From Candidatus Amesbacteria bacterium GW2011_GWA1_47_20 (GTDB lineage Bacteria > Patescibacteriota > Microgenomatia > CAZETR01 > Amesbacteraceae): a stretch of DNA of 54,801 nucleotides. A program made the translations under genes and the position numbers. This document shows, piece after piece, positions 1 through 54,801 of this stretch (position 1 is the stretch's first letter; every line of letters begins with the position of its first letter). Under the pieces are notes generated by a model that saw only the letters and a list, made by a program, of their open reading frames with translations, was not told the DNA's origin and did no database searches. The DNA lies in the NCBI GenBank assembly GCA_001002405.1, contig LCOA01000002.1, positions 1-54,801 of the forward strand. Reading direction: 5' to 3'.

Positions 1-623
1 GGCAAGAAATGCTTGAAACGCCGGCCTTGCTGCCACCATTCAAAAAACAGGGCCGGGAGAAGAAAGATGCCGATGAAGCGGGTGTAACTGGCCAAGGCGC
101 CGAATATACCCGCCAGCAGCCAATGCCGAGTACGAGCGCTGTAGAAGGCGGCAACGGTTAAGAAAAAGAAGAGGCCTTCGGTGTAGATGGAAGTAAAGAA
201 AAAACTAACCGGGAACAGCAGCAGAGCCAGGATGGTCCATTTGACTACGTCCGATGAGTAATCCAGCCGGATGAGCTTAACAAATAAGTACAGACCGGCC
301 AAAAAGAATGCCGTTGAAACTAAAATGCCGGCAGTGACGGCATTATTGAGAAATGGCAGGGTCATCAATTTACGCATGATGGTCGGATAAAGAGGGAAAA
401 AGGCTTGCTGAGAGTAACCATAGCTACGGCGGGCGATGTAGGTGTAATGCATGCCGTCAAAGTTTTGGCGGGAATACAACCAGGGTTTCTCGACATAGCC
501 TTGGGTACCGCTGCCTAAGTATGTCTCGCGCAGAGGCAATGAGGAATATTGAGCGGCAATGGTAACAACGAGGATTGCGGCTTGCCAGAGGACAAAAATC
601 TTAAACAGGCGGGAAAAACTCAC
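1..623 (-). CDS. PIG-V/Gpi18-like (GT76-type) membrane mannosyltransferase, partial (C-terminus beyond window start)
   Basis: Not in the ORF track because it runs off the edge. The minus frame is open from GTG 623-621 to position 1. Translation VSFSRLFKIFVLWQAAILVV...QNFDGMHYTYIARRSYGYSQQAFFPLYP... is followed by several TM segments. FDGxHYxxIA...AFFPLYP resembles PIG-V-type enzymes. GTGA overlap with the upstream stop (620-623). Confidence 0.55.
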   Translation of the reverse strand, partial: MSFSRLFKIFVLWQAAILVVTIAAQYSSLPLRETYLGSGTQGYVEKPWLYSRQNFDGMHYTYIARRSYGYSQQAFFPLYPTIMRKLMTLPFLNNAVTAGILVSTAFFLAGLYLFVKLIRLDYSSDVVKWTILALLLFPVSFFFTSIYTEGLFFFLTVAAFYSARTRHWLLAGIFGALASYTRFIGIFLLPALFFEWWQQGRRFKHFL

Positions 624-1936
624 ACTATTAACTCCTTCCATCGTTCTAATAAGTAAAACGGAATAGAGCGCACTTCATATTGTAGCCCATCATGCCGGTA
701 CCGCTCTACTTGTAGCTGATCCCAAGACACCCGGATAGGCACTACCTGCGGATCGATTTTTAAAAGGCTAAAAAGAGACTTCATTTCACGAATCCCGCCA
801 GCCTTAACTTCTATGGCAATCAGTTTGTTGCGCAGTTGGACACAATAGTCTACTTCCGCACTTCCCTCGTCTTTATTTCTAGCCCAATAATAAACGTCTT
901 GCGGCCGGCTTGAGGAGCCGGCTACTAATGTCTGACCAACTACCTGTTCCATAATTTTTCCTTTATAGCCCCCGGTTAGCAATTCTTGATAGTTGTTATT
1001 AATTTGGTTAACTAATCCTACGTCTAGCCAGACCAGTTTTTTTGAACGTTTGTATTTACGGGCAAGCGGTAAAACGGTAGAGTTGATAGCTATTATTTGC
1101 CGCAAAAGCATTACTTGCTCCGCTTTCCGCACCGCCTCACCGATCTCGCGGCTGCGATACCCCGACTCCCCAAAATTGTGATAATTGAATAGTCCCCCCG
1201 CCAGGCGCGGCCCAATTTCTATAACCAATTCGAGATATTTGCGTTCTGCCCCCACCGCATACCTTCCAATATCTTCTGCGTAAGCTGTTTGCAGACGGGT
1301 AAGCACTTGTTGGGCTGCCAAGTAATCTTTGTTTGGCACCCAGCGCGCGACCACTTCCGGCATTCCTCCCACGGTTAAGTATTCTTTAAACCACTCTTGC
1401 GCTAAAACCGCGCCGGTCAAAGTTTCACCCCAACGGACTGTTTGCAATTCTTGGACAAGGTCAAGCTGGCCAACGGCCCGCAAAAACTCGAAAAAAGTCA
1501 ATGGATACAGGTAGCGGTAGTCTACCCGACCTACGGGGATCGTCCAATTATCGCCTAACTTGGCTTCGAGCAGCGAACCTGCGGTTATCAAATGAAGACC
1601 GGGTTTTTCCTCCGCAAAAAATCTTAAAAGTTCCAATACATTTTTGGATTCCTGAATTTCATCAATAAACAGCAACGTTTGGCTTTCGATGATATTCTGG
1701 CCCATAACCAGTTTGACCCGCTTGAGAAAATCGGCCACGCTGCTTGCGGCGTTGAAGACGTTGTACTGATCCTTTTTTTCTAAGTTAATCTCAACGCATT
1801 GGGGAAAGTTATCACTAGCCCACTGGCGGATTAAACTGGTTTTCCCCACCTGACGCGCTCCGCGTAAAATCAAGGGCTTGCGACCTGGCATTTGCTTCCA
1901 TTTAGATAACTCTTCTTCTAGCTTGCGTTTGAACAT
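620..1936 (-). CDS. AAA-family ATPase with DUF4143-like C-terminal domain (AAA_14/DUF4143 type)
   Basis: Walker A GARQVGKTS, Walker B LLFIDEIQ, length 438 aa and C-terminal region typical of DUF4143 ATPases. ATG at 1936. Confidence 0.8.
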   Translation of the reverse strand: MFKRKLEEELSKWKQMPGRKPLILRGARQVGKTSLIRQWASDNFPQCVEINLEKKDQYNVFNAASSVADFLKRVKLVMGQNIIESQTLLFIDEIQESKNVLELLRFFAEEKPGLHLITAGSLLEAKLGDNWTIPVGRVDYRYLYPLTFFEFLRAVGQLDLVQELQTVRWGETLTGAVLAQEWFKEYLTVGGMPEVVARWVPNKDYLAAQQVLTRLQTAYAEDIGRYAVGAERKYLELVIEIGPRLAGGLFNYHNFGESGYRSREIGEAVRKAEQVMLLRQIIAINSTVLPLARKYKRSKKLVWLDVGLVNQINNNYQELLTGGYKGKIMEQVVGQTLVAGSSSRPQDVYYWARNKDEGSAEVDYCVQLRNKLIAIEVKAGGIREMKSLFSLLKIDPQVVPIRVSWDQLQVERYRHDGLQYEVRSIPFYLLERWKELIV

Positions 1937-1981
1937 AGTACCAGTTTATTACATTTTAACAGCTTTTCAAGTACCAGTTTA
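1937..1981. repeat. 12-nt direct repeat AGTACCAGTTTA x2 (1937-1948 and 1970-1981)
   Basis: Exact copies 33 nt apart. One abuts the ATPase ATG and the other contains the GT4 stop codon. Confidence 0.8.
1943..1970 (-). promoter_or_regulatory. Possible internal promoter upstream of the AAA ATPase gene
   Basis: Minus strand: TTGAAA (1970-1965), N16, TAAACT (1948-1943), N6, ATG 1936. Confidence 0.3.
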
Positions 1982-2968
1982 GTACTTATTCAGCGCTTCC
2001 TGGTAAACTTGCAAAGTTTCGGCAGCTGCTTTGGCCCAAGAAAACTTGGTAGCTTGGGTCGGGCCATGGTTGGATTTGGCGTTCTTGATAGCTCTGGCCA
2101 TGTCTTTAATGTCGGTGGGGTCAAAGTAAGTAGCGGCATCGCCGGCGACTTCAGGAAGCGAGGAGGTGCGGCTACAAGCCACGGGGGTGGCACAGGCCAG
2201 AGCTTCCACCACCGGCAGGCCGAAACCATCGGCTAGGGACGGCTGGCAATAGACAGTGGCCAAATTGTAAATATCCACCAGTTCTGCATCCGCTACAAAT
2301 CCCAACCGCCGCACATTTTGCAACGACATACCCTGCAAATGCTTCAGCTCCGGGTGGGAGAGGTCCATTTTTTCGAGTTCCTTGGCCTGACGGCCAACCA
2401 TAACCAACGGCAGTTTGGCTAGCCGAGCGGCAGTGATTAAATTGGGAATGTTTTTGTTGTAGTTGATGTCACCAGGCAGGTGGTATTTGTTTTTGGGTTT
2501 GGAAACATGTTTGAATATGGGATCAGCGGCTTCATATATCAGTTTGAGCTTGGCGTGGGGGATACCCAGATACTTGTAGATAGTTTTAACGCAATGATAG
2601 GAAACGGTGATCACCCGATCGACGTTGGCCAAAGCTAGTTTCTGCAACTGCAGATTGAACCAGCCGCGGATCCCCGGAGGAAAATGATCAGGAAATTCTA
2701 ACGGCATCACATCGTGGATTGTGACTATTGTTTTGGCATTCTTGATAATAGGCAGGGTGTGTTTAAAAAGATCGAAGTAAGGATAATGGATAATTTCTAA
2801 TTGACCTAATTGATCTAATCGACCTAAAGAATCAACTTCCAATATTTCGACGCCAAAGTTCTTTGCTTGTTTTTTAAGCTCTGGCAAGAGACGGCGAGTG
2901 TAGAAACCTACTCCGCGGACAGCGTTGGCGTCATGAAGGGGAGTCGTAACAAAACCAATTTTTATCAT
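1979..2968 (-). CDS. GT4-family (Glycos_transf_1) glycosyltransferase
   Basis: C-terminal PSLADGFGLPVVEALACATPV (EX7E-type motif). Preferred start is ATG 2968, which forms an ATGA overlap with the upstream stop; the track start 2983 is TTG. Confidence 0.8.
   Translation of the reverse strand: MIKIGFVTTPLHDANAVRGVGFYTRRLLPELKKQAKNFGVEILEVDSLGRLDQLGQLEIIHYPYFDLFKHTLPIIKNAKTIVTIHDVMPLEFPDHFPPGIRGWFNLQLQKLALANVDRVITVSYHCVKTIYKYLGIPHAKLKLIYEAADPIFKHVSKPKNKYHLPGDINYNKNIPNLITAARLAKLPLVMVGRQAKELEKMDLSHPELKHLQGMSLQNVRRLGFVADAELVDIYNLATVYCQPSLADGFGLPVVEALACATPVACSRTSSLPEVAGDAATYFDPTDIKDMARAIKNAKSNHGPTQATKFSWAKAAAETLQVYQEALNKY
2792..2828. repeat. 37-nt element built on a 9-nt period (TAATTGACC-like x3), copy A, inside the GT4 gene
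   Basis: aatttctaattgacctaattgatctaatcgacctaaa is 35/37 identical to 34542-34578. Encodes SLGRLDQLGQLEI. Confidence 0.9.
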
Positions 2969-3735
2969 AATGATCTTTGCCAATATTTAATGTAAGCCAT
3001 GGCGAGAGTGAGGCCGGAAAAGAGGGCGAAGACAAAGCCGGGGTAGCCATCTACCAGCCCCAAGTGACGGAAGTAGATTTTCAAAAAAGTGAGCAGAGGG
3101 AGCAAAATAAGATAATTAAGAGCATTGAGCAAACTAAGCTTTTCGTGGCGGGCTTGCATTTGGGAGGCAGCGAAAGACGAGTAGCGGTTAACGCCGTCTA
3201 AATACTTGGCGAAACTGGTGTCGCGGTAGTGCAGTAAATCGTGCTTAAGATGGCCGACCGGCCCGGTCACCTGCGCCTGCTCGTGCACGTCGGCTGCGGG
3301 AAGACGGCCCATTCCTTTGCGGTACAGGCGGAGGGTAGGATCGGGGTATTGGCCGCCTTTGGTTAAAAAACGAGTAAGAAACCAGTTTTTTCGATTCACC
3401 CAGTAGCCATTGAGTGCTGGGCGCTGAACGCTGAGCGTTGAGCGAATTTCGCTCGAGAGTTCGGGAGACACGACTTCGTCGGCGTCCAACTGAAGTATCC
3501 AGTCCCCGTGGGCCGCGTCGATAGCTATATTTTTGTTGATATGAAAGTTAGCCGGGTTTTCGCGAATAATAACCTTGGCATTATGTTTTTTGGCAATTTG
3601 CACCGTCTGATCCGAAGACTTGCCATCCACAACTACAATTTCGTCAGCGATATCTTTTACCGCCTCTAGACACCGGCCAATATTGTCCTCCTCATTATGG
3701 GTGGCCAGGACGACAGAAAGTTTAGGGGTTTTCAT
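2965..3735 (-). CDS. GT2-family glycosyltransferase (WaaE/KdtX-like subtype)
   Basis: LSVVLATHNEEDNI, VVVDGKSSDQT and QLDADE motifs. Paralogous to 27849-28598 and 29437-30276. ATGA overlap at 3732-3735. Confidence 0.85.
   Translation of the reverse strand: MKTPKLSVVLATHNEEDNIGRCLEAVKDIADEIVVVDGKSSDQTVQIAKKHNAKVIIRENPANFHINKNIAIDAAHGDWILQLDADEVVSPELSSEIRSTLSVQRPALNGYWVNRKNWFLTRFLTKGGQYPDPTLRLYRKGMGRLPAADVHEQAQVTGPVGHLKHDLLHYRDTSFAKYLDGVNRYSSFAASQMQARHEKLSLLNALNYLILLPLLTFLKIYFRHLGLVDGYPGFVFALFSGLTLAMAYIKYWQRSL
3423..3443. repeat. Heptanucleotide tract (GCTGAAC GCTGAGC GTTGAGC) in a GT2 gene
   Basis: Read directly. Encodes STLSVQR. Confidence 0.75.
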
Positions 3736-5408
3736 ATGTTTTTAAATTTATTAATCCATCTATTACAAAATTGGTCTGTAGACATAATTTCCGGCTTATA
3801 ATCGCTGTGATAATGGAACCGCCGCCAGTATGATAAGTCTGACGATGAGCAAGTTTCATCATTATATATTTTCCAAAGTGTACCGGTATCCTTTTGATCC
3901 TGAATTACAAGCTTATTCCCGCTAGGGGGTTCACAATTAATTCCAAACTGCACTACCAATGTGCCGGTTGGTAGTTGCTGTGGACAAATTTGGGAAATAT
4001 GTATTCGGTCGTAATTGTACGGACCAGATAAACTTATCAGCCTAGGTTTGTCGCCTAAAGTGGACTGTGAGAAATACATAACTTGCTGTAATACTTGTAA
4101 GGGCTGCGCGGCAATTACCGTTACTTCTCCGGAGGTTTTGATCAAATAATTAGCCAGTATTCTTTCTCCCAGAAAACCGGTCTCGGCGGCAGTGACAGGA
4201 TATTGATAGAAGAAAAAGTGGAGGAAATTTAAACTTAGAATGAGATAGCCCACAATAACGACGGGCAATAATTTTTTGTGGCTGGTAAATTTAGTTATCC
4301 CGGCAGCGATTAACAAGAGTAATCCCGGTAAAAAGGGTGCTCCTCTGTACATATTTGCGGGCAGGGAGTTGTTGACTAGAGTTCCCACGGGTCCTAGCGT
4401 TATCAAAAGCGCGGCCAAACTAATCCCGGGCATACCCATACCTAATCCTAGAGCCGAAAAAAACAAATCTGGTAAATAAGCTGCGCCATGGAAGGTCAAC
4501 CTCTGATTTGAGGACGGATCGCCTGAAAACAATAAATAATCCGGAGACCAATAATTCCAATATTTTTGGAGAAGTAGACGTGTGAATTCTGCTGGCTTGT
4601 TGAGAAAAATAAAACTAAATGGGTTGGAGATAGATGTCCGGCGGGCCGTGTCAATCGTTGCCCCAATTTGAGACCAGGTGGAAAGCCTGATTTCTTGGCG
4701 ACGACGGGAAAAGGTGCTTCCGGGGATAGTAAAGGCGAAATATATATACCCTGCCACAAATAGTCCGAACACGAGCCAAAAAATTATGGCTACAGAAATT
4801 TTGAATTTCTTTCTGGTAAATCCAAGCCAGATGGGCAAAATAAGTCCCATGATAATAGTAAATGGTTTAGTACCGTAGTAAGCCAGAAAGGCCAAATCTA
4901 AAAAAATAGCCCCCAAAAATGCAGCCAGGGCAGTGTTTTTCCAGAAGATGTTAAGCGATAACGAAATCAACAACAAGGCTAGTGGTGCTTGAGTTAGAGA
5001 GCGAGAAAATATAATCGACCACGGTGAATACAAAAACAACGCGAGAAATACCAATGCCAATTTTTTGTTTGCGGTTAGACGGTAAACAAGGATGGTCCAT
5101 AATAAAATTGTTAGTAAGTTGATTATGACCATGGGCAGGCGGGCTATGTATACATTCACCGGCAATAATCTTTGAAAGGGTGATAAGAGCAAGGAGAGGA
5201 GCGTGTCATCACCAGTTTCTACTTGGTTTTTTATAAGTGAGATAGGAAATTTTTCTCCCAGGGTATCAGTACCAAAATAGGCGTAGGACCTGGCGATCAT
5301 GACGGCATCCATTTCGTCATGATTAAGTCCTGGAGGTACTTGGTCCAACCATATAAACCGGATTATTACGCCTGGCAGCAGAACTAAAAAGAGAAGAAAA
5401 TATTTCAT
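3732..5408 (-). CDS. Divergent PMT/ArnT-like GT-C membrane protein (AT-richer paralog)
   Basis: Polytopic, 558 aa. First loop PPGLNHDEMDAVMIARSYAYFGTDTLGEKFP aligns to the WDEAALGYNAYSLLLTGRDE loop of its neighbours, with GRDE replaced by GTDT. Confidence 0.55.
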   Translation of the reverse strand: MKYFLLFLVLLPGVIIRFIWLDQVPPGLNHDEMDAVMIARSYAYFGTDTLGEKFPISLIKNQVETGDDTLLSLLLSPFQRLLPVNVYIARLPMVIINLLTILLWTILVYRLTANKKLALVFLALFLYSPWSIIFSRSLTQAPLALLLISLSLNIFWKNTALAAFLGAIFLDLAFLAYYGTKPFTIIMGLILPIWLGFTRKKFKISVAIIFWLVFGLFVAGYIYFAFTIPGSTFSRRRQEIRLSTWSQIGATIDTARRTSISNPFSFIFLNKPAEFTRLLLQKYWNYWSPDYLLFSGDPSSNQRLTFHGAAYLPDLFFSALGLGMGMPGISLAALLITLGPVGTLVNNSLPANMYRGAPFLPGLLLLIAAGITKFTSHKKLLPVVIVGYLILSLNFLHFFFYQYPVTAAETGFLGERILANYLIKTSGEVTVIAAQPLQVLQQVMYFSQSTLGDKPRLISLSGPYNYDRIHISQICPQQLPTGTLVVQFGINCEPPSGNKLVIQDQKDTGTLWKIYNDETCSSSDLSYWRRFHYHSDYKPEIMSTDQFCNRWINKFKNI

Positions 5409-6977
5409 CTAGTTGCTGATTATTTTGAAAGCCGGGCTACTATTTGGAAAATTAATGGTTTTAACTATATTAACACCTACGTCGGGAATGTCTTCGGGAG
5501 CGGCTACGATGAGCGAGGAGTGAATGTCGCTGACTTTGGACCAGGGCGTATCAGCAAAATGGAATTTGGAGTAATCGCGAACAGTGGAGAAATTGTATTT
5601 GTCCCGGAAAGTGAGAGAGTGATGACCTTGGAACTGTTGGGGCGGGTATTTGGAATAAAAGAGGAAAAGAATGTAAGGCTGATCGTACTTGTCGGTAACT
5701 AAGATCTTTTCATACCTGTCCTGAACCGACCCCACGTAAGCTACCAACTCTTTGAAGCCGTACTCCCAGGCGTAAGGATAAGTTTGAGGATAGTGAACGT
5801 AATACTGGTGCAGATATCTAGTTACTTGCCATAAATACACAAATCCCAAGACACAAATTCCAAATAATTTCCAATGTTTTAAAGTTTCAAAAACACCAAC
5901 CGAAATAAGGATAGTTAAGGGAATAACCATGGCGTGAGCGCGCAGGGCGTGGGGGGTTTGAAAAGTGATGGCGGAAGCGAGAGGGGCTACTAATAACCAC
6001 AACCATACCAATTTGGTCTTTGGTCTTTGGTCTTTGGTCCTTAGTAGATAGGCCGCGCCGAGGGCTAGAAAGATAAAATCGGTGAAGTAGAGAAGGCCGG
6101 TTTCGGGAACGCGGTTGCGGGGAATGACGTCGCCGTTGACAAACAGGAAATTGCCGAAGAAATGGTCGGTGTAATTTTCTAGAAATTGAATGGTGTACAG
6201 AACAGGACGGTTGTGCAAAACACGGGATAAGGGCGTGCTCCACCCCGGATGCTGGCCGCGCAGCTCCTTGGCCCGATTGAGAGGACCCTCATCGGCGAGC
6301 AGGCCTACTCCGGAGAGACGGGAAGCGGCATTAGTAGTAACTAGGTTATAGATTAGAGGGATTAGGAGTAAGAAACCAATGACCGAAGCTGTAAAAATGC
6401 GTTTGGGGCGGTAGAAAAGAAATAGACCTAAACCCAGGAGAGGAACAGTGAGGCGAGCAGATTGATAAAAATACATAGACAGCGCAAAGCTCAAAACGCA
6501 AAGCTCAAAACGTTTCTTAAGGAAGAGCCAGACGCCGATAAGCATGAGAGTGGTGGCGACGTTGACCTCCCAGCCGCCGCGGGAGAAATGCAAGTGCCAG
6601 GGGCTGATGGCCAACAGCAGCGCCGCCAGTTGACCAGTTTGCCAGTTGATCAGTTCTTTGGTCAAAAGATATACAAAGAGGACGGCCAGGATGCCGAAGA
6701 GGGCGGAGGGGAGGCGGACGGCGAATTCGGTGAGACCGAATATTTTGATGAAGGGCATGAGCAAGTAGGCGTAACCCGCGGGTTTGAAATCGCCGAAAGA
6801 TTCCAGATTCACCGGCCAAGGATGACCGTGCTCATCCCGACCGGTCAGAAGTAACGAGTAAGCGTTGTAGCCCAGAGCGGCTTCGTCCGCGTTCAAGCCT
6901 GCCGGAAAATCGGCCAGCCGGTAAAGGCGCAAAAAGGCGGCTAAAATTAAGACGAAAATAAGAATTATTTTTTTCAT
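5409..6977 (-). CDS. GT39-like (PMT/ArnT-type, GT-C fold) membrane glycosyltransferase, paralog 1
   Basis: LNADEAALGYNAYSLLLTGRDEHGHPWPVNLESFGDFKPAGYAYL, then ISPWHLHFSRGGWEVN, about 11 TM segments and a C-terminal soluble domain. Confidence 0.8.
   Translation of the reverse strand: MKKIILIFVLILAAFLRLYRLADFPAGLNADEAALGYNAYSLLLTGRDEHGHPWPVNLESFGDFKPAGYAYLLMPFIKIFGLTEFAVRLPSALFGILAVLFVYLLTKELINWQTGQLAALLLAISPWHLHFSRGGWEVNVATTLMLIGVWLFLKKRFELCVLSFALSMYFYQSARLTVPLLGLGLFLFYRPKRIFTASVIGFLLLIPLIYNLVTTNAASRLSGVGLLADEGPLNRAKELRGQHPGWSTPLSRVLHNRPVLYTIQFLENYTDHFFGNFLFVNGDVIPRNRVPETGLLYFTDFIFLALGAAYLLRTKDQRPKTKLVWLWLLVAPLASAITFQTPHALRAHAMVIPLTILISVGVFETLKHWKLFGICVLGFVYLWQVTRYLHQYYVHYPQTYPYAWEYGFKELVAYVGSVQDRYEKILVTDKYDQPYILFLFYSKYPPQQFQGHHSLTFRDKYNFSTVRDYSKFHFADTPWSKVSDIHSSLIVAAPEDIPDVGVNIVKTINFPNSSPAFKIISN
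6013..6040. repeat. Heptanucleotide tandem repeat (TTGGTCT x3 plus TTGGTCC) in GT39-like paralog 1
   Basis: Read directly. Encodes TKDQRPKTK. Confidence 0.9.
6483..6512. repeat. Perfect 14-nt tandem duplication (CGCAAAGCTCAAAA x2) in GT39-like paralog 1
   Basis: Read directly. Encodes FELCVLSFAL. Confidence 0.9.
6626..6657. repeat. Octanucleotide tract (CCAGTTGA CCAGTTTG CCAGTTGA TCAGTTCT) in paralog 1
   Basis: Encodes INWQTGQL. A 27-nt core (6621-6647) is identical to 12628-12654. Confidence 0.85.
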
Positions 6978-8533
6978 GGCAGTCCCACCACCCGCAGGCC
7001 CGGTGCGCCATTGGGATATTTAATATCCCCGAGCATAATCAGATTGGGAATGGTGGCTAAATCAGACTCCGGCAGTTCATAGCGGTCACCGATCAAAATA
7101 GTGGAATTGAGGAGTCGGTCGTCGGGCAGAAAGAGTGGACGGAAAATAAATTTGCCGAAGCGATCTACGTGGCCCACGTCGCCGACGGGGCTAACAGCTA
7201 ACTGGCTAAATGGTTGATAATCCCGGGGGTCGATCTGCAAGTAAAAGAGAGTAAAAATATACGGCTGGCCAAGTTTGTCGGAAAAGATGACTTGCCGGTA
7301 TTGGTCTAGATGCTGTTTGACGATAGCCAGAACCGGTTTGTAAGGATATACCATGTCCACGGCGGTGAAATTGGAGGAATGAATATAGAATAAATCAAGA
7401 TAATAGACTAAGAAAAACAAGAGTATGAGAGTATAAGAGTATAAGAGGAGACGCCGACGAGACAATTGGGCTAGACCCATACCAGAAACAATGACTAGCG
7501 GCACGAGAAGCGGCAAGGAGCGGACGCCGGAAACGAGGTCGCGCGAAAGGGCGGAGGGCAAAGGAGCCAGGAGCAGCCAAGCAATGAGAAGTTTAGTTAG
7601 TGGGTTATTAGTTCGGAGTAAGACGACGAGTCCGATAAGAATTGTAAGGATTTCCGGGAGGTGGAAGTAGCCATAGTATGCAATTGAGTGGCGCAAATTC
7701 TGCCAGTCTCCGGCGAAGAATAAGAAATATGGGGAGAGGTGGTTTAGATATCTTTGAAGTACGCCCCTGCCCTGGTCTATTAGTTCTAAGTGAAAAAGAG
7801 AAAAGAGAAAAGGGTTACCATTGTCCTGACGTAGGATTTCAGCGACCGTGTCCGGACGGCGGGTGTAACTGAAGACGCTGAAGACTTTGAGCCGACCTGA
7901 TTGGGAAGCGAAACCCACCAGAATTGGAAGTATGAGTAAGAGTAAGAGGAAGAGGGGTTTGACCAGTAATTTTATGGCTGGGCGATAAATTAGCAAGAGA
8001 GTTAACATGAGAAGCGGAGTGAACATCTTGGCCCCCTGATAAGTCAGGAGCGTCAGGCCAAAGAAAAGGGCGGATGTCAGATAGCGGCGGCGGATGAACA
8101 ACAGTGTTGCCAAGGTCGTAAGGGTGAGTGCCACATTGGCCTCCCAGGCACCGCGGGAAAAATACAGCGACCAGGGGTTGATGGCCAGCAACCCGGCGGC
8201 AAAGACATTTCTGGTGAGCAAGTAAACTACGATAATAAGAAGTACCCCAAAAATGGCCGAGGGAAGACGAGTGGCGAATTCAGTTAAACCCAAAACGGAT
8301 ATTGAGGGGACAGCCAGGTAAGAATATAGAGCCGGCTTGTAATCGCCGAAGGATTTGAGAATCAAGGGCATGACTTGGGCGTATTCATCCCGGCCGGTCA
8401 AAAACAGCGAATAGGCGTTGTAGCCTAGAGCGGCCTCGTCCCAGGTAAAACCCAATGGCCGGGAGTCTAAGTGAAAAAGTCTTAGTCCAAGGCCAAGTAA
8501 AAGTATGAACGCAAGAATAATTCTATTTTTCAT
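6974..8533 (-). CDS. GT39-like GT-C membrane glycosyltransferase, paralog 2
   Basis: GFTWDEAALGYNAYSLFLTGRDEYAQVMPLILKSFGDYKPALYSYL. Start ATG 8533 (MKNRIILAF...) is preferred by analogy to the paralog N-termini; the track start is 8557. Confidence 0.8.
   Translation of the reverse strand: MKNRIILAFILLLGLGLRLFHLDSRPLGFTWDEAALGYNAYSLFLTGRDEYAQVMPLILKSFGDYKPALYSYLAVPSISVLGLTEFATRLPSAIFGVLLIIVVYLLTRNVFAAGLLAINPWSLYFSRGAWEANVALTLTTLATLLFIRRRYLTSALFFGLTLLTYQGAKMFTPLLMLTLLLIYRPAIKLLVKPLFLLLLLILPILVGFASQSGRLKVFSVFSYTRRPDTVAEILRQDNGNPFLFSLFHLELIDQGRGVLQRYLNHLSPYFLFFAGDWQNLRHSIAYYGYFHLPEILTILIGLVVLLRTNNPLTKLLIAWLLLAPLPSALSRDLVSGVRSLPLLVPLVIVSGMGLAQLSRRRLLLYSYTLILLFFLVYYLDLFYIHSSNFTAVDMVYPYKPVLAIVKQHLDQYRQVIFSDKLGQPYIFTLFYLQIDPRDYQPFSQLAVSPVGDVGHVDRFGKFIFRPLFLPDDRLLNSTILIGDRYELPESDLATIPNLIMLGDIKYPNGAPGLRVVGLP
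7421..7447. repeat. Octanucleotide tract (GAGTATGA GAGTATAA GAGTATAA GAG) in paralog 2
   Basis: Read directly. Encodes LLLYSYTLIL. Confidence 0.8.
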
Positions 8534-10001
8534 AAACAATAAAGGCCGGTTGACCATCGAGGAAATTAAATGTGGTTATCTCCCGGCCAGAAATTTTACT
8601 CTCGGGGCTGGTGACAACGAGCGTGTTTGGTTTAAACGTCAGTTGGCCAATTTCCCAATCGTTGACAAAAGTAAATTTATCCAGAGCGTTGACCCAGTAC
8701 CAGTTGGCGTGGTAATCCCATTGCTTGCGGAGTTGAAAATCGGCCGGGTTCCAGGGCCAGAAATAGGCCACAAATTCATGCGGTTCGCCATATTTTTTGG
8801 TAAAGATAATCTGATCGTAATCGGAATAGCGCTGTTTGATAAATTGAACTACTTTAGAGTAACCATATTGCCAAGACTGCGAATAGTTATTACGATAACT
8901 ATTCGCGGATACTAGATAGTAGATAGTAGATATTAGGAGACCCACGAAGAAAAGAGCCTTAACATTACGGCCGAAGCGGTCCAGACCATGAGCGATTAAG
9001 AGCATAGACAGAGGCAGCATAGGAATGGCCCGAAGGACATGAGGCGCATCTCGCGTCAAACTACCGGCAATCGGCGCAAGTAACAGCCATGCCCAGGAAA
9101 TTTTATTCAGCTTTAATAACCCTAGGTAAAAAAAGGGCAAACTGACCAAATAAAGCAGGCCGAAGTTTTGGATGCTGAACTGATAATGATCGCCGCCTTT
9201 GAGGAAGAGAAAGTTGGGAGAGAAGTAACTTAAGTAATTTTGACCGAAACGGTAGAGAAAATAAGTGGCCTTGTTGTACAGCAGCCGGCCCCCAGGACGG
9301 GATTGCAGTTGATCGATTTGGGCAATGGCACCGGAATCCAGGATGGTCAACCAGCTTAGTCTAGCTTGACCGGAAGGAGAGAGAAGTTGGATAACCATGG
9401 GGATAAATAAGAAAGCTGTTAGCAGATAGCTAATAGTCGTTAGCTTGGGACGATGGAGAAAAAGATAGGCGAGTAAAAACAACGGGCTGAAGACGCGGGC
9501 GGAATTGTAAGCCCAGACGGAAAGCCCCAGAAATAAGATGCCCAAATTTGTCTTGCGGACCAGCAAACAGCAAATGCCTATGGCAATAAATAATGCACCC
9601 ACATTGGCTTCCAGAGCAATACGGGATATCCACCAGGTCCAAGGGGAAATGGCGACCAAGACGGCTGAAGTGAGGCCAACGAAGGGAGAAGCCAGCCGCC
9701 AGCCCAAAAGATAGGTTATGATGATGAGTAACGTGCCGAAGACGATTGACGGCAGACGAACGAAAAAGGGAGAAATAGTGGCCAGGTAAACGTAGATGGG
9801 TAATTTGTAGTCTCCAAAGCTTCTGAAAATTGTGGGCAAGATCGTCCCCCACTCGTCCCGACCGGTCTGAAGAAGCGAATACGCGTTGTAACCCAAAGAA
9901 ACTTCGTCCCAATTGAGGCTGGGAGGAAGGAAGTTGCTGGCTACCAGCCGCAGAATCAGGCCGGCCGCCGCAATAAGTAAAAGCCACTTAACGTGAGACA
10001 T
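8523..10001 (-). CDS. GT39-like GT-C membrane glycosyltransferase, paralog 3
   Basis: SLNWDEVSLGYNAYSLLQTGRDEWGTILPTIFRSFGDYKLPIYVYL. ATG 10001. 46-nt overlap with the upstream gene end. Confidence 0.8.
   Translation of the reverse strand: MSHVKWLLLIAAAGLILRLVASNFLPPSLNWDEVSLGYNAYSLLQTGRDEWGTILPTIFRSFGDYKLPIYVYLATISPFFVRLPSIVFGTLLIIITYLLGWRLASPFVGLTSAVLVAISPWTWWISRIALEANVGALFIAIGICCLLVRKTNLGILFLGLSVWAYNSARVFSPLFLLAYLFLHRPKLTTISYLLTAFLFIPMVIQLLSPSGQARLSWLTILDSGAIAQIDQLQSRPGGRLLYNKATYFLYRFGQNYLSYFSPNFLFLKGGDHYQFSIQNFGLLYLVSLPFFYLGLLKLNKISWAWLLLAPIAGSLTRDAPHVLRAIPMLPLSMLLIAHGLDRFGRNVKALFFVGLLISTIYYLVSANSYRNNYSQSWQYGYSKVVQFIKQRYSDYDQIIFTKKYGEPHEFVAYFWPWNPADFQLRKQWDYHANWYWVNALDKFTFVNDWEIGQLTFKPNTLVVTSPESKISGREITTFNFLDGQPAFIVYEK
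8913..8936. repeat. Heptanucleotide tract (TAGATAG TAGATAG TAGATAT TAG) in paralog 3
   Basis: Read directly. Encodes LISTIYYLV. Confidence 0.85.
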
Positions 10002-11455
10002 GCCAAAGCCACCAGACTGGTAATGTTGCCGATGGTGCGGACGGGGGTATCGGTAAACTTCAGATTAATTTGGGTGGCTAGCGGCACGCGGGCAATGATT
10101 AGGCCCATGGGGCCGGAGGGAAACAGCTCGACTTCAGCTTTCCAGCCCGGAAAATAGACAATCGGATATTGAATTTTTCGGTAGGAGTCGGTAGTGAGAA
10201 GTACCTGTGGCCCGGTAGGCGCAAAAGACGTGGGTAACTCGGAGGCGGAACGCGGCCAAAAATCGTTTAGGGCAGAAGAGCGCTGTTCGTCCCAGAGCGG
10301 GCCGGAAAATTGCTCACGGTCTGTGATGCTGCGCCAGATGTCTGGCTTGAAAAAGCCAGCGTTAAGCAAGAGCAGAAGAGCAAGAGAGCAGGAGAGTATA
10401 AGTTTATGCGAAACCACTTTGACTATAGCACCGGAGGAGAGGGCCAGAAAGAAGGAGGCGGGGCCCAAAAAGCGCCAAGGAAACTGGACATAAGCCAAAG
10501 GAGGAAAAAGCTTCCAAATAAATTCCGACTTGCCGTGAGTGAGAAAAACGGCAAAGAAGCCAAAGAGGGTAAACACGAGGGACTTTTTGCGAAGAAGAAG
10601 AAATAAGGGAACGAGCCATTGCAGGTAGCCCACAGAAAAACTCATGGTGTCGTTGGGGCCCCAGACGGAGCCGCCGTAGCCCCAAAAGCGGGAAACAAAC
10701 AGCTGCTTGAGAGTGGTCCAATGCAATTGATATGAGTAATAGTCAGTGGTGGTGCGGTTTAAAGTGACCAGATGACTTTCGAAAATCACCGGGAGTAGAT
10801 AAAAAGCGCTTAATAGAAAAACTGCGGCCCCGGCACCCAACAGTTGAAAAACGGGGATGGGGAATTTTCTTAACGCCCAAAAACCTAGGAAAGGAGCGAT
10901 CATGAGAGCCGAGAGATTGTGGGTAATGACCAGAATAGTGGCCGCAATGATCAAACCCCATAGATCACGCAGGCGCCGTCGGTCTAAAAAATTATCCAGA
11001 AAAAGAAAGATGAAAGGAAAAAGAGCCAAAGCATACGCCTCATTGAGCGAGCCACGGACCCACACGTCTACCGCCCGGTAAGGGGCGTAGACATAAAACA
11101 TGGCTGCCACCAGACTCCCTGGGTTGCCCCAATACTTTTTGCCGAGCAAGTACATGCCCACTGCCGAAACTAGGAGCGTGAGAATGAAATTGGCTTTGAC
11201 GGAGTCGATAATTTGCAATCCAAAGATATGAAATGCCTGACCGATCCAGTAAGGAAACTGGCCGTAGAAGTTAAAGACCGGCTCGCCGTAGCCCATCCCG
11301 GCGTCCGGCGCCCAACGGCAAGGAAATGCCTGACACTTGCTAAATTCAAACTGACGGAAGACGTGGAAATCGTGCATCGTAAAAATGCCGGAGCGGAACA
11401 TGAGAGAAAATGAGGGGATTAAGAGGATTAAGCAGATTAAGAGAAATTTGTTCAT
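9956..11455 (-). CDS. PTPS-related/YfhO-like polytopic membrane protein (putative GT-C-like)
   Basis: N-terminus MHDFHVFRQFEFSKCQAFPCRWAPDAGMGYGEPVFNFYGQFPYW matches the signature I associate with PF10131-type membrane proteins. Paralog of 33530-35188. ATGA overlap at 11452-11455. Confidence 0.55.
   Translation of the reverse strand: MNKFLLICLILLIPSFSLMFRSGIFTMHDFHVFRQFEFSKCQAFPCRWAPDAGMGYGEPVFNFYGQFPYWIGQAFHIFGLQIIDSVKANFILTLLVSAVGMYLLGKKYWGNPGSLVAAMFYVYAPYRAVDVWVRGSLNEAYALALFPFIFLFLDNFLDRRRLRDLWGLIIAATILVITHNLSALMIAPFLGFWALRKFPIPVFQLLGAGAAVFLLSAFYLLPVIFESHLVTLNRTTTDYYSYQLHWTTLKQLFVSRFWGYGGSVWGPNDTMSFSVGYLQWLVPLFLLLRKKSLVFTLFGFFAVFLTHGKSEFIWKLFPPLAYVQFPWRFLGPASFFLALSSGAIVKVVSHKLILSCSLALLLLLNAGFFKPDIWRSITDREQFSGPLWDEQRSSALNDFWPRSASELPTSFAPTGPQVLLTTDSYRKIQYPIVYFPGWKAEVELFPSGPMGLIIARVPLATQINLKFTDTPVRTIGNITSLVALACLTLSGFYLLRRPA
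11417..11443. repeat. In-frame 9-nt tract (GATTAAGAG GATTAAGCA GATTAAGAG)
   Basis: Encodes LLI-CLI-LLI in the N-terminal TM segment of 9956-11455. Confidence 0.8.
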
Positions 11456-12993
11456 GGGAGTTTTTGGGCGACTTTGATGGCCGGCCGGGAAGAGGGGTAA
11501 TCGATGTGGAAATATTCAGGGAAATCGGGAGAGAAATCTTCGGGTTTACCGATGTACAAGGTGGGGATTGAAACAGAATCTTGGGGGTAAATTACTCCAA
11601 ATCGATATTTACCCAGATAATAGCCGTCAAACTGATCCAGGAATTTAACATTCCGGGGCCAGTTCTGGGAAGCTTTCTGGTACTCTTGTGGGTCGAACTT
11701 GGTATAAAAAGCCACAAAGATATGGGGTTCGGAAAGCGAGCGGCTGAAGCGGACGTCCGAAAACCTGTCCGAAAAAGCCTGCAATCGGGGCATGAGCTCG
11801 CGCCAACCGTAAGACATAGAAGGAGCAATGACATACGGCGAATGATAAAAGTAATCTTCGGCAAAAAATACAAAACTGATAACGTAGGCCCCGAACACCA
11901 GGACCAACCAGCGCCGGGGAAGATGAGTTATGGCGGTAGCCAGAAGAATGATGAGCCAGGGAAGCATGATGACCGCCCGGTTGGCAGCGGCTCCCGGGCC
12001 TTTGGCCAAAGCTGCGGGAAGAGGAGCCAATAGAAGAAGGGCTATGAGAAGCGGGGAAATTTTGGGGCGCCGAATAATTAAATAAGCAAGGAGCGGCAGT
12101 TCAATTAAATAAAGCACTCCCCTGCCCGGCGACATGCCGTAAAAAGGTTCACCAGCACCGGAAGTGAATAGGAAATTGGGGGAAAAATAAGAAATGTAGT
12201 TTTGAGCTAGGATCGAAAAAGAATAAACTAATTTATTAGAAAACACGCGGGCGAATACGTCCGGTAAACCCTGGGCCCGGGCTTCGAAACGGCGAGTGGC
12301 TACCCCTAGCCAATTGTCGGTGGGGCTAAAAATGCTGACGTCGGCCACCCGAGCGGAAACCAAGCCTATGAGCGAAACTACTAGAGGAATAATTAATACA
12401 GGCTTGAATTTGTCCCGGAAATAAACGAACAGAACCACAAGAATCAACGGCAGGATTAACCTGGCTGAGTGATACGAGTAAGCGGCGGCGGTCAGAAACA
12501 GCGCGGAAAGCATGGGATGACTGTCGAGAAAAAAATACAGGCCCAGAGGTAAAAGAAAAGTGGCCAGATTGGCTTCGAATGCCCCGCGAGACATTTGAAT
12601 ATGCCAGGGGTTGATGGCCATCAGCAACGCCGCCAGTTGACCAGTTTGCCAGTTAATCAGTTTTTTGGCCAGAAGATACACAGCCGCGATGGCCAGAATG
12701 CCGAAGATGGCATTAGGCAAGCGGACAGCAAATTCCGTCAGACCGAGAATTTTGACCGATGGGATGGCGAGGAAAGCATACAGAGGCAGTTTGTAATCTC
12801 CAAACGAGCGCAGGTTGGTGAAAAACAGCTGCCACCAGGGGGTGCCCCACTCGTCCCGGCCAGTCTGAAGCAGTGAGTAGGCGTTGTAGCCGAAAGCCGC
12901 TTCATCAGGTGTGAATCCGGCAGGCAAGCGAGCTAGCCAAAGCAAACGGGCAAGTGATCCGATAACCAGGGCCACAATCAGTAAATGGCGCAT
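11452..12993 (-). CDS. GT39-like GT-C membrane glycosyltransferase, paralog 4 (operon head)
   Basis: GFTPDEAAFGYNAYSLLQTGRDEWGTPWWQLFFTNLRSFGDYKLPLYAFL. First gene of the long minus-strand operon; a -10 box lies 8 nt upstream of the ATG. Confidence 0.8.
   Translation of the reverse strand: MRHLLIVALVIGSLARLLWLARLPAGFTPDEAAFGYNAYSLLQTGRDEWGTPWWQLFFTNLRSFGDYKLPLYAFLAIPSVKILGLTEFAVRLPNAIFGILAIAAVYLLAKKLINWQTGQLAALLMAINPWHIQMSRGAFEANLATFLLPLGLYFFLDSHPMLSALFLTAAAYSYHSARLILPLILVVLFVYFRDKFKPVLIIPLVVSLIGLVSARVADVSIFSPTDNWLGVATRRFEARAQGLPDVFARVFSNKLVYSFSILAQNYISYFSPNFLFTSGAGEPFYGMSPGRGVLYLIELPLLAYLIIRRPKISPLLIALLLLAPLPAALAKGPGAAANRAVIMLPWLIILLATAITHLPRRWLVLVFGAYVISFVFFAEDYFYHSPYVIAPSMSYGWRELMPRLQAFSDRFSDVRFSRSLSEPHIFVAFYTKFDPQEYQKASQNWPRNVKFLDQFDGYYLGKYRFGVIYPQDSVSIPTLYIGKPEDFSPDFPEYFHIDYPSSRPAIKVAQKLP
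12633..12664. repeat. Octanucleotide tract (CCAGTTGA CCAGTTTG CCAGTTAA TCAGTTTT) in paralog 4
   Basis: Same tract and same protein position as 6626-6657. Confidence 0.85.
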
Positions 12994-12998
12994 GCAGC

Positions 12999-13031
12999 TT
13001 GATTATACGGGGGTGGCCAGCGTAATATCAA
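12999..13031. promoter_or_regulatory. Compact bidirectional promoter, each -35 overlapping the other strand's -10
   Basis: Plus strand: TTGATT (12999-13004), N18, TAATAT (13023-13028), N6, ATG 13035. Minus strand: TTGATA (13031-13026), N18, TATAAT (13007-13002), N8, ATG 12993. No SD on either side. Confidence 0.5.
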
Positions 13032-13034
13032 TTG

Positions 13035-14255
13035 ATGTGGCCGGGGATTGTAGCGGCGGGAGTGCTGGTAGTTAAGTTAGGATTGATGTTGGGGAAACCA
13101 TTGGGAGTAAGCGTGGCAATGGCTGAGACTTTTGGAAATTTGGGGTGGGGTGAGATGCAAATCAGAGTGTGGGGGTGGCTGGTGCAGGTGGTGATTGTGA
13201 TATTACTGGCCAAAAAAACTAGATCCGGATGGGTGGCGTTAATCGCCGCGGCTAATCCTTGGCTGAACACTATTTCTATGTGGCACGTATGGGAAACGAC
13301 AGCGCTGGCCGGCGCAGTCGGAGTGTGGGCGGCTAAGCACACGTGGCAAAAAGCGATAGGTGCAGTGGTTGTCGTATTGGCCTTGGCGGCCACTTGGACA
13401 AATTTAAGCAAAATTTCATCCGACAATTTAGCGGCCAAATTAAATTGGAATTTTTTGGGTCAGCAGGTAGACGAAATCCAGAAAATCAATTTCCAAGCCA
13501 CTCAAAAAAACTATATGCTTCCGGCAATTGTGCGCAAGATCTTATATAACAAGCCAGGATTGGCCTTAAATACGATTGTTCAAAGAAGCGTAGCGCTGAT
13601 GGATTTTGAGCAATGGACAGCACCACAGGCGGCCTGGACAGCGACCGGATTAAGCGGCCTACCGCCCAAAGGGTTGCTGCCCTTAATTTACTATTGGGAT
13701 ATCCCCTTGTTGATTTTTACGATCGTAATTTTTGACAAGAAGAGGGTGAAGTGGTGGCTAGTCGGTGGGTGGCTGGGGGGCATTTTTTTGGACAAGAAGT
13801 TTTTTACAGTTGGAGGAGTGTTGTTTATCCCGGCAATTGTGGTGCTGGTAGCCGAAGCCGTGAAACGTTTGGATAAGCGTTTGGTATTGGTACTATATCT
13901 AGCGGGCACAGGGTTTTTCTTTAAAGAAATGTTCTTCAATCAATTGAAGTGGCAATATTCGGACGTATATCTGTACCGACAGACGGCCATGTGGTTAAAA
14001 AACAACTTAGCGGCTGACGCGCGGGCGGCAGTGACAAACAAATTTGGGCCGATGGACGTGATGCTGAAATTTTACAAAGTGCTGCCGAATTCCAATATCG
14101 AAGTGGGTGAATTTACTCCCAGCCCCGGAAAAGTCTATATTGGATTGCCCAAAGAAATGCGGGGTATTCCGGAAGACAAAATCGTCACAAGAATTGAAGC
14201 GGATGACGAGCTGGTTTATGGATACGGAAAGGGCTTATGGATCGCAAAGTACTAA
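13035..14255 (+). CDS. N-terminally truncated GT39-like paralog lacking the catalytic first loop
   Basis: Aligns to the paralogs from the AANPW..W(E) region onward (ALIAAANPWLNTISMWHVWETTALAGAVGVW vs ALLLAISPWHLHFSRGGWEVNVATTLMLIGVW; LYNKPGLALNTIV vs LHNRPVLYTIQFL). It has no WDE...GRDE...SFGDYKP segment. ATG 13035 lies 6 nt after a TAATAT box. Confidence 0.6.
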   Translation: MWPGIVAAGVLVVKLGLMLGKPLGVSVAMAETFGNLGWGEMQIRVWGWLVQVVIVILLAKKTRSGWVALIAAANPWLNTISMWHVWETTALAGAVGVWAAKHTWQKAIGAVVVVLALAATWTNLSKISSDNLAAKLNWNFLGQQVDEIQKINFQATQKNYMLPAIVRKILYNKPGLALNTIVQRSVALMDFEQWTAPQAAWTATGLSGLPPKGLLPLIYYWDIPLLIFTIVIFDKKRVKWWLVGGWLGGIFLDKKFFTVGGVLFIPAIVVLVAEAVKRLDKRLVLVLYLAGTGFFFKEMFFNQLKWQYSDVYLYRQTAMWLKNNLAADARAAVTNKFGPMDVMLKFYKVLPNSNIEVGEFTPSPGKVYIGLPKEMRGIPEDKIVTRIEADDELVYGYGKGLWIAKY

Positions 14256-15628
14256 TCATTACTATTTTGGTAGTGGGAGCAGCGCTGCGGCTGGCTTGGC
14301 TGGATAAATCACCGGGGTCGGTAAATTGGGACGAGGCGGCCTTGGGCTACAACGCGTATTCTTTGTGGAAAACGGGGGCGGACGAATACGGAACAAAATG
14401 GCCGCTGGCTTTGCGATCGTTTGATGACTACAAACCCCCGCTGTATGCCTATTTAACGGCACCTGTCGTAGGAATATTTGGACTCAACGAAATAACCACC
14501 CGGCTGATATCTGCCCTGGCCGGGGTAGCCAGTGTTGGATTAGTGTATGTGATAGCCAAAAAACTGGTGGGGGAAAAAGAGGGATTGGTAGCGGCAGGGT
14601 TAATGGCAATTGAGCCCTGGGCGATTTTTTACTCCCGGGGGGCATGGGAAGCAAACTTGTCTCTGGCCGTATTTTTGACCAGCGTGTGGCTGATATTGAC
14701 CCGGCGAAATCTGGCCGGAATGATAATAGCCGGGATAAATGTTTTTTCTTATCATTCAGCCAAAATTTATTTGTGGCCGCTTTTAGTTTGGGGCCGGAAA
14801 AAGATGGGGGTGGTAATAGCAGTGGCGTTATTCACCATTGCCATGAGCAGTGGAGGATGGGCCAGGTGGACGTCCGCCGGAGGGAACTGGTGGGAGGCGG
14901 GCCAGAAATATTTCTCGTATTTTTCCCCGGCTAATCTGTTTGTGCGGGGTACGCCAGAACTTAACCAGCGGGTGGACGGGTTTGGCCTATATTATGGATG
15001 GGAGATATTTGCCTGGGCTATCGGGCTAGTGTGGCTGGTTAGGAATTGGCGGGAGAATAAAATTTTGGCTATGTGGCTAATCCTGGCTCCCCTACCGGCA
15101 ATCATTACCAGGAGCTGGTTTAACCCGGTGCGGGTGCTGCCATTGTGGGTTGCTCATACCATACTAGTTGCCATCGGCCTGCGGCGACTGACTGGCTGGC
15201 TGAAGATAATTATTGTCCCCTGGGCCGTAATTAACCTGGCGTGGTTTGGGTTGGCAGTCTTGTGGCAAATGCCGTACAGCCGTTACGGCGACTGGCAATG
15301 GGGGTTTAAAGAAGTGGTGCAGATTATTTCACCGGTATTGGACAAATATGATCAGGTGGTGTGGGAAACCGGACAGGCTCAACCATACATCTTCGCTTTG
15401 TTCTACCTGAAATATCCGCCGGAAGAATATCAGAAGGCACCGCGCCAGGGTTATGACTTCGGTAAATTTGTATTCCGGAAAATTTATTGGCCGGACGATA
15501 GAAATTTGAAAAATACTTTGTTTATTGGAGGAGTGTATAGCTTGCCGGAAGAGGGGGCTATCGGGAGAACCTGGGATCCGCAAGGATACGAATCAGCCCG
15601 TATACAAGCAACCCCCACACAACCATAA
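14237..15628 (+). CDS. GT39-like GT-C membrane glycosyltransferase, paralog 5
   Basis: SVNWDEAALGYNAYSLWKTGADEYGTKWPLALRSFDDYKPPLYAYL. 19-nt overlap with the preceding truncated paralog. Confidence 0.8.
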   Translation: MDRKVLIITILVVGAALRLAWLDKSPGSVNWDEAALGYNAYSLWKTGADEYGTKWPLALRSFDDYKPPLYAYLTAPVVGIFGLNEITTRLISALAGVASVGLVYVIAKKLVGEKEGLVAAGLMAIEPWAIFYSRGAWEANLSLAVFLTSVWLILTRRNLAGMIIAGINVFSYHSAKIYLWPLLVWGRKKMGVVIAVALFTIAMSSGGWARWTSAGGNWWEAGQKYFSYFSPANLFVRGTPELNQRVDGFGLYYGWEIFAWAIGLVWLVRNWRENKILAMWLILAPLPAIITRSWFNPVRVLPLWVAHTILVAIGLRRLTGWLKIIIVPWAVINLAWFGLAVLWQMPYSRYGDWQWGFKEVVQIISPVLDKYDQVVWETGQAQPYIFALFYLKYPPEEYQKAPRQGYDFGKFVFRKIYWPDDRNLKNTLFIGGVYSLPEEGAIGRTWDPQGYESARIQATPTQP

Positions 15629-16085
15629 ACAGAGGATCGCGAGTGAGGGGGGCGAGATTGAGAGACAAGCCGGAAGTACGATAGTAAGCCCGAAAGCCAT
15701 TTTCAATTTTGACGGATGGCGAGGAGGATGTGGTGGTTAGAGTCAGGGGTTGATTGACGGAGTCGGAAATGGGAGCAAACTGCAGACGGATATCGGAAGG
15801 GTCGCCGATGTTACGACCGGAAAAATTTACTTGGCGCAAGACCTGGCCGGTTGCGGTGCTGATGGTAAATACAAAACCGGACGTATCGGATAAGTCCGGA
15901 TTCTTCATACGCAGGAGAATAATGTTTAAGCCGGAGTGAGTGGGAGTAAAAGTAAATGGCCGGGTTTCAGCCAGCGGCAAATAAGCACTGCCGGGAACTT
16001 CTGTGTCCAGCCGGTTGCGGCTGGCAAGCGAAGCCAGCAATGAACTTACGAGGACGATGAACGGTCCGAGAAGAATAAGGCGCAT
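15558..16085 (-). CDS. Hypothetical membrane-anchored protein with Ser/Thr-rich beta-type ectodomain
   Basis: 175-aa ORF with N- and C-terminal hydrophobic segments. I recognise no family. Its 3' end overlaps the convergent gene by 71 nt. Confidence 0.4.
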   Translation of the reverse strand: MRLILLGPFIVLVSSLLASLASRNRLDTEVPGSAYLPLAETRPFTFTPTHSGLNIILLRMKNPDLSDTSGFVFTISTATGQVLRQVNFSGRNIGDPSDIRLQFAPISDSVNQPLTLTTTSSSPSVKIENGFRAYYRTSGLSLNLAPLTRDPLFMVVWGLLVYGLIRILADPRFSR

Positions 16086-17212
16086 AGGCTAATCCACAGG
16101 CTGACTCCTACTAGAACGGAGTGGAACAGGCTTTGCAAAAGAGGATTGACGAAAGGCGGTAGAAAAAGAATTTGAGGATTAAGGGGACTAATTAGTCCCC
16201 AGGTGAGAAATTTGTCGGGAAAAAGAAGAATGGTACCCATGGCGGAGGTAAAAAAAACCGCCAGAGATAACCATTCAAAGCGCAAGATAATAAACGGCAG
16301 GGACCACAGCAGCCATTGGGGGTGGAAATGGGACAATACTACCGGCAGTAGAGATGCGGCCAGAAAATAACTGGGTAAGCGGTGAATTTGGCCGCGGTGC
16401 AAAACACCCGCAACCAGAAACAGCATGGTCATAATCACCGGCACCAAATATAAATTCTCGGCGTAGCCTAATGGCAGCGCCAACTGCAGCACCCTTTGGG
16501 TCAGACCGGAAGTCAACGTATCGGAGTAAAAGGCCGGGGTGGCGAGAAACGGGGCCACAAATAGCAGATACGGCGCAATGCCCGCGGCAAATATTAGGGC
16601 GGAGCGCTTGAGACTGGTGGTAGATAAGAGGGCCAGAAACGGCAAAAACAGCAAGGGGTAGGTTTTGAAGGCGGCTGCCAGTCCCAAAAGAAGAGCTGCT
16701 AAAAACGGTTTGGGCTTAGCTATTACCAGCGCCAGGACGGTAAGCATCACCGGAAGAATATCGATTTGGCCCATGAAGCCGACGGCGTAAATAGTAAGGG
16801 GATTGAAAAACCAGATCCAGGGAATTTCCTTGCGCGAAGAGATTTTGGACAGCGTCCAACCCGTGGCCAGCAGAGCTAGAATGAGAGGTGTTTTGATCAG
16901 AAACAGGTACCGGAAAATACCGGCTACATCCACGGCGTCGTTGCCCATAGCCAACCAGGAAGCAAAACCCGGACCGGCCAAAAAATTAATAACGGGGTAC
17001 AGCAAACCCAGAACAAAATAGGCCAAGGGCGGATAAACAAATGAGCCGGCAGGAATGGGGTGAGCAGCCGTATAGCTATAGATATTAAATACGCCTTGGG
17101 AGAGAAACCCCGCCAGAGAATAAATTATTTTGATATCCGGATGGAAGAAAAAGGGGGCGATGAAAAAATAAAAGACAGCCGCAACCAGAAGGGGGCGTTT
17201 AACGTTTCGCAT
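16046..17212 (-). CDS. Polytopic GT-C-like membrane protein (DUF2029/Gpi18-related type)
   Basis: Many TM segments, YPPLAYFVLGLL and AAAFKTYPLLFLPFL motifs. Paralog of 25625-26830. ATG 17212 (MRNVKRPLL) preferred over the track start 17248. Confidence 0.45.
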   Translation of the reverse strand: MRNVKRPLLVAAVFYFFIAPFFFHPDIKIIYSLAGFLSQGVFNIYSYTAAHPIPAGSFVYPPLAYFVLGLLYPVINFLAGPGFASWLAMGNDAVDVAGIFRYLFLIKTPLILALLATGWTLSKISSRKEIPWIWFFNPLTIYAVGFMGQIDILPVMLTVLALVIAKPKPFLAALLLGLAAAFKTYPLLFLPFLALLSTTSLKRSALIFAAGIAPYLLFVAPFLATPAFYSDTLTSGLTQRVLQLALPLGYAENLYLVPVIMTMLFLVAGVLHRGQIHRLPSYFLAASLLPVVLSHFHPQWLLWSLPFIILRFEWLSLAVFFTSAMGTILLFPDKFLTWGLISPLNPQILFLPPFVNPLLQSLFHSVLVGVSLWISLCALFFSDRSSSS

Positions 17213-18362
17213 ACCGCCATGATAACCAAATAAAGGAGGCCAGCGCAAGTAAAATGAGAAGTTGGATGTTGAGGGTTGAGGAGAGCCAGGTGACCAAGAT
17301 GGGCCAACGGGGGTACCACCAGTTGTGATATAAGTTGAGCCAGTGAAAAAGGGAGAGATAAATAAATGCCGGTAACAGGCGGCGGTCCCGGGCCAACCAG
17401 AAAACTAAAAAGACCAGAGCTGGCAACAGGTAGCGCTCGTGCATGCGGGTGAGGAAAAAGAAAGCGGACATGGTAATTAGAGCAGCGATGGGAAAAACAG
17501 AAAAGCGTTTACGGGTAAAAACGAAAAGCAGGAGGGCGGCAAAAAGCACATATCCCCAGAGGCGGTAATTGGCGTCGGGAATTTTGCCCAAACCCATGGT
17601 TAAGGCCCAGAAATTAAATGCGTGATCTACCACGTAATCCGAACCCGAACCGGTTTGGATGATGTGCCAGTACGTGGCCAGGGGCGGAGTGGCAAACGGT
17701 AAAAATGCCAGTAGAAACATAATCAACCCAACGGCCGCGGATTCGAGACTTTGAGCAATGCCGAAACGGCGGTAAAAAAATAGAACATACAAAGGAATAA
17801 AAATTATGGAAGACTGTTTAGTAAGCAGAGCCAGAGTAAAAGAAACGGCCGAAAGGAACGGGCGACGGGTGAGGAAAGCGGCTACCAGAAAAAATACCGG
17901 CACGGACTCGATTTGGCCCCAGGAGGCACTGTTGTAAAAAATAGCCGGATTAAAAAGAATCAGGGCGGCCAACCAGCGTTTTTTCGTAGCAGTATATACC
18001 AGCCAAGCAAGACCTATATCTGCGGTCATGGCCCAAATTTTGTGAAACGCCGGCTGGGTGTCTTGGTCTTGCAGCCACCAAATGATTTGCGAGGGGAAAA
18101 GGGGGTATTTAAGATTTAGGTTCCATGCCGTGCGAGATACAGTATCGAAAAGACCTTGGGACAGGGTGAAAAAAAACAAAGTAACCGGGGGATAAGTGGG
18201 AGTGAGAGTACCGTAGCGGGACATGAACTCCCGCTGATAGATCCCTGCCGGACCAAGAGAAAGAATGTCTCTACCCCAAGAAACATGGTTGTTGACATCA
18301 CCAGAGTAAATTTGGGTACTAAGGAATAATCTAAGAACCAGACCGAGGATAAAAAGTGTCAT
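17199..18362 (-). CDS. Polytopic GT-C-like membrane protein (Gpi18/ALG-like loop)
   Basis: SGDVNNHVSWGRDILSLGPAGIY...TYPPVTLFFF loop followed by many TM segments. ATG 18362 forms an ATGA overlap with the upstream stop; the track start 18458 adds a non-hydrophobic extension. Confidence 0.45.
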   Translation of the reverse strand: MTLFILGLVLRLFLSTQIYSGDVNNHVSWGRDILSLGPAGIYQREFMSRYGTLTPTYPPVTLFFFTLSQGLFDTVSRTAWNLNLKYPLFPSQIIWWLQDQDTQPAFHKIWAMTADIGLAWLVYTATKKRWLAALILFNPAIFYNSASWGQIESVPVFFLVAAFLTRRPFLSAVSFTLALLTKQSSIIFIPLYVLFFYRRFGIAQSLESAAVGLIMFLLAFLPFATPPLATYWHIIQTGSGSDYVVDHAFNFWALTMGLGKIPDANYRLWGYVLFAALLLFVFTRKRFSVFPIAALITMSAFFFLTRMHERYLLPALVFLVFWLARDRRLLPAFIYLSLFHWLNLYHNWWYPRWPILVTWLSSTLNIQLLILLALASFIWLSWRYAKR

Positions 18363-19960
18363 TTTCTGGCAACCAGATACAAAATAGGCTGGTTGTAGGC
18401 GTTGGTGCTGGTAAACAGGACTTGGATATTGTCGGGAGGAGTACGGCGCCAATCCCAATCGCCGGCCACATTGTCCCGCTGGGAAATAACATACAAACTG
18501 TTGGGAAGCAAAGATTCCATCCAGTTTGATTTATTGAAGTTGCCAAAGAAGTATTTACCGTCTAAAGAAAATCCGTCGTAATTGGGAACAATGTTGACCT
18601 GAGGCTGATCCAGGGTGAATTGGCGATGAAATTTGGCCGGTGAGTAACTCGTCCAAAACAGGAAGCGAATTAAAGACGGCTCATAAGTGTTGTTGATAAA
18701 GACGCGGGAGTAATTGGGGGCCAGACGAGCCAGCTCGGTCATAGCCTGCTGAAATCCCACATTCCACCACCGCCAGGAAGATTTGGCGTAATGGGCAACG
18801 TAGTAATGGGCCAGGTACACAAAATAAGAAATAAAGAATACAAGGAATAAGATATTAAGAACCCGAGGTAATTTGCGGGTAACTAATACTACGCCGGCAC
18901 CGGTAGCGACAGCTAAGGGTGGAAGCATTAAAAACAAGCGAGTGGCGTGGTAGCCCCCGTCGGAAGTAAGAGCGGCTGGGAGCGGGGCTAAAAACAACCA
19001 AGTCAACCACAACCATTGCTTACGGGAAGCCAGATACCACAGGCCGATTAGCACGAAAGGGAAAGAGATGGGTAAAAGCTCGCCGACGATCTGCATGCTC
19101 TGGCGGTAATCGGGGTCGCCGCGAATGAATAAAAAGTCAGTGGAAAACGGCCGGAGATAATTAGCTACGACAGCAGAAGCGTAAGTTTCGAGTTTGTTGT
19201 GCCATAAACGCCCGTCTTCGGCCTGGAGAAGGTTTAAGTTTTTGAAAATTTCCGGATTGGCAAAAATGCTTAATCCCCCGAAGCGGCCCCGGGCGGGACC
19301 AGAGATAATATTAAAAATTAAGGGAACAAGAAGTAAAGAAAAAAGAAGTAAGGAAATAAGTTTGGGGCGAACGCGGGTAAGAAAAATGAGTGTCACAAAC
19401 CATAAAGGAACAAAAAGGACGGCGGTGCTGTAGGTGTACATCGAAAGGGCAAAGGGCAAAGGACAAAGGGCAAAACGACGTTTGAGAAAGAGCAAAGTGC
19501 CAAGCATGACCAGGTCGAGCATGAAAACTACTTCGTAAGCGGCCCGCGAGTAGTAGATGTGCCAGGGAGTCACCGCCAAAACCAGAGAGCAGAAGAGCGA
19601 GAGAGTATAAGAGCGAGAGATATGATAAACGAGGAGAAATAAAATGAGCGACCCAAGAGTACCAAAAATAACTTCAGGCAAACGGACGCCCCAGACGGAA
19701 TTTCCCAGGGCGGCGATGGTAGGAACTGTGGCGTACATGAGAAGTGGGGCGCGCCATTCCGCCAGAGAATGAATGTAAGTAGGCAAGATCTGGCCATATA
19801 AGTCCCTTCCGGTTTGCAGAAGTGACCGGGCCTGGTATCCCACGTCAACCTCATCACCAAACAATTCCGGGGGGGCGATCTGCAGCAGCCCAACACGTAA
19901 ACCTAGGCTAAGTGCTAAAATGAGGCTTAGAATCCAACTCATGCTATCTGTCATTATCAT
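18359..19960 (-). CDS. GT39-like GT-C membrane glycosyltransferase, paralog 6 (operon head)
   Basis: PPELFGDEVDVGYQARSLLQTGRDLYGQILPTYIHSLAEWRAPLLMY plus VTPWHIYYSRAAYEV. Possible starts at 19960, 19954 or 19942 (MSWILSL...). Confidence 0.75.
   Translation of the reverse strand: MIMTDSMSWILSLILALSLGLRVGLLQIAPPELFGDEVDVGYQARSLLQTGRDLYGQILPTYIHSLAEWRAPLLMYATVPTIAALGNSVWGVRLPEVIFGTLGSLILFLLVYHISRSYTLSLFCSLVLAVTPWHIYYSRAAYEVVFMLDLVMLGTLLFLKRRFALCPLPFALSMYTYSTAVLFVPLWFVTLIFLTRVRPKLISLLLFSLLLVPLIFNIISGPARGRFGGLSIFANPEIFKNLNLLQAEDGRLWHNKLETYASAVVANYLRPFSTDFLFIRGDPDYRQSMQIVGELLPISFPFVLIGLWYLASRKQWLWLTWLFLAPLPAALTSDGGYHATRLFLMLPPLAVATGAGVVLVTRKLPRVLNILFLVFFISYFVYLAHYYVAHYAKSSWRWWNVGFQQAMTELARLAPNYSRVFINNTYEPSLIRFLFWTSYSPAKFHRQFTLDQPQVNIVPNYDGFSLDGKYFFGNFNKSNWMESLLPNSLYVISQRDNVAGDWDWRRTPPDNIQVLFTSTNAYNQPILYLVARK
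19444..19478. repeat. Heptanucleotide tract (AAAGGGC AAAGGGC AAAGGAC AAAGGGC AAAACGA) in paralog 6
   Basis: Encodes FALCPLPFAL. Same alignment position as the 14-nt duplication at 6483-6512. Confidence 0.85.
19928..19933 (+). promoter_or_regulatory. -10-like box for the GT2 gene at 19941
   Basis: TAGAAT, N7, ATG 19941. It lies inside the N-terminal codons of the divergent gene. Confidence 0.3.
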
Positions 19961-20822
19961 AAATCACGGAACACCGGATGTCACGCATAAATGTTTGCAG
20001 AACTTGTATAAATCCCGGGGCGTAGATTTTGAAACTATTCTGATCAACAACACACCTGAGGACAAAATAGCTTTCCCGAAAGTAATAATAATCAACAACA
20101 AAAAACGCCTGGGGTTCGGGGCCAATAATAACCAAGGAATGAAGATCGCTAAAGGCGACAAAATATTACTTCTGAATAGTGATTGCTTTGTGCGGCCGGA
20201 CACGCTGGCCAGGTGTGTCCGCTTGCCCTACGACGTGGTGGGCTGCCGATTGACGACGGCTGAAGGAGCGACATTGCCGTCTACCGGATACTTCCCCACT
20301 CTGCGCCGGGTAGCGCAAATGATAGTGTTTTTCGACAATCTGCCAATCGTGCGCAAAGTCATCGATACCATTCACATCCGGGATGTGTCCCGGTTAGACA
20401 AACCGCAGGAAGTGGACTGGGTCCAGGGAGCATTCATGCTCATATCACACCGGGTGTGTGAGAAAGTGGGGGGATTTAACGAAAATTTCCACATGTATGG
20501 CGAAGAAATCGAATGGCAATATCGTATAAAGCAGGCGGGATTTCATATCTGGTACTATCCCGAAACTTCGGCGGTGCATCTGGAACGGATGAGCATTAAA
20601 TCTCTGGGCCCGTCGTTTATTGGAGAGATGATGGGTTATTTATATTACTTTAAACTGCACCGACCAAAATGGGAGCAGGTACTTTTGCCATGGGTGTTGT
20701 TGTTTGGATGTGTGATACGAATTCCTGCGTGGGCAGTATGGAGAAAATGGGATCTGGTTCGAACTTACGTTAACGTTTTGCCCCAACTAGTTTCTGCAAT
20801 TTATGGCCGGATTAAAAAGTAA
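19941..20822 (+). CDS. GT2-family glycosyltransferase (rhamnosyltransferase-like subtype)
   Basis: LSVIIINHGTPDVT, LLLNSDCFV and DWVQGAFMLISHRVCEKVGGFNENFHMYGEEIEW. ATG 19941 preferred, since the track start 19920 lies inside a -10-like box. Confidence 0.8.
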   Translation: MLSVIIINHGTPDVTHKCLQNLYKSRGVDFETILINNTPEDKIAFPKVIIINNKKRLGFGANNNQGMKIAKGDKILLLNSDCFVRPDTLARCVRLPYDVVGCRLTTAEGATLPSTGYFPTLRRVAQMIVFFDNLPIVRKVIDTIHIRDVSRLDKPQEVDWVQGAFMLISHRVCEKVGGFNENFHMYGEEIEWQYRIKQAGFHIWYYPETSAVHLERMSIKSLGPSFIGEMMGYLYYFKLHRPKWEQVLLPWVLLFGCVIRIPAWAVWRKWDLVRTYVNVLPQLVSAIYGRIKK

Positions 20823-20845
20823 ATATTCCAAGTTTGGATCGATGG

Positions 20846-20870
20846 AATTCCCACCTTTCAGGTGGAAATT
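20846..20870. terminator. Weak hairpin between convergent genes (possible bidirectional terminator)
   Basis: AATT-c-CCACC / tttca / GGTGG-a-AATT: a 5-bp GC core plus a 4-bp AT extension with one mismatch. The right arm touches the stop codon at 20869-20871. Confidence 0.2.
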
Positions 20871-21420
20871 ACTTAGCCTTTTTTCGTAGTAGTAACCACT
20901 CCCCATAGTCCAATTCTTTAACGAATCGAGTCGGTGGTTTATATCGTGTTTGAAAATAAGCAAATGATTCCAAAGCGGATCCATGTCCTATTATAATCAC
21001 ATTCTTAGTTTGATTCCGAACTTTATTTAGATCCTCAAGAAAAGATTCCGCAACAAATTTGGGGGTAGACACTTCGTTGGGTAAATTATAACTTAGGTAA
21101 GAGTCAAAATATCTAGCTGTTACGTCCCTCTTACACGCCGAATTTGTGATCCATGAGTCTATATTCGATACTCTCATATTGGAAAATTTGGTAATTGATT
21201 TTAGGCCAAAAAATTGACGTGTCAACATAGCTGATTCAATCGTTCTGTTTGTATTGCTGGAAAATATCTCTAGGTTTTTTCTTATTCCAGGAACATTTTT
21301 AGAAATAATCTTACAGGTTTCAATTATCTGATTCCTCCCTTTTTCAGTTAACTTTCGATTAGGATTTGTTTTATCCCTTTCAGTTTTCCCATGCCTAATA
21401 AGAATAATTCTTTGAATCAT
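20869..21420 (-). CDS. Histidine phosphatase superfamily (phosphoglycerate-mutase-like) protein
   Basis: ILIRHGKTE (RHG motif) and a later IIIGHGSALE histidine. ATG 21420 preferred (track start 21438 is TTG). AT-rich. Confidence 0.75.
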   Translation of the reverse strand: MIQRIILIRHGKTERDKTNPNRKLTEKGRNQIIETCKIISKNVPGIRKNLEIFSSNTNRTIESAMLTRQFFGLKSITKFSNMRVSNIDSWITNSACKRDVTARYFDSYLSYNLPNEVSTPKFVAESFLEDLNKVRNQTKNVIIIGHGSALESFAYFQTRYKPPTRFVKELDYGEWLLLRKKAK

Positions 21421-21421
21421 A

Positions 21422-22822
21422 TTATTGGGTCGGCGCAAATCTAACCGGTATTTGAATGGCGTCCTTTTGCACGTGAACAGCTTTCGACTTTCTAGCCGTA
21501 ATTCCCACAGTTAATATCCCGCCATCGCCATACTGAGAATACAGCTCGACTCTAGTATACATTAACGAGTGGTTCAAATGGCCTGATTCGGTGTGCCAAA
21601 AAGGAAGGGGTGTTTGTTCTACTTTTAGTTGAAGAATATAGCTTGCTGGGGCTGTCATCAAGTCAGCAATCATAGTGCCTCTGCCGTCGTTTCCGTTGTT
21701 AGTCAATGAAACGCCTTTGGCTCCAGAACTGACTGTCTTTTTAATGACCCACTTATCCCCCTCCTTTTGCAATAAGCCAGCGACTTCATTCTTGTTGGCT
21801 TTTGTTACAAGTATTGTTGTGGGGAGATATTTCCTCAATGTCTGAATCGTTGACCACTTGAAATATTCTTGCAACCATTGATCAATCATGGGATCGTTTA
21901 GCCCATTACTTATAACCCCTAAAAGGGATTTATTGCATAAGAATCGATTTGGTGGTATTAAACAATAAACCGCTCCGTCCTTGTATAAGTCATATATGTT
22001 TTCCCCGCCAGCCCCCGCTGGTTTTACAAGATGGCCGTTTGGGTTAAGAGTGGGTATATTAACTAGCCATCGTGATTTTGATCTACCCACTTCTAATGGA
22101 TAGTTTTGTCCTGGATTTATTTTCAAGGATTCCTCAGTTGCCACTGTCAATTTTAGTCCGGCTTGTCTTGCTGCTGGTTGTAATAATTTTTCCATTTCTG
22201 CTAAGTAGAATCTTTCAGAATCACCCACTAATAAAAAGATTGTTTCGTCACCAACTGCTCCTTTAATTGCTTCAACAAAAGTTGTTCCAGGTATCTGGCC
22301 TATGATTTCTTTACTATTTAACAAAATGAATCCATCGTAATAGCCCATACCATGGGATTTGTCGCCTTCAATTTCAGCAATCTGGAAGTAGATTTGTCCT
22401 GCACTTTGGTCGGATTGCAACATCAAATCACATCTTGCAAATAATGGTAATTGATTGAACAACGCTTGGACACCCAATTCGTATTTGTTTATCCCCAAAC
22501 TCAAAGATTTCCAAATCATACCACCAGTGAGAGATCCCTTTAACGCATCGCTTTCTTTCAACGCGCTAAACATCTTTAAAGAGCCATGAAGAAAACCACC
22601 TGGTGCGTAAACTGCACTACTTATCTCTCTTAGTTCGTTTTCTTGTTCTCTATTAAAAAGTTTTACATTGGGAGACAATTCAAACCTGTATTTTTCCCTA
22701 TCTGATTCATTTGACCATAAAGACCCCTCCAATCTGGTCTTCTGGCTATTAATCAATTGGTTTAAAACAGGATTTTCTATTCCCATAAAAATCGCCCCTA
22801 TAAAAGGGGCGATTTGGGCCAA
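21422..22822 (-). CDS. ATP-grasp-like ligase of unknown substrate (glutathionylspermidine-synthase/circularly-permuted ATP-grasp-like)
   Basis: ARCDLML...IYFQIAEIEGDKSHGMGY (RxD...E.E pre-ATP-grasp-like), WVIKKTVSSGAKGVSL, YILQLKVEQTPLP and YTRVELY...GITARKS. The start is uncertain: TTG 22822 or ATG 22786. Confidence 0.45.
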   Translation of the reverse strand: MAQIAPFIGAIFMGIENPVLNQLINSQKTRLEGSLWSNESDREKYRFELSPNVKLFNREQENELREISSAVYAPGGFLHGSLKMFSALKESDALKGSLTGGMIWKSLSLGINKYELGVQALFNQLPLFARCDLMLQSDQSAGQIYFQIAEIEGDKSHGMGYYDGFILLNSKEIIGQIPGTTFVEAIKGAVGDETIFLLVGDSERFYLAEMEKLLQPAARQAGLKLTVATEESLKINPGQNYPLEVGRSKSRWLVNIPTLNPNGHLVKPAGAGGENIYDLYKDGAVYCLIPPNRFLCNKSLLGVISNGLNDPMIDQWLQEYFKWSTIQTLRKYLPTTILVTKANKNEVAGLLQKEGDKWVIKKTVSSGAKGVSLTNNGNDGRGTMIADLMTAPASYILQLKVEQTPLPFWHTESGHLNHSLMYTRVELYSQYGDGGILTVGITARKSKAVHVQKDAIQIPVRFAPTQ

Positions 22823-22996
22823 TCACTGTACCACCCTATTGCAGAAATCTACTAAAAATGAGGCGTATCAACCTTGACGTCCTCTTGAGATTTCTCTCGT
22901 TACAGCTATCATGGGCTTACCCATATTGCATTTGTGCAATCAGCTCGAAAGACGCGACTCTTTCTCAAACGCTTTTTAAATTGTAAACTTATAGTA

Positions 22997-23128
22997 CTAC
23001 TTCTTCTTTCTCCTGTCAAGTTTTTTTAAGTCCGATAAACGAATAGCAATATAAACTATCCCAAAAGCGATTATGGTCAGGGCAAAAGCAACGGCTGCCC
23101 GAACATTTATATCTAGTAAACTAGGCAC
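22997..23128 (-). CDS. Candidate unannotated 43-aa single-TM peptide
   Basis: GTG 23128 is preceded by AGGAGG (23141-23136) at 7-nt spacing. Translation (M)PSLLDINVRAAVAFALTIIAFGIVYIAIRLSDLKKLDRRKKK. Below the ORF-track size cutoff. Confidence 0.3.
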   Translation of the reverse strand: MPSLLDINVRAAVAFALTIIAFGIVYIAIRLSDLKKLDRRKKK

Positions 23129-23336
23129 TTTTACTCCTCCTGGCGTTCTTTCTTAAACGCAAAGCTAACACTAAACTTAATATACCTAAAACTATGTCAA
23201 TCGTCAATACTAACCAATTGGCCGGTAAACCTAACTGGAAAAAATTTGATACGATAAACACTGCCCCAAACCACCCAGCCGCCAAATTGACAAACAAGTC
23301 TGATAAAATTCCATACAGATCTTTTTGTACCGTCAT
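23121..23336 (-). CDS. Small two-TM membrane protein
   Basis: MTVQKDLYGILSDLFVNLAAGWFGAVFIVSNFF...LALRLRKNARRSKSA. ATG 23336 forms an ATGA overlap with the stop of the upstream GT2 reading frame; the track start is 23387. Confidence 0.4.
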   Translation of the reverse strand: MTVQKDLYGILSDLFVNLAAGWFGAVFIVSNFFQLGLPANWLVLTIDIVLGILSLVLALRLRKNARRSKSA

Positions 23337-24111
23337 ATTACACGAAATATTTTCGATATTTTTTGGCTGGTCCAGGTAATAAACCATAGTAAATAATGCT
23401 TGAGCGGGCCGTTATACCAGAGAGAGGCAGCGGCGTGATATTTTTGAGCGGCACCACCGGATTTGGCTGAACTTTGTCCATGTTCGTGGACAATGGTAAT
23501 CCCGGGGTGGAAAATTATTTTCATTCCTGCCTGACGGAGGCGGCGGCAATAATCCATATCTTCGTAGTAAATAAATACTTTCTCGGTAAATTTGCCTATC
23601 TTTACGATCGTACGTTTGGACAAGAACATACAGGCGCCAGAGATAGCGTTGACAGCAACGGGCTGGCTGCCCGTTGGGGTGTATTTTTGAGTCAGGCCTT
23701 TTTGGCCGAGCCAGTATTCGGCTCGGGAAAAACGGACCCCTGGGGAGTACCGTCAGGGTCAAGGAATTTGGGACCGAGGACGCCCACGTCGGAGTGAGAT
23801 TTGAGATATGCGATGGCTTTGGTAAAAAAATCTTTGGGTAGGAGGGTGTCGGGATTAAGAATCAAGATGTAATCCCCCGTCGCCCGCTCTAATCCCTGAT
23901 TCCACGCCCGGGGTACACCAACATTGGTTTTGTTTTGAATAAATTTGACTTTCTTTGGATGGATGGGGGTGGAAGAAGCATTGTCGATGACAATTATTTC
24001 CAGATTTGGATACTTGGTGGCTCGAATTGAGGCTAGGCACCGAGCCAACGAATCGGCTACGTTCCAATTGACAACAATTACACTAATTGAATTTGGCAAA
24101 GAGGTTTTCAT
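23333..24111 (-). pseudogene. GT2 glycosyltransferase interrupted by a single -1 frame change at an A5 run
   Basis: The N-terminal ORF 23692-24111 (SVIVVNWN, VIDNASS, ILNPDT) ends at TGA 23692-23694. The remainder (AVNAISGACMFLSKRT...YYEDMDYCRRLRQAGMKI) continues in the -1 frame. The frames meet at C-AAA-AAG (23704-23698). All expected motifs are present. Confidence 0.7.
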
Positions 24112-24913
24112 CTGTAACTTTTAAATAAGACCTTTCGGAGAGCCTGAATCTCACTATATTAGGCAAGTGCTCCAGGGCCATGAGGACAGGGCGGATAAAT
24201 CCTGGATGGAAGAAGATCCTGGCTAACAGTGCAGGTAGATGCTGGCTAAGACTAAATGTGAGACTTAAATAGTTAGGAGGAAGAGCTTTTTTGTAAGTAG
24301 ATTCAGGATGCGGGTGAGAAATTATTGCTTTGGGTTCCCAAATTATTAGGTACCCTCTTTTTTGAGCCCGGAAACCTATATCCAGATCCTCAAAGTATCC
24401 AGGCGTGAATAATGTGTCCAATCCCCCCAGTTCCTTCCAAATAGATTTGCGAAAGGCAGCACCTCCACCTGAACCCCAGAGAGAATAATGAATTTTGTTG
24501 TCTATCTCCCCGTTCGTGAATCCCAGAAATCCATTTTTAAAGCTGCCCTTAGCCCAAGATTGCGTTTGAGCGTTAAAGGTTACTGAAAACAGTTTTTTAT
24601 CTTTGAAATGGGGAAGCATGTTTTTTAAAAGGTCTGGGTGCGGGCTGGCGTCTTGATTCAAAAGGATGACGACGTCTCCCGTTGCCTGTCGAAAACCATC
24701 ATTAACAGTTTGAGGGAAGCGAGTATTGTGAAAATGACGAACTAGTTTAATTTGGGAATAATTTCGAGATAGAAAACTAACGGTATTGTCTGTAGATGCG
24801 TCGTCGACAATTATCACTTCATCAGCCTCTAGTTTCATGACCTGGGGAAGGTTTTTGGCTAATATCCTCTGCCCGTTGAAAGCGGGAATGACTACTGAAA
24901 CTTTAAAATCCAT
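24083..24913 (-). CDS. GT2-family glycosyltransferase
   Basis: VSVVIPAFNGQ, IIVDDASTDNT, LLNQDA and GYFEDLDIGFRAQKRGY. Confidence 0.8.
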   Translation of the reverse strand: MDFKVSVVIPAFNGQRILAKNLPQVMKLEADEVIIVDDASTDNTVSFLSRNYSQIKLVRHFHNTRFPQTVNDGFRQATGDVVILLNQDASPHPDLLKNMLPHFKDKKLFSVTFNAQTQSWAKGSFKNGFLGFTNGEIDNKIHYSLWGSGGGAAFRKSIWKELGGLDTLFTPGYFEDLDIGFRAQKRGYLIIWEPKAIISHPHPESTYKKALPPNYLSLTFSLSQHLPALLARIFFHPGFIRPVLMALEHLPNIVRFRLSERSYLKVTDENLFAKFN

Positions 24914-25641
24914 ATTGCTCTATAGGCAGGGGGGAAATTAATTTTAGACAGCAGAGGAGACACTAGGGGTAAGATTTTGTAGACGGAGGTCAACCAAGCG
25001 TTTTCACTAAATCCCAACATCAGCATGAATAACCACAAAAGGAAGTTGGTATTACCGAAACATGAAATAGATGCAGTTCGGCTATGTCGTAGTAAGGACT
25101 CATGAATATAAGAAGAAATGTTTTTATCTGAGGGTAACCCGTAGTGAGCATGCTCGTTTAAGTAGTTTGATTGTTGTTTGTGAGTAAAATTATAATAACG
25201 AAACAGAAGACGATCGCTCATAAATGCCGCTTTGCCTCGAGGGTAAGCTAGGTATATTTGGGACCGGGAGACCCTGACCATTTCGTCAATCATGTGTTTA
25301 CGTGTAGCTTCATCGACATGCTCTAAGGTGTCGACACAAATGACCACACTAAAAGACTTTGCGGGAAAGGGGAGTTTTTCGCCAGAAAATTTTATCATCT
25401 TCATATTTTTCTGACTGGCATTACCAAAATCTACGTCAACGCCAGTTACTTGGTAGCCTTTCCCCAAGTAAGGTAGAATGCCATACTCTCCAGAACCTAT
25501 CTCTAATATTGAGGGCTTGGACGAGAAAGTGTGTTTAATTTCTCGAGCGATGGGTAAGTAACGAAGAGCAACGGAAATATCCCACTTAGGATAAAGAGAC
25601 TGAGATTTTTGTAAAAGGATGGATTTAAGTTTTTTTAGCAT
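24892..25641 (-). CDS. Class I SAM-dependent methyltransferase
   Basis: Motif I ILEIGSGEYG, acidic residue in VTGVDVD, and FSVVICVDTLEHV (Methyltransf_11-like). Confidence 0.75.
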   Translation of the reverse strand: MLKKLKSILLQKSQSLYPKWDISVALRYLPIAREIKHTFSSKPSILEIGSGEYGILPYLGKGYQVTGVDVDFGNASQKNMKMIKFSGEKLPFPAKSFSVVICVDTLEHVDEATRKHMIDEMVRVSRSQIYLAYPRGKAAFMSDRLLFRYYNFTHKQQSNYLNEHAHYGLPSDKNISSYIHESLLRHSRTASISCFGNTNFLLWLFMLMLGFSENAWLTSVYKILPLVSPLLSKINFPPAYRAIWILKFQ

Positions 25642-26830
25642 GTGGTGGTAAAACGTTCGTGTATATCAAGTGGATAGAAGTTGCGGCAAAAACCGTACGG
25701 ATAAGTGAAACAACTTGGTCAACCGGCATAAGGGTAAATTTGGCAGCCAGATTGAAAGGACTGCCGAACAGACCAAAGAATAGAGTTTGCTCACCCAGCA
25801 GGACGATGGCCACATAGCAAAAGAGCAGGACGAGCGAGGGGAGGAAAAGCTTTTTGACGGTCAAAACCAGAATGAGCGAGGACACGATCCAGGTAAACCA
25901 TTGGACGTGATAATGCACTACGGAAAAAAAGAGGAGTAGGATGGAAGTCAGCCAGCCGGCCAGAGACATGGCTTTTGGTTTATAGAAGTTCCACCACAAC
26001 AGTAGTACCAGCCCTAGTAAAAAGATGGAGATGGATTGGCCGCCCGAGACGGGAATTTTGGCAAACCATAGTTTCTCCGTCTGATCGGCCAGCAGGGCAT
26101 ACTGTCTAAAAGCTGGAGAGGACAAATACGGGAAAATAATAATAAGGTAAGTGAGAAAGGCCAGGCCGATGTGTTTAAATTTGCCCCATAATCCCTGGCC
26201 CAAAAATGGAACCAAAAGCAGGGGGAAAGGCTTAAATCCTGCTGCCAGGCCGATACACACGGCTGCCCACAAAGACCGGCCGCGGGCAGCCAGCAGCAAA
26301 GCCAAGAGCAGAAATACAGCGATATAAATGTCAAACTGGGCCAGCATGTAGGAAGAATAAATAGTGACGGGGTTAAATATCCACAGGCTGGCAGCTAATA
26401 GCTTACGCTTGGAGTCCACCAGCTTGAAAATAATAAATAATCCGGCTGCGTCGGCCACCAAATACGGGAATTTCAGTAAATAAAGCAGCCAGGGCAGATG
26501 GGGATCGGGACGGACGTGATCGAAATACAAAATGAGAGTATTGAGAGTCTGCCAGGGATATAAAGGGCTCAAAAGCCACATAAACAGGGCGTGAGTCAAA
26601 TATGCCAGCGGCGGGTAAATGAACAGCCCGTCAGTCATAAAGACTTCTAAGATGCGGTCGGTTCTAGGCAGGCGGCTAATATAATCGTAAAAACCTAAGA
26701 GCTGGCCTTTTTGGGTGATTAAATACGCGGCCAGGTTGTAGGCCCGGAAATCGGCGTGCATGGTGATGGGAATCAGCACCAGGCGGATAATCAAGCCTAC
26801 TATGGCGAGAATTGCGATTTTTTTGGTCAT
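25625..26830 (-). CDS. Polytopic GT-C-like membrane protein (DUF2029/Gpi18-related type)
   Basis: HADFRAYNLAAYLI...FIYPPLAYLTHALF and AAGFKPFPLLLVPFL. Paralog of 16046-17212. ATGA overlap at 26827-26830. Confidence 0.45.
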   Translation of the reverse strand: MTKKIAILAIVGLIIRLVLIPITMHADFRAYNLAAYLITQKGQLLGFYDYISRLPRTDRILEVFMTDGLFIYPPLAYLTHALFMWLLSPLYPWQTLNTLILYFDHVRPDPHLPWLLYLLKFPYLVADAAGLFIIFKLVDSKRKLLAASLWIFNPVTIYSSYMLAQFDIYIAVFLLLALLLAARGRSLWAAVCIGLAAGFKPFPLLLVPFLGQGLWGKFKHIGLAFLTYLIIIFPYLSSPAFRQYALLADQTEKLWFAKIPVSGGQSISIFLLGLVLLLWWNFYKPKAMSLAGWLTSILLLFFSVVHYHVQWFTWIVSSLILVLTVKKLFLPSLVLLFCYVAIVLLGEQTLFFGLFGSPFNLAAKFTLMPVDQVVSLIRTVFAATSIHLIYTNVLPPHAKKT

Positions 26831-27852
26831 ATCAGCTTTGAAAATTGAGAGTTAAAAACTTGCGCTGAGAAAAGCCTACTCCTTTCCTGGGCTTGTTTGG
26901 CAATTCTTTGAAGTCTTTGTTCATCTTTTGACAAAGAGACAGTGTCCTTCACCAGTTGATTGATCGAATTCCATAGATACCCCGATTGCCCAGGAACGAC
27001 TGTCTCCAGATGGCCTCCGGAATTAGTGACCAGGGGGACTGTCCCGGCCGCCATAGCTTCCACAGTGGTGATACCGAAGTGCTCCATTCTTTCCGGGTGA
27101 GCGGCAGAACTTACCCCGAAACCTGTTGCCGACCAAAAAATTTTGGCTGAACCTAAAAGTTCTCTAATCTTTTCCAAAGAAGGGTTAGAAATAATTTTGA
27201 TAGGCAGCTTTTGAACTAAATCCCGATAGTTCTTCAAAAGATCTCGGTCTTTCGACCCACCTGCTAAAACTAACCGCCAATCTGGCAAGAGCGGGAGAAG
27301 TTGAGAAAACGCTTTGATTAATATATCTTGACGCTTGGAATGTAACCCGTGAGCTAATCTGCCAATGCCCACAATCATATTTTGTTTAGGTAAGGGTTTG
27401 AAAAGTTTGACGGCCACGGGAGGATAGACAACGTGTGAATCGATACCATAAACCCGGTCAATGACTGACTTAGTAAATAGCGAGTTGCAGACTACGGTGT
27501 AGAAGCGGATTTTAAAACGGTTGGCCAGCGTCCCACAGCCTTGCCAATGCGCCGGAATTTGCATATGAATGATTGTTTTTTTGGCAAATGATACAGGAAT
27601 GCTTCCATCACTAACCCAAAATATAAGTTCATAGTTCATAGTTGAGAGTTGATAGTTACCCGGGAAGGGAATGAATCGGGCAGAGTGCAATTTGACACCA
27701 AACCTATCTTTTATTTTGCGGGTGAAATCGGTGGGCCACCAAAAATCAACTTGATATCCCCGACTTTCAAGAAATTGCGCCACTGCCGCTGAATACCTTT
27801 CTCCACCTCCTAAAGTATCTAAATATGGATCATAAATGGCGGCCCGTTTCAT
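26827..27852 (-). CDS. GT4-family (Glycos_transf_1) glycosyltransferase
   Basis: EHFGITTVEAMAAGTVPLVTNSGG motif. ATGA overlap at 27849-27852. Confidence 0.8.
   Translation of the reverse strand: MKRAAIYDPYLDTLGGGERYSAAVAQFLESRGYQVDFWWPTDFTRKIKDRFGVKLHSARFIPFPGNYQLSTMNYELIFWVSDGSIPVSFAKKTIIHMQIPAHWQGCGTLANRFKIRFYTVVCNSLFTKSVIDRVYGIDSHVVYPPVAVKLFKPLPKQNMIVGIGRLAHGLHSKRQDILIKAFSQLLPLLPDWRLVLAGGSKDRDLLKNYRDLVQKLPIKIISNPSLEKIRELLGSAKIFWSATGFGVSSAAHPERMEHFGITTVEAMAAGTVPLVTNSGGHLETVVPGQSGYLWNSINQLVKDTVSLSKDEQRLQRIAKQAQERSRLFSAQVFNSQFSKLI
27626..27657. repeat. Heptanucleotide tract (AGTTCAT AGTTCAT AGTTGAG AGTTGAT AGTT) in a GT4 gene
   Basis: Encodes YQLSTMNYEL. Confidence 0.85.
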
Positions 27853-28598
27853 TTTTTAACCAATTGCATTTCCCACAGGCGGGCGTAGATAACGAAAGAA
27901 TTAAACACCTGAAATACTCCGTCAATGACACCTTCGACGCCATCGCGCCAGGCGAACAGCTTGACAAAGCGCAGCCAAAACTCGGTGAACATGACCCGGA
28001 CAAATCTCCACCAAGACATGCGGGGATGGCCGGTAGCCAAGCGCAACCGGGCTTCGTAGGTCGTAAAGTCTAAAGTTTTATTCAACATTGAAGTCAAATC
28101 CCGGTGGGAATAATGGACTAGTTCATGATTCATGGTTCGTAATTCACCTGAAAAAACCGGTTGTTCGTGAAGCTCGCCCACGTACCTCTGGAGGGCAGAT
28201 TTTTTAAACAGTCTAATGACCCTGTCGCCGCCCCAACCGCCGAAATGCATTTCCCGGCCCAAATATATATTTTTGCGGGGGATTTGATACACTTGAACGG
28301 AATCAGGAGAGGACATAATTTGTTCGATCTCTTTTTTGAGTAAAGGAGTTACTCGTTCATCGGCGTCTACATACAAAATCCAACTGCCACGGGCGGCTTT
28401 GAGTCCGAGATTTCGCCGGGTAGCATAACTATCCTCCCTACATGTCACAATTTTGGCTCGATGGGATTCGGCTATGTCAACGGTAGCGTCGGTGCTGCCG
28501 CTATCAACGACAACGATTTCGTCAGAAAAAGCCAGAGACAGGAGACATTCTCCAATCATGCTTTCTTCGTTTTTGGCAATGATGATGCTAGTTAACAT
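27849..28598 (-). CDS. GT2-family glycosyltransferase (WaaE/KdtX-like subtype)
   Basis: SIIIAKNEESMI, VVVDSGSTDAT and YVDADE. ATG 28598 preferred over the track start 28613. Confidence 0.85.
   Translation of the reverse strand: MLTSIIIAKNEESMIGECLLSLAFSDEIVVVDSGSTDATVDIAESHRAKIVTCREDSYATRRNLGLKAARGSWILYVDADERVTPLLKKEIEQIMSSPDSVQVYQIPRKNIYLGREMHFGGWGGDRVIRLFKKSALQRYVGELHEQPVFSGELRTMNHELVHYSHRDLTSMLNKTLDFTTYEARLRLATGHPRMSWWRFVRVMFTEFWLRFVKLFAWRDGVEGVIDGVFQVFNSFVIYARLWEMQLVKK
28121..28148. repeat. Degenerate heptanucleotide tract (GTTCATG ATTCATG GTTCGTA ATTCACC) in a GT2 gene
   Basis: Encodes GELRTMNHEL. The unit is related to that of 27626-27657. Confidence 0.7.
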
Positions 28599-29446
28599 AA
28601 CTACCCCGGCCAAACCGGCCTAAATAAAAATCAACCACTCCCTTTCTTTGCCAGGGACGGCCCGAGACCAGATGCTGAAGTGACTGACGAAAAAGGGCCA
28701 GTTTGGTGCGCGGCGGCGCCCAGCGCAGACCAAAAAGCAAGCGGTTGCGGGTGGTGTAATAGTCGGCCAGCGGTGAACCTATGCCAGAAGCCTGACCAAC
28801 TCGATGCCAGACAATACTTTCCGGTACATAATAGAGTTTCCAGCCCGCGCGGGAAGCCCTGACGCAGAGATCAGTTTCCTCGTAATACAAAAAATATTTA
28901 GGGTCAATCAGGCCAATTTGTTCCAGAACTTGCTTGGCCGATGTCTACTTCGTCAATACCTATATGTTGAGTAATGAGGTTAGCCCAATCGATCTTGCCT
29001 CCGGCATACCACAGCACGTGGCCCAGCTGGGACGGGGTATACCTGGTTTTGTGAAACTCGAAGCCTTTGGCAAAGTAACATTTGGAACCAAAAATGCCTC
29101 CCATAGGATGGTCGGAGGCGGCATCAGCCAACGCCTGCAGACTCCCGGGATGAACCTGGACGTCGGGGTTTACAATCCAGACAAAGTCCGAGCCGTGGTC
29201 CAAAGCGTACTGCAGGCCCACGTTATTGCCGCCGGCGTAGCCTAAATTTTGCCCCGTTTGGATAAGTTTGAATTTGGGGAACAGCTTTTTAATTAGCTTA
29301 ACCGAATTATCCGTAGAACCATTGTCTACTACCACGATTTCCACTTGATGAGGACGGGTGGCCAGACGACCAAGCGACCGCAGACAGGGAGCGATATATT
29401 TACCCGCGTTCCAATTAAGAACGACTACCGTAATTTTCATATCCAT
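28588..29446 (-). pseudogene. GT2 glycosyltransferase with internal deletion plus frameshift
   Basis: The N-terminal ORF 28904-29446 (VVVLNWN, VVDNGSTDNS, IVNPDV ... GIDEVDIGQ) stops at 28904. The C-terminal part (KQVLEQIGLIDPKYFLYYEETDLCVRASRAGWKL) is in another frame. The roughly 17-aa segment that normally lies between GQ and the VxExIG motif, including the SGA/GAC motif, is absent. Confidence 0.65.
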
Positions 29447-30276
29447 CGCCTAAGCCAAGTAGGTGAGTTCCACCAGCGATACTCACGGGCTTTACTTTTT
29501 AACTCATGTGTCAAATCGGCTTGACTGAATTTTGTCTCGGCGAAACCTTGGTGTTCCCAGGCTTTGAGGAAGCGTATGAATTCGGAAAACATTTGCAGAC
29601 CGGCTAAAGCCAGACCGTGCAGCCCCTGGGTGTATCCCCGGCGGGCGAAATATTGACTCAAAAACTCGGCTATGGGTTTAGTTACCAGGTCGGCCGGAGT
29701 AAATGAGGTAGGAATGGCAGCTTCAGAGTAACGATCTATGCGTTCTAGGTACTGACTGATGGAAGAATAGTTATGATGCACCAAACTGAATTCTTCTTTG
29801 GCAGGCAAATCTGCTCCCCGGCCTTGGGTAACAGGAATACTGTGAACGGTGTCTTCCCAGGTTACAGTTCCGCGGCGGAACAGGCGATAGACGTAGTCCG
29901 GCCACCAGTGGTCCGAAGTGATCCATTTGCCAAAAATGATATTTTTACGTGGCAGGCGGTAATAATCTACTGCAGAATCCTTGATCAGTTCTTTTATTTT
30001 TTTAGCCAGAGCTGGAGGAACTTCCTCGTCGGCATCCAGTAGAAGTATCCAGTCTCCGATAGCCTTGGAGATGGAGAAATTGCGTATGTGCTCGACGATG
30101 CCCGTGTGGGCATGGGGAAAAACCTTGGCCCCGAGCTTTTTGGCTGTTTCGGCTGTTTTGTCGGTAGTGGCTGCATCTACTACAACGACTATTTCATTCG
30201 CGAGGCGGGAAATGGAAGATATGGCGCGACCGATGTTCTTTTCTTCGTTCCAGGCCGTAATTACCACCGAGAGCAT
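29437..30276 (-). CDS. GT2-family glycosyltransferase (WaaE/KdtX-like subtype)
   Basis: LSVVITAWNEEKNI, VVVDAATTDKT and LLDADE. Confidence 0.85.
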   Translation of the reverse strand: MLSVVITAWNEEKNIGRAISSISRLANEIVVVVDAATTDKTAETAKKLGAKVFPHAHTGIVEHIRNFSISKAIGDWILLLDADEEVPPALAKKIKELIKDSAVDYYRLPRKNIIFGKWITSDHWWPDYVYRLFRRGTVTWEDTVHSIPVTQGRGADLPAKEEFSLVHHNYSSISQYLERIDRYSEAAIPTSFTPADLVTKPIAEFLSQYFARRGYTQGLHGLALAGLQMFSEFIRFLKAWEHQGFAETKFSQADLTHELKSKAREYRWWNSPTWLRRWI

Positions 30277-30280
30277 GCTT

Positions 30281-31846
30281 CTATTTTAGCAGAATAGGTC
30301 TAGCCCAGATAGCTACTTGGGAATTTTCAAATAGTTTGGTCATACCCAGATCTGTCTCGCTTAAGCGGGGGCGAACCGAGGCTACCTGGGGTAAATAGAG
30401 ATAGCGAATGTGGTTTGTGGAAAGAAACTGGGCGGCGGAGGTCACATTAGAAGTTGTGAACAGATCTAAGACTTGCTGCCGGCGAGCAGGCCAGGCAAAA
30501 CCGGTGATGTTTAAATTCACCTCGTCCTCCAGATACACCGGTTGACCGGAAAGAGCAGAGACATAAGCCGTAGATTCGTAGAGATACAACGGGCGCGGGG
30601 GCGGAGCGTAAGGATCGGGATTTACGACCGGCGTAAGTACGGTGCCGGCAGGCTGACGGCGCAGAAACTGCAGGGCTTCTAATTCTGAATTGGAAACCAT
30701 GGCTGGAGGTCGGGCAGGCAGATAGACGTCATGGAGAGTGATCAGGGTAGTGGGAAGAGTAAGGAGAACTATCAAAATTTGAAATTTAAAATTTGAAATT
30801 TTCAATACTTCACCGGCGAGGAGGCTGGCAAAGAAAAGCGGGTAGTAGAAGAATTGGATAGTGTTCCAGGGAGTGCCGGATTGCAAAAATAACATGGGTA
30901 AAATAAGGCCCGTTACCATGATGGTGGCGTAAAACAAATTCGACTTCCGCGCCAGAAAAATCAGCCGAGTGCCTAGATTTCCGAGGACAAAAATGGCCAG
31001 GGCCACGGCGTAAGCGAGTACGGCCTTGAACCAGACGCCTGCGGCCCGATAGTTGATCATGGCCTGGTAAAAGCGCGGCCAGTTCAGCCGGTCAGAAAGG
31101 GCCATCATGGTTTCCAAAAACCAGCCGGGTTGAAAAACTACCAGCGAGGCAGACTGGCGGTTGGTAAGAAGCGTCAGAACCGCAGCGATTGCTCCGGTGG
31201 GGATCAAAGTTTTAAAAAGTTGGCGCTGGCGCAGCGCGGCCACGGTCAGACCAACTATAACTAGAATGGCGGCATAAACTTTGATCTGGGCCAGTAAACC
31301 AAAAACCAATCCTGCCAGAAGGTAACGCCGGTTTTCCAAAAGAATCAGGCCCGCTAGCAAGACAACAAGGGACAGAGCGTAGGGAGGATTGATGAGGGTA
31401 GAGATGGATGCCTGGGACCAAAATGTGGATTCGCCCCGGCTCAAAATCCAGGCCCAGTTGCTGCCGAAATACACAAAGAAGACCGACCATAGATTGCGAG
31501 TCAGGCGATAGGTCAGGTAGCCGATAGCCAGAGCCAATAGAGGCGGGGCAATTTGAAAATACAGATTAACCACCGGGATATTGGTCAGGCGATGCAAGCT
31601 GGCCAGAAGTAAATCAAAACCCAAGTGATAATTTTTAATAGTCTCTCCGGCAAACATAGGCATGCTTAGGCTGCCGCGGGACAGGCTTTCGATAAGAGAC
31701 AAATGCCATATGCCATCGTGGCCATTTGCTCCCCAAAACCCCATGCCGAAGTCGTAAACCAGGCCGCTTTTAATCATAGTTTGGGACCAAATGATTGTCC
31801 CTAAAATAATCAATAACCAATGGCGATATTTAGCGACGAAAAGCAT
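30281..31846 (-). CDS. Polytopic membrane protein of unknown family (possible polymerase/ligase or GT-C-like)
   Basis: About 12 or more TM segments, an N-terminal loop FWGANGHDGIWHLSLIESL and a C-terminal soluble domain. ATG 31846 preferred over the track start 31903. Confidence 0.4.
   Translation of the reverse strand: MLFVAKYRHWLLIILGTIIWSQTMIKSGLVYDFGMGFWGANGHDGIWHLSLIESLSRGSLSMPMFAGETIKNYHLGFDLLLASLHRLTNIPVVNLYFQIAPPLLALAIGYLTYRLTRNLWSVFFVYFGSNWAWILSRGESTFWSQASISTLINPPYALSLVVLLAGLILLENRRYLLAGLVFGLLAQIKVYAAILVIVGLTVAALRQRQLFKTLIPTGAIAAVLTLLTNRQSASLVVFQPGWFLETMMALSDRLNWPRFYQAMINYRAAGVWFKAVLAYAVALAIFVLGNLGTRLIFLARKSNLFYATIMVTGLILPMLFLQSGTPWNTIQFFYYPLFFASLLAGEVLKISNFKFQILIVLLTLPTTLITLHDVYLPARPPAMVSNSELEALQFLRRQPAGTVLTPVVNPDPYAPPPRPLYLYESTAYVSALSGQPVYLEDEVNLNITGFAWPARRQQVLDLFTTSNVTSAAQFLSTNHIRYLYLPQVASVRPRLSETDLGMTKLFENSQVAIWARPILLK
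30283..30288 (-). promoter_or_regulatory. Possible internal -10-like box
   Basis: TAAAAT, N6 (agaagc), ATG 30276. It overlaps the stop region of the upstream gene and could be chance. Confidence 0.2.
30774..30801. repeat. Perfect AT-rich 14-nt tandem duplication (AAAATTTGAAATTT x2)
   Basis: Encodes KISNFKFQI inside the membrane protein gene 30281-31846. Confidence 0.9.
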
Positions 31847-33263
31847 GGAGAAGTTTACGGGCGTCGGTGAATAACGCTGGCCCGACGAGTAAATATACAA
31901 CAATTGCGTAAGCTGCTACCCCAAGCAGGATGTTTCCCACTAGCGCTACTAAGATCATAGCCACTGTCGCCAGCGCCGGCTTGACAAAGCTATTTATCAG
32001 ACTAAAGCCCGTTAAACGCTTGACGATAATGACGGGGATGATGGAGGTTAAGGCGATGAGAGCCGTGGCGTAAGCCACGCCGTTGTAGCCAAAGCGGTGG
32101 GCCAAAGACGGAACCAAGATCCAGGTGAGAGCGGTCCACATGAACATTAAATAAGTATTGGTTTTGACGCGGCCCAGGGCATTGAGAGTGTTCGTTAACG
32201 GAGTAGAAACGCTGGCCAGAGCAGAATTAAAACAATACAGCGTCAGAGCCAAGAGGGCCGGCTGCCATTTGGAGTAGCGGGGAATAAAAAGAACCAGTTG
32301 GGGAGCAAAGACGGCTAGACCGGCCACAATTGGGAAAGTGATAAGCGTAATGAAAAACAGAGTGCGTTCGATGGCCCGACGCAATTCTACGGGATTATCT
32401 TGAAGTCTGGCAAAACTGGGGAATGTGACCCTAGTAACATTATCCATAATAAAACGCAGGGGTTTTTGGGACCAAGTCTGGGCCCAACCAATAATACCTA
32501 CGCCATCGGCCCCTATAATTTTCCAAAGGATGATGTTGATGAAGCGGTCTTTGACGGTGGCCACCAGGGAATTTATCTGATACGGCAGGCCAAAAGAGAG
32601 AAGAGATTTGAGAGAAGAGATAGAGAAGGATAAACCAATTTTCCAGGGCGACAGCCAGTAAATCATAGCTGTGCCGACGACTCCTCGGAAAATGACGGCC
32701 CAGGCATAAGATATGACTCCCCCACCCTGCCAGGCCAAAAGGACGGCAATGCCGTAAAAGATAATGGTTTCCACGACTTCCACTGCAGCCAGCTCTTTAA
32801 ATTGCAATTTGCGTTCTAGAATGACTGATGGGATGGTTTTGAGGGAAGCTAAGAAAAAGGCTGCCAATAGACTGTAAAAAAGCCACGTACCATTGTTACT
32901 GATGTGGTAAAAACTAAATATCCAAGGAGAAACCCCCAGCGTTAACAATAACAGTAAGAGAACTATGATTTGCTGGATGGTGAATGTAGTACGCAGATCG
33001 GTGATAGTTACCTGATCTTTTTTCTGAATAAGTGAGGCGGCTAATCCAATGTCAGAAAAATAACCAAGTATGGAAACTAGATCGTTAACTGCAATAAACA
33101 GACCGATTTCCGGTCGACCCAAAAAAATGGACAGGGCCAGAAAACCGCCGGTAGCCACAAACTGTAACAAGAATGAACGGCTAATAAGCGTGACTATCCC
33201 CGAAACCGTGCGCGCCTTAACAGTGGTCAAATCTACATCCCCGAGCGTCATTTCTTCCGCCAT
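31830..33263 (-). CDS. Wzx-type oligosaccharide flippase (MOP superfamily, polysaccharide biosynthesis protein)
   Basis: 477 aa, about 12-14 TM segments, overall pattern typical of Polysacc_synt/Polysacc_synt_C flippases. Operon head with TAAAAT 6 nt upstream of the ATG. Confidence 0.7.
   Translation of the reverse strand: MAEEMTLGDVDLTTVKARTVSGIVTLISRSFLLQFVATGGFLALSIFLGRPEIGLFIAVNDLVSILGYFSDIGLAASLIQKKDQVTITDLRTTFTIQQIIVLLLLLLTLGVSPWIFSFYHISNNGTWLFYSLLAAFFLASLKTIPSVILERKLQFKELAAVEVVETIIFYGIAVLLAWQGGGVISYAWAVIFRGVVGTAMIYWLSPWKIGLSFSISSLKSLLSFGLPYQINSLVATVKDRFINIILWKIIGADGVGIIGWAQTWSQKPLRFIMDNVTRVTFPSFARLQDNPVELRRAIERTLFFITLITFPIVAGLAVFAPQLVLFIPRYSKWQPALLALTLYCFNSALASVSTPLTNTLNALGRVKTNTYLMFMWTALTWILVPSLAHRFGYNGVAYATALIALTSIIPVIIVKRLTGFSLINSFVKPALATVAMILVALVGNILLGVAAYAIVVYLLVGPALFTDARKLLHAFRR
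32596..32623. repeat. 14-nt tandem duplication (GAGAGAAGAGATTT GAGAGAAGAGATAG) in the flippase gene
   Basis: 12/14 identical. Encodes SISSLKSLLS. Confidence 0.8.
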
Positions 33264-33269
33264 GAAGTC

Positions 33270-33275
33270 ATTTTA
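33270..33275 (-). promoter_or_regulatory. -10-like box for the flippase-led operon
   Basis: TAAAAT, N6 (gacttc), then ATG 33263. The -35 is weak. Confidence 0.35.
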
Positions 33276-33338
33276 TCGAACTTGCTTAGAATTTCCTAAT
33301 TTGTAATGGTGGCCACACATCCCCACTCTACTATAGGT

Positions 33339-33366
33339 TTGACAAAATATTGACGGATGATATAAT
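33339..33366 (+). promoter_or_regulatory. Near-consensus sigma70-type promoter
   Basis: TTGACA (33339-33344), N16, TATAAT (33361-33366); ATG follows at 33374. Confidence 0.55.
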
Positions 33367-33373
33367 TTCGATT

Positions 33374-33571
33374 ATGAAAAATGAACTGGCTCAATTGTTG
33401 GCAGTATTGAACAAGGGGGTGATGACAGAAGATTTGAAAGAAGCCGTTGTTGGGGGAAGGATCAGTGAAGAAGCGGCTGCCAGACTTGCCCAGGCGGATC
33501 ATAGAGGTGGAAGTAGCTCAGTAGACGCCTTAAAGAGTAATGCTGCGGTGCCGTCTACCACGGAAGCCTAA
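33374..33571 (+). CDS. Candidate leaderless 65-aa helical protein (or a noncoding/antisense transcript)
   Basis: ATG 33374 lies 7 nt after a consensus TTGACA-N16-TATAAT promoter. Translation MKNELAQLLAVLNKGVMTEDLKEAVVGGRISEEAAARLAQADH... Its 3' end overlaps the convergent gene by 42 nt. Confidence 0.3.
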   Translation: MKNELAQLLAVLNKGVMTEDLKEAVVGGRISEEAAARLAQADHRGGSSSVDALKSNAAVPSTTEA

Positions 33572-35188
33572 AAAGAGTAATAAGCTCCAAGAAATTGTAG
33601 ATAATATGTTTCCAATGGTTCTGATGGGAGTATTGGTGAGACGAGCGGTGACGGTGTGTTTGCCGGGAGATAAATCGACTTGCATACGACCTAGGATCTT
33701 GTCACGAGAAGGGTCAATAGTTACTTCTTTACCATCTACCCAGATCTTCCAGCCAGGGAAATAGTAGGTCTGCAGTTCGGCTACGGCCGTAGGGGTCCAG
33801 GTGGTGATTAAGTATTCCTGACGATTGGATTTTTTGACTAGAGTTGAATAAATACCATCCCCCGCAACAAATTTTATGTCCTCTAAGGCCGGATCGGCTG
33901 GGGGTTGCGGAGCCCAGATGGGCAGATAATCAAAGATGCCGGAAGTAATTAACAGCTGCCAGGATTTGCCGGAAAACTTTTTGGTATCGGTCATGTCTGG
34001 GTACCATTGGCGGGGATGGAAGTAGTTCGAGTTAATTAAGATGACTAAGCAGACTAAGATGATTAAGGTTCTTTTAGAAATAATTAGGGCTATGGCCCCA
34101 GAAAGAAATGAGGCAGCAAAAATTGAGATGGTTAAGAACCGCCAAGGAAATTGCAGAAACTCAAGTGGAGGAAAAGCCTTCCATATGGGCGTGGCTTTGA
34201 AGTGGGACATAAACAAAAAACTCAAAGTGCCAAGTGCAAAAAACAAAACTAATGAGAAATGTTTTTTAAGATTTTTAGTGAATGGGAGAAGAACTAGGAT
34301 GATGGCAGGGATAATCCAGTGCAGGTAGCCCAGGGCGAAACTCATGGTATCTCCCCGACCGTAAACAGATTCTCCATAACCCCAATTGATACGCAAAAAT
34401 ATCTGGTTTAAATCAAGAAAGTGAGCTAAGTAGTTGAAGTAACCGGCGGTTAGAGTCCAGACGGAAACGAATTTGGTTTCGAAAAGGACGGGGAGAGTGA
34501 AGAAGGCGGCCAGGCCGAGAGCCCAGAGGGCGGAGAAGAATAAATTTCTAATTGACCTAATTGAACTAATTGACCTAAATTTAAATGTCCAGAAAAGACA
34601 CCAGATGACCAGGACCGGGGCGAAGATCATGAGAATGGGATTGTGGGATAGCATCAAACCGGCAACAGATATGGCTACGAGGGGAATGTATTTTGCCCCA
34701 TCGTGAATGAGTTTGTAGGAAAAATAGAAAATGGCTGGAAAGAGCGCTAGAGCCCAGAATTCATTCATGGCTCCCCTAACGTAAAAATCCACCGAGTGAT
34801 ACGGTGCGTAAGTGTAGAATGCGGCGGCTACCAGACCGCCCAGTCTACCCCAAAACTCTCTGCCCAAAAAATACATAGAAGCAGCCGCGGTGATAAAACC
34901 CAAGACACCTACGGATTTGACTACGTCGATATATTGAAAGCCCAGCCAGCGGAAAGGCTGGCCAATAAGATACGGCAGGGGTGGATAATAATTAAAAAGC
35001 GGGTAACCGTAACCATAACCTAAATCCAGACTCCAGCGGCAAGGAAACTGGAGGTCTACCAAACATTGATCCATCTTTTGCTGGCGGATGGACTGCATAT
35101 CATCATGCATAGAGAAATAACCCCTCTGCACCAGCGGAGCAAAGGCGGGGAGAATGAGAAGCAAGAGCAAGACCAAGTCCTTTTTCAT
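33530..35188 (-). CDS. PTPS-related/YfhO-like polytopic membrane protein (paralog of 9956-11455)
   Basis: MHDDMQSIRQQKMDQCLVDLQFPCRWSLDLGYGYGYPLFNYYPPLPYLIGQPF and the C-terminal YYFPGWKIWVDGKEV. ATGA overlap at 35185-35188. Confidence 0.55.
   Translation of the reverse strand: MKKDLVLLLLLILPAFAPLVQRGYFSMHDDMQSIRQQKMDQCLVDLQFPCRWSLDLGYGYGYPLFNYYPPLPYLIGQPFRWLGFQYIDVVKSVGVLGFITAAASMYFLGREFWGRLGGLVAAAFYTYAPYHSVDFYVRGAMNEFWALALFPAIFYFSYKLIHDGAKYIPLVAISVAGLMLSHNPILMIFAPVLVIWCLFWTFKFRSISSIRSIRNLFFSALWALGLAAFFTLPVLFETKFVSVWTLTAGYFNYLAHFLDLNQIFLRINWGYGESVYGRGDTMSFALGYLHWIIPAIILVLLPFTKNLKKHFSLVLFFALGTLSFLFMSHFKATPIWKAFPPLEFLQFPWRFLTISIFAASFLSGAIALIISKRTLIILVCLVILINSNYFHPRQWYPDMTDTKKFSGKSWQLLITSGIFDYLPIWAPQPPADPALEDIKFVAGDGIYSTLVKKSNRQEYLITTWTPTAVAELQTYYFPGWKIWVDGKEVTIDPSRDKILGRMQVDLSPGKHTVTARLTNTPIRTIGNILSTISWSLLLFLGFRGRRHRSITL
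34542..34578. repeat. 37-nt element, copy B, inside the PTPS-related membrane protein gene
   Basis: aatttctaattgacctaattgaactaattgacctaaa, same orientation as copy A. Encodes FRSISSIRSIRN in a different reading frame. Confidence 0.9.
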
Positions 35189-36663
35189 AGTTTTTTAACT
35201 TCAAAAAACAGTAGATATTCCTGGGTACCGTCGGGTTTGACGGCCTTGGGGTAGGAAGAAATCAGTTTCAGTCCTAATTGGTCCGGGTCGCCTTGGAAAC
35301 GGGTGGAGTTGATGACTAAAAATACTTGATTATCGGCTAAGGCAGATTTAAGTTTGTCGGGCACAGAATCAATCCACACTCCAACGCCAACGATTCTTAC
35401 TGTAGGGAGATCGTTTAAATACAGCTGGAGGGCGTCAAAGGGGGTACCAAAAAATCCTTCGCTGCCTACTAAAACTGGACCGGCGGCGGCGGACTGGCGC
35501 AGGCGCCGAGCTACGTCGCGTAGGCCGTATCCAGCTGTCCAGTCTTCCAAATATCCCGATCTCTCAATGCGCGGCAGCGGTAAAGATTCAGGACTAGTGA
35601 CGGCTAAATAATTTATGATCAGAGCCGGAACAATGATCAATCCTGCTGCAGCAACAGATAAAAAATGTTTCTGGGTGCGTTGACCGATATGTTCCAGCGC
35701 GTGAGCAATTAAAATAACGGCAAAGGGTACGGTAAACATCAGGTAACGGGCGGTGAATGCCCGAGCCACGGCAGATTGCACCAGAGTGGGGCCTAGCCAC
35801 CAAGCGACTAAAACTAGGCGGGCTTGCCAATGGGATTTGCTTCCAGCTAAAACACCGGAAACGGCGGCCAATAATCCTAAGGGGGTAAGAAAATACGCCA
35901 GGAAAAGAAGTGTGTCCTTGAGATGGGGTAAGAACGGATCGAGGGGATGAGCTAAGACTTCTGCTAAGGGGAATACGTAATCCGCGTTGCGCAGAGCGAT
36001 CATGTGGAATTCTGGTCCCAGGCGCAGAATGTTGTACATGCCAAAGGCAATGACATAAGTAGTGAGTAGATACAGCAAATGTTTTGGGTGGGGTTTAACG
36101 ATGAGGAAACTGAGAGGCAAGAGACCAAAGGCGAAAATGGCCGGAGATTTGGTCAGCCAGGCAAACCCTAGAGCAAAACCGGCAAACATGGCCAGATCTA
36201 ATCGCTTGTGCACAAAAGACAGATACGAAAAGACAAATGTCCACACCAAAAACATGGTCAATAAACTGTCTGTTAGGGCCATACGGTCAAAGAAAACAAA
36301 ATACGGAATAACCGCGGCCAACAAACCCGCTATAAGAGAAAGACGGAGATTAGAAAATAGAAAGTAGGAGACGAGAGCGATGCCGACGACGGAACCTAAA
36401 CCGGCTAGGGCCGAGAGAGCCCGGCCGGCTAGAAGCGGATCGGAGAAAAGTTTCAACAGAGGGATGGTGGCCCACATGAAGAGAGGTTGTTTACCATCGG
36501 AGAGAGGCAGGAAGCGTAAAGTAGACTCTGCCCGCATGACCTGGGACCAACGGACATAAATGGCCTCATCTGCAAAAATGGGGAAAGAGTTAAGATTCCA
36601 AAAACGAAGTGCTCCTGCTAGCAAAAGAATGATTAGACTAGTTATCCAGAAGTTTTTGCTCAT
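35185..36663 (-). CDS. ArnT/PMT_2-type GT-C membrane glycosyltransferase
   Basis: First-loop FADEAIYVRWSQVM (DExxY motif), GKQPLFMW, and about 11-12 TM segments. Confidence 0.75.
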   Translation of the reverse strand: MSKNFWITSLIILLLAGALRFWNLNSFPIFADEAIYVRWSQVMRAESTLRFLPLSDGKQPLFMWATIPLLKLFSDPLLAGRALSALAGLGSVVGIALVSYFLFSNLRLSLIAGLLAAVIPYFVFFDRMALTDSLLTMFLVWTFVFSYLSFVHKRLDLAMFAGFALGFAWLTKSPAIFAFGLLPLSFLIVKPHPKHLLYLLTTYVIAFGMYNILRLGPEFHMIALRNADYVFPLAEVLAHPLDPFLPHLKDTLLFLAYFLTPLGLLAAVSGVLAGSKSHWQARLVLVAWWLGPTLVQSAVARAFTARYLMFTVPFAVILIAHALEHIGQRTQKHFLSVAAAGLIIVPALIINYLAVTSPESLPLPRIERSGYLEDWTAGYGLRDVARRLRQSAAAGPVLVGSEGFFGTPFDALQLYLNDLPTVRIVGVGVWIDSVPDKLKSALADNQVFLVINSTRFQGDPDQLGLKLISSYPKAVKPDGTQEYLLFFEVKKL

Positions 36664-37363
36664 ACTTGTTAGTATACCTGATGCGCCACAGGTCGCGGAA
36701 CATATTGACCACGCCTTCCCAAAAACGCACGGAACTACCGGGAGCGTCGGCCCAAGTAACGGGCATTTCCAGGATTTTTAATCCTGCCCTCTCGGCCAGA
36801 TACAGAATCTCCACATCAAACATAAAGCGGTCGATCTGACTCCGAGCAAATAGCTGGCGGGCGATAGACCCGCGGAAAACTTTGAATCCGCATTGAGTGT
36901 CTTTAAAACGACGCAACCCGACTAAGATATATTTAATTTGATCGAAAATTATGGAAGCTAACTTGCGAAAAATTGGCGGTTTTTTGTTAATGTGAGATTT
37001 AGCTTGTCCCCGAGAGCCAATGACAATATCTACGCCATTTAGCTGTTTAAGTATCTTTGGCACTTCGGATAGGGGTGTGGAGAGATCGGCGTCCATAAAA
37101 AGTACCGGATCTCCCCGGGAAGCCAAAACTCCGGTGCGCACGGCGTAACCTTTGCCACGATTGGGGTGGTAACTGATTAAACGGGCGCGGGGTGTTTTGG
37201 CAATAACTCGAGTCACCGTCTGGACGGTGGCGTCACTTGAGCCATCATCCACAATGATCAATTCAAAATCGGGATAGTGGGTACGGAAAAACTTGAGAAC
37301 TGATCCCAGGAGCGGCCCCAAGCGCTTGGCCTCATTAAAGCTGGGTATGATTACGGAGAGCAT
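36638..37363 (-). CDS. Polyprenyl-phosphate glycosyltransferase (GT2, ALG5/DPM1/GtrB-like)
   Basis: LSVIIPSFNEAKRL, IIVDDGSSDAT, FMDADLSTPLSE and DTQCGFKVFRG. ATG 37363 preferred over the track start 37432. Confidence 0.8.
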   Translation of the reverse strand: MLSVIIPSFNEAKRLGPLLGSVLKFFRTHYPDFELIIVDDGSSDATVQTVTRVIAKTPRARLISYHPNRGKGYAVRTGVLASRGDPVLFMDADLSTPLSEVPKILKQLNGVDIVIGSRGQAKSHINKKPPIFRKLASIIFDQIKYILVGLRRFKDTQCGFKVFRGSIARQLFARSQIDRFMFDVEILYLAERAGLKILEMPVTWADAPGSSVRFWEGVVNMFRDLWRIRYTNKYEQKLLDN

Positions 37364-38084
37364 ATGCGTTGGTAAGGGCGCGCCAGCGGACAAGAAATAA
37401 TTCAGTAACTCCGGCAATGGCGTCGCGGACAAAACTCACCCGGCGGGTTTCCTGATGCCGCCAGGAAACAGGAACCTCCGTTATTTTGTAGCCCAGTTTG
37501 CGCCCGAGATACAACATCTCCAAATCAAAGCCAGGATTGACCGCGGGGCCAGACACAACACCGGGAACGTGGACCTTGTTCATGACGGCAAAAATTTTGC
37601 GGGCAGCGAGTTTGTTAAAAGCCTTAAAGCCGCATTGAGTGTCCCAAAATGGCAGACGGAGAATGAGAGTGCGCATAATAATCATCCCAAAAGCTAAAAT
37701 TTTTCTAAAAACCGGGGCGTTGGGACGACCGGAACGGGAACCGATGGCAATGTCTGTTCCAAATTTAAAAAGCGGAATAAATTTGTCCAGCTCGGAAATG
37801 GGCGTGGCCTGATCCATATCGGTAAAGAGAATAATATCCCCGGCGGCAGCCAGAGCACCGGTGATGACCGTGGCGGCTTTGCCCTGGTGAGGGTTGTCTA
37901 TAATTCTGATAGGGTATTTTTGCAATAAAGAGAGAGTGGCATCCGAGGAGCCGTCGTTGACGGCGATTATCTCCCAGGAATATTTCTGTTTTTTAAGATA
38001 TTCAAGAGCTACATCCAAAGATCCTCGCCGGAGGTTGTCTTCTTCGTCATAGGCCGGAATAATAACAGATAAATATGGTTTCAT
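37335..38084 (-). CDS. Polyprenyl-phosphate glycosyltransferase (GT2, ALG5/DPM1/GtrB-like), tandem paralog
   Basis: LSVIIPAYDEEDNL, AVNDGSSDAT, FTDMDQATPISE and DTQCGFKAFNK. ATGA overlap at 38081-38084. Confidence 0.8.
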   Translation of the reverse strand: MKPYLSVIIPAYDEEDNLRRGSLDVALEYLKKQKYSWEIIAVNDGSSDATLSLLQKYPIRIIDNPHQGKAATVITGALAAAGDIILFTDMDQATPISELDKFIPLFKFGTDIAIGSRSGRPNAPVFRKILAFGMIIMRTLILRLPFWDTQCGFKAFNKLAARKIFAVMNKVHVPGVVSGPAVNPGFDLEMLYLGRKLGYKITEVPVSWRHQETRRVSFVRDAIAGVTELFLVRWRALTNAYALRNHTQL

Positions 38085-39586
38085 TCGGTTTTAACCACTA
38101 AATAAGCGGGGACGCGATTGGCAAAGTATACCTTGTCTAGAATCTGATGGGAAGGGATGTCCACTTCCGGCAGGCTCCAAGTAGAACCAATAAGTAAATT
38201 CCCAAGAGTAGCTTTTTCTATTTTCCAATCAATGTGTCTAAACTCGAAATTTGCAAATCCCCGGGGCGTGATTGAATTCCAATAGTCCTGGGGGCGAATT
38301 CGGCCGTAGAACAGCAAATAAATGTCCGGAACTCCTTTGATGGTGGGGCCGTCTTTGCCAAAATCCGGGTCGATGACGATGGTGGAATATTTATCACGAT
38401 TCGCCAGGGCAACGCGGGCAATTTGAGCCGAGGGATCGAAACTGTAATCGGATTTTTGCATGACAGAATGCAGCAGATAATAATCCGCCACAAAGACAAA
38501 GTTGACCAGATAGGCCAAGAGAATCAGATGCTTGAATTTAGGCCAGGCCATTTGCAAACCCACAGCAATAATAATGACCAAGGGTAATACCAAAGCCAGA
38601 GAACGAATGGGGTGATAATCGTTAAGGGTGAGACTAGCTGGCAAAGGGGAGATAACAATCCACCACCACAACGCCTTCGGGAAAATCCGGCGACGAATGA
38701 CGGTTATCAGACCAACGACAAATAACGGCAACTCGATTAAATAGGCCACGCCGGCATCCACCAACTGATTTAAAGTTAAATCCAATCCCCGGAAAAATAA
38801 AAACGAGGGGTCGAAGTACTGCAAGTAGCGGTTGACCACCGACCAGACAACCAGCCAGGCGCGGGACAGATCTATGCGGCCCAGGCTTTGAGAAATGGCG
38901 GTATTGATTTCCACATCGCCCGTCACCAAAGTTTGGCCGATGCGGGATTGCCCGCCAACTAAAAGTAAGGGTACGAGTAAGAGGAGAACTAAGAACGAGG
39001 CTTTGGGCAGGGATTTTTTGTAAATGGCCCACAGACCCAAACCCAACAAGGGGGCTAAGAGTTTGGGCGTGTGATAGGTGTACATGGACAAGACCAAGAG
39101 GAAGGTCCCCAAAACCGGGCGGCGGAAATTTAAGAGAGAATAAAAAGCGGCCAGTAACAGCGTGAAAGCCACATTCACCTCATAACTGCCCCGGGTAAAA
39201 CGGATGTGCCACGGGGATATAGCTAGCAACAGTCCGGCCAGTAATGCCAGATCCCGACGGCGGGTAATGCGGTAAGTTACCAAGTAGGTTAAGAGAACGG
39301 CTAAGACGCTAAAGACGGCCGAGGGGAAACGCACGGAAAATTCGGTCAGGCCAAAAACGGCCACGCTGGGTACAGTCAGATACAGGTAGACGGGCGGCTT
39401 GAAATCTCCCAAAGATTGAAAAACCAAGGGCATAGTTTTTTGGTACTGGTCCCGACCAGAGAGCAAAAGGGCATAGGCGTTGTAACCGATAGACACTTCA
39501 TCTACGTTTAAAAACGGCGGGTAACTCCCCAGCAAGCCCAGACGAAGAACGGCGGCGATAATAATCAGGCTAATTAGTCGGTACAT
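38081..39586 (-). CDS. GT39-like GT-C membrane glycosyltransferase, paralog 7
   Basis: FLNVDEVSIGYNAYALLLSGRDQYQKTMPLVFQSLGDFKPPVYLYL and ISPWHIRFTRGSYEVN. ATG 39586 (MYRLISL...) preferred over the track start 39676. Confidence 0.8.
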   Translation of the reverse strand: MYRLISLIIIAAVLRLGLLGSYPPFLNVDEVSIGYNAYALLLSGRDQYQKTMPLVFQSLGDFKPPVYLYLTVPSVAVFGLTEFSVRFPSAVFSVLAVLLTYLVTYRITRRRDLALLAGLLLAISPWHIRFTRGSYEVNVAFTLLLAAFYSLLNFRRPVLGTFLLVLSMYTYHTPKLLAPLLGLGLWAIYKKSLPKASFLVLLLLVPLLLVGGQSRIGQTLVTGDVEINTAISQSLGRIDLSRAWLVVWSVVNRYLQYFDPSFLFFRGLDLTLNQLVDAGVAYLIELPLFVVGLITVIRRRIFPKALWWWIVISPLPASLTLNDYHPIRSLALVLPLVIIIAVGLQMAWPKFKHLILLAYLVNFVFVADYYLLHSVMQKSDYSFDPSAQIARVALANRDKYSTIVIDPDFGKDGPTIKGVPDIYLLFYGRIRPQDYWNSITPRGFANFEFRHIDWKIEKATLGNLLIGSTWSLPEVDIPSHQILDKVYFANRVPAYLVVKTE

Positions 39587-40796
39587 AGTAATGCAGACGG
39601 AATAATACAGGAGTACCAAATGGATCATAAACCACGGGCTCAAAGGTATCTTTGGGCTGAAGCGGGTGTTTGCCAAGCCATTTTGCGGAGACCAAAGAAA
39701 TGGGGCCGGGTGACTGAAGGCGAGGATCGTCGGGAGAGACGACTTCGATAAGGCCTATGCGGCGGATGAAATCCCGGAAATGATATGAATTTTTAGAAAG
39801 AGACGGAGGAACCGGACGCAGATGGAAGGCCAAATATGGCCCTGGGTCGGGATAGACGTCGTCGGCCAAAAGTACTGGGGAACTGGCTAGATTTATCACT
39901 TCTGAAAGTCCCCACCCGCGATCAACCCAGGTACGATGGGGTAAGAAATGGGTGGAGAAATAAGCCATGGGCAAAAGTAAGACCAGGCCCAAATAAACGG
40001 CGACGCGGGGAAGGTAACGGCCGGCCATAAGTATGAGCGACAGGTAAAACGGAAATGGCGTGATACCAAATCCGGCTAAGAGCAGAGACGCGATAGCCAG
40101 GACGGCAATGAGTTTAGACGGGCGGCGGAAAAGAAAAGGCAGGAGAATGATAAGCAAGGGGGGGATTTTCTGAGCCTTATCGCCAAAGCCAAAAAGAAAT
40201 GAGGGGTTGAGAGCCGAAAAAATATTTTGCAAGTAAACCAAAACAAAGTAAAGTTTGTTGTGCAATATTTTGGCTAAAAGTGGAAAGGCGGAGTGTTCCC
40301 CCCGGAGAGAATTGATGGTGGTAATTAAGCTTTGGGAGACAAAAGACGGCTTAAGAGCCAAAGCGGCGGCGATGGTTAAAATAACGGCCGGAATGATAAA
40401 CTTTTTTCTTTTGAGGGCGGCGATGAGTAGACTTAGAAACAAGACAACTAATTTGGCATCGTAATTACCAGGCCAAAGAAAGGCCGGGGTAGCCAAAAAA
40501 ACTAATCCTAATGTAGGCGAAGAAAAAGCAACCGCGAGAAGCATGGCAGGTAAAAGCCAGACGAGAAACTCAAAACCCAATACCCCAAATGGGACAAACA
40601 GGTAACTGGTAAGGGGAAATTGGTAACCGGCGGGACCATGGAAAAGATAGGGCAAGACGTTGCCTACTTCATCCCGGCCGAAACGCAGGAGCGTCCAGGC
40701 TCGGTAAGAATGCAAAAAATAATCGGTGGTTTGACCTATGTTTAGCAGGAGGTAAAGTTTAATTACAATTAGAATTAGGAGTGTCAATTTTTTCAT
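39570..40796 (-). CDS. Degenerate GT39-like paralog (first acidic motif eroded)
   Basis: GQTTDYFLHSYRAWTLLRFGRDEVGNVLPYLF aligns to WDEAALGYNAYSLLLTGRDE with WDE replaced by TDY. ATG 40796 forms an ATGA overlap with the upstream stop. Confidence 0.5.
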   Translation of the reverse strand: MKKLTLLILIVIKLYLLLNIGQTTDYFLHSYRAWTLLRFGRDEVGNVLPYLFHGPAGYQFPLTSYLFVPFGVLGFEFLVWLLPAMLLAVAFSSPTLGLVFLATPAFLWPGNYDAKLVVLFLSLLIAALKRKKFIIPAVILTIAAALALKPSFVSQSLITTINSLRGEHSAFPLLAKILHNKLYFVLVYLQNIFSALNPSFLFGFGDKAQKIPPLLIILLPFLFRRPSKLIAVLAIASLLLAGFGITPFPFYLSLILMAGRYLPRVAVYLGLVLLLPMAYFSTHFLPHRTWVDRGWGLSEVINLASSPVLLADDVYPDPGPYLAFHLRPVPPSLSKNSYHFRDFIRRIGLIEVVSPDDPRLQSPGPISLVSAKWLGKHPLQPKDTFEPVVYDPFGTPVLFRLHYYVPTN

Positions 40797-42181
40797 TTGG
40801 TGAAGCCAAACATGGGGTCGGTGAGGTTGGAATTGGCTCCGGAGCAAGACTGCTTTACTTGATCAGGAAAGTAGCGGTTTTGGTCGGGAAGAACTACTCC
40901 CAAACCCCCAAAGGTGGCATCCAGACGACCGGCCCGGGTATGGGGAAAAACTATGGTGTATACGGGGCTACCGCTATCTGGGTTGTTAACGTGCAAGTTT
41001 TTCAACCAGAAGAAATACCGGTAGCCTAGTTCACGGCCTGGGCTAGTCATATAAGAAATAGCGATACAGGGAAAATCTTGGCGCTTAGCATCTGCAACTA
41101 TATATGCAACTACATTTTTTCTTTCCACGTAGCCATTACCGTCGCCTTTAGAAGATAAGAAGAGGAATAAGTTTAACCCCAGAAAAGCGATAAGAAGTGT
41201 AGTAGTCCGTAAACGAGATAACCGAGTAACTATAAGTGCCATGGCAACTAACCAGATAATGTTTAGGCCATTTAGGTAATATTCGGAAAGGAGTATGGGG
41301 TGAAGAGTGAAAAAAAAGATATACAACAATATCCAACCGGCAAAAATTAAACGTCGCTGGTGAGTTAGCAAGGTGATTAGAAGAAGTATCGGCAGGAAGT
41401 AAATATATGGTTCGTGAGTATCAAAGCCAACGATGTTGTTAATGTTTTTTGAAGTGTAGTGAATAACTTTATGGAGCTTATCGAGGTAGTCCGGACGGAT
41501 AGAGGAAGAAGTAAAGCTGGAGATCAAAGACCTGGATTGGATGAAGTCGTGCTTGGTTTCAAACAAAATCAGAGGAGAAGTAGTAACAATAAAAATTAGG
41601 CCGGCGACAATCCAAGTTTTTAACGCGTGTTTGCGAAAGAAAACCAACGGGGCCAACAGACCCAGAGCCAGATGAATATGCCACACTAACCCAAAAAGAA
41701 AAGCACTCAAGTACAATCGGCCGGTCATGATAGCGTAATAAAACCAAATGGACCACAGCATGACCGGCGTAGTGGGCACGACTCCCCTATCGGTACTGGC
41801 TAACATGTACGACCCGGCGTAAAACAGAGTCGTTATGACGGCCATTTTCTGGCCATGAAGTTTGGTGATCACGTAATACAGACTAAAAAGCGAGGCCGCA
41901 CCGATGACTACTGAAAGCCCCAAGCCCCCCACGGGGTCCATGTTGGTTACGAAGTAAAAAGGAATTAAGGAGTAGTAAAAAAGCGGGCCGATGTAAATCC
42001 CTGGAGAAGAGGTGAGTTGACCAACTAGGCGTAAATGTTTGTCCACTACTACGTCTTTGATAATCCACGAGGCCAGGTCACCGTCGTGGCCGTAACCGTA
42101 ACGAGCTACCAGCTGATAGGTGCGCATGAACATCCCCAACACAAAAATCAAAATTATGAAGATGCGTGATTTACTGATCAT
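40793..42181 (-). CDS. GT-C-like membrane protein, second subfamily (DxGxD loop ... LIGP/VGQ ... GPxFYY)
   Basis: YGYGHDGDLASWIIKDVVVDKHLRLVGQLTSSPGIYIGPLFYYSLIP. Homologous to 42171-43565 and to the C-terminal half of 43562-45712. AT-richer than its neighbours. Confidence 0.5.
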   Translation of the reverse strand: MISKSRIFIILIFVLGMFMRTYQLVARYGYGHDGDLASWIIKDVVVDKHLRLVGQLTSSPGIYIGPLFYYSLIPFYFVTNMDPVGGLGLSVVIGAASLFSLYYVITKLHGQKMAVITTLFYAGSYMLASTDRGVVPTTPVMLWSIWFYYAIMTGRLYLSAFLFGLVWHIHLALGLLAPLVFFRKHALKTWIVAGLIFIVTTSPLILFETKHDFIQSRSLISSFTSSSIRPDYLDKLHKVIHYTSKNINNIVGFDTHEPYIYFLPILLLITLLTHQRRLIFAGWILLYIFFFTLHPILLSEYYLNGLNIIWLVAMALIVTRLSRLRTTTLLIAFLGLNLFLFLSSKGDGNGYVERKNVVAYIVADAKRQDFPCIAISYMTSPGRELGYRYFFWLKNLHVNNPDSGSPVYTIVFPHTRAGRLDATFGGLGVVLPDQNRYFPDQVKQSCSGANSNLTDPMFGFTK

Positions 42182-43565
42182 AGAGAAGGCGTGTGCGACG
42201 GCTGACTGTAAGTGGACCGAAAGTTAACGTAGTGTCGATTTTACCAATGCCATCCTGACGAGTTTGCCAAGCGGATAAAAATTGAGGGTGTTCACCATCC
42301 GGTTCATAAATAGTGTATAGCCGCGAAACTAATTGTGCAGAAGGTCGGGCCGATTTTCCCCGCCAGAGGAAGAGATAGTCATAGGCGTGGGGAATAACCG
42401 GGGGAACGTAGACATCGGTGTTAAACGACTGGCCGGCGGCATCCTGATAAATCCAATCCACAGCCTGGATTTGGGGCGTGAGAGTAATGTAGCCTGGAAG
42501 AGTCTGGCGGAAGTATGCCAGATGATACGACACGTTTTGGAAAATAAAAACCGCCAGAAAAATGGCTGCGGCCCAGCGGCCGGCGGATAGCCAAATGGCG
42601 GCGATTAAAAGCGTAAAAGCCGGATAGACGCCGGTAAAATAATAGTCCCAAATGTAATCGTGGTTGCCGTGATAAAAAAGCAGGAGAATCAAGGGGGTGA
42701 CCCACCAGACAATAAGAATGGTGGTAGGCAGTGGCGGCAGCTTGCGGCGAACAAGTAAAAAGAGAGCGGGTAGAGACACGGCAAAAATAGCCCAGGCCCG
42801 GTCGGTGGTGAAATACTTGTTGGTAAAAATGGTGTAGTAAAAATTGAGACGTTTGGTATATGCCCCCAGATTGGGCTGGAAACTTCTTTCACTGACCAGG
42901 AAACGTTTGAATGAGTTGAATAAAATGTTCTGATGGCGGAAATTGAAAACAATTTGGGGCATGAGCGTCAAGCCAAAAAGCAGCAGGGCGACCAGGGGAA
43001 TCTTTAACTTATGCAGAAAAGCGATAATTAGAATCGCAGGCAGGAAAAAGATCGCAGAGGCGGCTTCCAGCTGCAAAGACAGACCGGCACACAGACCCAC
43101 TAACCACCAGCGGCGCTTAAGAAGTGAGTCGAGAGTAAGCACGGCAAACAGAGGTAAGGGTGTAGGATTGGACAGCCAGCGCTGATAGCCGACAAACTGC
43201 TGGGACACTGCGGTAATAAAAGCCGCCACCAGGCCTACATTGGGTCCCAAGAATTCCTCACCGAGCTTGTATATATAGTAAATGGCCAGGACGTTTAAGA
43301 GAGCCAAGAAGACCGCCGGGTACACCGGATTGCCGCCACCTAAGATATAAGCCGGGGTGATGAGGTAATAATAAAATGGCCCTAGAAAAATGCCTTCGAT
43401 ACCGGTGGTGGGGCCAATGAGGGTGAGTTTGCCAGAGTGCCAAATGTCCCACACCACTTTGGCATCCCGACCCTGGTCAAACCAAAAACCCAAAAAATCC
43501 GCCACTCGGTAAGTGCGGAGAAAAAGAGCCAGGGCTAAGATTGCAATGAGTAAGATCTTTTTCAT
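42171..43565 (-). CDS. GT-C-like membrane protein, second subfamily
   Basis: GFWFDQGRDAKVVWDIWHSGKLTLIGPTTGIEGIFLGPFYYYLITP. ATG 43565 (MKKILLIAIL) forms an ATGA overlap with the upstream stop; the track start is 43622. Confidence 0.55.
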   Translation of the reverse strand: MKKILLIAILALALFLRTYRVADFLGFWFDQGRDAKVVWDIWHSGKLTLIGPTTGIEGIFLGPFYYYLITPAYILGGGNPVYPAVFLALLNVLAIYYIYKLGEEFLGPNVGLVAAFITAVSQQFVGYQRWLSNPTPLPLFAVLTLDSLLKRRWWLVGLCAGLSLQLEAASAIFFLPAILIIAFLHKLKIPLVALLLFGLTLMPQIVFNFRHQNILFNSFKRFLVSERSFQPNLGAYTKRLNFYYTIFTNKYFTTDRAWAIFAVSLPALFLLVRRKLPPLPTTILIVWWVTPLILLLFYHGNHDYIWDYYFTGVYPAFTLLIAAIWLSAGRWAAAIFLAVFIFQNVSYHLAYFRQTLPGYITLTPQIQAVDWIYQDAAGQSFNTDVYVPPVIPHAYDYLFLWRGKSARPSAQLVSRLYTIYEPDGEHPQFLSAWQTRQDGIGKIDTTLTFGPLTVSRRTRLLYDQ

Positions 43566-45712
43566 TTTCCAGAGGGATTGTGAATAAGGCGGAATACTTT
43601 TACTCCCCAGGGAAATTCCCATTGGCGGTCAATTTTGGCCCAGCCAAAAGCGGCCACCTCCCACAAAGGATTATTTATGGGCTCGCACACCGGATCTTCG
43701 CAAATAACAAACAGCTGATCTGCCAATTTTTGGTGAATGGTGAAATACGGGGTGCCATAAATATCTAAGAAATACCGGTAGCCCAGGTCGTAATTCGTTT
43801 TGGCCAGAAGGGCCAGGTTGAATGGCCGGGCGGCTGATTGATCGGTCACAAATCTGGCAATTTCCCGGGTGTGAGCCAGCTGATTGTTGGGCGGGTAGCG
43901 CAAGGGAGAATTCAGCAAGGCAGCCGCGATTAGCACTATCAGCACAATAGCCCCGGTTTTTTTAAATTTTTCTACAACAAAGCCCAAAAGTAAAAACGGA
44001 GCCGGAAACAAAAATCCATAGTAATGATCATAGATATGCTGCTTATACAGACCTAGCCCAATTAAACCTACCCCCATCCAGACGGTAGTGAACCAAAAAT
44101 CTTTGGAAGGGCGGTGTTTAATTAAATAAATTAATCCGCCGATCAATAAAATTCCCATGGCTACACCCAACGGCTTGGACTTGGCAGCAAGAAGAGAGGT
44201 GTTGATATCTACCCACAGCGGCCAAAGATTGGGTAAGGCTTTGTAGGCTTTGAGATTAACTGTGGTCTGTCGATCGGCGAAGAAGGTGGTGATGGCCCGG
44301 GCATTGATCCAGCCGTGACGCATGTCAAACCAGAGAAGAGGAGACATGAGCACTGCAAAAACCAAGACAGCGTAGAGCGTATAGCGTTTAGCGTCTAGAG
44401 GTTTACGCGCCAGGAACCAGAAAAGACCCACGACGGGGAAAAGGAGTAGGCCTAAGTAATGAGAGTTGAGAACGAAGGCCAAAGAGGCTGCGGAAATGAC
44501 TAGCCAGCGCCAGTAGCCTAAACGCCAGACTTTCCAAATGCCGTACATGGATAGAAGCGCAAAAAAGGGCATAATATTGGGATTCCAAGACGAACGAGAA
44601 TAGGTGATAACTGTGGGAGATAGAGAGTAGAGAGTAGAAATTAGGAGGGCCGGAACGCGGCCAAACCATTGGCGGCCGATCCACCACAAAAGGGCCACGG
44701 TGGCCACACCGAACACAGCCACCATAATTGCCGGGCCCACTGGCGAGAATTGAGATAAAGATAGAGGAATAAGAAGTAAGTAATAATATAAGGGACCAAG
44801 ATACATATTGCCGATGGATGTGCCCGGACCAATAAGGGTGAATTTGCGGCCCAAAAGCATATCCCGGACGACGGCCACATCCCGACCTTCATCGCCTAAG
44901 AAAGTCATATACTGATCGATTTTGTTCAGCCGGACAAAAACCGCTAACGCCAAAACCGCCACTATGGCCAAAGCTTCCCAACGGAAAATTGCCCGACCTT
45001 GTTCGACTAATATCTCCTGTTTTAATTGCCACCAATATATAGCCAGTTCGCGCCAGGCTTTAATCCAAACTTTGGGATTACCACCCGTGGCTGTCCCGGC
45101 GGTTCTGGGCAAATGAGTCACGGGCATTTCGGCAATCTTCATGCCCCGGGCTCGTATCCCCGCCAACAATTGAGTATCAATCATCGCCCCGTCGGAAGGA
45201 ATACTCACCCGGCGCAAAACGTCCCGCTTGAATACTTTGAATCCGCAATCAATATCGGAGGCCAGGTATCCGAACAGGGCCCGGATGCCCGTGTTCCATA
45301 ACCAGCGGACAAATTTACGATGCAAGGGATCGCTATCGTTGGCTCTGATTCCAGAAACCATGTCTGCCTTTTCGGTTTCCATCTTTCTTAAAAGATCCGA
45401 AACTTCGGAAATATCAAACTGATTGTCCGCGTGAGTCATGACAATTAATTCCTTGGTGGCGGCTTTGAATCCGGCTTTGAGGGAGCCACCGTAGCCGCGA
45501 TTGGGGCGGTTGGTGACGATTTTCAAATTGGGGATTTTTTTGACAAAGCTTCTGGCTATCTCACCAGTTCTGTCCGATGATCCGTCATCGACCAAAATTA
45601 TTTCGGCGTCTAATTTAAGTTTTTTGGTGACGGCGGATACCGAAGTCAGGCATTTGGCGACATTCTCTTGTTCATTGTAGGCGGGAATAACTATCGAGAC
45701 GCCTTTTGACAT
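43562..45712 (-). CDS. Fusion protein: N-terminal DPM1-like polyprenyl-phosphate glycosyltransferase (GT2) plus C-terminal GT-C-like membrane domain
   Basis: N-terminal part: VSIVIPAYNEQENV, ILVDDGSSDRT, THADNQFDISE and DIDCGFKVFKR. From about residue 250: FLGDEGRDVAVVRDMLLGRKFTLIGPGTSIGNMYLGPLYYYLLLIP plus about 12 TM segments. Operon head. Confidence 0.75.
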   Translation of the reverse strand: MSKGVSIVIPAYNEQENVAKCLTSVSAVTKKLKLDAEIILVDDGSSDRTGEIARSFVKKIPNLKIVTNRPNRGYGGSLKAGFKAATKELIVMTHADNQFDISEVSDLLRKMETEKADMVSGIRANDSDPLHRKFVRWLWNTGIRALFGYLASDIDCGFKVFKRDVLRRVSIPSDGAMIDTQLLAGIRARGMKIAEMPVTHLPRTAGTATGGNPKVWIKAWRELAIYWWQLKQEILVEQGRAIFRWEALAIVAVLALAVFVRLNKIDQYMTFLGDEGRDVAVVRDMLLGRKFTLIGPGTSIGNMYLGPLYYYLLLIPLSLSQFSPVGPAIMVAVFGVATVALLWWIGRQWFGRVPALLISTLYSLSPTVITYSRSSWNPNIMPFFALLSMYGIWKVWRLGYWRWLVISAASLAFVLNSHYLGLLLFPVVGLFWFLARKPLDAKRYTLYAVLVFAVLMSPLLWFDMRHGWINARAITTFFADRQTTVNLKAYKALPNLWPLWVDINTSLLAAKSKPLGVAMGILLIGGLIYLIKHRPSKDFWFTTVWMGVGLIGLGLYKQHIYDHYYGFLFPAPFLLLGFVVEKFKKTGAIVLIVLIAAALLNSPLRYPPNNQLAHTREIARFVTDQSAARPFNLALLAKTNYDLGYRYFLDIYGTPYFTIHQKLADQLFVICEDPVCEPINNPLWEVAAFGWAKIDRQWEFPWGVKVFRLIHNPSGK
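44617..44644. repeat. Heptanucleotide tract (GAGATAG AGAGTAG AGAGTAG AAATTAG) in the GT2-GT-C fusion gene
   Basis: Encodes LISTLYSLS. Resembles the tract plus TTAGGAG flank at 8913-8940. Confidence 0.8.
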
Positions 45713-45726
45713 GCTACAATTGTATC
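45713..45726. promoter_or_regulatory. 14-bp divergent intergenic region with palindromic overlapping -10 boxes
   Basis: GCTACAATTGTATC. Plus strand: TG-n-TACAAT (45715-45720), N6, ATG 45727. Minus strand: TACAAT (45724-45719), N6, ATG 45712. Confidence 0.5.
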
Positions 45727-46773
45727 ATGAAAATCAGCCGAGAATTGCTGATCTTGGCCACAGTTTCGGTAGTATCGACGTTGTCCTTGTGGATTCCGGT
45801 GGGAATGCAAAAGGTATATGAGAATTTTGATGGGCCGTACTATATCGTGATTGCCAAAAGCTGGTATGACAAAGTATTTATCCGCAACAATTTTTCCTTC
45901 CCCTTGCCTTTGGAATATTATCCGGCGCACTTCCCTTTGTATCCGGCTTTGATTTGGCTGTTTGGGGGAACGCCGACGGCGGCGGTAATAATAAACATAG
46001 TGGTATCGGCACTAACAGCTGTAGTAGTGTACAAAATATTTGCCGAATTCAAATGGGGAAATCCATTGATGGCCGGATTGGTGTGGCTGTTTGCCTGGCC
46101 GAGGATGTGGGTGACCAGATCAATTGTCAGCCCGGAAACACTATTTATCTTATTTGTAATGGTGGCGCTGTATGGATTTCATAAAAAATCATATTGGCTG
46201 GCGGCCATAACCGGGGCGCTGGCGGTGGTAACCAAAAGCCCGGGTATTTTGCTTTTTCCAGCTTTTCTCCTGGCGTCGAAAGGTGACAAAAAAATTTGGC
46301 CAACTCTGCTAATCCCAGCAGCGCTGATGGCAGTATTCGGGTTTTACTTCCTGCGCACCGGGGATTTTTGGGCATATTTTCATTCCGGAGATAATATTCA
46401 TTTACAAATTCTGCCATTTAGGGTTTTTGACAGCAACCAGGCATGGGTGGGACAGTGGTGGCTGGAGGATATTTTGTGGATTTACTTAATCGGGGGGATC
46501 GGGGTAGTTAGGGCTTTTAGAAAATCAGCTGTCTGGGGGTGGTGGGGGGCGATATTTTACGCGGTGATTTTATTTGTATCCCACCGGGATATTGCCAGAT
46601 ATTCACTGCCATTGGTACCAGTAGTTATTTTAGGCTTGGCAGATGTTTTAGAGAAGAAAGAGGTCAGATGGGTACTGCTGCTACTAATTATCCCTGTGTA
46701 TTTCTACAGTCTCAATTTCCTGGCTCACAACACGGCTGCTATTTCGGATTGGACGCCTTTTTTCTCCAAATGA
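45727..46773 (+). CDS. PIG-V/Gpi18-like membrane mannosyltransferase-like protein
   Basis: ENFDGPYYIVIAKSWYD...YYPAHFPLYPALI resembles the FDGxHY...FFPLYP signature of the partial gene at 1-623. Polytopic. ATG 45727 lies 6 nt after TACAAT; the track start 45706 is TTG. Confidence 0.5.
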   Translation: MKISRELLILATVSVVSTLSLWIPVGMQKVYENFDGPYYIVIAKSWYDKVFIRNNFSFPLPLEYYPAHFPLYPALIWLFGGTPTAAVIINIVVSALTAVVVYKIFAEFKWGNPLMAGLVWLFAWPRMWVTRSIVSPETLFILFVMVALYGFHKKSYWLAAITGALAVVTKSPGILLFPAFLLASKGDKKIWPTLLIPAALMAVFGFYFLRTGDFWAYFHSGDNIHLQILPFRVFDSNQAWVGQWWLEDILWIYLIGGIGVVRAFRKSAVWGWWGAIFYAVILFVSHRDIARYSLPLVPVVILGLADVLEKKEVRWVLLLLIIPVYFYSLNFLAHNTAAISDWTPFFSK

Positions 46774-47872
46774 CGAGGGTGTACATGAGGTAGTTGTAAG
46801 GCATAACTAAAAATCCGATTGTCAGGGGTAAAACGATCTGGCGGTATTGCGAACCAAGAAGATAATCTGTGGCTACTCCCACCCCTACTTGGATCAGCAA
46901 GCCCCCGGCCGAAGTAAGGTTGAATTGCAAAAACTTTGAGGCAATAGCCGCCAGACCATTGATCTGCTGATCCCTGAATGTCCAGAGATTGTTCCAGGTG
47001 AAATTGCTTAAGATAGCCAATTCAGTGGATAGACCCCAAGCCGCCCAGCCCGGCCAGCTTAACTTAGTAAATAGATACAAAGCGAAGGCATTGACTAAAT
47101 AGCCCAAGAAACCTACCAGGCCGAATTTGATAATTTTTTGCTTGTCTTTGATGCCCAAAATAATTGCCACCTTAAAGGTGGAAATCATTTCCTTGGGGTT
47201 AAATTTAGATTTTTCTTTGGCCCGAGAGGCGAATTCTAAAGGGACCTCGACGACCTTTTTAGCATTTTTAATACTTTGATAAAGCAAGTCTACTTTGTAA
47301 GCAAATCTAGTAGGCTCCATCAGGTGTTCCAGATCAATCTGGTCCAGAACTCCCTTAACCCGGGTAAGTCTGAAACCGGTAGTCAGATCGTGAATTTGTG
47401 GTTTGAGAAGGACCATCCGGATAAAGAGGTTCCCCAAGAAACTCACCGCTTTGCGGCTAAATTCCCATTCTTTGGGGATGGAACCACCCCTAATATACCG
47501 GCTGCCAATCACATAATCGGCTCCGTTTAAGAACGCGGCCACCATATCTTTGACGAATCTGGGTGGATGTTGAAAATCAGCATCCATTTCCATAACCGCA
47601 TCAGCACCAAGTTTGTTAACTGCATACTGCATGCCCCGGATATAGGCCCAGCCCAAGCCCTCTTTGGGTTTTTGCAGCAGGTGCAGATTTTTATATTCGG
47701 CCTGATATTTTTTAACGATGTTCCCCGTGCCATCCGGAGAAAAATCATCGACGACCAGAAGATGCATCTCGGTATTCTTGATTTGGGGAAATTCTTTGCC
47801 AAACAGCTCTTCAATCATCAGGCCGATATTCTCCGCTTCATTGTACGCGGGCATAATAATTACGACTTTCAT
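46739..47872 (-). CDS. Polyprenol/dolichol-phosphate mannosyltransferase-like GT2 fused to a C-terminal GtrA-like membrane domain
   Basis: [27 protein letters not shown] and [11 protein letters not shown], then [20 protein letters not shown]...[10 protein letters not shown] (GtrA-like, 4 TM). Confidence 0.8.
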
Positions 47873-47889
47873 ATATAATTGAGTATATC
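47873..47889. promoter_or_regulatory. 17-bp divergent intergenic region with two back-to-back -10-like boxes
   Basis: Plus strand: TATAAT (47874-47879), N10, ATG 47890 (trmD). Minus strand: TATACT (47887-47882), N9, ATG 47872. Confidence 0.35.
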
Positions 47890-48522
47890 ATGCTAAAAGT
47901 TGATATTTTGACGCTATTCCCAGAAATGTTTACAGGGCCATTTGATCATTCAATTGTTCGGCGGGCGACTGATAAGTCGCTAGTGGAAATAAAAATCCAC
48001 AACTTGAGGGATTGGGCGACAGATAAATATAAATCGGTAGATGATAAACCGTATGGGGGAGGACCGGGAATGGTCATACGCGTTGACGTCGTCAACGCAG
48101 CGGTCACAGCCCTCAGGTCTCAACGCACAAAAGTTATTTTGTTAGACGCCGGAGGAAAGAAATTTAACCAGAAAAAAGCAGCTGATTTATCACATGATGA
48201 GCACTTGATATTGATTTGCGGACACTATGAAGGCGTGGACCATAGAGTGCATGAACATATTGCAGATGAAGTAATTTCCATTGGTGACTATGTGTTATCC
48301 GGCGGGGAGGTTCCGGCGATGGTGGTGGTAGATACAATTGTGCGGTTGTTACCTGGGGCGTTGGGAAATGAGCAATCTTTGATTGAAGAATCACATAATG
48401 CGGGAGAAGCCGAATACCCTCAATATACCCGCCCCGAAGAATACAACGGCTGGAAGGTTCCTGAAATTCTTCTCTCTGGTGATCACGCCAAAATTAAGAA
48501 GTGGCGATCCCCTGCTCAATAA
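47890..48522 (+). CDS. trmD: tRNA (guanine37-N1)-methyltransferase
   Basis: [35 protein letters not shown] and [12 protein letters not shown]. Short C-terminal tail (210 aa). Confidence 0.9.
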
Positions 48523-49330
48523 GTTTATCTACTACTTGCTTCCAGGGTGAAAAATCAAAACTGGGTTTGAGTCCGCCAAATTTGGGGTAACGCTTGGGAT
48601 CAACCGACGACTTTTGCACGCCGGAAATATCTTTGCCTAATTTTTGCAAGAGATAGGTAATGATTTCATACGGGGTGGTCGTGTCCGGACAGCTCATGTG
48701 AAAGACGCCGGAGAGATTTTGATCAATGATTTTTTGCAGTGCCAGACAAGCCTCGTCAATATAGGTAAGAGAAATTTGCTGGTCGGTAAAAAGCGGATAA
48801 AGTTTGCCCTGATTAAACAGGTCTAGGGGTTTGCGCAGATAATCGAGCTTAGCTGGGTATTTGGCCCGGATGGGGGAGATAAGACGGACGACGGTTCCCC
48901 TGTCCCCCACAACTCTTTCTGCTTCGGCTTTGGAATAACCATACCAAGTTAGCAGTTGGCTGTTGGTCTCTGGCTGATGGTCTGCCGCGTAAGGACCGGG
49001 GTCGGCGGCAGATCCGGAAAAGACATAATTGGTGGAGATGTGAATTAAACGGGTATTAGCAAGAAGTGCAGCGACAAGATTTTTGGTTCCTTCCACATTT
49101 ATTTGCCAGCAGGGTCCGTTTTGGTCGCCACGTTGTTTTTCAGCTTCGGAGACGTTGGTGTAGGCGGCAAAGTTCAAAACAACATCCGGATTTTCCTTGG
49201 CCAGATATTCTCCGGGGTGAGCCAGGTCAAATTCACCCAGACCCGGAGTGAGAAGATCTTGGGGATGCGGGTACAGCTCTACAAATCTTGATCCCACTAG
49301 TCCGAAAGCTCCTGTAACTAGTGTTTTCAT
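48494..49330 (-). CDS. rmlD: dTDP-4-dehydrorhamnose reductase-like SDR
   Basis: [16 protein letters not shown] Rossmann motif, YGYSKAEAE (YxxxK), 278 aa, adjacent to rmlCBA. Confidence 0.7.
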
Positions 49331-49331
49331 A

Positions 49332-49895
49332 CTACATTATATCTGGTTCGACGAAATCGAAGGGTAGCTGTTTTGGATCAATTCTATGTTCTTCGGTTTC
49401 AGAGTCAGCTTTGAATACTTGATCCGCAAAATAAACCAAGGTCACCGGAAAGTTGTTGGGATTTATGAAACCGTGAGCCACCCCATGGGGAATATACAAC
49501 GCCTTATCTGGTGACAGTACTACTTTGGTTTTTTGACCATATGTTTCTGACCCTTCCCTTAGATCCACTAGACCTACTAACAAAATGGAGTTGGTCGTCC
49601 AAATTTCATTTTGACTGGGATGGATATGCCAAAACCTTTTGCCTCCTGCGGCGATATATGACATGTTGGATTGACGGATCTTAAAATTAATACCAAATTC
49701 GATTAATGCTTGAAAATGGAAACTTTCTGATAATCTAAAGTTTTCCTTAAACCACCCGCCCAAGTCGTCAGGGAAGACGTTGATTTTCATAAGCACTACG
49801 TCTTTCGGATGTGGTTCTTTACTGTAAGTCTGCTGAAGCAAATTAACCCCTTTTTCGGTTTTGATTTCCTTGACTGTTTTTTTTATAAATCCCAT
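49332..49895 (-). CDS. rmlC: dTDP-4-dehydrorhamnose 3,5-epimerase-like cupin
   Basis: RFWHIHPSQNEIW...LYIPHGVAHGFIN cupin pattern. Located between rmlB and rmlD. Confidence 0.65.
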   Translation of the reverse strand: MGFIKKTVKEIKTEKGVNLLQQTYSKEPHPKDVVLMKINVFPDDLGGWFKENFRLSESFHFQALIEFGINFKIRQSNMSYIAAGGKRFWHIHPSQNEIWTTNSILLVGLVDLREGSETYGQKTKVVLSPDKALYIPHGVAHGFINPNNFPVTLVYFADQVFKADSETEEHRIDPKQLPFDFVEPDIM

Positions 49896-49896
49896 G

Positions 49897-50916
49897 TTAT
49901 TTTTTATATATTGATTCAGCGCGCGCTTTTAGTGGTCTCCACCACCATTTGTTTTGCTGATACCATTCTACGGTTTTGGTTAACCAGATGTCAAAATCAT
50001 GCGTGGATCTCCAACCCAACTGGCGGCGGATTTTTGAACTGTCGAGTGCGTAACGCCTATCGTGACCTGGCCGATCAGGAACGTAAGAAATTAACGATTC
50101 TGGCTTATCCATAATTTTTAGTATTGTCTTAACAATATCGATGTTGTATTTCTCACAATTAACACCGACTAGATAAGTCTCTCCGGGTTGACCTTTTCTC
50201 AACACGATATCGATCGCCGAGCAGTGGTCGTCAACATGTATCCAATCTCTCACATTTTTGCCATCTCCGTATACAGGAAGAGGCTGATTGTCCATAGCGT
50301 TGGTAATTAGCCTGGGAATAAGCTTTTCTGGATCCTGATATGGGCCGTAGTTATTTGAGGTATTAGTGATGGTTATAGGAAGCCCAAAAGTGTGTAAATA
50401 CATTCTGACCACGAAATCGGCGGCTGCTTTGGAGACAGAGTATGGGCTTCTCGGATCGTAGTGGGAATTTTCACTAAATTTGTCACTCGTAGTCAATTTC
50501 AGTGTCCCAAAAACTTCATCTGTGGAAACGTGATGGAATCGCTTCACGTGGTGTTTAACTGCCTGACGGCAGAGAACAGTAGTTCCGACAATGTTTGTTT
50601 TGACGAAGATGTCTGGATCAATAATGGATCTGTCGACGTGGGATTCAGCTGCGAAGTTCACAACGGCATCTATGCCCCCCATGATCTTGTCGACCAGCTT
50701 TTCGTCACAGATATCTCCTTTAACAAAGTTGTAATTTTTCTTCCCAACGATATCTTTTAACGATGATGGGTGGCCAGCATAGGTAAGTTTGTCGAGATTG
50801 ACAATGTAATCTTTGGGGTATTTGTTAAACCAATACTTAATGAAATTCGAGCCGATAAATCCCGCTCCACCGGTAACTAGCAATTTCATATCTTGATACC
50901 TCTTTTCCGAGCCCAA
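49897..50916 (-). CDS. rmlB: dTDP-glucose 4,6-dehydratase
   Basis: KLLVTGGAGFIGSNF, HVSTDEVFG, YSVSKAAADF and RPGHDRRYALD. Confidence 0.9.
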   Translation of the reverse strand: MGSEKRYQDMKLLVTGGAGFIGSNFIKYWFNKYPKDYIVNLDKLTYAGHPSSLKDIVGKKNYNFVKGDICDEKLVDKIMGGIDAVVNFAAESHVDRSIIDPDIFVKTNIVGTTVLCRQAVKHHVKRFHHVSTDEVFGTLKLTTSDKFSENSHYDPRSPYSVSKAAADFVVRMYLHTFGLPITITNTSNNYGPYQDPEKLIPRLITNAMDNQPLPVYGDGKNVRDWIHVDDHCSAIDIVLRKGQPGETYLVGVNCEKYNIDIVKTILKIMDKPESLISYVPDRPGHDRRYALDSSKIRRQLGWRSTHDFDIWLTKTVEWYQQNKWWWRPLKARAESIYKK

Positions 50917-51611
50917 TAGAGATTGGCTGCGAGCAGGCTGTCAAATGTGCCTACATCATGCCAATAACCTTTTAGTTCGTGCCACTGCATAGTGCCCTCT
51001 TTAATGTAAAAATTTTGAACATCAGTGATCTCCAGCTGGCCACGTTTAGAAGGCTTAAGTTTTTTTGCCACTGCAAAACAGCGGCTATCAAAAATATATA
51101 GACCCGTGGAAGCATATGGAGAGGGGGGTTTGACTGGTTTCTCTACAACGCCTATGATTTTCTTAGCTTTACTAAAGATTGGAACGCCGAAGCGCTGGGG
51201 GTCAGGTACTTTTTTAAGAAACATTACCGCCCCTCTTTTAAATGAGGCAGCTTCCCGAGAAATATCGGCGTCTGTGGTGTTGTCCCCGAGAATGAGAGTC
51301 AGCGTATCCCCATCGACAAAGTCTTCGGCTACTTTTAACCCATCGGCTATCCCGCCAACCGGATTTTCCTGGTAACCATATTCTAAGTGGTCGAGGCCTA
51401 GCTCTTTGCCATTTTTAAGTATCTGCACAAATTGTCCGGAGTGGGGTCCGGAGACAATAACCATAACATTCTTAATGCCGGCTTTAATCAAAGTTCGCAA
51501 AGGATAGAAAATCATCGGCTCATCGTAAATGGGGAGAAGGTGTTTGTTGGTGACGTAAGTTAGGGGTTGAAGCCTGGTAGCTAAACCGCCGGCGAGAACG
51601 ACACCTTTCAT
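50886..51611 (-). CDS. rmlA: Glucose-1-phosphate thymidylyl/nucleotidyl-transferase (short form)
   Basis: MKGVVLAGGLATRLQPLTYVTNKHLLPIYDEPMIFYPL. Confidence 0.8.
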   Translation of the reverse strand: MKGVVLAGGLATRLQPLTYVTNKHLLPIYDEPMIFYPLRTLIKAGIKNVMVIVSGPHSGQFVQILKNGKELGLDHLEYGYQENPVGGIADGLKVAEDFVDGDTLTLILGDNTTDADISREAASFKRGAVMFLKKVPDPQRFGVPIFSKAKKIIGVVEKPVKPPSPYASTGLYIFDSRCFAVAKKLKPSKRGQLEITDVQNFYIKEGTMQWHELKGYWHDVGTFDSLLAANLYWARKRGIKI

Positions 51612-52174
51612 AGCAGAAGAGATTGTAGCATAAATGTGGCGAGCTTTTGGTGGGTGGTGCCGGCTTGAGTGATGAGGCTTTGATACAGAGATATTTTTTC
51701 TACAGTTAATGGAGTGAATTGGGGAGATTCAAAATCTGATATGAGATCCATAAAGCGCTTGGTGGAAACAGGGTCGGTGCGTCTGAGCTGGGCTATGGTG
51801 ATGTGGGGCAAAAACTTACGGGGCTGGGGGGTGATTGATTCAAGATTTACGATTAATGATTTATGAAGATCATTCAACTCTTCTGATTTGGCTAGAGACA
51901 AATACAGGATGGTGGGCTCGTGGCGACTGTAGAGAGTTTCTACATACAACGGTTGAAGAGTAAATTGGTAAGCGCTTTGAGTGGCTTGAGTGAGGGCTTT
52001 TTTAACTAATGGAACTTCGTCATCAGGAATCTGGCCTAAGAAGTTGAGAGTCATATGAGGACGTTTCTCCCACACCAGAGGAGCTTTAAGTTTCTCGAGT
52101 TGGGGTTGAAGAGTCACGATTTCTGAAACGGTGGTGTCTGGCAGATCGATGGCGGTAAACAGGCGATGTTTCAC
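51608..52174 (-). CDS. thpR: RNA 2',3'-cyclic phosphodiesterase (2H family, LigT/ThpR)
   Basis: Two HxT/S motifs (HMTLNFLG and HITIAQL). GTG 52174 forms a GTGA overlap with the upstream stop. The track ORF to 52366 overlaps the neighbouring gene in another frame. Confidence 0.8.
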   Translation of the reverse strand: MKHRLFTAIDLPDTTVSEIVTLQPQLEKLKAPLVWEKRPHMTLNFLGQIPDDEVPLVKKALTQATQSAYQFTLQPLYVETLYSRHEPTILYLSLAKSEELNDLHKSLIVNLESITPQPRKFLPHITIAQLRRTDPVSTKRFMDLISDFESPQFTPLTVEKISLYQSLITQAGTTHQKLATFMLQSLLL

Positions 52175-52440
52175 GCGCGCAGAATGAGCGAGGCAAAAAT
52201 AAGTACCGCAAAAATGGCTACAAGTAAATATTCGAAAACTATCTTGATATGCAAATCCCGATGATGGGCGTGGTGAACAACTCCCCAAACAACATAAGAG
52301 GCGGCCATGCTGACTAGAATTCCTAGCTGAAGAAAACGGTGATAGTCGAACCAGAAAATGCCCCACAGGCCCACAAGCATCACACAGAGAAGGACAAAAT
52401 AATGCAAAGGGTGATGGGCGAAATCGTGTTCGAATGTCAC
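52171..52440 (-). CDS. Small His-rich three-TM membrane protein
   Basis: (M)TFEHDFAHHPLHYFVLL...WGVVHHAHHRDLHIK... GTG 52440 forms a GTGA overlap with the upstream stop. Confidence 0.4.
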   Translation of the reverse strand: MTFEHDFAHHPLHYFVLLCVMLVGLWGIFWFDYHRFLQLGILVSMAASYVVWGVVHHAHHRDLHIKIVFEYLLVAIFAVLIFASLILRA

Positions 52441-53279
52441 AGTATTTGGCCTTTGGAAATAATGAAGGCGGCTATTAACAAGGCTAACATAAATAACAGA
52501 TGGGCAAAACTTTTGCTGGTCCAGCGGACAACTTTTTTCTGATAAACGGCAACCAGATCAATAACCAGTACGGTGACAAAAATGATAAGCAAGGTAAGGG
52601 AAACGGCCTTGGTTACGTCAAATGGAGAAACTTTGGGCGTGACGATGCCGACAGTTGACGTGGCCGCGGAAACGGGCTGGACAATGCGGGCGGCGGGAGC
52701 GATAGCCGGAGCAGCCGAGAGTTTGGTACCAAACAATTGCACTACCAAAGTAGTCTCCCGGCCCTCTAATGTGCCGTCGACCACGGCGATACCAATGTCC
52801 CGGTAATTACTGTTGAGGAGATTTTCGCGGTGGGTAGGTGAAGCCACCCAGGCGTCAACGATGGATTTGGCATCCGAAAAATCCCGGGCCAGGTTTTCTC
52901 CGGCGTAGCGGTAGGCATACCCGGCAGAGGTGACGAAATACCAAGGTTGAGTGCCAACGGGCGAGACATGGGCCCAGTAATTTCTGGCAAACATATCCGC
53001 GGCTTTTTGAGCGGCGGCTGTGGAAAGTTCGCTGTCTAATTTCACTTCCGACAAACCTGCAGCTGTCCGCTGAACATTGGTCAAGCGGACAATGTCCTCC
53101 GGAGAAATCTGGGAAGCGTAACCTAAGATCTGCGGGTAACCAGTGGCTAATTGACTGAGAAGTAGTTGGAATCCCAAAAAGAAGCCGATGGTAAGAACTA
53201 AAGATGAGGGGTGAAGAAACTTGGCCCGCTGATTATTGGATTCGTGGGGAAAGAAGAGGTGGCGCAGGAATTTCCACAT
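52437..53279 (-). CDS. CAP/SCP (YkwD-like) domain protein with N- and C-terminal TM segments
   Basis: NVQRTAAGLSEVKLDSELSTAAAQKAADMFARNYWAHV...GENLA...WVASPTHRENLLNSNYRDIGIAV. Confidence 0.75.
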   Translation of the reverse strand: MWKFLRHLFFPHESNNQRAKFLHPSSLVLTIGFFLGFQLLLSQLATGYPQILGYASQISPEDIVRLTNVQRTAAGLSEVKLDSELSTAAAQKAADMFARNYWAHVSPVGTQPWYFVTSAGYAYRYAGENLARDFSDAKSIVDAWVASPTHRENLLNSNYRDIGIAVVDGTLEGRETTLVVQLFGTKLSAAPAIAPAARIVQPVSAATSTVGIVTPKVSPFDVTKAVSLTLLIIFVTVLVIDLVAVYQKKVVRWTSKSFAHLLFMLALLIAAFIISKGQIL

Positions 53280-53289
53280 TTGGAAACTA

Positions 53290-54801
53290 TTATGGGCGAC
53301 GCCAGAGCAGAAGTCCAGAGATGATCAAGCCGAGTAAGGCCGTAGGGATGATGACCAGCCACCAGTTGAAATTGAAAGTAGAAGTGCCCCGGACTTGGGG
53401 AGTGGGGGTGGGCGTAGGAGTGGGAGTGGACAAAATCTCCTCTTCTGTTTCTTCAATCTCTTCGGTGGCTACCCCTAAGACGGCGGCGGGTGCTGGGGGA
53501 ACAGCCGGAGGAGTATTCACAGTGGGATTACCTCCTCCACCACCACCGCCGCCACCGGCACTGGCTTCACTGTATGTTCTGGTCATACCTTCGGCGCTAA
53601 TGACCACCGGAGTACCGGCGGAAACAATGCGCCAGTAGTAGCCCATATTGCTAGACAATCCACCTACCACAATTGCATGGGAAGTGCCGTAGTCCGGAAC
53701 GGAATGTTCGGTTCCGGTGCTACTTGCATATCCGTAATTTGGTGAAGCGGAAGGATCAACGCTGCCGTGACTAAGGGTGTCGTAAATTATGCGGCCATCA
53801 GTGGGCCGGTCGGTATTCCAGGTGATTTCAATGCGGGTAGTGTCTATGGTATGACCGTAGATATTGGAAATTACGGCGGCGACATAAATTGGCTCGTCAA
53901 TAGTGGTGACGTTGTCTGCATTATCGGTGACAATAACCCGCAAGATATATTTACCCAGAGCCAAGGACGTAGTGTTCCAGGAAGAACCGGCAATATCATG
54001 GAAACTTTCCTCGCCATCAGCGCGATATTGGAACTGGGTGGACTTGATGCCCGTCATGTTATCGTCTTTGGCGGCCACGGACAAAGCCGCGGTGCCAGAA
54101 ATGGTAGTGTTTGCGGCCGGAGTTGTCCAGGCCACCTCCGGATTTGCGCCATCAGATGTTTCCTCCCATGTAGTGTCAACTAATTCATTGCTGGCTGGCG
54201 ATTGATCATGAACGCTGGTTTCGCCACCGGTGCGTGAGTAAGAAACGTCAGGCATAGTACCCGTGTCGTTGACAGACTTTTCCGTAAGATGTAATAGGAT
54301 AGTGTCATCGTTTGCAGTGGCACCCGAATCCACGGAAGAAACGGTGTAATCGTCGGAGACTGTCCAGTGATCTGCTTCGTCTATAAGAAGCTCGTCGTCT
54401 ATAGGTTCTGAAAACCGGACTTCGATAGTATCCAGGCGACCGTTTGGATCTGTATCTCTGGTAACGGCAGAAATTATGGCAGGTTCGGCCAAGTCGGTAG
54501 TTGGCCAAGTATCGCCAACCAACTCGTTGCCGGCTAAATCGTAAGTGCTTCTCTCCCCATCACTTGAGGCATAGGTAACAGAAGGAGTATTGGCCGTATC
54601 GGGGGTGGGGCCCTCGCCAAAATTCAGAATTAAAATGCGGTCATTAACTCCGCTGCCACTAGTGATTTGTTCCGCTCCGGCTGGGTCAGCCACGTCCCAT
54701 CCGTCAGCTCCCGGCTCAAGTCGAGAATCGTCGATCGGCTCAGAGAAGGTCAATTTGACAGCATCGATGTGACCGTTGTGCTCGGAATCTTGAGTCTCGG
54801 C
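53290..54801 (-). CDS. Large repeat-containing surface protein with C-terminal TM anchor, partial (N-terminus beyond window end)
   Basis: The frame stays open to position 54801. At least three copies (one partial) of a roughly 105-aa repeat (xDxxNGxxDxxxxxFSEPIDD). Then Ig/FN3-like regions, a Gly8 run, a (PT)5 linker and a terminal WWLVIIPTALLGLIISGLLLWRRP. Confidence 0.6.
   Translation of the reverse strand, partial: AETQDSEHNGHIDAVKLTFSEPIDDSRLEPGADGWDVADPAGAEQITSGSGVNDRILILNFGEGPTPDTANTPSVTYASSDGERSTYDLAGNELVGDTWPTTDLAEPAIISAVTRDTDPNGRLDTIEVRFSEPIDDELLIDEADHWTVSDDYTVSSVDSGATANDDTILLHLTEKSVNDTGTMPDVSYSRTGGETSVHDQSPASNELVDTTWEETSDGANPEVAWTTPAANTTISGTAALSVAAKDDNMTGIKSTQFQYRADGEESFHDIAGSSWNTTSLALGKYILRVIVTDNADNVTTIDEPIYVAAVISNIYGHTIDTTRIEITWNTDRPTDGRIIYDTLSHGSVDPSASPNYGYASSTGTEHSVPDYGTSHAIVVGGLSSNMGYYWRIVSAGTPVVISAEGMTRTYSEASAGGGGGGGGGNPTVNTPPAVPPAPAAVLGVATEEIEETEEEILSTPTPTPTPTPQVRGTSTFNFNWWLVIIPTALLGLIISGLLLWRRP

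Follow-up and report, generated by a model that had tools for sequence, protein, structure and literature searches.

Near-identical 37-nt strings in two unrelated genes of Candidatus Amesbacteria are single arms of a dispersed, AT-rich palindromic repeat family

The stretch of DNA analysed here (the window, 54.8 kb in total) contains a 37-nt string that lies almost unchanged inside two unrelated protein-coding genes and is translated in a different frame in each. How did the same DNA string come to be shared by these two genes, and what keeps it there? The host, Candidatus Amesbacteria GW2011_GWA1_47_20, belongs to the candidate phyla radiation (CPR). The features involved are the following.

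1979..2968, minus strand: host gene 1, encoding a GT4 glycosyltransferase (P0121, 329 aa) with the Pfam domains Glycos_transf_1 and Glyco_transf_4
2792..2828, minus strand: copy A, a single arm within the GT4 gene, located by 37-mer search and TRF; sense (minus-strand) reading TTTAGGTCG ATTAGATCA ATTAGGTCA ATTAGAAATT; units at plus-strand coordinates 2820-2828, 2811-2819, 2802-2810 and 2792-2801; translation (S)LGRLDQLGQLEI
33530..35188, minus strand: host gene 2, encoding a polytopic PTPS_related membrane protein of 552 aa, with a Pfam match below the curated cut-off
34543..34579, minus strand: copy B, a single arm within the PTPS_related membrane protein gene, located by 37-mer search and TRF; sense reading TTTAGGTCA ATTAGTTCA ATTAGGTCA ATTAGAAATT

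The 37-mer AATTTCTAATTGACCTAATTGATCTAATCGACCTAAA is located at positions 2792-2828. A window search allowing up to 3 mismatches retrieved a sole other match, at 34543-34579, which has the same orientation and is identical at 35 of 37 positions (2 mismatches). The two copies start 31,751 nt from each other, and 100 dinucleotide-preserving shuffles yielded no match to the 37-mer. A preliminary description had reported such a near-identical pair in two unrelated genes and different frames, and these searches confirm it; the first position given there is correct, and the second (34542-34578) was one base off. TRF reports a period of 9 with 3.4 copies at both sites, in agreement with the threefold 9-nt period described earlier. 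Both arms are in CTAAT orientation on the plus strand.

The GT4 ORF reads SLGRLDQLGQLEI through the repeat, and copy B is translated as FRSISSIRSIRN, in a frame that differs by one from that of copy A. The resulting peptides consist of LGQ/LDQ repeats in the GT4 protein and RSI repeats in the membrane protein. The G+C content of the element is 27%, compared with 47% for the window, and the element contains codons that are rare in window usage (TTA, 18% of Leu; AGG, 6% of Arg; TCA, 11% of Ser). Given the encoded peptide and window codon usage, the probability of the observed codon series is 9e-8 in the GT4 gene and 3e-9 in the membrane protein gene. These values support the earlier claim of nucleotide identity without protein homology: the two copies are alike at the nucleotide level, and protein homology is not the cause.

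The protein encoded by host gene 2 shares 100% identity with a Candidatus Amesbacteria GW2011 protein (P0001). In the AlphaFold model of the GT4 protein (pLDDT 80.7), residues 46-58 form a loop between strands 40-45 and 59-62, which are strands 2 and 3 of the N-terminal domain. In the model of the membrane protein (pLDDT 85.3), residues 203-216 run from the last part of helix 183-203 across a four-residue turn (204-207) into the beginning of helix 208-240, and this segment is Arg/Lys-rich and positively charged. Both copies thus map to a loop or turn of confident models, and both sites are, as modelled, structurally tolerant regions. The membrane protein was also said to be longer here than its paralog at 9956-11455. 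It is longer, by 5 residues at the element site, where the paralog reads RKFPIPVFQLL. The in-frame 37-nt insertion proposed from this comparison is not borne out, since the element represents a partial replacement relative to the paralog rather than a clean insertion, and 37 is also not a multiple of 3.

Orthologs of both host genes carry the string. In the membrane protein family, seven orthologs with 56-82% protein identity read AAATTTAGGTCAATTAG...GTCAATTAGAAATTT or a close variant, and the copy B string in these seven shares 88-97% nucleotide identity with the window. In the GT4 family, 11 of 120 orthologs read SLGQL[DE]QLGQLEI, one ortholog has four units, and four metagenome orthologs carry TTTAGGTCAATTAGA[T/G]CAATTAGGTCAATTAGAAATT; the copy A string shares 92-97% nucleotide identity in L126, L127, L128 and L130. 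Identity to the window ranges from 0.88 to 0.97 within the element, compared with 0.58-0.75 (membrane protein) and 0.63-0.67 (GT4) for the remainder of the gene. At identical residues, the same codon is used in 9/10 to 12/12 cases within the element versus 38-51% outside it, in both gene families. Both copies are old, being common to orthologs down to 56% protein identity, and at the nucleotide level they adhere to the family consensus far more closely than the proteins require. A recent insertion is contradicted by the presence of both copies in orthologs at 56-82% protein identity. Comparison of the orthologs also showed conservation beyond the protein level, and not protein-level conservation at two sites only.

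The carriers are patchily distributed in the gene trees: Fitch parsimony requires at least 11 changes to place the 12 carriers of the membrane protein family and at least 7 for the 11 of the GT4 family. Carriers of the membrane copy belong to one large clade and are patchy inside it. The closest membrane-protein clade (P0002, P0003, P0006, P0008 and P0009) is without the element and has an unrelated-looking KLNRL... segment in its place. All genic copies seen are on the sense strand, in ATTAG orientation.

The number of units varies in 9-nt steps, from 1 to 3 in the membrane protein gene and from 3 to 4 in the GT4 gene. Because the unit is 9 nt long, the reading frame is kept when unit number changes. 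Several two-unit membrane orthologs read KFRSIRSIRN, and the three-unit forms read FRSIRLIRSIRN, FRSISLIRSIRN or FRSISSIRSIRN. Relative to these orthologs, the supposed insertion in the membrane protein amounts to one extra 9-nt unit, which is consistent with slippage and not with a 37-nt insert. A near-identical strain, L214, is represented by an independent assembly with 99.88% identity to the window across 16.2 kb. The only gap in that distance removes precisely 18 nt, or two units of the element, and leaves FKFRSIRNLF, so that L214 has 1 unit and the window 3 units in copy B. The remaining tandem arrays in the 21-kb overlap with L214 show no change. Unit number changes on short time scales, with assembly collapse as a possible alternative for L214.

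A scan was performed with the sense-strand pattern ATTAGNTCRATTAGNTCRATTAG against one genome per bacterial or archaeal species, and at least 119 loci were retrieved. By our own estimate the pattern should match about once at random, in a model that tandem repeats break. Since tandem repeats violate this model, homology rests on shared flanks and architecture and not on counts. Unrelated 9-nt tandem repeats with TTCA, CTCG or TTCG units (e.g., L027, L039, L051 and L054) were excluded from the family statistics. According to the depositors' labels, the listed loci are mainly from CPR, Bacteroidota, Omnitrophota and Chlamydiota, and also from Ignavibacteria. CPR labels among the matches listed include Amesbacteria, Shapirobacteria, Gottesmanbacteria, Curtissbacteria, Daviesbacteria, Berkelbacteria, Nealsonbacteria, Portnoybacteria, Saccharibacteria and Paceibacteria. 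Approximately 105 of the 121 matches listed are intergenic, that is, outside long ORFs, and one Bacteroidota MAG contains at least 18 copies. The string is thus not confined to the two sites first noticed, and a family occurs at many loci in many genomes.

The family string can be written as (ATTAG[G/A]TCA)n-ATTAGAAATT. At intergenic sites it frequently forms the outer 3' arm of a hairpin that measures 110-240 nt and consists of 7-9-nt tandem units. AAATT follows the last ATTAG in 39 of 87 non-redundant GGTCA/GATCA-type copies listed (about 1 in 1024 by chance), and TT[TA]AGAA precedes 20 of the 87. The recurrence of these two motifs indicates that the flanks of the window repeat (AATTTC..., ...CCTAAA) are conserved family ends. 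Two units are present in 69 of the 87 listed copies and three in 9. Arm units are anchored on ATTAG or ATTGG and include TTAGAAA (7 nt), TTAGGTCAA or TTAGATCAA (9 nt), and TTGGTCA or TTGGGAT (7 nt), and a typical outer arm ends in ...(ATTAGGTCA)2-3 ATTAGAAATT.

Inspection of 220 nt upstream showed that the full element is a long imperfect palindrome with a variable centre. The 5' arm reads AAATTTCTAATT(TCTAATT)n(GACCTAATT)nGACCTAAA, followed by CCCAAT- or GACCAAT-type heptamers, and is mirrored by the 3' arm, ...ATTGGTC ATTGGGC ATTGATTAGAA (ATTAGGTCA)n ATTAGAAATT. Of 89 non-redundant listed copies, 41 have an inverted-arm motif no more than 200 nt upstream, at a median distance of 111 nt. The 41 paired segments fold as hairpins with a median z of -5.5, and 95% have z < -3. 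For example, the element in L050, located between rpmF-like and plsX-like genes, has a folding energy of -56.5 kcal/mol (z = -7.2). The remaining listed copies have none of these inverted-arm motifs within 200 nt upstream; they include clear single arms, such as TTTAGAA ATTAGGTCA ATTAGGTCA ATTAGAAATT, and a few have partner arms made of other units. The element had been called not palindromic. For the family this is wrong, as the inverted arms and long hairpins demonstrate; the window copies are single arms, and neither a partner arm nor any further family copy was found in the 54.8-kb window. Each 37-mer is one arm of a dispersed, AT-rich palindromic repeat family.

Translated copies also occur elsewhere. 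In a Patescibacteria MAG, a full element read in frame interrupts a Glu/Leu/Phe/Val (ELFV) dehydrogenase domain with about 50 inserted residues. Further in-frame hosts are a Wzy_C-like membrane protein and an Amesbacteria methyltransferase-like protein. These copies, together with the many genomes involved, agree with the earlier suggestion of an element that tolerates translation. The family is sparse in the Amesbacteria lineage. Across 689 kb around the orthologs the motif is confined to the two orthologous gene sites, and a search of 710 kb turned up no more than four other arm-like clusters.

A literature search on the sequence strings, on palindromic, tandem or MITE repeats of CPR/Patescibacteria and on STRR/SDR repeats found no description of this family. 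The full element has no blastn match to plasmids or phages, and the scan pattern has only 6 matches in viral contigs; nothing thus points to a phage origin. In L211 a Y1_Tnp gene is located close to the membrane protein gene, and in L161, L180 and L186 one adjoins the GT4 orthologs. A tblastn search for a Y1_Tnp homolog in the 119 element loci listed found none. By eye, no target-site duplication is evident at the element ends, whose AT-richness leaves the boundaries uncertain.

Collectively, the feature is real and goes beyond chance, and it is an element of nucleotide sequence that is tolerated when translated. Our preferred explanation, to which we give about an even chance, is that the two copies are translated in-frame passengers derived from a dispersed palindromic repeat, comparable to Rickettsia palindromic elements (RPE), and are held near consensus by some DNA-level process. 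The repeat would have been inserted or captured in frame at sites that already resembled its end. In the GT4 gene, such a pre-existing resemblance may be seen in GAAATT..TTAGAAATT, encoding EI...LEI. The copies would be passengers without a specific role for the proteins, as with RPE; they would be tolerated in loops, and their unit number would change through replication slippage. The sequence itself would be held by a DNA-level process linked to the family, and not by selection on the protein; candidates are gene conversion or templated repair that draws on other copies, and acquisition of the repeat more than once. Several observations go against the passenger reading. Copy number is low in the lineage, with 2 copies in the 54.8-kb window and two gene sites in 689 kb, and so few donor copies count against frequent gene conversion. 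Neutral passengers are expected to lose their sequence more quickly than the genes that carry them; the element has instead changed far less than its hosts, as would fit selection acting on the nucleotides. In addition, no transposase was found linked to the element loci, no target-site duplication was visible by eye, the near-identical units across phyla are not accounted for, and the distribution in the gene trees is patchy.

Selection on the nucleotides is the core of a second explanation, which we consider less likely but a serious rival: a functional cis-acting DNA or RNA site overlaps the coding sequence, is recognised by a factor conserved across phyla and is kept by purifying selection. 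The intergenic versions would then be hairpins, and single arms would have been fitted into tolerant loops in a gene-dense glycosylation cluster. Synonymous sites are near invariant within the element, and about half of those elsewhere in the orthologs have changed. The recurrence of the same units across phyla points in the same direction, as does the sense-strand, ATTAG orientation of every genic copy seen, and the low copy number in the lineage argues against homogenisation by conversion. Among the intergenic listed matches, 15 lie between convergent and 5 between divergent gene pairs, a hint at 3' gene ends that depends on crude gene calls. The element is dispensable, however, as it is absent from the closest membrane-protein clade and reduced to 1 unit, versus 3, in a near-identical strain. 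Local mRNA folds at the two genic arms are unstructured (z = +0.7 and +1.4). Sense and antisense folding energies of the full hairpins show no bias towards the transcribed strand, so this comparison gives no indication of selection at the RNA level. Neither window copy scored above shuffles when scanned for promoters and terminators; the one promoter-like match, at a single copy, is antisense and likewise does not exceed shuffles. Searches of Rfam at gathering and permissive thresholds gave no family match, just a tRNA and chance miRNA-like matches, and no candidate binding factor was identified. A more specific version takes (ATTAGGTCA)n-ATTAGAAATT as a cis-acting DNA or RNA signal for machinery that CPR, Omnitrophota, Bacteroidota and Chlamydiota have in common; in Amesbacteria it would overlap the code in two frames, with the LGQ or RSI peptides as by-products. 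We regard this version as rather unlikely.

Alternatively, 9-nt arrays could have arisen independently in situ by slippage from AT-rich codons, and the resemblance of the two copies would then be convergence. The window is rich in tandem repeats, with 35 TRF arrays versus 8.6 ± 3.6 in shuffles and, for periods 7, 8, 9 and their doubles, 27 arrays versus 4.0 in shuffles. The loop between strands 2 and 3 of the GT4 protein is a hot spot of 7-9-nt tandem repeats across the ortholog family, and many different units occur there in other orthologs (GGGATTTGCGATTT, GAAATTA, AAATTGT, AACTCAC, AACTATC, ACATACA x5, AGCAATT and AAACTCA). Some of the loop units belong to the vocabulary of the repeat family (GGGATTTG, GAAATTA and AAATTGT), and others, namely ACATACA, AACTATC and AACTCAC, fall outside it. 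The unit-number changes documented above also fit slippage. Independent origin, however, leaves unexplained the 35/37 identity in two frames, which includes the non-repeated ends (TTTAGG... and ...ATTAGAAATT), as well as the same ends in 39 of the 87 listed copies from other genomes. It also does not account for a unit that stays constant across orthologs whose synonymous sites have diverged, and we consider this explanation quite improbable.

The two strings could also be read as att-like direct repeats bounding a mobile or excisable island of 31.7 kb, given their length of 37 nt, same orientation and spacing of 31,751 nt. Both host genes are intact, however, and many orthologs on other contigs bear the copies independently. 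No integrase stood out among the segment's long ORFs, and L206, L209, L212 and L214 share the gene order seen around the membrane protein gene, so that such an island is very improbable. An assembly or library artefact, for which one could cite three unexplained deletions (56, 44 and 21 nt) that distinguish the window assembly from a near-identical one at other places, is hardly credible given the same strings at the same codons in independent ENA, JGI, Logan and NCBI assemblies and the structured, unit-wise variation.

Two further kinds of repeat were considered and rejected. DNA uptake sequences (USS/DUS) occur roughly once per 1-2 kb, in genes and as inverted pairs in terminators, and the density here, 2 copies in 54.8 kb and two gene sites in 689 kb, is too low. 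CRISPR repeats are 28-37 nt long and are arranged in an array with unique spacers of 25-50 nt; the present copies are 31,751 nt apart and inside genes.

If this description holds, CPR and several mostly uncultured phyla share a family of hairpin repeats made of short tandem units. The conservation of one DNA string in two frames and two proteins, beyond what the proteins need, is a rare pattern, and it makes testable whether such a string is a pure passenger or a nucleic-acid signal. There are practical consequences as well. Surface-glycan enzymes become polymorphic in length through the arms. In CPR genomes the arms can also misdirect gene prediction and alignments, and they break assemblies, accounting for at least 18 contig ends in one MAG.

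Several known repeat systems can be compared with this family. Bacterial MITEs, such as Correia and Nezha, are small, AT-rich, non-coding elements with terminal inverted repeats. The present elements are likewise small, AT-rich and non-coding, with ends of the form AAATTTCTAAT... / ...ATTAGAAATTT, and most delimited segments measure about 110-240 nt. They differ in their tandem-repeat interior. Inspection by eye revealed no target-site duplication, and no parent insertion sequence sharing these ends came to light in the loci examined.

The REP unit is an imperfect palindrome of 20-40 nt with a GTAG or CGTC head, and its cognate RAYT is a Y1 transposase (PF01797). REPINs consist of an inverted pair of short repeats with a spacer and form hairpins; they are mostly extragenic and RAYT-mobilised, and singlets are read as remnants (PMC3116915, PMC3733652). 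In the present family, inverted doublets form hairpins in 41 of the 89 listed copies, and singlets also occur. Unlike a REP unit, however, the family arm is a direct tandem array without an internal palindrome and without a GTAG or CGTC head. Low copy number in the Amesbacteria lineage and translated genic copies are further differences from REP/REPIN, and no RAYT was found linked to the 119 loci listed.

Cyanobacterial STRR repeats are reportedly heptamers, with small dispersed repeats nested within them. They are the nearest analogue of the tandem-unit build, as both have tandem heptamer arrays, including TTGGTCA, that often form intergenic hairpins; the present family is found in other phyla. 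To our knowledge, the 9-nt GGTCAATTA unit and in-frame genic copies have not been described for STRR. Simple-sequence contingency loci are tandem repeats in surface-glycan genes, where unit number switches expression through frameshifts or promoter spacing. The present repeat is similarly located in a gene of a glycosylation cluster, and its unit number differs between near-identical strains (L214). Its 9-nt unit, however, keeps the frame in all variants seen, so that loop length changes and there is no on/off switch.

RPE, known as 'selfish DNA in protein-coding genes', are hairpin repeats of about 100-150 nt that are found between genes and, in frame, within genes. The resemblance is broad: in both cases dispersed hairpin repeats occur in intergenic regions and in frame in unrelated genes, are translated, and lie in tolerant surface regions of the proteins. 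The window copies are in frame, translated and placed in a loop or turn, and the long-hairpin fold is seen for the family. In contrast to RPE, the arms of this family consist of 7-9-nt tandem units and grow or shrink unit by unit, the window contains single arms and no whole palindromes, the family spans several phyla where RPE are confined to one genus, and the genic copies, instead of decaying, have changed less than the genes around them. The comparison therefore suggests a likeness of behaviour to RPE rather than membership, in a host that is Candidatus Amesbacteria.

The repeat arm, together with flanks of approximately 40 nt (upstream) and 61 nt (downstream), is common to at least 18 loci, whose sequences diverge beyond it. 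Those with a record title shown come from a single source, Bacteroidota MAG066. Nearly all of these loci sit at contig ends, and the number of arm units varies between 2 and 3 among the copies. In these loci, the element is a multi-copy, assembly-breaking sequence.

Loci of the multi-copy element:
L002, L011, L023, L031, L044, L056, L063, L068, L070, L074, L086, L091, L101-L103, L106, L108, L110

In a Patescibacteria MAG, a Glu/Leu/Phe/Val dehydrogenase gene contains an in-frame hairpin element, diverged but full (L046, 3360-3510), which breaks the Pfam domain match of the encoded protein into two stretches. A Y1 transposase gene (IS200-like, PF01797) lies close to the ortholog of the membrane protein in L211 (2718-3410), and no homolog of it turned up among the 119 element loci listed. 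Three further loci each have a homolog, sharing 44-47% identity with it, immediately upstream of the GT4 ortholog.

Y1 transposase homologs upstream of GT4 orthologs:
L161, 5225-5905
L180, 660-1340
L186, 1534-2211

Short tandem repeats are abundant in the window, with 35 TRF arrays compared to 8.6 ± 3.6 in dinucleotide shuffles, and coding regions lie far above expectation. The majority of these arrays have a period of 7, 8 or 9, of which only 9 is divisible by 3. Three distinct membrane glycosyltransferase-like genes carry period-8 arrays of the units AAGAGTAT / AAGAGCAG, 71-86% alike, which may represent, besides the 37-nt element, a second instance of one tandem unit common to different genes.

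Tandem arrays in the window:
6012-6039, TTTGGTC x4, perfect
7412-7455, 10369-10412 and 19586-19621, period-8 arrays (AAGAGTAT / AAGAGCAG)
7419-7447, 19444-19474, 27626-27657, 30775-30801 and 44369-44398, further examples

Compared to the near-identical strain assembly L214 (99.9-100% identity), the window lacks 56 nt at ~28933/28934 and 44 nt at ~24259, which leaves GT2 genes split or frameshifted (28588-28890 plus 28904-29446; around 23692-24913). The window GT4 gene lacks 21 nt at ~2470, coding for the near-invariant KKFVLYV strand; protein P0246, from the same species, has this strand. These missing stretches are either real deletions or errors of the window's assembly. The minus-strand genes 31830-33263 and 33530-35188 are separated by 267 nt, in which a near-consensus promoter-like string (TTGACA, 16 nt, TATAAT; 33340-33380, plus strand) is followed by the ATG of a small plus-strand ORF, both running opposite to the surrounding gene cluster.

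Among GT4 orthologs, one loop carries 7-8-nt tandem arrays that differ by lineage (e.g., ACATACA x5, AACTATC x4), positioned at the codons immediately preceding the IIHYP motif.

GT4 ortholog loci with such arrays:
L131, L133-L135, L137-L141, L148, L150, L154, L156, L160, L193, L195

Because a one-unit change would frameshift the enzyme early, these loop arrays are possible phase-variation sites.

Follow-up and report, generated by a model that had tools for sequence, protein, structure and literature searches.

In GT-C glycosyltransferases, a DxD/DE motif placed right after the first transmembrane helix (TM1) is essential across the enzymes (PMC6801728). Pathways that use multiple GT-C enzymes supplied by polyprenyl-phosphate mannose have a precedent (PMC3485146), and so does a three-component system for extracytoplasmic glycosylation in which the C-terminal domain binds the substrate (PMC11127046). 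Here we analyse a DNA stretch of 54,801 nucleotides (LCOA01000002.1:1-54801; hereafter the window) with an array of GT-C-like genes, for which our literature search found no published description. Its source, Candidatus Amesbacteria, is a groundwater bacterium with a tiny genome (Microgenomates, CPR), and we read the array as the central part of an extensive glycan-biosynthesis island there.

A dense array of GT-C-like genes

Gene calling and family searches place 12 genes at 3732-19960, and 11 of these are GT-C-like and belong to several subfamilies. They cover 97% of the bases, bearing out the first-pass annotation, which had described polytopic GT-C-like genes packed very densely here. Its motifs also stood, while its gene counts and its single-family membership needed correction. 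It had counted 13 genes, but a 136-aa ORF (13028-13438(-)) was rejected as the thirteenth since it runs antisense within 13032-14255. It had also placed ten members in one family; the stretch instead holds six core copies, one distant member (3732), one degenerate copy (13032), one PTPS_related-type gene (9956) and two GT87-like genes (16046, 17199). Across the window we count 21 GT-C-like ORFs (55.5% of bases), close to the earlier estimate of about 20, with three weak-score calls (30281, 45706 and, on Pfam alone, 16046); 19 of the 21 are joined in one hhalign network at a probability of at least 89%. Pfam families matched among them are PMT_2, PMT, GT87 and PTPS_related. Only some copies pass the Pfam cut-offs, and no window copy matches the PMT_4TMC domain, the STT3 Pfam family or the ArnT NCBIfam family. 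As statements of membership, ‘one family’ and ‘PMT/ArnT-like’ thus found no support.

The core copies in the stretch start at 5409, 6974, 8523, 11452, 14237 and 18359, and a seventh at 38081. All seven match pairwise over their full length (BLASTP E 1e-21 to 1e-87), so their similarity reflects homology and not chance. Protein identities between paralogs are 30-37% in one comparison and 22-37% in another. Together they are a Microgenomates-specific subfamily. A near-invariant first-loop signature had been ascribed to seven copies: six match the strict regular expression (5409, 6974, 8523, 11452, 14237, 38081), and 18359 fits a loose form only (GDEVDVGYQARS, SLAEWRA). The motifs SFGD(F/Y)KP and PW..SRG.WE.N follow in the core copies, as first described.

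Paralog A (5409-6977(-), 522 aa) is the reference copy, with ADEAALGYNAYSLLLTGRDE, SFGDFKP, SPWHLHFSRGGWEVN and AWEYGF; it scores 39.2 bits for PMT_2 (gathering score 26.1) and is 100% identical to a protein of Amesbacteria GW2011_GWA2_47_11b. Paralogs B to E all carry the strict motif. B (6974-8557(-)) has 30-34% full-length identity to the other core copies, with PMT_2 at 20.5 bits, under the gathering score; C (8523-10001(-)) gives BLASTP E-values of 1e-45 to 1e-68 against them and no Pfam match when searched alone. D (11452-12993(-); PMT_2 32.4 bits) shares 37% identity with A, and E (14237-15628(+); PMT_2 40.8 bits) lies on the strand opposite to the other core copies. F (18359-19960(-); BLASTP E 1e-24 to 1e-63 against core copies) is the most divergent of the predicted catalytic copies and forms a separate orthogroup in relatives. 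G (38081-39676(-)), outside the main array, has the strict motif and exceeds the cut-offs for both PMT_2 (30.0 bits) and PMT (25.2 bits).

Three further genes are relatives of this family. The distant member at 3732-5408(-) keeps HDE and SPW..SR (hhalign 99.6% to the core family, ~25% identity). Its type occurs between paralog A and the adjoining GT2 gene on this species' contigs only (0/80 relatives) and its GC content is 42.8% vs 48-50% in the surroundings; it is a lineage-specific insertion. The degenerate copy at 13032-14255(+) aligns with core residues 237-512 only (hhalign 97.6%); inspection of its N-terminal sequence shows TM1 retained, with DE and SFGDYKP gone from the first loop. It forms a pair with paralog E that is kept in seven related loci (L007, L008, L010, L019, L045, L046, L078), and its orthologs in L007 and L008 are 72-73% identical, so the gene is maintained. 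Another degenerate copy, at 39570-40847(-) (hhalign 97.7%), retains D, has Y in place of E and lacks the TM2-TM4/SPW..SRG segment in the alignment with core copies. With G it makes up the two further relatives noted at 38081-40796, found here at 38081-40847. Judged by their motifs, at least two copies without catalytic motifs (13032, 39570) may be non-catalytic partners, and 13032 is likely that of paralog E.

The remaining subfamilies are more varied. A PTPS_related-type GT-C-like membrane protein (9956-11455(-); PF10131 48.9 bits; MHD after TM1) sits between D and C in the relatives' arrays as well and is 37% identical to a gene of the same type at 33530-35188(-) (PF10131 E 2.2e-5; hhalign 100% to 9956, 95% to 43562). 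GT87-like genes lie at 16046-17248(-) (GT87 E 2.3e-5, 24.7 bits against a cut-off of 25; hhalign 100% to 17199 and 25625), 17199-18458(-) (no Pfam match; hhalign 100% to 16046, 99% to 25625, 89-95% to the core family) and 25625-26830(-) (GT87 E 0.0032; hhalign 100% to 16046). Synteny marks 17199 as a conserved array member between F and D. The one gene in the stretch that is not GT-C (15558-16085(-), 175 aa) encodes a small bitopic membrane protein, has no family match and co-occurs with a 16046-like gene in three related loci (L014, L020, L024). Elsewhere in the window are a PMT/PMT_2-type gene with FADEAIY (35185-36663(-); PMT_2 41.5 and PMT 33 bits, both over cut-offs), two related PMT_2-type genes (40793-42181(-) and 42171-43622(-); hhalign 100% mutually and 96-97% to the core family; PMT_2 29.6 bits for 42171) and a probable, weakly matched GT-C-like protein (30281-31903(-); GT87 E 0.0064; hhalign 79% to 42171). 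Finally, a small polytopic, weakly GT-C-like protein (45706-46773(+)) matches NF046093, ‘cell surface glycopolymer formation protein’ (E 7.5e-12; PMT_2 E 0.0012), and a paralog of its type belongs to the conserved block in relatives.

Fold, topology and divergence

The AlphaFold model of paralog A (pLDDT 89, pTM 0.89) was matched by Foldseek to STT3/PglB/AglB (E ~4e-8) and, with the highest TM-score (0.59), to ArnT bound to undecaprenyl phosphate (5f15). Further matches are ALG9/12, Pmt4, EmbB and PimE, and the fold matches include the solved GT-C heterodimers Pmt1-Pmt2 (6p25) and EmbA-EmbB (7bvf). Taken with the Pfam matches and hhalign links, the model confirms a GT-C fold for the core-family proteins, and their initial naming as GT-C enzymes stands.

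D31 is invariant in 58/58 aligned homologues and 9/9 aligned window copies, and DE conservation reaches 92-100% for five of the six orthogroups and 78% for F. In the model, the invariant Asp lies just C-terminal to TM1, where the first external helix begins. An 11-TM, N-in model gives nine K+R inside vs two outside in the short loops, and in the 43562 fusion a cytoplasmic GT2 domain immediately precedes TM1 of the GT-C part. All three lines place the DE motif in the first extracytoplasmic loop, as proposed earlier; the core family would have 11 TM helices and an internal N-terminus, with the DE loop and C-terminal domain outside. Other external elements of the model are the SFGDYKP hairpin, the SPW..SRG.WE.N loop and a W-x-Y-G-(F/Y/W) motif, along with a 120-aa C-terminal domain that is specific to the family. 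The W-x-Y-G-(F/Y/W) motif directly follows the last TM, where oligosaccharyltransferases (OSTs) have WWDYG. Searched in isolation with Foldseek, the C-terminal domain found no structural relative (best E 0.16; OST and ArnT periplasmic domains unmatched) and so gives no hint on glycan vs peptide binding.

Divergence is uneven along the core proteins. Between paralogs, mean identity is 46% in the first loop and 24% in the C-terminal domain, with 26% in EL4; within orthogroups, EL4 and the C-terminal domain reach 36-51%. The C-terminal domains, first said to differ strongly, are the most diverged region but are alignable and homologous, not unrelated. A first loop common to paralogs beside an orthogroup-specific EL4 and C-terminal domain fits the suggestion of shared chemistry with different acceptors.

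Donor-side and cytoplasmic neighbours

At 46739-47872(-) lies the gene for a DPMS-type polyprenyl-phosphate mannose (hexose) synthase that also has a GtrA/DPMS TM domain (Glycos_transf_2, GtrA_DPMS_TM; E 1.4e-45 to Pyrococcus DPMS 5mlz over residues 1-329). Two ArnC/PgfS/PpgS-like GT2 genes, 36% identical (36638-37432(-) and 37335-38084(-)), are candidate polyprenyl-phosphate sugar synthases; their best NCBIfam matches (ArnC, PgfS, PpgS, Dol-P-hexose transferase) are all far under equivalog cut-offs. At 43562-45712(-), an ArnC/DPMS-like GT2 domain (residues 1-~235; Glycos_transf_2 114 bits; ArnC E 7e-19, DPMS E 3e-12) is fused to a PMT_2-type GT-C (~240-716; 36.8 bits). These predicted synthases agree with the polyprenyl-phosphate sugar originally proposed, which would be the donor.

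A candidate Wzx-type (MOP) flippase lies at 31830-33263(-) (Polysacc_synt_3 165 bits), and homologues of RmlD, RmlC, RmlB and RmlA for dTDP-rhamnose supply at 48494-51611(-) (Pfam RmlD_sub_bind, dTDP_sugar_isom, GDP_Man_Dehyd/Epimerase, NTP_transferase). A GT4 (1979-2983(-)) and a GT2 (2965-3735(-)), assigned by Pfam and by synteny in ~70 loci, come right after paralog A in almost every relative and are predicted to perform cytoplasmic steps of the conserved block; this GT2 is most similar to the protein-/peptide-glycosyltransferases GmaR and SunS. By Pfam, cytoplasmic GT2/GT4 genes and a methyltransferase are interspersed with GT-C genes at 19920-30276 (19920, 24083, 24892, 26827, 27849, 29437), where translation of 23300-24111 reveals two disrupted GT2 genes. 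The window yielded no recognisable priming phosphoglycosyl transferase and no enzyme of Wzy/ligase type. The gene at 53290-54753 specifies a surface protein that has a PT-repeat linker.

An ordered array across Microgenomates

Paralog A is present on 24 independently assembled contigs (different assemblies and assemblers), and gene order is identical on all six contigs examined. An orthologous ordered array occurs in ~80 other Microgenomates genomes, and among 53 related loci spanning 19 kb or more the median number of core genes is five. Orthogroups were assigned by best BLAST hits; each core paralog makes up a separate orthogroup, and the genes keep a fixed order. The order that recurs across lineages (Amesbacteria, Woesebacteria, Blackburnbacteria, Daviesbacteria, Shapirobacteria) is F-17199like-D-(PTPS)-C-B-A-GT2-GT4-45706like-GT2. 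From these comparisons, the array appears to be an ancient, vertically inherited, ordered syntenic cluster. The same array in five lineages speaks against a local expansion, and single-copy orthogroups in fixed order resemble a stepwise pathway or complex more than the combinatorial system first envisaged.

What the array may build

We favour, at a probability of roughly 0.55, a conserved extracytoplasmic assembly line that works on polyprenyl-phosphate sugars and builds an envelope glycoconjugate stepwise; put simply, the array genes probably make a coat of sugars on the cell's exterior. At the cytoplasmic side of the membrane, DPMS/ArnC-type GT2s (candidates 46739, 36638, 37335 and the 43562 N-domain) would take sugars from nucleotide donors and attach them to polyprenyl phosphate. 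The lipid-linked sugars would then be flipped to the outer face, where ~20 GT-C enzymes would pass them to an acceptor, which may be a glycopolymer or lipoglycan rather than proteins. Each core paralog would carry out a single set step, with one acceptor or one linkage, as suggested by orthogroups in fixed order, the shared donor-side first loop and the paralog-specific EL4/C-terminal domain. Of the earlier interpretation, GT-C identity, the external DE loop and donor synthases are retained, and the local expansion, single family and combinatorial action found no support.

It is possible, though we think it unlikely, that the paralogs are PMT-/OST-like protein glycosyltransferases with one lipid-linked donor and a different protein acceptor or sequon each. 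The DE motif and PMT/PMT_2 matches, OSTs as best Foldseek E-values, the OST-like placement of W-x-Y-G-(F/Y/W), external parts that differ by paralog, the GmaR/SunS-like GT2 and the PT-repeat-linker protein would all suit protein acceptors. Yet PMT_4TMC and STT3 Pfam are unmatched, the isolated C-terminal domain is unlike OST or ArnT periplasmic domains, and the one-to-one orthogroups, constant in order and conserved along with GT4, GT2 and GT87-like genes, resemble a pathway. Moreover, lipoglycan assembly in Actinobacteria is characterised by GT87-like enzymes and DPMS (PMC3485146, PMC12041525). Rather improbable to us are hetero-oligomeric complexes like Pmt1-Pmt2 and EmbA-EmbB, with some subunits as scaffolds and far fewer distinct reactions than genes. 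Those heterodimers are among the fold matches, 13032 lacks DE yet is conserved in sister species and always paired with 14237, degenerate 39570 adjoins 38081, and the start and stop codons of many neighbours touch or share 4 nt, a hint of co-translation. Against this, DE and other motifs are kept in the seven core copies and in most members of their orthogroups, so most subunits look catalytically competent by motif.

We consider it very unlikely that the GT-C fold serves another role here, as ligases/polymerases on lipid-PP-oligosaccharides or Agl23-type flippase-associated factors. The Wzx-type flippase and many cytoplasmic GT2/GT4 enzymes could build a lipid-linked oligosaccharide, and OSTs give the best fold E-values, but the NCBIfam matches to TIGR03663 (Agl23) and archaeal STT3 are weak, with scores far under cut-offs. 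Four DPMS/ArnC-type synthases, one GT-C-fused, point instead to monosaccharide-phosphate-lipid donors, as does the top TM-score to ArnT. As for collapsed or duplicated repeats, from misassembly or very recent tandem duplication, we give them practically no credence: the idea came from the tandem arrangement alone and found no support. Low identity between paralogs, the 24 contigs with a constant order and the arrays in ~80 genomes led us to reject an assembly artefact, a test set beforehand, and the paralogs are real. For the favoured assembly line, the closest analogy is the assembly of mycobacterial lipomannan, LAM and arabinogalactan by multiple GT-Cs.

Gene content and family structure of the array

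The window is packed nearly end to end with genes, mostly on the minus strand, and the start and stop codons of many neighbouring genes abut or overlap by 4 nt. Scans for tRNAs and Rfam families across the window gave no match. Across its length we count 21 ORFs that resemble GT-C enzymes (polytopic glycosyltransferases), in line with the 'about 20' of the first-pass annotation. These ORFs, named here by their start positions, cover 55.5% of the bases, and glycosylation-related genes overall cover 81.6%. Gene calls place 12 genes in the stretch 3732-19960, for which thirteen had been reported, ten of them from one family. The thirteenth, an ORF at 13028-13438 on the minus strand, lies antisense within 13032-14255 and is missing from independent gene calls on the same DNA; the genes themselves form a single superfamily with several subfamilies.

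All-against-all BLASTP gives a core family of seven full-length paralogs: 5409 (A, the reference copy), 6974 (B), 8523 (C), 11452 (D), 14237 (E, plus strand), 18359 (F) and 38081 (G). They share 30-37% identity end to end (E 1e-21 to 1e-87). The alignment bears out the first-loop signature, SFGD(F/Y)KP and PW..SRG.WE.N read earlier from the sequence, if not the claim of seven strict copies: the regular expression derived from that reading matches six, and 18359 (F) fits a relaxed version only. More distant is 3732-5408 (~25% identity), and 39570-40847 is degenerate, having retained the D and lost the E of the catalytic DE pair (D31-E32 in the 5409 protein) and lacking the TM2-TM4 segment.

Family models, profiles and fold

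Pfam scores the PMT_2 model above its gathering score in 5409, 11452, 14237, 38081, 35185, 42171 and the C-terminal part of 43562. The PMT model (PF02366) is above its gathering score in 35185 (33 bits), 38081 (25.2 bits) and the C-terminal part of 43562 (24.4 bits); 5409 reaches 21.3 bits, under the 22.7 cut-off, and the remaining core copies have no match. PTPS_related matches 9956 and, more weakly, 33530. For GT87, 16046 falls marginally under the threshold, and 25625 and 30281 score lower.

Copies negative in Pfam were linked by hhalign profile-profile comparison of orthologue alignments, carried out on a subset of ORFs. It joins to the core family 3732 (99.6%), 39570 (97.7%), 13032 (97.6%), 35185 (97.3%), 42171 (97.0%), 43562 (96.9%) and 40793 (96.3%). 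Among the other types, 17199 is joined to the GT87-like 16046 (100%) and 25625 (99%), 9956 to 33530 (100%), and 33530 in turn to 43562 (95%). Across Pfam, NCBIfam and hhalign, only 30281 and 45706 are GT-C calls with weak scores.

The AlphaFold model of the 5409 protein (58 homologues in the alignment) has a pLDDT of 89 and a pTM of 0.89. Searched against the PDB with Foldseek, it returns 27 matches at E<=1e-3, every one a GT-C enzyme, including the oligosaccharyltransferases STT3/PglB/AglB (E down to 4e-8), ArnT, ALG9, ALG12 and Pmt4, with Pmt1-Pmt2, EmbB, AftA and PimE lower in the list. The highest TM-score, 0.59, is to the ArnT-undecaprenyl-phosphate complex 5f15. In PDB searches by sequence, a profile of nine paralogs has a single weak match, ArnT 5ezm (80 residues, E 0.0055), and neither a 58-sequence family profile nor the 35185 protein has any. 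Pfam, hhalign and AlphaFold/Foldseek thus all place the copies in GT-C, and by every criterion that could be tested the proteins belong to this superfamily.

Topology and conserved external motifs

The helices of the 5409 model give an 11-TM layout with nine short-loop Lys/Arg residues on the proposed cytoplasmic side and two outside. This count puts the N-terminus inside, and the first loop (residues 25-83), the loop 215-299 and the C-terminal domain (400-522) outside. D31-E32 stands at the start of the first helix in the first loop. Independent orientation comes from 43562-45712, a 716-aa fusion in which TM1 of a PMT_2-type GT-C comes immediately after an ArnC/DPMS-like GT2 domain. The GT2 domain needs nucleotide sugars and so must be cytoplasmic, which leaves the loop with its DE(G)RD motif outside. 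Model helices, positive-inside count and fusion agree that the DE loop does not lie in the cytoplasm. The same fusion carries the synthesis and the use of a donor on one polypeptide, which suggests that the two may act on the same lipid-linked sugar.

D31 is invariant across all aligned sequences. In five of six orthogroups (each one paralog lineage across relatives, assigned by best BLAST match) 92-100% of the members keep DE, and in the sixth (F) 78% do. Within the window, an Asp follows TM1 in 20 of the 21 GT-C-like ORFs, the exception being 13032. GT-C enzymes in general have a DxD/DE motif just past TM1, on which their activity depends, and an 11-TM plan with the N-terminus inside (PMC6801728).

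A fourth motif, W-x-Y-G-(F/Y/W)-K-E, directly follows the last TM helix in all six orthogroups (residues 401-408 of the 5409 protein, window ~5760-5777). Its W is conserved at 73-97% in five orthogroups and replaced in D by a 95%-conserved Met; the G is conserved at 60-100%. Copy B (6974) of the window departs from the motif and reads DMVYPY. The position of the motif recalls the WWDYG of oligosaccharyltransferases.

An ancient, ordered array

The 5409 protein is 100% identical to one of Candidatus Amesbacteria bacterium GW2011_GWA2_47_11b. It occurs on 24 contigs from differing assemblies and assemblers, with identical neighbours in all six loci returned and examined. An assembly artefact or a recent duplication was rejected, given these independently assembled contigs, the arrays in relatives and the divergence of the paralogs (30-37% identity), which is too great for collapsed repeats.

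A scan with the family's own motifs, covering one genome per species in GTDB, found 414 encoding stretches. The best 80 of these 414 all come from Microgenomates-type genomes, Amesbacteria, Woesebacteria, Blackburnbacteria, Daviesbacteria and Shapirobacteria among them. In the 53 loci of at least 19 kb, the core genes found by the family HMM number 2-6, with a median of five. Assigning each ORF of the related loci to its best window protein reveals a recurring order: F (18359), a 17199-like gene, D (11452), in some cases the PTPS-like 9956, C (8523), B (6974), A (5409), a GT2 (2965), a GT4 (1979), a 45706-like gene and a 36638-like GT2. Gene A directly abuts the GT2 in most related loci. The cluster had been described as a local expansion; the same ordered array across Microgenomates lineages (best 80 of 414 stretches), with each paralog in an orthogroup of its own, speaks against this. 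Judged from the recurring order, each paralog is instead an old orthogroup that keeps a set position within an operon-like block.

Several features lie around or within this block. Metagenome-assembled genome records titled 'uncultured Gammaproteobacteria bacterium' (our loci L007, L008, L012-L016 and many more; TPA) also carry the array, their proteins being up to 82% identical to those of Amesbacteria; such titles almost certainly reflect a placeholder or a wrong taxonomy. At 620-1936 here and 15063-18820 of locus L001, two inserted AAA_14/DUF4143 ATPase genes separate the GT4 from the 45706-like/GT2 genes that adjoin it in relatives, and the island runs on past the window's left edge, where a 376-aa protein (weak Mannosyl_trans2 match), another GT2 and a 498-aa ORF are encoded. 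The island is broken by a low-GC segment (~41.6%) at 20869-23700, which carries a histidine-phosphatase-family gene, a 466-aa ORF with no family match (21422-22822) and ~870 bp without a long ORF (22823-23691); this segment has no tRNA or Rfam match.

Inserted and degenerate copies

Among the best 80 of 414 related stretches, the 3732 copy occurs at the junction of A and the GT2 only in contigs of this species. It lies in a GC dip (3732-5408, 42.8% vs 48-50%) and looks like a recent insertion, for which horizontal transfer is a possible source. At this junction several relatives have another insert instead, ~1.3 kb in length.

A degenerate copy appears to be maintained. In 13032-14255 (plus strand) TM1 is kept, and the first loop is shortened and without DE or SFGDYKP; alignment to the core family covers the C-terminal two-thirds only. 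The protein is nevertheless 72-73% identical in sister species and is always found beside paralog E (14237-15628, plus strand), on the strand opposite to the rest of the array. More distant orthologues still have DE (e.g. the related locus L045). Such a pattern probably reflects a maintained non-catalytic partner, that is, a candidate pseudo-glycosyltransferase.

Divergence between paralogs and the C-terminal domain

Identity differs strongly by region. Between the seven paralogs it is 46% in TM1 and the first loop, 37% in TM2-8, 26% in the long external loop EL4, 28% in TM9-11 and 24% in the C-terminal domain. Within orthogroups the corresponding values are 48-61% for TM1 and the first loop, 36-51% for EL4 and 36-50% for the C-terminal domain. 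EL4 and the C-terminal domain are therefore kept within paralog lineages and diverged between them, and the donor-side loop is common to all. This supports the earlier proposal of a shared chemistry with different acceptors or linkages, with the addition that the specificities are fixed and ancient. The C-terminal domains had also been said to differ strongly; they are indeed the most diverged region, yet they are homologous to one another, not unrelated.

The isolated C-terminal domain (122 aa in the 5409 protein) is modelled with a pLDDT of 88, and Foldseek finds no significant fold match for it in the PDB (best E 0.16). Its identification as a carbohydrate-binding module or as an ArnT/PglB-type periplasmic domain was rejected for want of a PDB fold match. 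A profile of the domain matches 2,447 cluster representatives among 1.84 billion (clusters at 50% identity). In all 150 matches listed it is the last, C-terminal part of the sequence, be this a protein of ~480-690 aa (510-590 in most) or a shorter fragment, and this constant terminal place among the matches listed indicates that it is private to the core subfamily.

Donor synthesis and neighbouring genes

Candidate donor synthases are present in the window. The protein encoded at 46739-47872 matches the Pyrococcus dolichol-phosphate mannose synthase (DPMS) structure 5mlz over near its full length (E 1.4e-45) and has a GtrA/DPMS TM domain. The N-terminal domain of 43562 matches ArnC (E 7e-19). 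This domain and the GT2 proteins 36638 and 37335 are nearest to ArnC, PgfS, PpgS and Dol-P-hexose transferases, at scores under the equivalog cut-offs. The 36638-like GT2 belongs to the conserved block in relatives. Together with the GT2-GT-C fusion, these genes lend contextual support to a donor sugar linked to polyprenyl-phosphate(-diphosphate). A putative Wzx-type flippase, rmlABCD, a methyltransferase and nine more GT2/GT4 genes are interspersed, and no priming phosphoglycosyl transferase or ligase was recognised in the window.

The GT2 genes 2965-3735, 27849-28613 and 29437-30276 are paralogous (29-36% identical) and share a C-terminal tail that is hydrophobic. The gene at 2965-3735 is the one conserved beside A; among solved structures, its product is closest to GmaR (E 1e-14) and SunS, both protein/peptide glycosyltransferases. 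Two further GT2 genes, 23300-24111 and 28588-29446, seem disrupted, possibly as pseudogenes or through sequencing frameshifts: in the one, 23692-24111 covers just an N-terminal fragment of 139 aa followed by stop codons, and in the other the N-terminal (28904-29446) and C-terminal (28588-28890) parts are in different frames. Beside the island lies the ORF 53290-54753, whose surface-type product is a plausible O-glycosylation substrate. It combines a bacterial Ig domain with a Gly run, a TPTPTPTPTP linker and, at the C-terminus, a TM anchor plus basic tail; read from the called TTG start, it shows no signal peptide.

Proposed mechanism and significance

We propose that the GT2 synthases would make polyprenyl-phosphate sugars, which would be flipped and then transferred on the outer face by the GT-C enzymes. 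Each conserved paralog would perform one fixed step, and the product would be a conserved envelope glycoconjugate. We put the probability of the part concerning GT-C enzymes and polyprenyl-phosphate sugars at about 0.9, and that of a glycopolymer or lipoglycan built stepwise at about 0.5-0.55. GT-C identity, topology, synteny and the presence of donor synthases are shown by the data, and what we infer from them is the donor sugar, the sequence of steps and the class of acceptor.

The model of the first-pass annotation, in which the acceptors are proteins, can draw on the Foldseek E-values, which favour oligosaccharyltransferases, on the W-x-Y-G motif at the position of their WWDYG, and on the resemblance of the GT2 beside gene A to GmaR and SunS. 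It is a live rival, though the less probable one. The array is an old multi-paralog operon and not a duplication burst in a single genome, which turns the question from a diversifying specificity code into one of a pathway. GT-C genes fill more than half of a 55-kb region, and the core array keeps its gene order across five Microgenomates lineages, which argues for a major and selected structure of the envelope. All this would be carried by a very small genome, ~1 Mb by our estimate for the group.

CPR/Patescibacteria make up a large share of bacterial diversity, are mostly uncultured and are thought to live attached to other cells. It is in this context that we offer a broader, tentative and somewhat doubtful proposal. 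Microgenomates, which form a large part of the CPR, would possess an undescribed, lineage-defining envelope glycoconjugate of a complexity comparable to mycobacterial LAM/arabinogalactan. It would be made almost wholly outside the cytoplasm by six or more operon-encoded paralogous GT-Cs together with GT87-like and PTPS-like enzymes, with conserved pseudo-enzymes of the 13032 type as partners and a C-terminal acceptor-binding domain whose fold is absent from the PDB. Such a glycoconjugate may form the surface by which the cells attach to hosts.

The enzyme class, the general logic and the database label 'glycosyltransferase family 39 protein' for homologues are already known. What the analysis adds is a defined subfamily (~2,400 clusters at 50% identity, four conserved external motifs, a private C-terminal domain), its orthogroups and candidate donor synthases. 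In the full-text literature on glycosyltransferases of CPR, Patescibacteria, Microgenomates, Amesbacteria and Woesebacteria, we found no description of the multi-paralog array across Microgenomates, the private C-terminal domain or the maintained pseudo-enzyme; there, GT87 and Dol-P-mannosyltransferase copies are mentioned only in passing, for Saccharibacteria and Peribacteria.

Comparison with known systems

ArnT (GT83), which works with ArnC and transfers L-Ara4N from undecaprenyl-phosphate to lipid A, shares with the core family an external Asp past TM1 and a C-terminal external domain. It gives the best TM-score (0.59, 5f15) and the sole PDB sequence match of the family profile (5ezm), and ArnC-like GT2s lie nearby in the window. 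The core proteins, however, have 11 instead of 13 predicted TM helices, and their C-terminal domain alone does not match that of ArnT. No ArnT NCBIfam match at E<=0.01 was found for 5409 (only weak matches to Agl23 and archaeal STT3 models), and the window has no ArnA, ArnB or ArnD domains, the ArnC-like GT2s aside. Patescibacteria are generally described as single-membrane bacteria, and no recognisable LPS genes occur in the window, so lipid A is an unlikely acceptor.

The GT39 protein O-mannosyltransferases (yeast Pmt1/2/4, actinobacterial Pmt), which move mannose from Dol-P/polyprenyl-P-Man onto Ser/Thr of proteins, likewise have DE in the first external loop and the 11-TM plan with the N-terminus inside. 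PMT/PMT_2 Pfam matches, Pmt4 and Pmt1-Pmt2 fold matches and the family 39 label at NCBI point the same way. Yet the Foldseek matches to these enzymes are weaker and partial (TM-score ~0.3 for most), and no window protein matches the C-terminal PMT_4TMC domain, or the MIR domain of the eukaryotic enzymes, in Pfam at E<=0.01. The oligosaccharyltransferases STT3/PglB/AglB (GT66) have the best Foldseek E-values, the W-x-Y-G-aromatic motif past the last TM recalls their WWDYG, and PF02516 matches are precomputed for some homologue clusters. Their 13 TM helices and C-terminal domain of >250 aa contrast with the 11 helices and ~120 aa of the core proteins; the WWD core is missing from the motif, and no window copy matches the STT3 Pfam model at E<=0.01. 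Filing the family as GT39 was rejected for the lack of PMT_4TMC and the mostly sub-threshold PF02366 scores, as GT83 for the lack of an ArnT NCBIfam match and of an arn operon context, and as GT66 for the lack of WWDYG, the 11 TM helices and the small, unrelated C-terminal domain. The core proteins are predicted to work like ArnT/PMT-type enzymes, yet they form a subfamily of their own.

At the level of the pathway, three-component systems (GtrA/GtrB/GtrC; CsbB/GtcA/YfhO; GT136 pentofuranose) follow the same logic of GT2 synthase, flippase for the lipid-linked monosaccharide (GtrA, MATE or SMR type) and external GT-C. The window has the synthase and the GT-C component and, for the flippase, a candidate of the Wzx type; the GtrA_DPMS_TM domain is confined to the membrane portion of the DPMS homologue, and there is no stand-alone GtrA. 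In such systems acceptor binding can fall to the C-terminal domain of the GT-C (PMC11127046), and by analogy they may supply the general logic here, including this role of the domain. In contrast, they use one GT-C per donor to decorate a polymer made elsewhere, whereas the window has ~21 GT-C-like genes and ~4 synthases. This ratio, ~20 GT-Cs for ~4 synthases, suggests that the GT-C enzymes build much of the structure themselves.

Mycobacteria assemble lipomannan, LAM and arabinogalactan with a series of GT-Cs that depend on polyprenyl-phosphate mannose from Ppm1 (PMC3485146; for PimE, PMC12041525). This system, in mycobacteria and corynebacteria (PimE, MptA-C, EmbA-C and AftA-D with Ppm1), resembles the window in its many GT-Cs per organism, which there act in series on the outer face of the membrane. 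Shared features also include a DPM1-type GT2, GT87-type and cytoplasmic GT4 enzymes, and the fold matches to EmbB, AftA and PimE. It differs in that the window comes from a CPR bacterium with a very small genome and holds a single island with a tandem array of one subfamily, which is not Emb/Aft/Mpt and whose C-terminal domain has no CBM-like or other known fold match. With these differences, the mycobacterial pathway would still be the closest working analogy for the array.

Follow-up and report, generated by a model that had tools for sequence, protein, structure and literature searches.

The window, the whole 54,801-nt stretch of Candidatus Amesbacteria DNA that was analysed, encodes a series of paralogous, predicted membrane glycosyltransferases, two of which, here called P1 and P6, carry a short tract of 7-nt units inside the reading frame. 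The host is an ultra-small groundwater bacterium with a genome of 0.69 Mb. The two genes and their tracts are:

5409..6977, minus strand: P1, predicted GT-C fold membrane glycosyltransferase (PMT_2 / GT39-like), 522 aa (Pfam, AF2, Foldseek)
18359..19960, minus strand: P6, predicted paralogous GT-C glycosyltransferase, 533 aa (homology to P1, tree)
6475..6512, minus strand: heptamer tract of P1, encoding RFELCVLSFALSM, helix 157-170 (TRF, orthologue alignment, AF2 model)
19440..19478, minus strand: heptamer tract of P6, encoding RFALCPLPFALSM (TRF, orthologue alignment)

The assignment of P1 to the GT-C family combines a sequence profile, a predicted membrane fold and a putative acidic motif. 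Specifically, P1 matches Pfam PF13231 with 39.2 bits against a cut-off of 26.1, and its AF2 model (pLDDT 84.4, pTM 0.87) retrieves STT3/PglB/AglB, ArnT (5f15, TMq 0.55), ALG9, and Pmt4 in Foldseek at probability 1.00; a PDB sequence search using the P1 profile gave no match, and it was the fold search that supplied these relatives. The acidic motif lies in the predicted first extracytoplasmic loop, where D31 and E32 are invariant in the alignment of 7 paralogs and 62 homologues. P6 has no Pfam match in the profile search and is placed by its homology to P1 (E = 6.8e-59) and by the tree, in which support is 100/100 both for the P1 clade and for the P6 clade, and P6 falls with a paralog on contig C8. 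P6 is not the sister paralog of P1, and their gene-wide DNA identity is 0.44–0.46.

Both tracts are real. TRF detects in P1 a perfect repeat of CGCAAAGCTCAAAA at 6483–6512 (x2.1, score 60) and in P6 AAAGGGC x4.4 at 19444–19474 (91% matches), as the first-pass annotation of this DNA had described, and the peptides that it gave for both are correct. Its description of the two as different repeats does not hold. The P1 14-mer consists of two heptamer variants in alternation, and P1 and P6 contain a single kind of array, TTTGNNN x4, in one 7-nt register with a common TTTG core. On the coding strand, the P1 units (6509..6482) read TTTGAGC TTTGCGT TTTGAGC TTTGCGC, followed by a degenerate fifth unit, TGTCTAT, and the P6 units (19474..19440) read TTTGCCC TTTGTCC TTTGCCC TTTGCCC TTTCGAT. 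Unit 2 of P1 has C where unit 1 has A; an A at that position would create an in-frame TGA. The codon and paralog alignment places the two tracts in identical columns and identical register with zero indels, so that the positions are indeed homologous. At this site there are 19 lag-7 self-matches in P1 and 25 in P6 against a null of 10.8 ± 3.3, and the signal is absent from the homologous site of the seven other paralogs tested (6–17 self-matches); the first-pass annotation had likewise called the other five paralogs that it compared non-repetitive. Independent MAGs show the same tracts, as do 7 assemblies of different samples, which rules out an assembly artefact. The tract residues have an entropy of 2.30 bits (91st percentile) versus a protein mean of 1.17, and the motif that comes next, SMYFYQSAR, has 0.54 bits. 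Judged by this residue variation, the helix beneath the P1 and P6 tracts is a sequence-tolerant segment, and the tract alters a few of its residues between species.

The window holds further short arrays, within P1 itself and in two other paralogs, P3 and P5:

6625..6655, minus strand: 8-nt array in P1, AACTGGCA-type x3.8, encoding INWQTGQLAA; the patch is also in P5
12632..12663, minus strand: 8-nt AACTGGCA-type array in P5 (11452–12993)
6012..6039, minus strand: perfect TTTGGTC x4 (as read on the plus strand) in a loop of P1, encoding TKDQRPKTK
5837..5863, minus strand: 14-nt x1.9 array in another P1 helix (LFGICVLGFVYL)
8908..8936, minus strand: GATAGTA x4.1 array in P3 (LLISTIYYLVS)

At the 8-nt site of P5, the sister-species orthologues differ: the sequence there is unrelated, or a heptamer array (G001) or a hairpin (G002) is inserted. 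The P1 loop array has orthologues in G001 and G003 in which the units have drifted or co-vary, and a hairpin with a 13-bp stem directly adjoins the GATAGTA array of P3.

These arrays belong to a class found throughout the genome, which contains 198 short tandem arrays compared with 14–25 in shuffled versions. Period 7 accounts for 57 of them and period 14 for 34 (compared with 0–4 in shuffles), a total of 91. Exact lag-7 and lag-14 arrays number 31 and 22, respectively, versus 0 in triplet-block genome shuffles; thus, chance is not the explanation. Rounded copy numbers have their mode at 4–5 (42 arrays at 4, 18 at 5, and 5 at 3). About 75% of the arrays (70/93) lie in frame inside long ORFs, and intergenic DNA holds ∼25%, exceeding its small share of the genome; the survey revealed no positional rule of arrays relative to genes. 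In 19 of the 49 coding arrays, the consensus unit as read on the coding strand includes a stop triplet, and in 8 coding arrays the sole deviation from perfection is the base that abolishes an in-frame stop. Unit sequences are highly diverse between arrays, and between species at a single site. Pairs of units of identical class at unrelated loci number 76 versus 4.6 expected (10.4 under a 70%-AT null). AAATTAG recurs at 9 loci and AAATTCT at 5; CTCAAAR, a class similar to one of the P1 forms described below (the E form), is found at only three, with unrelated flanks. The absence of shared flanks rules out that the dispersed families are parts of longer elements. Our literature searches on heptamer repeats in CPR or Patescibacteria returned nothing relevant.

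Comparison of the P1 and P6 orthologues in four genomes of the genus (G000–G003) reveals how the tracts change. Position, length, and period are kept in both genes in 4/4 genomes, and it is the unit sequence that differs between species, with several units changing at once, synonymous positions included. Two principal forms are found. The E form, with units GAGC/GCGT, occurs in P1 of G000 (the present genome) and G001 and in P6 of G001, while the A form, with units GCCC/GCAC, is present in both genes of G002 and G003 and in P6 of G000. In every A form the Leu codon following unit 4 is CTT, a synonymous change that lengthens the period. Two genus orthologues have mixed states, GCTC|GCGT|GAGT|GCGC in P0008 and GCCT|GCGT|GAGC|GCCT in P0013; read as intermediates, they show conversion proceeding unit by unit. 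Moreover, units resemble one another more within a genome than across genomes, both in P1 (identity 0.83–0.90 vs. 0.71–0.79) and in P6 (0.77–0.92 vs. 0.54–0.75), and units at homologous positions of the orthologues are no closer than units at non-homologous positions. A test for concerted evolution over 8 arrays was marginal (Wilcoxon p = 0.055).

The resemblance between the P1 and P6 tracts also extends to the DNA. Tract identity is 0.61–0.85, synonymous sites included, compared with 0.44–0.46 gene-wide, and at sites with identical residues the codons match in 13/16 cases in the tract versus 36% elsewhere (Fisher p = 6.5e-4), an excess confined to P1/P6 pairs of the same form. One pair, P1 of G002 and P6 of G000, differs at 4/54 nt when the flanks are counted, but as evidence that conversion reached into the unique flanks this is weak: protein-level conservation applies to the flanks too, and the synonymous matches taken by themselves lack significance. 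We reject vertical descent of the tract since the P1/P6 duplication, given that the two genes are not sisters and are 45% identical elsewhere. The identity therefore needs either later exchange or parallel homogenisation. Earlier, the site had been attributed either to the remodelling of an ancestral repeat or to a hotspot for repeat formation, and each proposal is half right: the DNA identity cannot date from an old duplication, and family-wide P1 orthologues do have heptamer arrays of other units here. We consider that the near-identity of the two arrays most likely reflects short ectopic conversion between them, with a putative patch of ∼30–55 nt; the alternative is parallel homogenisation from a similar starting sequence. 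Like ectopic gene conversion between paralogs in general, the P1/P6 case presents a local island of DNA identity, with synonymous sites included, in otherwise diverged genes, and a distribution of tract forms that conflicts with the gene trees. Unlike the usual case, the patch is very short and coincides with a microsatellite, and the unit-by-unit intermediates imply that much of the change took place within the array and not between genes.

Collectively, these observations are probably, though by no means securely, best explained by a resident coding heptamer microsatellite that would be homogenised at the DNA level under selection for frame and passed between paralogs through short conversion events. 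As DNA is replicated or repaired, the strand under synthesis would mispair one or two units off-register, copy a few bases, and then realign, resulting in a templated unit-to-unit conversion. The mismatches so formed may escape the MutS/MutL pathway, neither protein of which was found in this genome, and selection would discard outcomes that shift the frame or create an in-frame stop, leaving homogenisation at constant length to survive. We infer this misalignment route from the patterns. Mismatch-repair loss is rejected as a sufficient cause: MutS is absent from 39/41 genomes of the class, whose array densities span 0–16 per 100 kb, and it is also missing from array-poor genomes. The recurrence of the same unit classes at unrelated loci, far above chance, is not what homogenisation that is purely local predicts.

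A tentative and clearly less probable proposal is that a lineage-specific, active DNA process rewrites arrays of 4–5 heptamers over tolerant coding segments at fixed length, copying between similar sites. Possible agents are RAYT-like Y1 proteins and an unusual property of the polymerase used in replication or repair, and the process would differ from ordinary background slippage. Because no reverse transcriptase (PF00078) was found in the genome, a DGR-like replacement mechanism is unlikely.

Somewhat more doubtful is the proposal that heptamer arrays of ∼30 nt constitute a small mobile or copied element that spreads between loci, perhaps by RAYT-like Y1 transposases, and that P1 and P6 each received a copy. 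Cyanobacterial small dispersed repeats and STRR have been suggested to spread between loci in this way. A mobile or copied element would account for the identical unit classes at unrelated loci and for arrays that, at orthologous sites in sister species, are present, absent, or replaced by a hairpin; moreover, the present genome has four Y1_Tnp paralogs, hairpin-flanked, and the number of Y1_Tnp genes loosely follows array density in relatives. However, the P1/P6 tract is not an insertion, being as long as the corresponding stretch of the non-repetitive paralogs and free of indels relative to orthologues; family members have no common flanks or termini; and the intermediates differ unit by unit and not by whole tracts. 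If arrays arrived ready-made, one with an in-frame stop would cut its host gene short, yet stop-patched arrays are common. Adjacency to hairpins is weak overall (a stem of at least 9 bp beside 7.5% of arrays vs. 1.8% of random sites; Mann–Whitney p = 0.25), and no adjacent hairpin is found at the P1 tract or the P6 tract. Finally, one relative (G018) has 4 Y1 genes yet few arrays. Rickettsia palindromic elements sit in frame within genes, and small dispersed repeats are reportedly nested within heptamer arrays of Nostoc, as Elhai et al. are said to have described in 2008. Both resemble the present case in that very short repeats are tolerated at permissive coding sites, with hairpin modules at the same sites in relatives, but the P1/P6 tract has no defined ends, length change, or adjacent hairpin.

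The repeats might also be taken for a contingency locus, in which slipped-strand changes in heptamer number toggle surface glycosyltransferase paralogs, for example to vary the cell-surface glycan against phage; we regard this as improbable. A slip by ±7 or ±14 nt would cut P1 short at residue 159–205 of 522 and P6 at residue 186–218 of 533, in line with the initial remark that unit slippage would frameshift the gene. As in the phase-variable simple sequence repeats that Haemophilus and Neisseria carry in glycosyltransferase and adhesin genes, the tract is intragenic, its unit is not a multiple of three, and a slip truncates the product. P1 and P6 are, moreover, redundant paralogs for surface-glycan enzymes, a type of gene subject to phase variation in those genera (PMC2651432); the failure to find MutS and MutL also fits. 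However, known phase-variable heptanucleotide tracts have 6–38 units, in numbers that vary between strains, and exist as on and off alleles (PMC2651432), whereas P1 and P6 have just 4 units and no length variant in the assemblies. The switch implied by the first-pass annotation is unsupported in every assembly examined: none of the 26 P1/P6 orthologues has a unit-number or frameshifted variant; tract length is constant in genus-level P1 homologues, and nearly all are full length among the 120 homologues listed; an identical protein is present on 24 contigs; and 7 independent assemblies of one strain population are identical at the tract, a sample so nearly clonal that it has little power for rare length variants. 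About 19 of the P1 homologues reach an identity of 71% or higher. In addition, the same kind of array occurs in frame within many unrelated genes. Thus, nothing shows that the tract acts as a switch.

Still less probable is selection at the protein level, with the DNA periodicity a by-product of the hydrophobic helix pattern F-x-L-C-x-L-x-F-A-L of both paralogs. The tract does form a predicted transmembrane helix beside a motif conserved in several paralogs (LSMYTY is also present in the paralog at 38081–39676), and T-rich heptamers give helix-compatible residues in all three frames. Against this, the tract residues rank near the bottom of the protein for conservation; E gives way to A, and S to P, together only because units 1 and 3 underwent the same change in DNA; synonymous sites, too, vary in concert with tract form; the periodicity is missing from seven other paralogs that have this helix; and intergenic DNA holds arrays of the same kind. 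The least likely proposal, that a heptamer-reading protein of the cold-shock type (OB fold) binds the tract as ssDNA or mRNA, perhaps pausing translation or replication at the helix, draws on the precedent of CspB, which is reviewed as binding direct repeats with one protein per heptamer and weak specificity for T-rich units (PMC4679880), and on the fairly uniform array length of 4–5 units, but it is at odds with the diversity of units between arrays, and between species at one site, and with the lack of any positional rule relative to genes.

Heptamer repeats are the commonest long microsatellites of bacteria and have been recognised for years, and we know of no explanation for why the unit has seven bases or why about four units are preferred. 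The four-unit preference is found here without G-tracts, which counts against G-quadruplex formation as a general explanation. Bacterial heptanucleotide SSRs are over-represented (Mrazek et al. 2007, via the summaries in PMC4679880 and PMC4692102), and examples include GGGNATC in Xanthomonas and Nostoc, TAACTGA in Beggiatoaceae, and the STRR heptamers of Calothrix; a marked preference for about four units is on record (PMC4692102), and polymerase slippage in 7-nt steps has been put forward as the mechanism. The arrays described here share with these SSRs their abundance above expectation, the preference for roughly four units, and a lineage-specific distribution. In contrast, the published SSRs are mainly intergenic, usually have one dominant unit per genome, and range from 2 to 26 copies, whereas the present arrays are ∼75% in frame in ORFs, comprise dozens of different units, and keep a fixed length between species; their units change together, stops in the frame are patched away, and two paralogs have one array in common.

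These in-gene arrays carry a warning for annotation, in that sequence alone is insufficient to call such tracts phase-variation switches. Moreover, selection on frame and stop codons here lays bare an underlying DNA process, recognisable by a constant length, coordinated change among units, single bases that patch away stops, and stepwise intermediates, and the P1/P6 pair provides a clean natural experiment with which to separate homogenisation within an array from exchange between genes. If the tentative proposal of active rewriting were true, it would represent an undescribed way for ultra-small bacteria to diversify short protein segments, those of surface-glycan enzymes included.

Both repeats lie in paralogous GT-C glycosyltransferase genes, P1 and P6:

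Positions 5409-6977, minus strand: P1 gene, 522 aa
Positions 6483-6512, within P1: CGCAAAGCTCAAAA x2.1, perfect
Positions 18359-19960, minus strand: P6 gene, 533 aa
Positions 19444-19474, within P6: AAAGGGC x4.4, 91% matches

The first-pass annotation had described them as different repeats at one alignment position, the other paralogs having none there; the observation is confirmed, and its interpretation is partly supported. Both repeats are present as described and occupy identical columns, with zero indel, in protein and codon alignments. In addition, among the nine paralogs of this genome (G000), only P1 and P6 show self-matching at a 7-nt offset at the site (19 and 25 of 41, respectively, with 6-17 in the other seven and a null of 10.8 +/- 3.3). 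What does not stand is that the repeats differ. Read on the coding strand in a common register, P1 has TTTGAGC TTTGCGT TTTGAGC TTTGCGC between CGT and TGTCTAT, its 14-mer being two alternating heptamer variants, while P6 has TTTGCCC TTTGTCC TTTGCCC TTTGCCC between CGT and TTTCGAT. Both are four TTTGNNN units in the same phase and, therefore, not two different repeats.

P1 has an above-threshold Pfam PMT_2 match; a PDB sequence search gave no match, and the best structural matches of its AlphaFold model (62 homologues; pLDDT 84.4, pTM 0.87) are STT3/PglB/AglB, ArnT, ALG9, and Pmt4, lipid-linked-sugar glycosyltransferases of the GT-C fold. The tandem array of these paralogs is kept across the family. 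In P1 the tract encodes helix 157-170, behind a KKR turn, and is followed directly by the conserved motif SMY-YQS-R. Across 120 homologues, few residues of the protein are less conserved than those of the tract (entropy 2.30 bits vs. a mean of 1.17), and the motif scores 0.54 bits.

Across the genus (four genomes, G000-G003), the place, length, and register of the tract are constant in P1 and P6, and its units vary among species, shifting jointly:

Unit states of the tract
E form, units GAGC/GCGT: P1 of G000 and G001; P6 of G001
A form, units GCCC/GCAC: P1 of G002 and G003; P6 of G000, G002, and G003

In G002, the P6 tract is (TTTGCAC)x4 without mismatch. The E to A and S to P residue changes are coupled, the same alteration of DNA in units 1 and 3 producing both. 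In every A form, the adjoining Leu codon is CTT, which is synonymous and lengthens the periodic stretch. Other genus-level P1 orthologues hold intermediates (P0008, GCTC-GCGT-GAGT-GCGC; P0013, GCCT-GCGT-GAGC-GCCT; P0012, GAGC-GTAC-GAGC-GCGC), and the tract therefore changes one unit at a time. In P1 of other genera, the site carries heptamer arrays of other units (e.g., TGTATCT, CTAATCT, ATTTTGA, CTTGCCA-type, and TTTGCAC). Units resemble each other more within than across genomes (Wilcoxon p = 0.055 over eight arrays), and those at homologous positions across genomes are no closer than nonhomologous ones.

The P1 and P6 clades are separate in the tree (each 100/100), and P6 clusters with another paralog, P1 not being its sister. 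DNA identity between them is 0.44-0.46 gene-wide and 0.61-0.85 in the tract, which ranks first or second among 60-nt windows in each of the four genomes. Where residues are identical, codons agree at up to 13 of 16 positions in the tract vs. 36% elsewhere (Fisher p = 6.5e-4); this excess is limited to same-form pairs, cross-form pairs being at background. Short ectopic conversion is the simplest account of this tract identity. Parallel homogenization from a similar starting sequence is also possible, because the unit-by-unit intermediates put much of the change inside each array. Descent from an old duplication is ruled out by a tract core differing at 1 of 30 nt between P6 of G001 and P1 of G000, vs. 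the gene-wide 0.44-0.46, in non-sister paralogs.

The same genes provide a second case, an 8-nt array encoding INWQTGQLAA that is common to P1 and P5 (11452-12993) in G000 only; in sister species, the site is occupied by unrelated sequence or carries an inserted heptamer array or hairpin. The near-identical patches of ~40 nt (INWQTGQLAAL) lie at 6625-6655 (P1) and 12632-12663 (P5). The P5 site is enlarged by 11 aa of (AATTAAA)n in G001 and by a 16-aa hairpin insertion (CCCCTCTCCTTT..AAAGGAGAGGGG) in G002, and G003 has neither insertion. The peptide reappears patchily among distant P1 homologues (P0003, P0031, P0036, and P0044).

Unit slippage would, as the first-pass annotation proposed, frameshift the genes: a change of +-7 or +-14 nt would cut P1 short at residue 159-205 and P6 at 186-218. 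No length variant was found in 26 orthologues read as DNA, among genus-level P1 homologues, all of one tract length, or in seven independent assemblies of the strain population, which are 0-1 SNP apart with identical tracts; of the 120 listed homologues, nearly all run to full length. Heptanucleotide tracts known to be phase-variable contain 6-38 units and differ from strain to strain (PMC2651432), whereas those of P1 and P6 have four units and constant length. The assemblies and orthologues examined thus offer no evidence that the tract acts as a switch. One same-strain metagenome assembly (L091, JGI 3300025121) lacks 12 nt of P1 (6713-6724), removing four residues from the conserved AVRLPSA segment; either an assembly error or a genuine in-frame deletion allele may account for this.

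G000 (37 contigs, 0.69 Mb, completeness 92%) holds 198 short tandem arrays vs. 14-25 in triplet-block shuffles, 57 of period 7 and 34 of period 14; exact runs number 31 at lag 7 and 22 at lag 14 (expected 0). The modal copy number is 4-5 (28-34 nt), and a preference for four units in bacterial heptanucleotide repeats has been published (PMC4692102). Heptanucleotide repeats are over-represented according to Mrazek et al. 2007, as summarized in PMC4679880. Published examples lie mostly between genes and differ in copy number, whereas ~70 of 93 arrays in G000 lie in frame within long ORFs of many unrelated kinds and the P1/P6 tract has a fixed length. Literature searches returned no paper on heptamer arrays of CPR genomes that are in frame, fixed in length, and co-varying.

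The consensus unit contains a coding-strand stop triplet in 19 of 49 coding period-7 arrays. In eight coding heptamer arrays (e.g., on G000 contigs, C13:2568-2600, C20:4840-4869, and C14:19059-19088), the sole imperfect base is the one abolishing an in-frame stop, as in AAATTAG AAATTAG AAATTcG AAATTAG. By the same logic, unit 2 of P1 departs from TTTGAGC because TTTGAGC would there read CTT TGA. This pattern indicates a strong DNA-level homogenizing force restrained by selection. Unit pairs of identical class recur at unrelated loci with unrelated flanks (76 vs. 4.6-10.4 expected), which is beyond purely local homogenization.

Other arrays differ in setting. A TGAGCGC x4.9 array in a GT2 gene (3411-3444) is replaced in G002 by another 14-nt repeat, TTCATGGTTGATGA x2, and in G003 by a hairpin of different length, CACCTGAAAGG..CCTTTCAGGTG. 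Intergenic composites (C26:3090-3280, C12:2380-2444, and C37:4900-4972) consist of successive arrays of AAATYCT, AAATTTT, and GTTTAGR, in part as long AT-rich imperfect hairpins with a recurrent junction, GAATTTGTTTAG. Two intergenic arrays (C12:22944-22963 and C24:20891-20923) have the unit CTAAACC/GTTTAGG, identical to the heptamer of the plant-type telomere repeat; the match is probably a coincidence.

Array density varies among relatives:

Period-7/14 arrays per 100 kb
Four genus genomes: 11-16
G004: 16
G006: 12
G027: 10
G020 and G015: 7 each
G007, G010, G016, G018, G019, G032, and G036: 0-3

MutS and MutL were not found in G000, nor was a reverse transcriptase; within the class, 39 of 41 genomes lack MutS, and its loss is therefore insufficient as a cause. 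G000 encodes four diverged RAYT-like Y1 transposase paralogs (C26:5268-6026, C7:18678-19418, C30:5627-6298, and C34:2744-3367; 208-253 aa, HxH and Y motifs), several of them with flanking hairpins such as a tandem CGCACAAGGTCTCTCCCTGTGCG beside the C26 copy. Y1 counts across relatives loosely parallel array density, with exceptions, making these transposases a lead only. Arrays are weakly associated with adjoining hairpins, and no hairpin was found next to the P1 or P6 tract. The GATAGTA x4.1 array of P3, another paralog, adjoins a hairpin whose stem is 13 bp long (GCGAATAGTTATTACGATAACTATTCGC), and both lie within the coding region (8863-8936).

We infer that three steps would operate at such sites: out-of-register templated conversion, a filter by frame and stop, and short ectopic conversion. 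These comparisons identify the tract as a resident coding heptamer microsatellite, common to two non-sister paralogs, that undergoes concerted evolution at constant length.

Follow-up and report, generated by a model that had tools for sequence, protein, structure and literature searches.

The 41 bases at 12994-13034 of the window, the 54,801-nt stretch of DNA that was analyzed here, separate two divergent genes for membrane sugar transferases and contain two interlocked promoter-like pairs of hexamers. The best explanation of this spacer, to which we give a probability of about 0.65, is that it is an overlapping, back-to-back pair of σ70-type promoters whose mRNAs would be leaderless or nearly so. 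The window is the entire contig C2 of a 692-kb Microgenomates genome, the assembly of which is 92% complete.

Re-reading of the sequence reproduced exactly the hexamers, spacers, overlaps and coordinates of the original prediction. On the plus strand, the elements read TTGATT-N18-TAATAT-N6-ATG, in which the N6 is CAATTG and the ATG lies at 13035. The minus strand reads TTGATA-N18-TATAAT-N8-ATG, with its ATG at 12993-12991. The plus -35-like hexamer (TTGATT, 12999-13004) matches TTGACA at four of six positions, and the plus -10 hexamer (TAATAT, 13023-13028) matches its consensus at four of six with TAnnnT kept. The minus elements are closer to consensus, at five of six positions for the -35-like hexamer (TTGATA, 13031-13026) and all six for the -10 hexamer (TATAAT, 13007-13002). 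The -35 of each strand overlaps the -10 of the other by 3 nt, at 13002-13004 for the plus -35 and the minus -10 and at 13026-13028 for the minus -35 and the plus -10. All four hexamers fall within 33 bp (12999-13031). Both -10 hexamers have the T1, A2 and T6 of σ70-type elements, and on both strands a TTGnnn hexamer was found within 16-18 nt upstream of the -10, in each case at 18 nt. This spacing exceeds the canonical optimum of 17 in both promoters, which counts against them, and neither -10 is preceded by a TGn extension. With 20 G+C in 41 nt, the spacer is not A+T-rich. The frame upstream of each gene is closed by an in-frame TAA inside that gene's own -10, so that neither ORF can be longer, except via TTG 13032 on the plus side.

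The first minus gene (11452-12993) encodes a GT-C membrane glycosyltransferase of 513 aa (Pfam PMT_2, E = 1.3e-7). Behind it lie seven further minus-strand genes (1979-11455) for GT-C paralogs and for GT2 and GT4 enzymes, overlapping by 0-46 nt, and neither a -10 nor a Shine-Dalgarno (SD) sequence of its own was found before the start of any of the seven. The minus-strand operon is shorter than the proposed 13 kb: the tightly packed run extends from 12993 to 1979, which is ~11 kb and eight genes. The run of minus-strand glycosyltransferase genes is broken by a gene for an AAA_14/DUF4143 ATPase (620-1936, together with the stretch 1937-1978, minus strand). The ATPase gene has a promoter of its own, TTGAAA-N16-TAAACT-N6-ATG.

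On the other side, the first plus gene (13035-14255) encodes a divergent GT-C-like membrane protein of 406 aa with no Pfam match. It overlaps by 19 nt the second plus gene (14237-15628), which encodes an intact GT-C protein (PMT_2) of 463 aa that is 33% identical to the product of the first minus gene (E = 1e-63). The relation of the first plus gene to the GT-C family is visible only through its family homologues, in comparison with which ~50 aa of the first loop and ~40 aa further on are missing. The missing part of the first loop is the place of the GT-C acidic catalytic motif. The gene had been described as a truncated paralog of its neighbour. This description did not hold, as the protein has internal deletions rather than an N-terminal truncation and BLAST detected no significant similarity to the neighbouring protein. 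Despite the deletions, the protein is 72-73% identical over its full length in two genomes of the same genus, G001 and G003; it is therefore kept, but is probably not an ordinary transferase. The product may act together with the intact transferase encoded next to it, as a partner without catalytic activity.

G003 and G001 are collinear with the window across the spacer, at ~75% DNA identity. In a three-way alignment of 1.25 kb, 59% of the positions in the coding flanks were invariant, and 27-30% of the third codon positions. The two longest invariant runs in the entire 1.25 kb coincide with the promoter elements. One, at 13023-13045 (23 of 23 positions), opens with the plus -10 and spans the minus -35, CAATTG, the ATG and three codons; the other, at 12998-13009 (12 of 12), spans the plus -35 and the minus -10. 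Between them lies the variable, G+C-rich centre of both 18-nt spacers (13010-13022), of which 6 of the 13 columns were invariant and the length was constant. The distance from the minus -10 to its ATG, 8 nt in the window (12994-13001), is 9 nt in both congeners, with an indel and substitutions, and a purine lies 2 nt ahead of the minus ATG in all three genomes. Comparison of the spacer with related genomes, proposed as a check with the original prediction, thus found the promoter blocks and the 18-nt spacing kept in G003 and G001. This pattern is the footprint that would be expected of two hexamer pairs around a sequence-free spacer. The conservation of the -35 hexamers is not independent evidence because each overlaps the opposite -10.

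The exact geometry was found in only three independent sequences among the genomes compared and the metagenome contigs. In a pattern scan of the metagenome contigs, one from Hainich groundwater was identical to G003, and two A+T-rich chance matches were returned. The plus-gene protein, used as a query for more relatives in the genome contigs, led to none that were confirmed. The third congener, G002, was considered as a fourth promoter sequence and set aside: its ortholog of the minus gene is operon-internal and is uninformative on the promoter. There, a co-directional GT-C-like ORF stops 1 nt before the ortholog's ATG (L005 ~2237-2241), and the divergent partner gene is missing from the genome.

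In three other genera of the family, represented by G015, G020 and G024, the gene pair was again divergent, and the GT-C side read TATAAT-N6-GTG in all three. A TTG at N17-18 preceded this TATAAT in two of the three relatives (TTGGCC at N18 in G020; TTGCAA at N17 in G024). The spacers themselves differed. That of G015, at 26 nt, has adjacent -10 boxes, with TATATT-N7-ATG before the plus gene and no TTG at 16-18 nt. In the 28-nt spacer of G020, the -10 boxes overlap by 4 nt, and the TTGGCC at N18 belongs to the minus promoter. The 65-nt spacer of G024 (L018 860-924) contains a single palindromic TTGCAA at -35 distance in both directions, leftwards in TTGCAA-N17-TATAAT-N6-GTG and rightwards in TTGCAA-N18-TAGAGT-N6-GTG. 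Judged from these spacers, the two predicted leaderless starts are kept across genera while the architecture turns over, and the reciprocal -35/-10 overlap is specific to the window's genus.

The positions of the -10 boxes were compared with start signals throughout the genome using a crude set of 685 ORFs, each taken at its greatest length and together covering 89% of it, and a -10 criterion of TAnnnT with at least four of six matches to TATAAT. Such a box began 12 nt before the start (N6, the modal distance) of 11.4% of the ORFs, as against 0.4% of internal in-frame ATGs. The corresponding figures were 5.9% and 1.1% at 13 nt, and 3.5% and 0.3% at N8. Among first-in-operon ORFs, as defined by the GeneMarkS-2 rule, 31-37% had a box at N6-N8. 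The aligned logo of the 169 candidate leaderless promoters was TGTGnTAnAAT, with almost no -35 information on average. SD tetramers were not enriched genome-wide, occurring before 7.8% of the other ORF starts and 9.6% of internal ATGs. None of GGAG, GAGG and AGGA was present in the 20 nt before either ATG of the locus. The original prediction had named a clear SD-dependent start further downstream as evidence against it; no SD signal showed at the two starts of the locus or in the genome at large. The 3' end of the 16S rRNA, with the anti-SD sequence, was not found anywhere in the genome's own assembly, in which the 16S rRNA is only partly assembled. The 16S rRNA match (contig C12, 47274-47713; L012) ends at model position 546 and the contig continues for 665 nt; the break could be an insertion, common in this radiation, or a misassembly.

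A TANNNT motif starting ~12 nt before the start codon is an in-silico mark of leaderless genes (Zheng 2011, PMC3160421), as is a Pribnow box 6-8 nt from the start codon in group C of GeneMarkS-2 (PMC6028130). In Mycobacterium tuberculosis, starts at most 5 bp from the start codon were counted as leaderless (Cortes 2013, PMC3898074). At the locus, the box lies at N6 on the plus side and at N8 on the minus side, the latter at the edge of the leaderless range, being N9 in the congeners and a minority distance in the genome. According to the same positional signal and the lack of SD sequences, the genome resembles the leaderless genes of Actinobacteria and Deinococcus-Thermus (PMC3160421, PMC6028130, PMC3898074). 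It differs from them in that the host is a small-genome member of the Microgenomates, in the candidate phyla radiation, and in that its -10 carries a TGTGn extension. A full-text literature search found no description of leaderless expression in Microgenomates. Overall, gene expression in this genome appears to be based largely on leaderless mRNAs.

We then considered whether the -35 hexamers are used. Among the 169 candidates, a TTG at 16-18 nt was present in 25% of the promoters that lack TGn and in 9% of those that bear it, as compared to 6% of random positions (Fisher p = 0.009); the enrichment of the TGn-less promoters over random positions is thus four-fold. The commonest -35 hexamer among the TGn-less leaderless promoters with a TTG was TTGACA, and 9 of these 26 promoters had a spacing of N18. 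One further leaderless promoter of the genome has TTGATT at 16-18 nt as well. By these data, the genome appears to use a -35 where the TGn extension is missing. Since both promoters of the locus are without the TGn extension that is usual in this genome, they probably depend on their -35 elements.

It is somewhat unlikely, if a serious alternative, that only the two -10 boxes act, independently of any -35, and that the TTGs are by-products of symmetry or of other constraints. The locus would then still be a divergent leaderless pair, but without a functional -35/-10 interlock. The near absence of information in the -35 region of the averaged logo is consistent with this possibility, as are the dictation of three of the six letters of each -35 by the opposite -10 and the G015 pair, in which the -10 boxes adjoin and a TTG at 16-18 nt is absent. 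Several observations argue for functional -35 elements instead. Both promoters belong to the TGn-less class that is enriched in TTG, and both TTGs are kept without change across three genomes in which ~70% of neutral sites have changed. A TTG also stands before the same gene's TATAAT in G020 (N18) and G024 (N17). Finally, among 400,000 random 41-mers of the genome's composition, both -10 boxes at N6-N8 occurred at a frequency of 1.2e-3, and both boxes together with a TTG at 16-18 nt on both sides at 2.5e-6; once both -10 boxes are present, both TTGs are therefore expected by chance in ~0.2% of cases.

As to the factor that would read these elements, a sigma factor of ~375 aa that includes region 3 (regions 2-4) is encoded in all three congeners and in 23 of the 27 family genomes searched, the window's own assembly included among the 27. 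That 92%-complete assembly yielded no primary sigma factor, with its regions 2, 3 and 4, but only a sigma factor of 165 aa that has regions 2 and 4 (contig C16, ~14369-14866; L029 1471-1968). The missing primary sigma factor is probably due to an assembly gap.

Both assigned start codons are supported by the N-termini of homologues and by codon-position conservation. The N-terminus of the minus gene (MRHLLIVALVIG...) aligns with those of the homologues in G015, G020 and G024 and of paralog P0003, and its third codon positions are the least conserved, at 27% invariant. The N-terminus of the plus gene (MWPGIVAAG...PLGVSV) likewise aligns with the N-termini of its homologues in these three genomes. 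ATG 13035 alone among the start codons of the plus gene is conserved in the three aligned genomes and lies at N6. Starts at TTG 13032 and at the internal ATGs of codons 19, 30 and 43 were rejected on these grounds.

A second match to a promoter on the minus strand, TTAACT-N17-TACAAT (13075-13047), raises the possibility that a more distant promoter, inside the opposite gene, gives one or both genes a leadered transcript, the nearby hexamers being unused. This site was rejected as an alternative minus promoter: its score is only 9 of 12, and the congeners do not conserve its -10, the corresponding bases being ATTGTA in the window, ATTACT in G003 and ATTGCT in G001. Moreover, a leadered mRNA would lack an SD, and the conserved blocks of the spacer would be left unexplained. 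We consider such distant promoters very unlikely.

According to the favoured reading of the locus, a back-to-back promoter pair, the start directed by TTGATT-N18-TAATAT should fall on the A of ATG 13035, 7 nt after TAATAT, or on an adjacent position. The message would be truly leaderless and would carry the degenerate GT-C-like gene followed by the intact GT-C gene. Transcription from TTGATA-N18-TATAAT should start within 12995-12993, at G 12995 or A 12993, to yield a message with a leader of 0-2 nt for the ~11-kb operon of eight glycosyltransferase genes. The original view that both ATGs stand at leaderless distance is upheld for the plus gene, at N6, and needs modification for the minus gene, where the N8 (N9 in the congeners) makes a leader of 0-2 nt likelier than none. 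A minus mRNA with a 2-nt leader may be translated less well than one with a true 5'-AUG.

The geometry of the locus also bears on how the two promoters would interact. The footprint of RNA polymerase in E. coli extends from about -55 to +20. Two such footprints would nearly coincide at the locus, so binding in the two directions would be mutually exclusive: one bound polymerase, in either direction, would cover the whole opposite promoter. From the sequence, then, we infer the start sites, the use of the -35 elements, and this exclusivity with its consequences. The weight of mutual exclusion depends on polymerase occupancy. At shared promoters of E. coli, competition was found only at high promoter activity, after one direction had been strengthened or activated (PMC12825309). 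In addition, a polymerase leaves negative supercoiling behind it that can stimulate the partner promoter, as for ilvYC (cited in PMC4469952).

The two conserved blocks form an imperfect inverted repeat, TTGATTATA-N15-TAATATCAA, and are complementary to each other at seven of nine positions. The repeat could in principle be mainly an operator for a dimeric regulator, conserved for the binding of that regulator. Overlapping divergent promoters of model bacteria do often contain a regulator site, as in Tn10 tetA/tetR and in ilvY/ilvC. However, symmetry of this kind arises automatically from two opposed promoters, and the centres of the half-sites lie 28 bp from each other, an unusually large distance for a dimer. 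No regulator is encoded on either side of the spacer. In addition, the repeat finder reported no such pair and no further inverted repeat, and the motif occurs only once in the window. We therefore hold a primary function as an operator to be highly improbable.

In a consensus promoter scan with a cut-off of 9/12, the minus promoter scored 11/12; the plus promoter, at 8/12 (4/6 + 4/6), fell below the cut-off and so was not listed. The scan found three promoter-like sites in 3 kb, where 3.2 were expected, so a single promoter match is meaningless on its own. The joint configuration is far from chance. Despite the lack of enrichment of promoter-like sites in the 3-kb region, chance resemblance in an A+T-rich spacer is extremely improbable in view of the rate of 2.5e-6 in random 41-mers, the invariance of the promoter blocks in the congeners and the near-balanced base composition, 20 G+C in 41 nt.

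The promoters and translation starts of the candidate phyla radiation have received little study, as the organisms are uncultured. The locus is a tidy example of a long-known class, the overlapping divergent promoters, and not a new mechanism; the observation of SD-less, largely leaderless expression in a member of the Microgenomates may prove more useful. It can be put as a rule on sequence: a -10, often TGTGn-extended, 6-8 nt before the start, no SD, and a -35 if the TGn is missing. This rule should improve start-codon calling in candidate-phyla-radiation genomes. It is also an illustration of the extent to which the DNA between genes can be reduced where both messages are leaderless. If polymerases do compete over the shared 33 bp, two glycosyltransferase operons would be coupled with no regulator involved. 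A broader proposal, which we regard as speculative and quite unlikely, is that in this Microgenomates lineage translation is SD-free and at least a third of operons are leaderless, so that divergent genes would share promoter-only spacers of 14-65 bp. Exclusive polymerase binding at the locus would then act as a protein-free either/or between two glycosyltransferase operons and lead to cell-to-cell variation in surface glycans, the promoter of the pair having been rebuilt in four geometries across genera (26, 28, 41 and 65 bp).

Two classes of divergent promoter invite comparison. In that described by Warman, Forrest, Wade and Grainger, the starts are 7-25 bp apart across overlapping -10 elements (bioRxiv 10.1101/2020.01.31.928960). 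The locus is like these promoters (bioRxiv 10.1101/2020.01.31.928960; PMC12825309) in having pseudo-symmetrical DNA and, as predicted, divergent transcription in which one orientation excludes the other. By contrast, its predicted starts, at 13035 and at 12993-12995, are 40-42 bp apart and its -10 boxes are separated by 15 bp: promoters of the Warman type share their -10s, whereas here each -35 overlaps the opposite -10. The same genome does contain clear candidates for that type. Of its 90 pairs of neighbouring divergent ORFs, 14 carry a -10 at N6-N8 before both genes, and in eight of these the start codons are 14-24 nt apart with shared or overlapping -10 boxes. The eight are at 45712/45727 in the window, 10350/10365 in C5, 4141/4159 in C17, 9637/9658 in C11, 9690/9711 in C14, 4708/4731 in C10, 7764/7787 in C9 and 27420/27445 in C6; one of the sequences reads CAT-GC-TACAATTGTA-TC-ATG. 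These short pairs are putative bidirectional promoters of the Warman type, with both genes predicted to be leaderless. A TTG -35 on both sides was found only at 12994-13034 among the divergent pairs of the genome.

The closer likeness is to overlapping back-to-back divergent promoters, in which core elements overlap, as each -35 at the locus does with 3 nt of the opposite -10. The class was reportedly reviewed by Beck and Warren in 1988, and Tn10 tetA/tetR is one example. Others are ilvY/ilvC and fepA/fes of E. coli (PMC4469952) and Pc/Pr of plasmid pLS20 (PMC4207663). As in ilvY/ilvC, fepA/fes, Pc/Pr and tetA/tetR, the locus has opposed σ70-type promoters with overlapping polymerase sites and predicted starts a few tens of bp apart, and both steric competition and coupling by supercoiling are possible. 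In the known cases, the mRNAs usually carry leaders, one of the flanking genes encodes a regulator, and an operator lies in the shared region. At the locus described here, by contrast, both mRNAs are predicted to be leaderless or nearly so, glycosyltransferases are encoded on both sides, there is no evident regulator, and the space between the genes is taken up entirely by promoter elements.

What the first reader, a model, noticed from the sequence alone, without database searches (positions are those of the whole stretch)
13035..14255. Promoter-proximal GT39-like paralog lacking the whole catalytic first loop, paired with an intact paralog
This ORF aligns with the family from the ...NPW...WE... 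region to the C-terminus. It starts after the segment that carries TM1 and the WDE...GRDE...SFGDYKP loop. It has its own leaderless-type promoter and overlaps the next, intact paralog (14237-15628) by 19 nt, so the two are probably co-translated. Eukaryotic PMTs function as dimers. A catalytically dead partner subunit or acceptor-binding adaptor is therefore a reasonable inference. The alternative is a decaying gene.
Basis: partly seen in the sequence, partly recalled or inferred. Interest (0 to 1): 0.6.

Follow-up and report, generated by a model that had tools for sequence, protein, structure and literature searches.

The report
Loop-less GT-C partner gene, conserved pair
This gene is not a dying copy but a conserved, stripped-down relative of membrane sugar-transferases that has lost its catalytic loop and always sits directly upstream of one particular working-looking copy, which has itself lost a different loop segment that this gene keeps, so the two probably work only as a pair.

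Summary
The ORF 13035-14255 (406 aa), the 41-bp spacer and the 19-nt overlap with 14237-15628 are all as described. The anatomy is not. TM1 is kept. The missing piece is an internal ~41-residue deletion of extracellular loop 1, with DE replaced by A28-M29. A second ~30-residue deletion removes the canonical TM5-6 hairpin.

Homology to the window's GT-C paralogs shows only by profile comparison (hhalign 99.4%, E 3e-21). BLASTP, Pfam, NCBIfam and PDB sequence searches found nothing.

The gene is not decaying. Orthologs have the same length, dN/dS is 0.05-0.26, and 187 representative proteins match. It belongs to an unannotated family ("A") of Patescibacteria; named relatives are Candidatus Amesbacteria. 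Every A gene examined abuts or overlaps one GT-C orthogroup ("B"). Among 41 related genomes, 12 have both genes and 29 have neither.

New here: B is not fully intact. All 18 B proteins lack the R-x-x-x-N-K helix of the long periplasmic loop. Canonical paralogs keep this segment (most with the motif), and A conserves it best.

Best reading (0.55) is an obligate A-B pair with complementary losses, A being non-catalytic.

The scan had already noted similar dead GT-C copies on other DNA (e1-825917, e1-854514, e1-1301773).

The parts
12994..13034 (.). 41-bp divergent promoter spacer. Plus strand: TTGATT (12999-13004), 18 nt, TAATAT (13023-13028), with the ATG 6 nt after the -10. Minus strand: TTGATA, 18 nt, TATAAT.
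   Evidence: Sequence read directly. The minus-strand site scores 11 of 12. The block 'TTGATTATA...TTAATATCAAT' is conserved in L001, L005 and L002. There are no transcript data.
13035..14255 (+). Gene A (P0001, 406 aa): a reduced GT-C-fold membrane protein inferred to have 9 TM helices. It has no Pfam or NCBIfam family.
13035..13094 (+). Retained TM1 (residues 1-20). K14 aligns with the invariant R18 of the canonical paralogs.
   Evidence: AF2 helix 2-20. Alignments. dN/dS for residues 1-40 is 0.07-0.21.
13095..13151 (+). Residual extracellular loop 1 (residues 21-39). The short helix 27-36 is all that remains of about 63 residues.
   Evidence: P0002 has helices 31-46 and 69-81 plus a hairpin in the same place.
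13116..13121 (+). Codons A28-M29 (GCA ATG), at the position of the canonical D32-E33 'DE' motif.
   Evidence: Close orthologs have E-M or E-L. Across the family the position reads D 10, E 9, other 21 of 40. The exact 406-aa protein occurs on 18 public contigs.
13392..13697 (+). Long periplasmic loop (residues about 120-221), equivalent to EL4 by inference. It carries the family's best conserved motifs: DEIQK, RKILYNK (13533-13553), DFEQW, TGLSGLPPKG.
   Evidence: Conservation. dN/dS is lowest here, 0.08-0.10. Residues 193-211 have low pLDDT, suggesting a flexible loop. hhalign pairs RKILYNK with the canonical R...NK.
13941..14252 (+). C-terminal periplasmic alpha/beta domain (residues 303-406), ending in ...DELVYGYGKGLWIAKY.
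   Evidence: Secondary structure. It aligns with the C-terminal domain of the paralogs.
14237..14255 (+). 19-nt overlap between the end of A (...GLWIAKY*) and the start of B (MDRKVL...). The core TTATGGAT is conserved.
   Evidence: six loci. Overlap or close abutment is also seen.
14237..15628 (+). Gene B (P0002, 463 aa): an ArnT-like GT-C. Loop 1 is intact (W31 D32 E33 ... SFDDYKP), but the long periplasmic loop is shortened: R210 to Y225 is 14 residues and the R-x-x-x-N-K helix is absent.
   Evidence: (ArnT 5ezm, E 1e-6, TM 0.58).
11452..12993 (-). Divergently transcribed canonical GT-C paralog (513 aa, PMT_2). It is the conserved third member of the arrangement in the A1-type and A5-type loci.

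Best explanation
Gene A (13035-14255) encodes a reduced GT-C-fold membrane protein that no longer catalyses glycosyl transfer through the canonical loop-1 acid. It serves as the dedicated partner of the GT-C encoded by the overlapping downstream gene B (14237-15628).

The two genes are transcribed from one promoter and are translationally coupled. They have undergone reciprocal losses.
- A lost most of extracellular loop 1: the DE motif, the TGxDExG turn and the SFGDYKP/juxtamembrane helix 2. It also lost the TM5-6 hairpin.
- A kept, and conserves most strongly, the long periplasmic loop with [RK][KR]xxYNK, DFEQ and SGLPPKG, and the C-terminal domain.
- B kept a near-invariant loop 1 but lost the R-x-x-x-N-K segment of that same long loop.

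The inferred mechanism is a heteromer. In it, A's long loop supplies in trans what B lacks. By analogy with EL4 of solved GT-C enzymes, this loop would bind the lipid-linked sugar or the acceptor. B supplies the catalytic loop.

Shown: homology, the anatomy of the deletions, selection, synteny, co-occurrence and the reciprocal pattern.
Inferred: physical association, loss of activity in A, and which substrate the retained loop contacts.
For: 1. Homology over the whole length with the canonical paralogs: hhalign 99.4%, E 3.2e-21. The AF2 model has pLDDT 81.5, and its top 18 PDB matches are all GT-C enzymes.
2. Loop 1 is cut from 63 to 22 residues and DE reads AM. About 4-6 of 24 residues invariant in 17 canonical sequences are kept. 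Across 40 family representatives the DE position is unconserved: D 10, E 9, other 21. It is 17/17 in the canonical set. The DE motif is a hallmark of GT-C enzymes and is needed for PMT activity (PMC8698208).
3. The gene is not decaying. dN/dS is 0.05-0.26 overall and below 0.21 in every region. The 406-aa form occurs in 2 of 3 other same-genus genomes and in several metagenome assemblies.
4. The A->B overlap is conserved with the same TTATGGAT core down to 32% identity. The A->B arrangement holds in three deep subfamilies.
5. Co-occurrence: 12 of 41 related genomes have a B-type gene (478 bits or more), and all 12 have A upstream. The other 29 have neither.
6. Reciprocal loss: the R210-Y225 spacing is 13-35 aa with no RxxxNK in 18 of 18 B proteins, against 38-50 aa in 12 of 12 canonical paralogs. 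Every A subfamily keeps [RK][KR]xxYNK.
7. In solved GT-C enzymes the donor and acceptor sites are built from EL1 and the long TM7-TM8 loop (PMC7801869).
Against: - No direct evidence of a complex exists.
- Operon neighbours are gained and lost together anyway, so co-occurrence is weak evidence of physical interaction. The genomes are also related, not independent.
- Many family members, including the closest orthologs, keep a D or E at the first position of the DE motif. Some deeper members (L041) keep DE itself. Parts of the family may therefore still be enzymes.
- D190, R167 and K168 are nearly invariant. They could form an alternative active site.
- The RxxxNK motif is not invariant among canonical paralogs: 6974-8557 lacks it and 38081-39676 has only a degenerate form.
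- The equivalence of the long loop to EL4 rests on secondary-structure counting, not on superposed coordinates.
- The Foldseek support for A's fold is weak: E 5e-3 and TM 0.43 or less.
Confidence: 0.55

Rival explanations
1. A is still an active GT-C-type transferase with a relocated or minimal active site. Candidates are the D/E kept after TM1 in most relatives, or the invariant D190/R167/K168 of the long loop. It would act before or after B in the same pathway, without forming an obligate complex.
For: - The family's own motifs are very strongly conserved: D190 in 40/40, R167 in 39/40, N172 in 39/40 and G338 in 40/40. dN/dS is lowest in that loop.
- Most relatives keep D or E at the first DE position.
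- Deeper members keep DE and a long loop (L041).
- From my own knowledge, not tested here: some GT-C-like enzymes, such as the O-antigen ligase WaaL, use residues in a later periplasmic loop.
Against: - The window protein has Ala at the acid position, and the family tolerates A/S/L/Q/N/R there.
- Loop 1 was shortened independently at least about 4 times on a quick tree with modest support. That is hard to reconcile with a loop-1-dependent active site.
- About 18 of 24 canonical invariants are gone.
- This reading does not explain why B has lost exactly the segment that A keeps.
Confidence: 0.28
2. A has a non-enzymatic job that does not require binding to B. Examples are handling (flipping or presenting) the lipid-linked sugar, or chaperoning the acceptor glycopolymer or protein. 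It is merely co-expressed with B.
For: - A GT-C fold without the catalytic acid could still bind lipid-linked sugar through the long loop (inference).
- B's weak match to TIGR03663, 'flippase activity-associated protein Agl23', shows that relatives of this family are annotated with such roles (the score is below the cut-off).
Against: - A generic handler would be expected next to other GT-C paralogs too. Instead A pairs with one orthogroup only, in 12 of 12 genomes.
- The reciprocal loss in B argues for direct complementation.
Confidence: 0.12
3. A is a decaying remnant (pseudogene) of a GT-C paralog, or an artefact of mis-assembly that removed the loop.
For: It shows large internal deletions relative to its paralogs, loss of the DE motif, and no Pfam hit.
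Against: - The frame is open.
- dN/dS is 0.05-0.26.
- The identical architecture appears in independent assemblies: L001, L005, L007, L008, L027, L028.
- The exact protein occurs on 18 contigs.
- 187 representative relatives were found, 43 of them at E < 1e-30.
Confidence: 0.02

Closest known systems
ArnT (lipid A aminoarabinose transferase, GT83; PDB 5ezm/5f15) and PMT_2-type GT-C_A enzymes
   Same: The multi-TM GT-C fold is shared, as are the N-in topology, the long periplasmic loop before the last four TMs and the C-terminal periplasmic domain. B matches ArnT at E 1e-6 with TM 0.58. A matches it at E 9e-3 with TM 0.43. A is homologous to the window's PMT_2 paralogs.
   Different: A lacks the DE/acidic motif, both juxtamembrane helices of loop 1, two TM helices and most family invariants. 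It matches no PMT/PMT_2 model.
Eukaryotic Pmt1-Pmt2 (and POMT1-POMT2) heterodimers of GT39 protein O-mannosyltransferases (PDB 6p25)
   Same: These are paralogous GT-C chains that function only as a pair. 6p25 is among B's structural matches.
   Different: In Pmt1-Pmt2 both chains keep the DE motif and a complete set of loops (PMC8698208, and my own knowledge). Here the two chains have complementary deletions and one lacks the acid. No MIR domain is present.
PIGU, the GT-C-fold non-catalytic subunit of GPI transamidase (PDB 7wld_U, 8imx_U)
   Same: It is a GT-C-fold protein that has lost transferase chemistry. It is thought to hold the lipid-linked substrate for a catalytic partner (my own knowledge). 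It appears among B's fold matches (ranks 34-35).
   Different: PIGU's partner is a protease-like transamidase, not a paralogous GT-C. It is eukaryotic, and no reciprocal loss in the partner is involved.
GtfA-GtfB of streptococcal serine-rich-repeat adhesin glycosylation (my own knowledge)
   Same: A glycosyltransferase is paired with an inactive paralog of the same fold, which binds the acceptor and is required for activity. The genes are adjacent.
   Different: Those proteins have the soluble GT-B fold and use nucleotide-sugar donors in the cytoplasm. There is no membrane component and no lipid-linked donor.

Membership tests
PMT_2 / PMT (Pfam PF13231 / PF02366; GT39/GT83-like GT-C_A glycosyltransferases) | Significant match to the family HMM | tested here: not met
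   P0001 matched no Pfam family at E <= 0.01 and no NCBIfam family at E <= 1. Eight further family members and two related upstream partner proteins gave no significant family match, only sub-threshold chance hits. P0002 matches PMT_2 at 3.5e-10.
PMT_2 / PMT (GT-C_A glycosyltransferases) | Common descent and GT-C fold | tested here: met
   hhalign against 8 window paralogs gave 99.4%, E 3.2e-21, 361 columns. The top 18 Foldseek PDB hits are all GT-C, but weak: E 5e-3 to 0.2, TM 0.43 or less.
PMT_2 / PMT (GT-C_A glycosyltransferases) | Acidic DE (or DxD) motif at the start of extracellular loop 1 | tested here: not met
   A28-M29 lies opposite D32-E33. The position is unconserved in 40 relatives but is 17/17 in canonical sequences.
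PMT_2 / PMT (GT-C_A glycosyltransferases) | Loop 1 of about 60 residues with two juxtamembrane helices | tested here: not met
   A has 22 residues and one 10-residue helix. P0002 has 63 residues, two helices and a hairpin.
PMT_2 / PMT (GT-C_A glycosyltransferases) | Transfer of sugar from a polyprenyl-phosphate donor | not testable with these tools
   This needs a biochemical assay.
Non-catalytic GT-C-fold partner subunits (pseudo-glycosyltransferases, e.g. PIGU) | GT-C fold with the catalytic residues lost, under purifying selection | tested here: met
Non-catalytic GT-C-fold partner subunits (pseudo-glycosyltransferases, e.g. PIGU) | Stable physical complex with a catalytic partner | not testable with these tools
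   Only indirect evidence exists: the conserved overlap, strict co-occurrence and the reciprocal loop loss.
Pseudogene | Disrupted frame, or dN/dS near 1, or erratic presence in relatives | tested here: not met
   The frame is open. dN/dS is 0.05-0.26. The gene is conserved in the genus and beyond.

The most novel reading that the evidence does not exclude
A and B together form a split GT-C enzyme. After duplication the two chains lost complementary halves of the periplasmic active-site architecture: loop 1 in A and the RxxxNK part of the long loop in B. A single composite donor/acceptor site is therefore assembled in trans across a heterodimer interface. This would be an arrangement not described for any GT-C glycosyltransferase.
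Probability: 0.3. Interest if true: 0.8.

Novelty: new variant of a known kind. Interest (0 to 1): 0.6.

Why it matters
GT-C enzymes build or decorate cell-surface glycans in all domains of life. Solved examples work as single complete chains or as dimers of complete chains.

A conserved pair in which each paralog lacks what the other keeps would be a natural experiment. It would show which periplasmic elements can be supplied in trans, and it would give a handle on how the long flexible loop of GT-C enzymes engages the lipid-linked donor.

The family also fills an annotation gap. It has 187 representative clusters, no Pfam or NCBIfam model, and no name from any of the sources checked. It sits inside the large GT-C arrays that take up a notable share of these very small Patescibacteria genomes. 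Some gene callers also start the gene at M29, which removes TM1.

If the partner reading is wrong and A is active, it would be a GT-C without a loop-1 active site. That would also be of interest.

Tried and rejected
- Pairwise BLASTP and phmmer of P0001 against all 47 window ORFs gave nothing better than E about 0.02-0.03.
- Pfam and NCBIfam gave no family.
- PDB sequence searches with profiles A1 and A2 gave no hit.
- A second word-indexed homolog search, using the alignment as query, added only one protein.
I reran it with A5.
- A phylum-wide genome sample of 400 genomes searched with A4 found only the window's own family.
- Literature searches for CPR/Patescibacteria GT-C partners or inactive GT-C heterodimers returned nothing relevant.
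I therefore could not check transcripts, reads at codon 28 or the leaderless start.
- Model coordinates are not exposed. I could not superpose A, B and ArnT to place the RxxxNK helix in 3D.
- No multimer prediction was available.
- I considered and rejected N-terminal truncation: TM1 is present. Searching upstream for loop remnants is moot, because the deletion is internal and the 41-bp spacer is conserved in six assemblies.
- I considered that A might be a tandem duplicate of B specifically. hhalign of A against the B profile is weaker (94.5%, E 8e-8, C-terminal half only) than against the mixed paralogs, so A's closest paralog is unresolved.
- A monotonic link between A's loop-1 length and B's loop length holds in the window's lineage (22/14-15, 41-59/25-26, about 60/35). 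It does not hold in the second clade, so I claim only the orthogroup-wide pattern.

Full report
**What is there**

The ORF 13035-14255 (+) is open and encodes 406 residues, kept as P0001. It starts 41 bp from the divergently oriented GT-C gene 11452-12993. Its last 19 nt overlap the ATG of the next gene, 14237-15628, kept as P0002, 463 aa.

P0002 and most large neighbours hit Pfam PMT_2. P0001 hits nothing in Pfam or NCBIfam. BLASTP and phmmer against all window ORFs give nothing better than E about 0.02-0.03.

The window lies on a 692-kb genome that is 92% complete. Named relatives of the family are Candidatus Amesbacteria. The region is a large glycosylation island with GT2, GT4, GT87-like and many GT-C genes.

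**Homology and true anatomy**

P0001 has 12 word-index homologs and 187 representative-cluster homologs, 43 of them at E < 1e-30. A profile of the family (A1) aligns with a profile of eight window GT-C paralogs (A2) at 99.4% probability and E 3.2e-21. The alignment covers P0001 residues 7-383.

That alignment and two MAFFT alignments agree on three points.
- TM1 is present. It is residues 2-20, and K14 lies opposite the invariant R18.
- 'KPLGVSVAMAETFGN' aligns with 'SPGSVNWDEAALGYN'. Then about 41-43 columns are missing, and 'LGWGEMQIRV' aligns with 'FGLNEITTRL'. Loop 1 was shortened internally from about 63 to 22 residues, and D32-E33 became A28-M29 (codons 13116-13121).
- A second internal deletion removes the canonical 'SYHSAK' TM5-6 hairpin. 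It is about 30 residues relative to P0002, and long-form relatives carry about 40 residues there. The invariants Y172 and A175 fall in the gap.

AlphaFold2 gives pLDDT 81.5 and pTM 0.81. It predicts TM1, a single 10-residue loop-1 helix (27-36), then TM2. It also predicts a roughly 100-residue helical periplasmic loop whose most conserved stretch (193-211) has low confidence, four more TMs, and a C-terminal alpha/beta domain.

The P0002 model has the full loop 1, with helices 31-46 and 69-81 plus a hairpin. Foldseek puts only GT-C enzymes in the top 18 for P0001, but weakly: E 5e-3 to 0.2 and TM 0.43 or less. For P0002 it gives strong matches, with ArnT 5ezm at E 1e-6 and TM 0.58.

By helix counting and the positive-inside rule, I infer 9 TMs with an N-in, C-out topology for P0001 and 11 TMs for P0002.

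**Loss of the canonical catalytic apparatus**

Take the residues invariant in 17 canonical sequences. P0001 keeps P127-W128, G250, R89, probably E138, and R18 as K. It lacks D32, E33, G37, Y38, A40, L43, G47, D49, S61, R134, Y172, R210, Y225, G238, P285 and R299.

Across 40 family representatives the first DE position reads D 10, E 9, other 21. The second reads E 16, Q 14, other 10. R134 is never kept. The DE motif is described as a hallmark of GT-C enzymes, and mutating it abolishes or strongly reduces PMT activity (PMC8698208).

A quick ML tree built without the loop columns places the window's short-loop form in a 10-member clade. That clade is sister to long-loop forms. Parsimony needs about 4 changes of loop state, but support is modest.

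**The gene is not decaying**

Same-length orthologs (70-76% identity) occur in several independent assemblies and in 2 of 3 other genomes of the genus. The exact 406-aa sequence is on 18 public contigs.

Pairwise dN/dS is 0.05-0.26, against 0.05-0.11 for the downstream gene. Every region is constrained. The periplasmic loop is tightest at 0.08-0.10, and TM1 plus residual loop 1 is loosest at 0.07-0.21.

The family's own near-invariant residues are Q149, R167, K168, N172, K173, D190, S207-G208, P211-K212-G213, G338-P339, Y347 and W402. They lie in the long loop and the C-terminal domain, not in loop 1.

**Pairing with one GT-C orthogroup**

In every locus recovered, the family member (A) is followed on the same strand by a GT-C of one orthogroup (B). 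B proteins begin 'MD..' and have an almost invariant loop 1, '(S/P)(V/L)NWDEAALGYNAYSL..TG.DE(Y/F)G...LRSFDDYKP'.

In the window's subfamily and in an independent metagenomic subfamily, the genes overlap by 19-31 nt. The core TTATGGAT reads ..L-W-I.. in A and M-D in B. In a third, deeper subfamily, whose A proteins end 'SFGNGDxIW', the genes overlap by 4-22 nt or are 1-15 nt apart.

I searched the 41 related genomes with a B profile. Twelve genomes gave a best hit of 478-771 bits, and all twelve have an A gene immediately upstream. The other 29 peak at 383 bits or less, which is paralog level, and have no A. The one exception is G019, whose B gene is a truncated 224-aa copy below its A gene. 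These genomes are relatives, and the genes are neighbours. This shows co-inheritance, not interaction.

**Reciprocal loss (new observation)**

B is not simply intact. The segment between its invariant R210 and Y225 varies by lineage.
- It is 14-15 residues in the window and its close relatives.
- It is 25-26 residues in sister genera.
- It is 13-28 residues in the metagenomic subfamily.
- It is 35 residues in the deep subfamily.

That covers 18 of 18 B proteins, none with an R-x-x-x-N-K motif. In 12 of 12 canonical paralogs the segment is 38-50 residues and usually carries 'R(h)(h)xNK'.

All three A subfamilies keep this motif as [RK][KR]xxYNK, within their best conserved block. hhalign independently pairs A's RKILYNK with the canonical R...NK.

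In solved GT-C enzymes the acceptor and lipid-linked donor sites are formed by EL1 together with the long TM7-TM8 loop (PMC7801869). By helix order, the loop in question occupies that position. This is an inference.

So A has lost the loop-1 half and B part of the long-loop half of the periplasmic architecture.

**Interpretation**

The best-supported reading (0.55) is an obligate, co-translated A-B pair. In it A is non-catalytic in the canonical sense and complements B.

The main rival (0.28) is that A remains an enzyme with a non-loop-1 active site. In its favour are A's very strong own motifs and the D/E kept by many relatives. A non-enzymatic role independent of B is less likely (0.12). Decay or mis-assembly is effectively excluded (0.02).

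None of these readings is tested biochemically.

**Promoter**

The 41-bp spacer carries TTGATT, 18 nt, TAATAT on the plus strand. The ATG follows 6 nt after the -10, which is compatible with a leaderless transcript. The minus strand carries TTGATA, 18 nt, TATAAT (11 of 12). The block is conserved in L001, L005 and L002. Function is untested.

**Relation to earlier scan notes**

The scan had already flagged a 'catalytically dead copy' in a Candidatus Amesbacteria GT-C array that shares words with P0001 (e1-825917). It had also flagged stripped-down GT-C partners in other genomes (e1-854514, e1-1301773).

This report adds four things: the corrected anatomy, the family-wide pairing with one orthogroup, the independent loop losses, and the reciprocal loss in the partner.

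Noticed in passing
window 39570-40847 (-) with 38081-39676 (-): This may be a second degenerate GT-C placed directly upstream of a canonical GT-C. The 425-aa product has no Pfam hit but aligns with the paralog profile at 97.8%, E 7e-13. It reads 'TTDYFLHSYRAWTLLRFGRDEVG' (D-Y where DE is expected) and appears to lack TM1 and the PW motif. It could be another partner-type pair.
   Followed up: partly
window 12994-13034: The divergent promoter is symmetrical: each -35 overlaps the opposite -10 (TTGATTATA ... TAATATCAA). The same block is conserved in relatives at 49-76% protein identity.
   Followed up: partly
window 13119 (M29) versus 13035: Some public gene calls (JGI/Logan, P0003, 378 aa) start this gene at M29, which removes TM1. 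The 406-aa form is the one conserved in orthologs, and codons 1-40 are under purifying selection.
   Followed up: yes
L041 (G019:C2) 827-1501 (-): In one related genome the B-type gene downstream of an intact 514-aa A-type gene is only 224 aa long in its open frame. It may be a truncated or frameshifted B beside an intact A, which would be an exception worth checking against the obligate-pair idea.
   Followed up: no
L027, L028 (CAYHGA010000002.1, CAYHNU010000001.1): Two MAG records carry 72-73% identical orthologs and the same gene arrangement but are titled 'uncultured Gammaproteobacteria bacterium'. The other named relatives are Candidatus Amesbacteria. The label is probably a taxonomic error.
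   Followed up: no
window 16046-17248 (-) and 17199-18458 (-): These two further membrane proteins in the array are not of the PMT_2 family. 16046-17248 matches GT87 just under the cut-off (E 2.3e-5, 24.7 against 25 bits). 17199-18458 shows only a weak GT-C-like N-terminal similarity (46%, E 2e-4).
   Followed up: partly
L057 (G018:C2) 1197-2555 (+): This is a further short-loop A-type protein in the deep 'SFGNGDxIW' subfamily. It is 452 aa and reads 'FAPYPSEFGPLWMGKTRIPGL' directly into TM2. Its subfamily relatives have long loops, so it may be another independent loop-1 loss.
   Followed up: no
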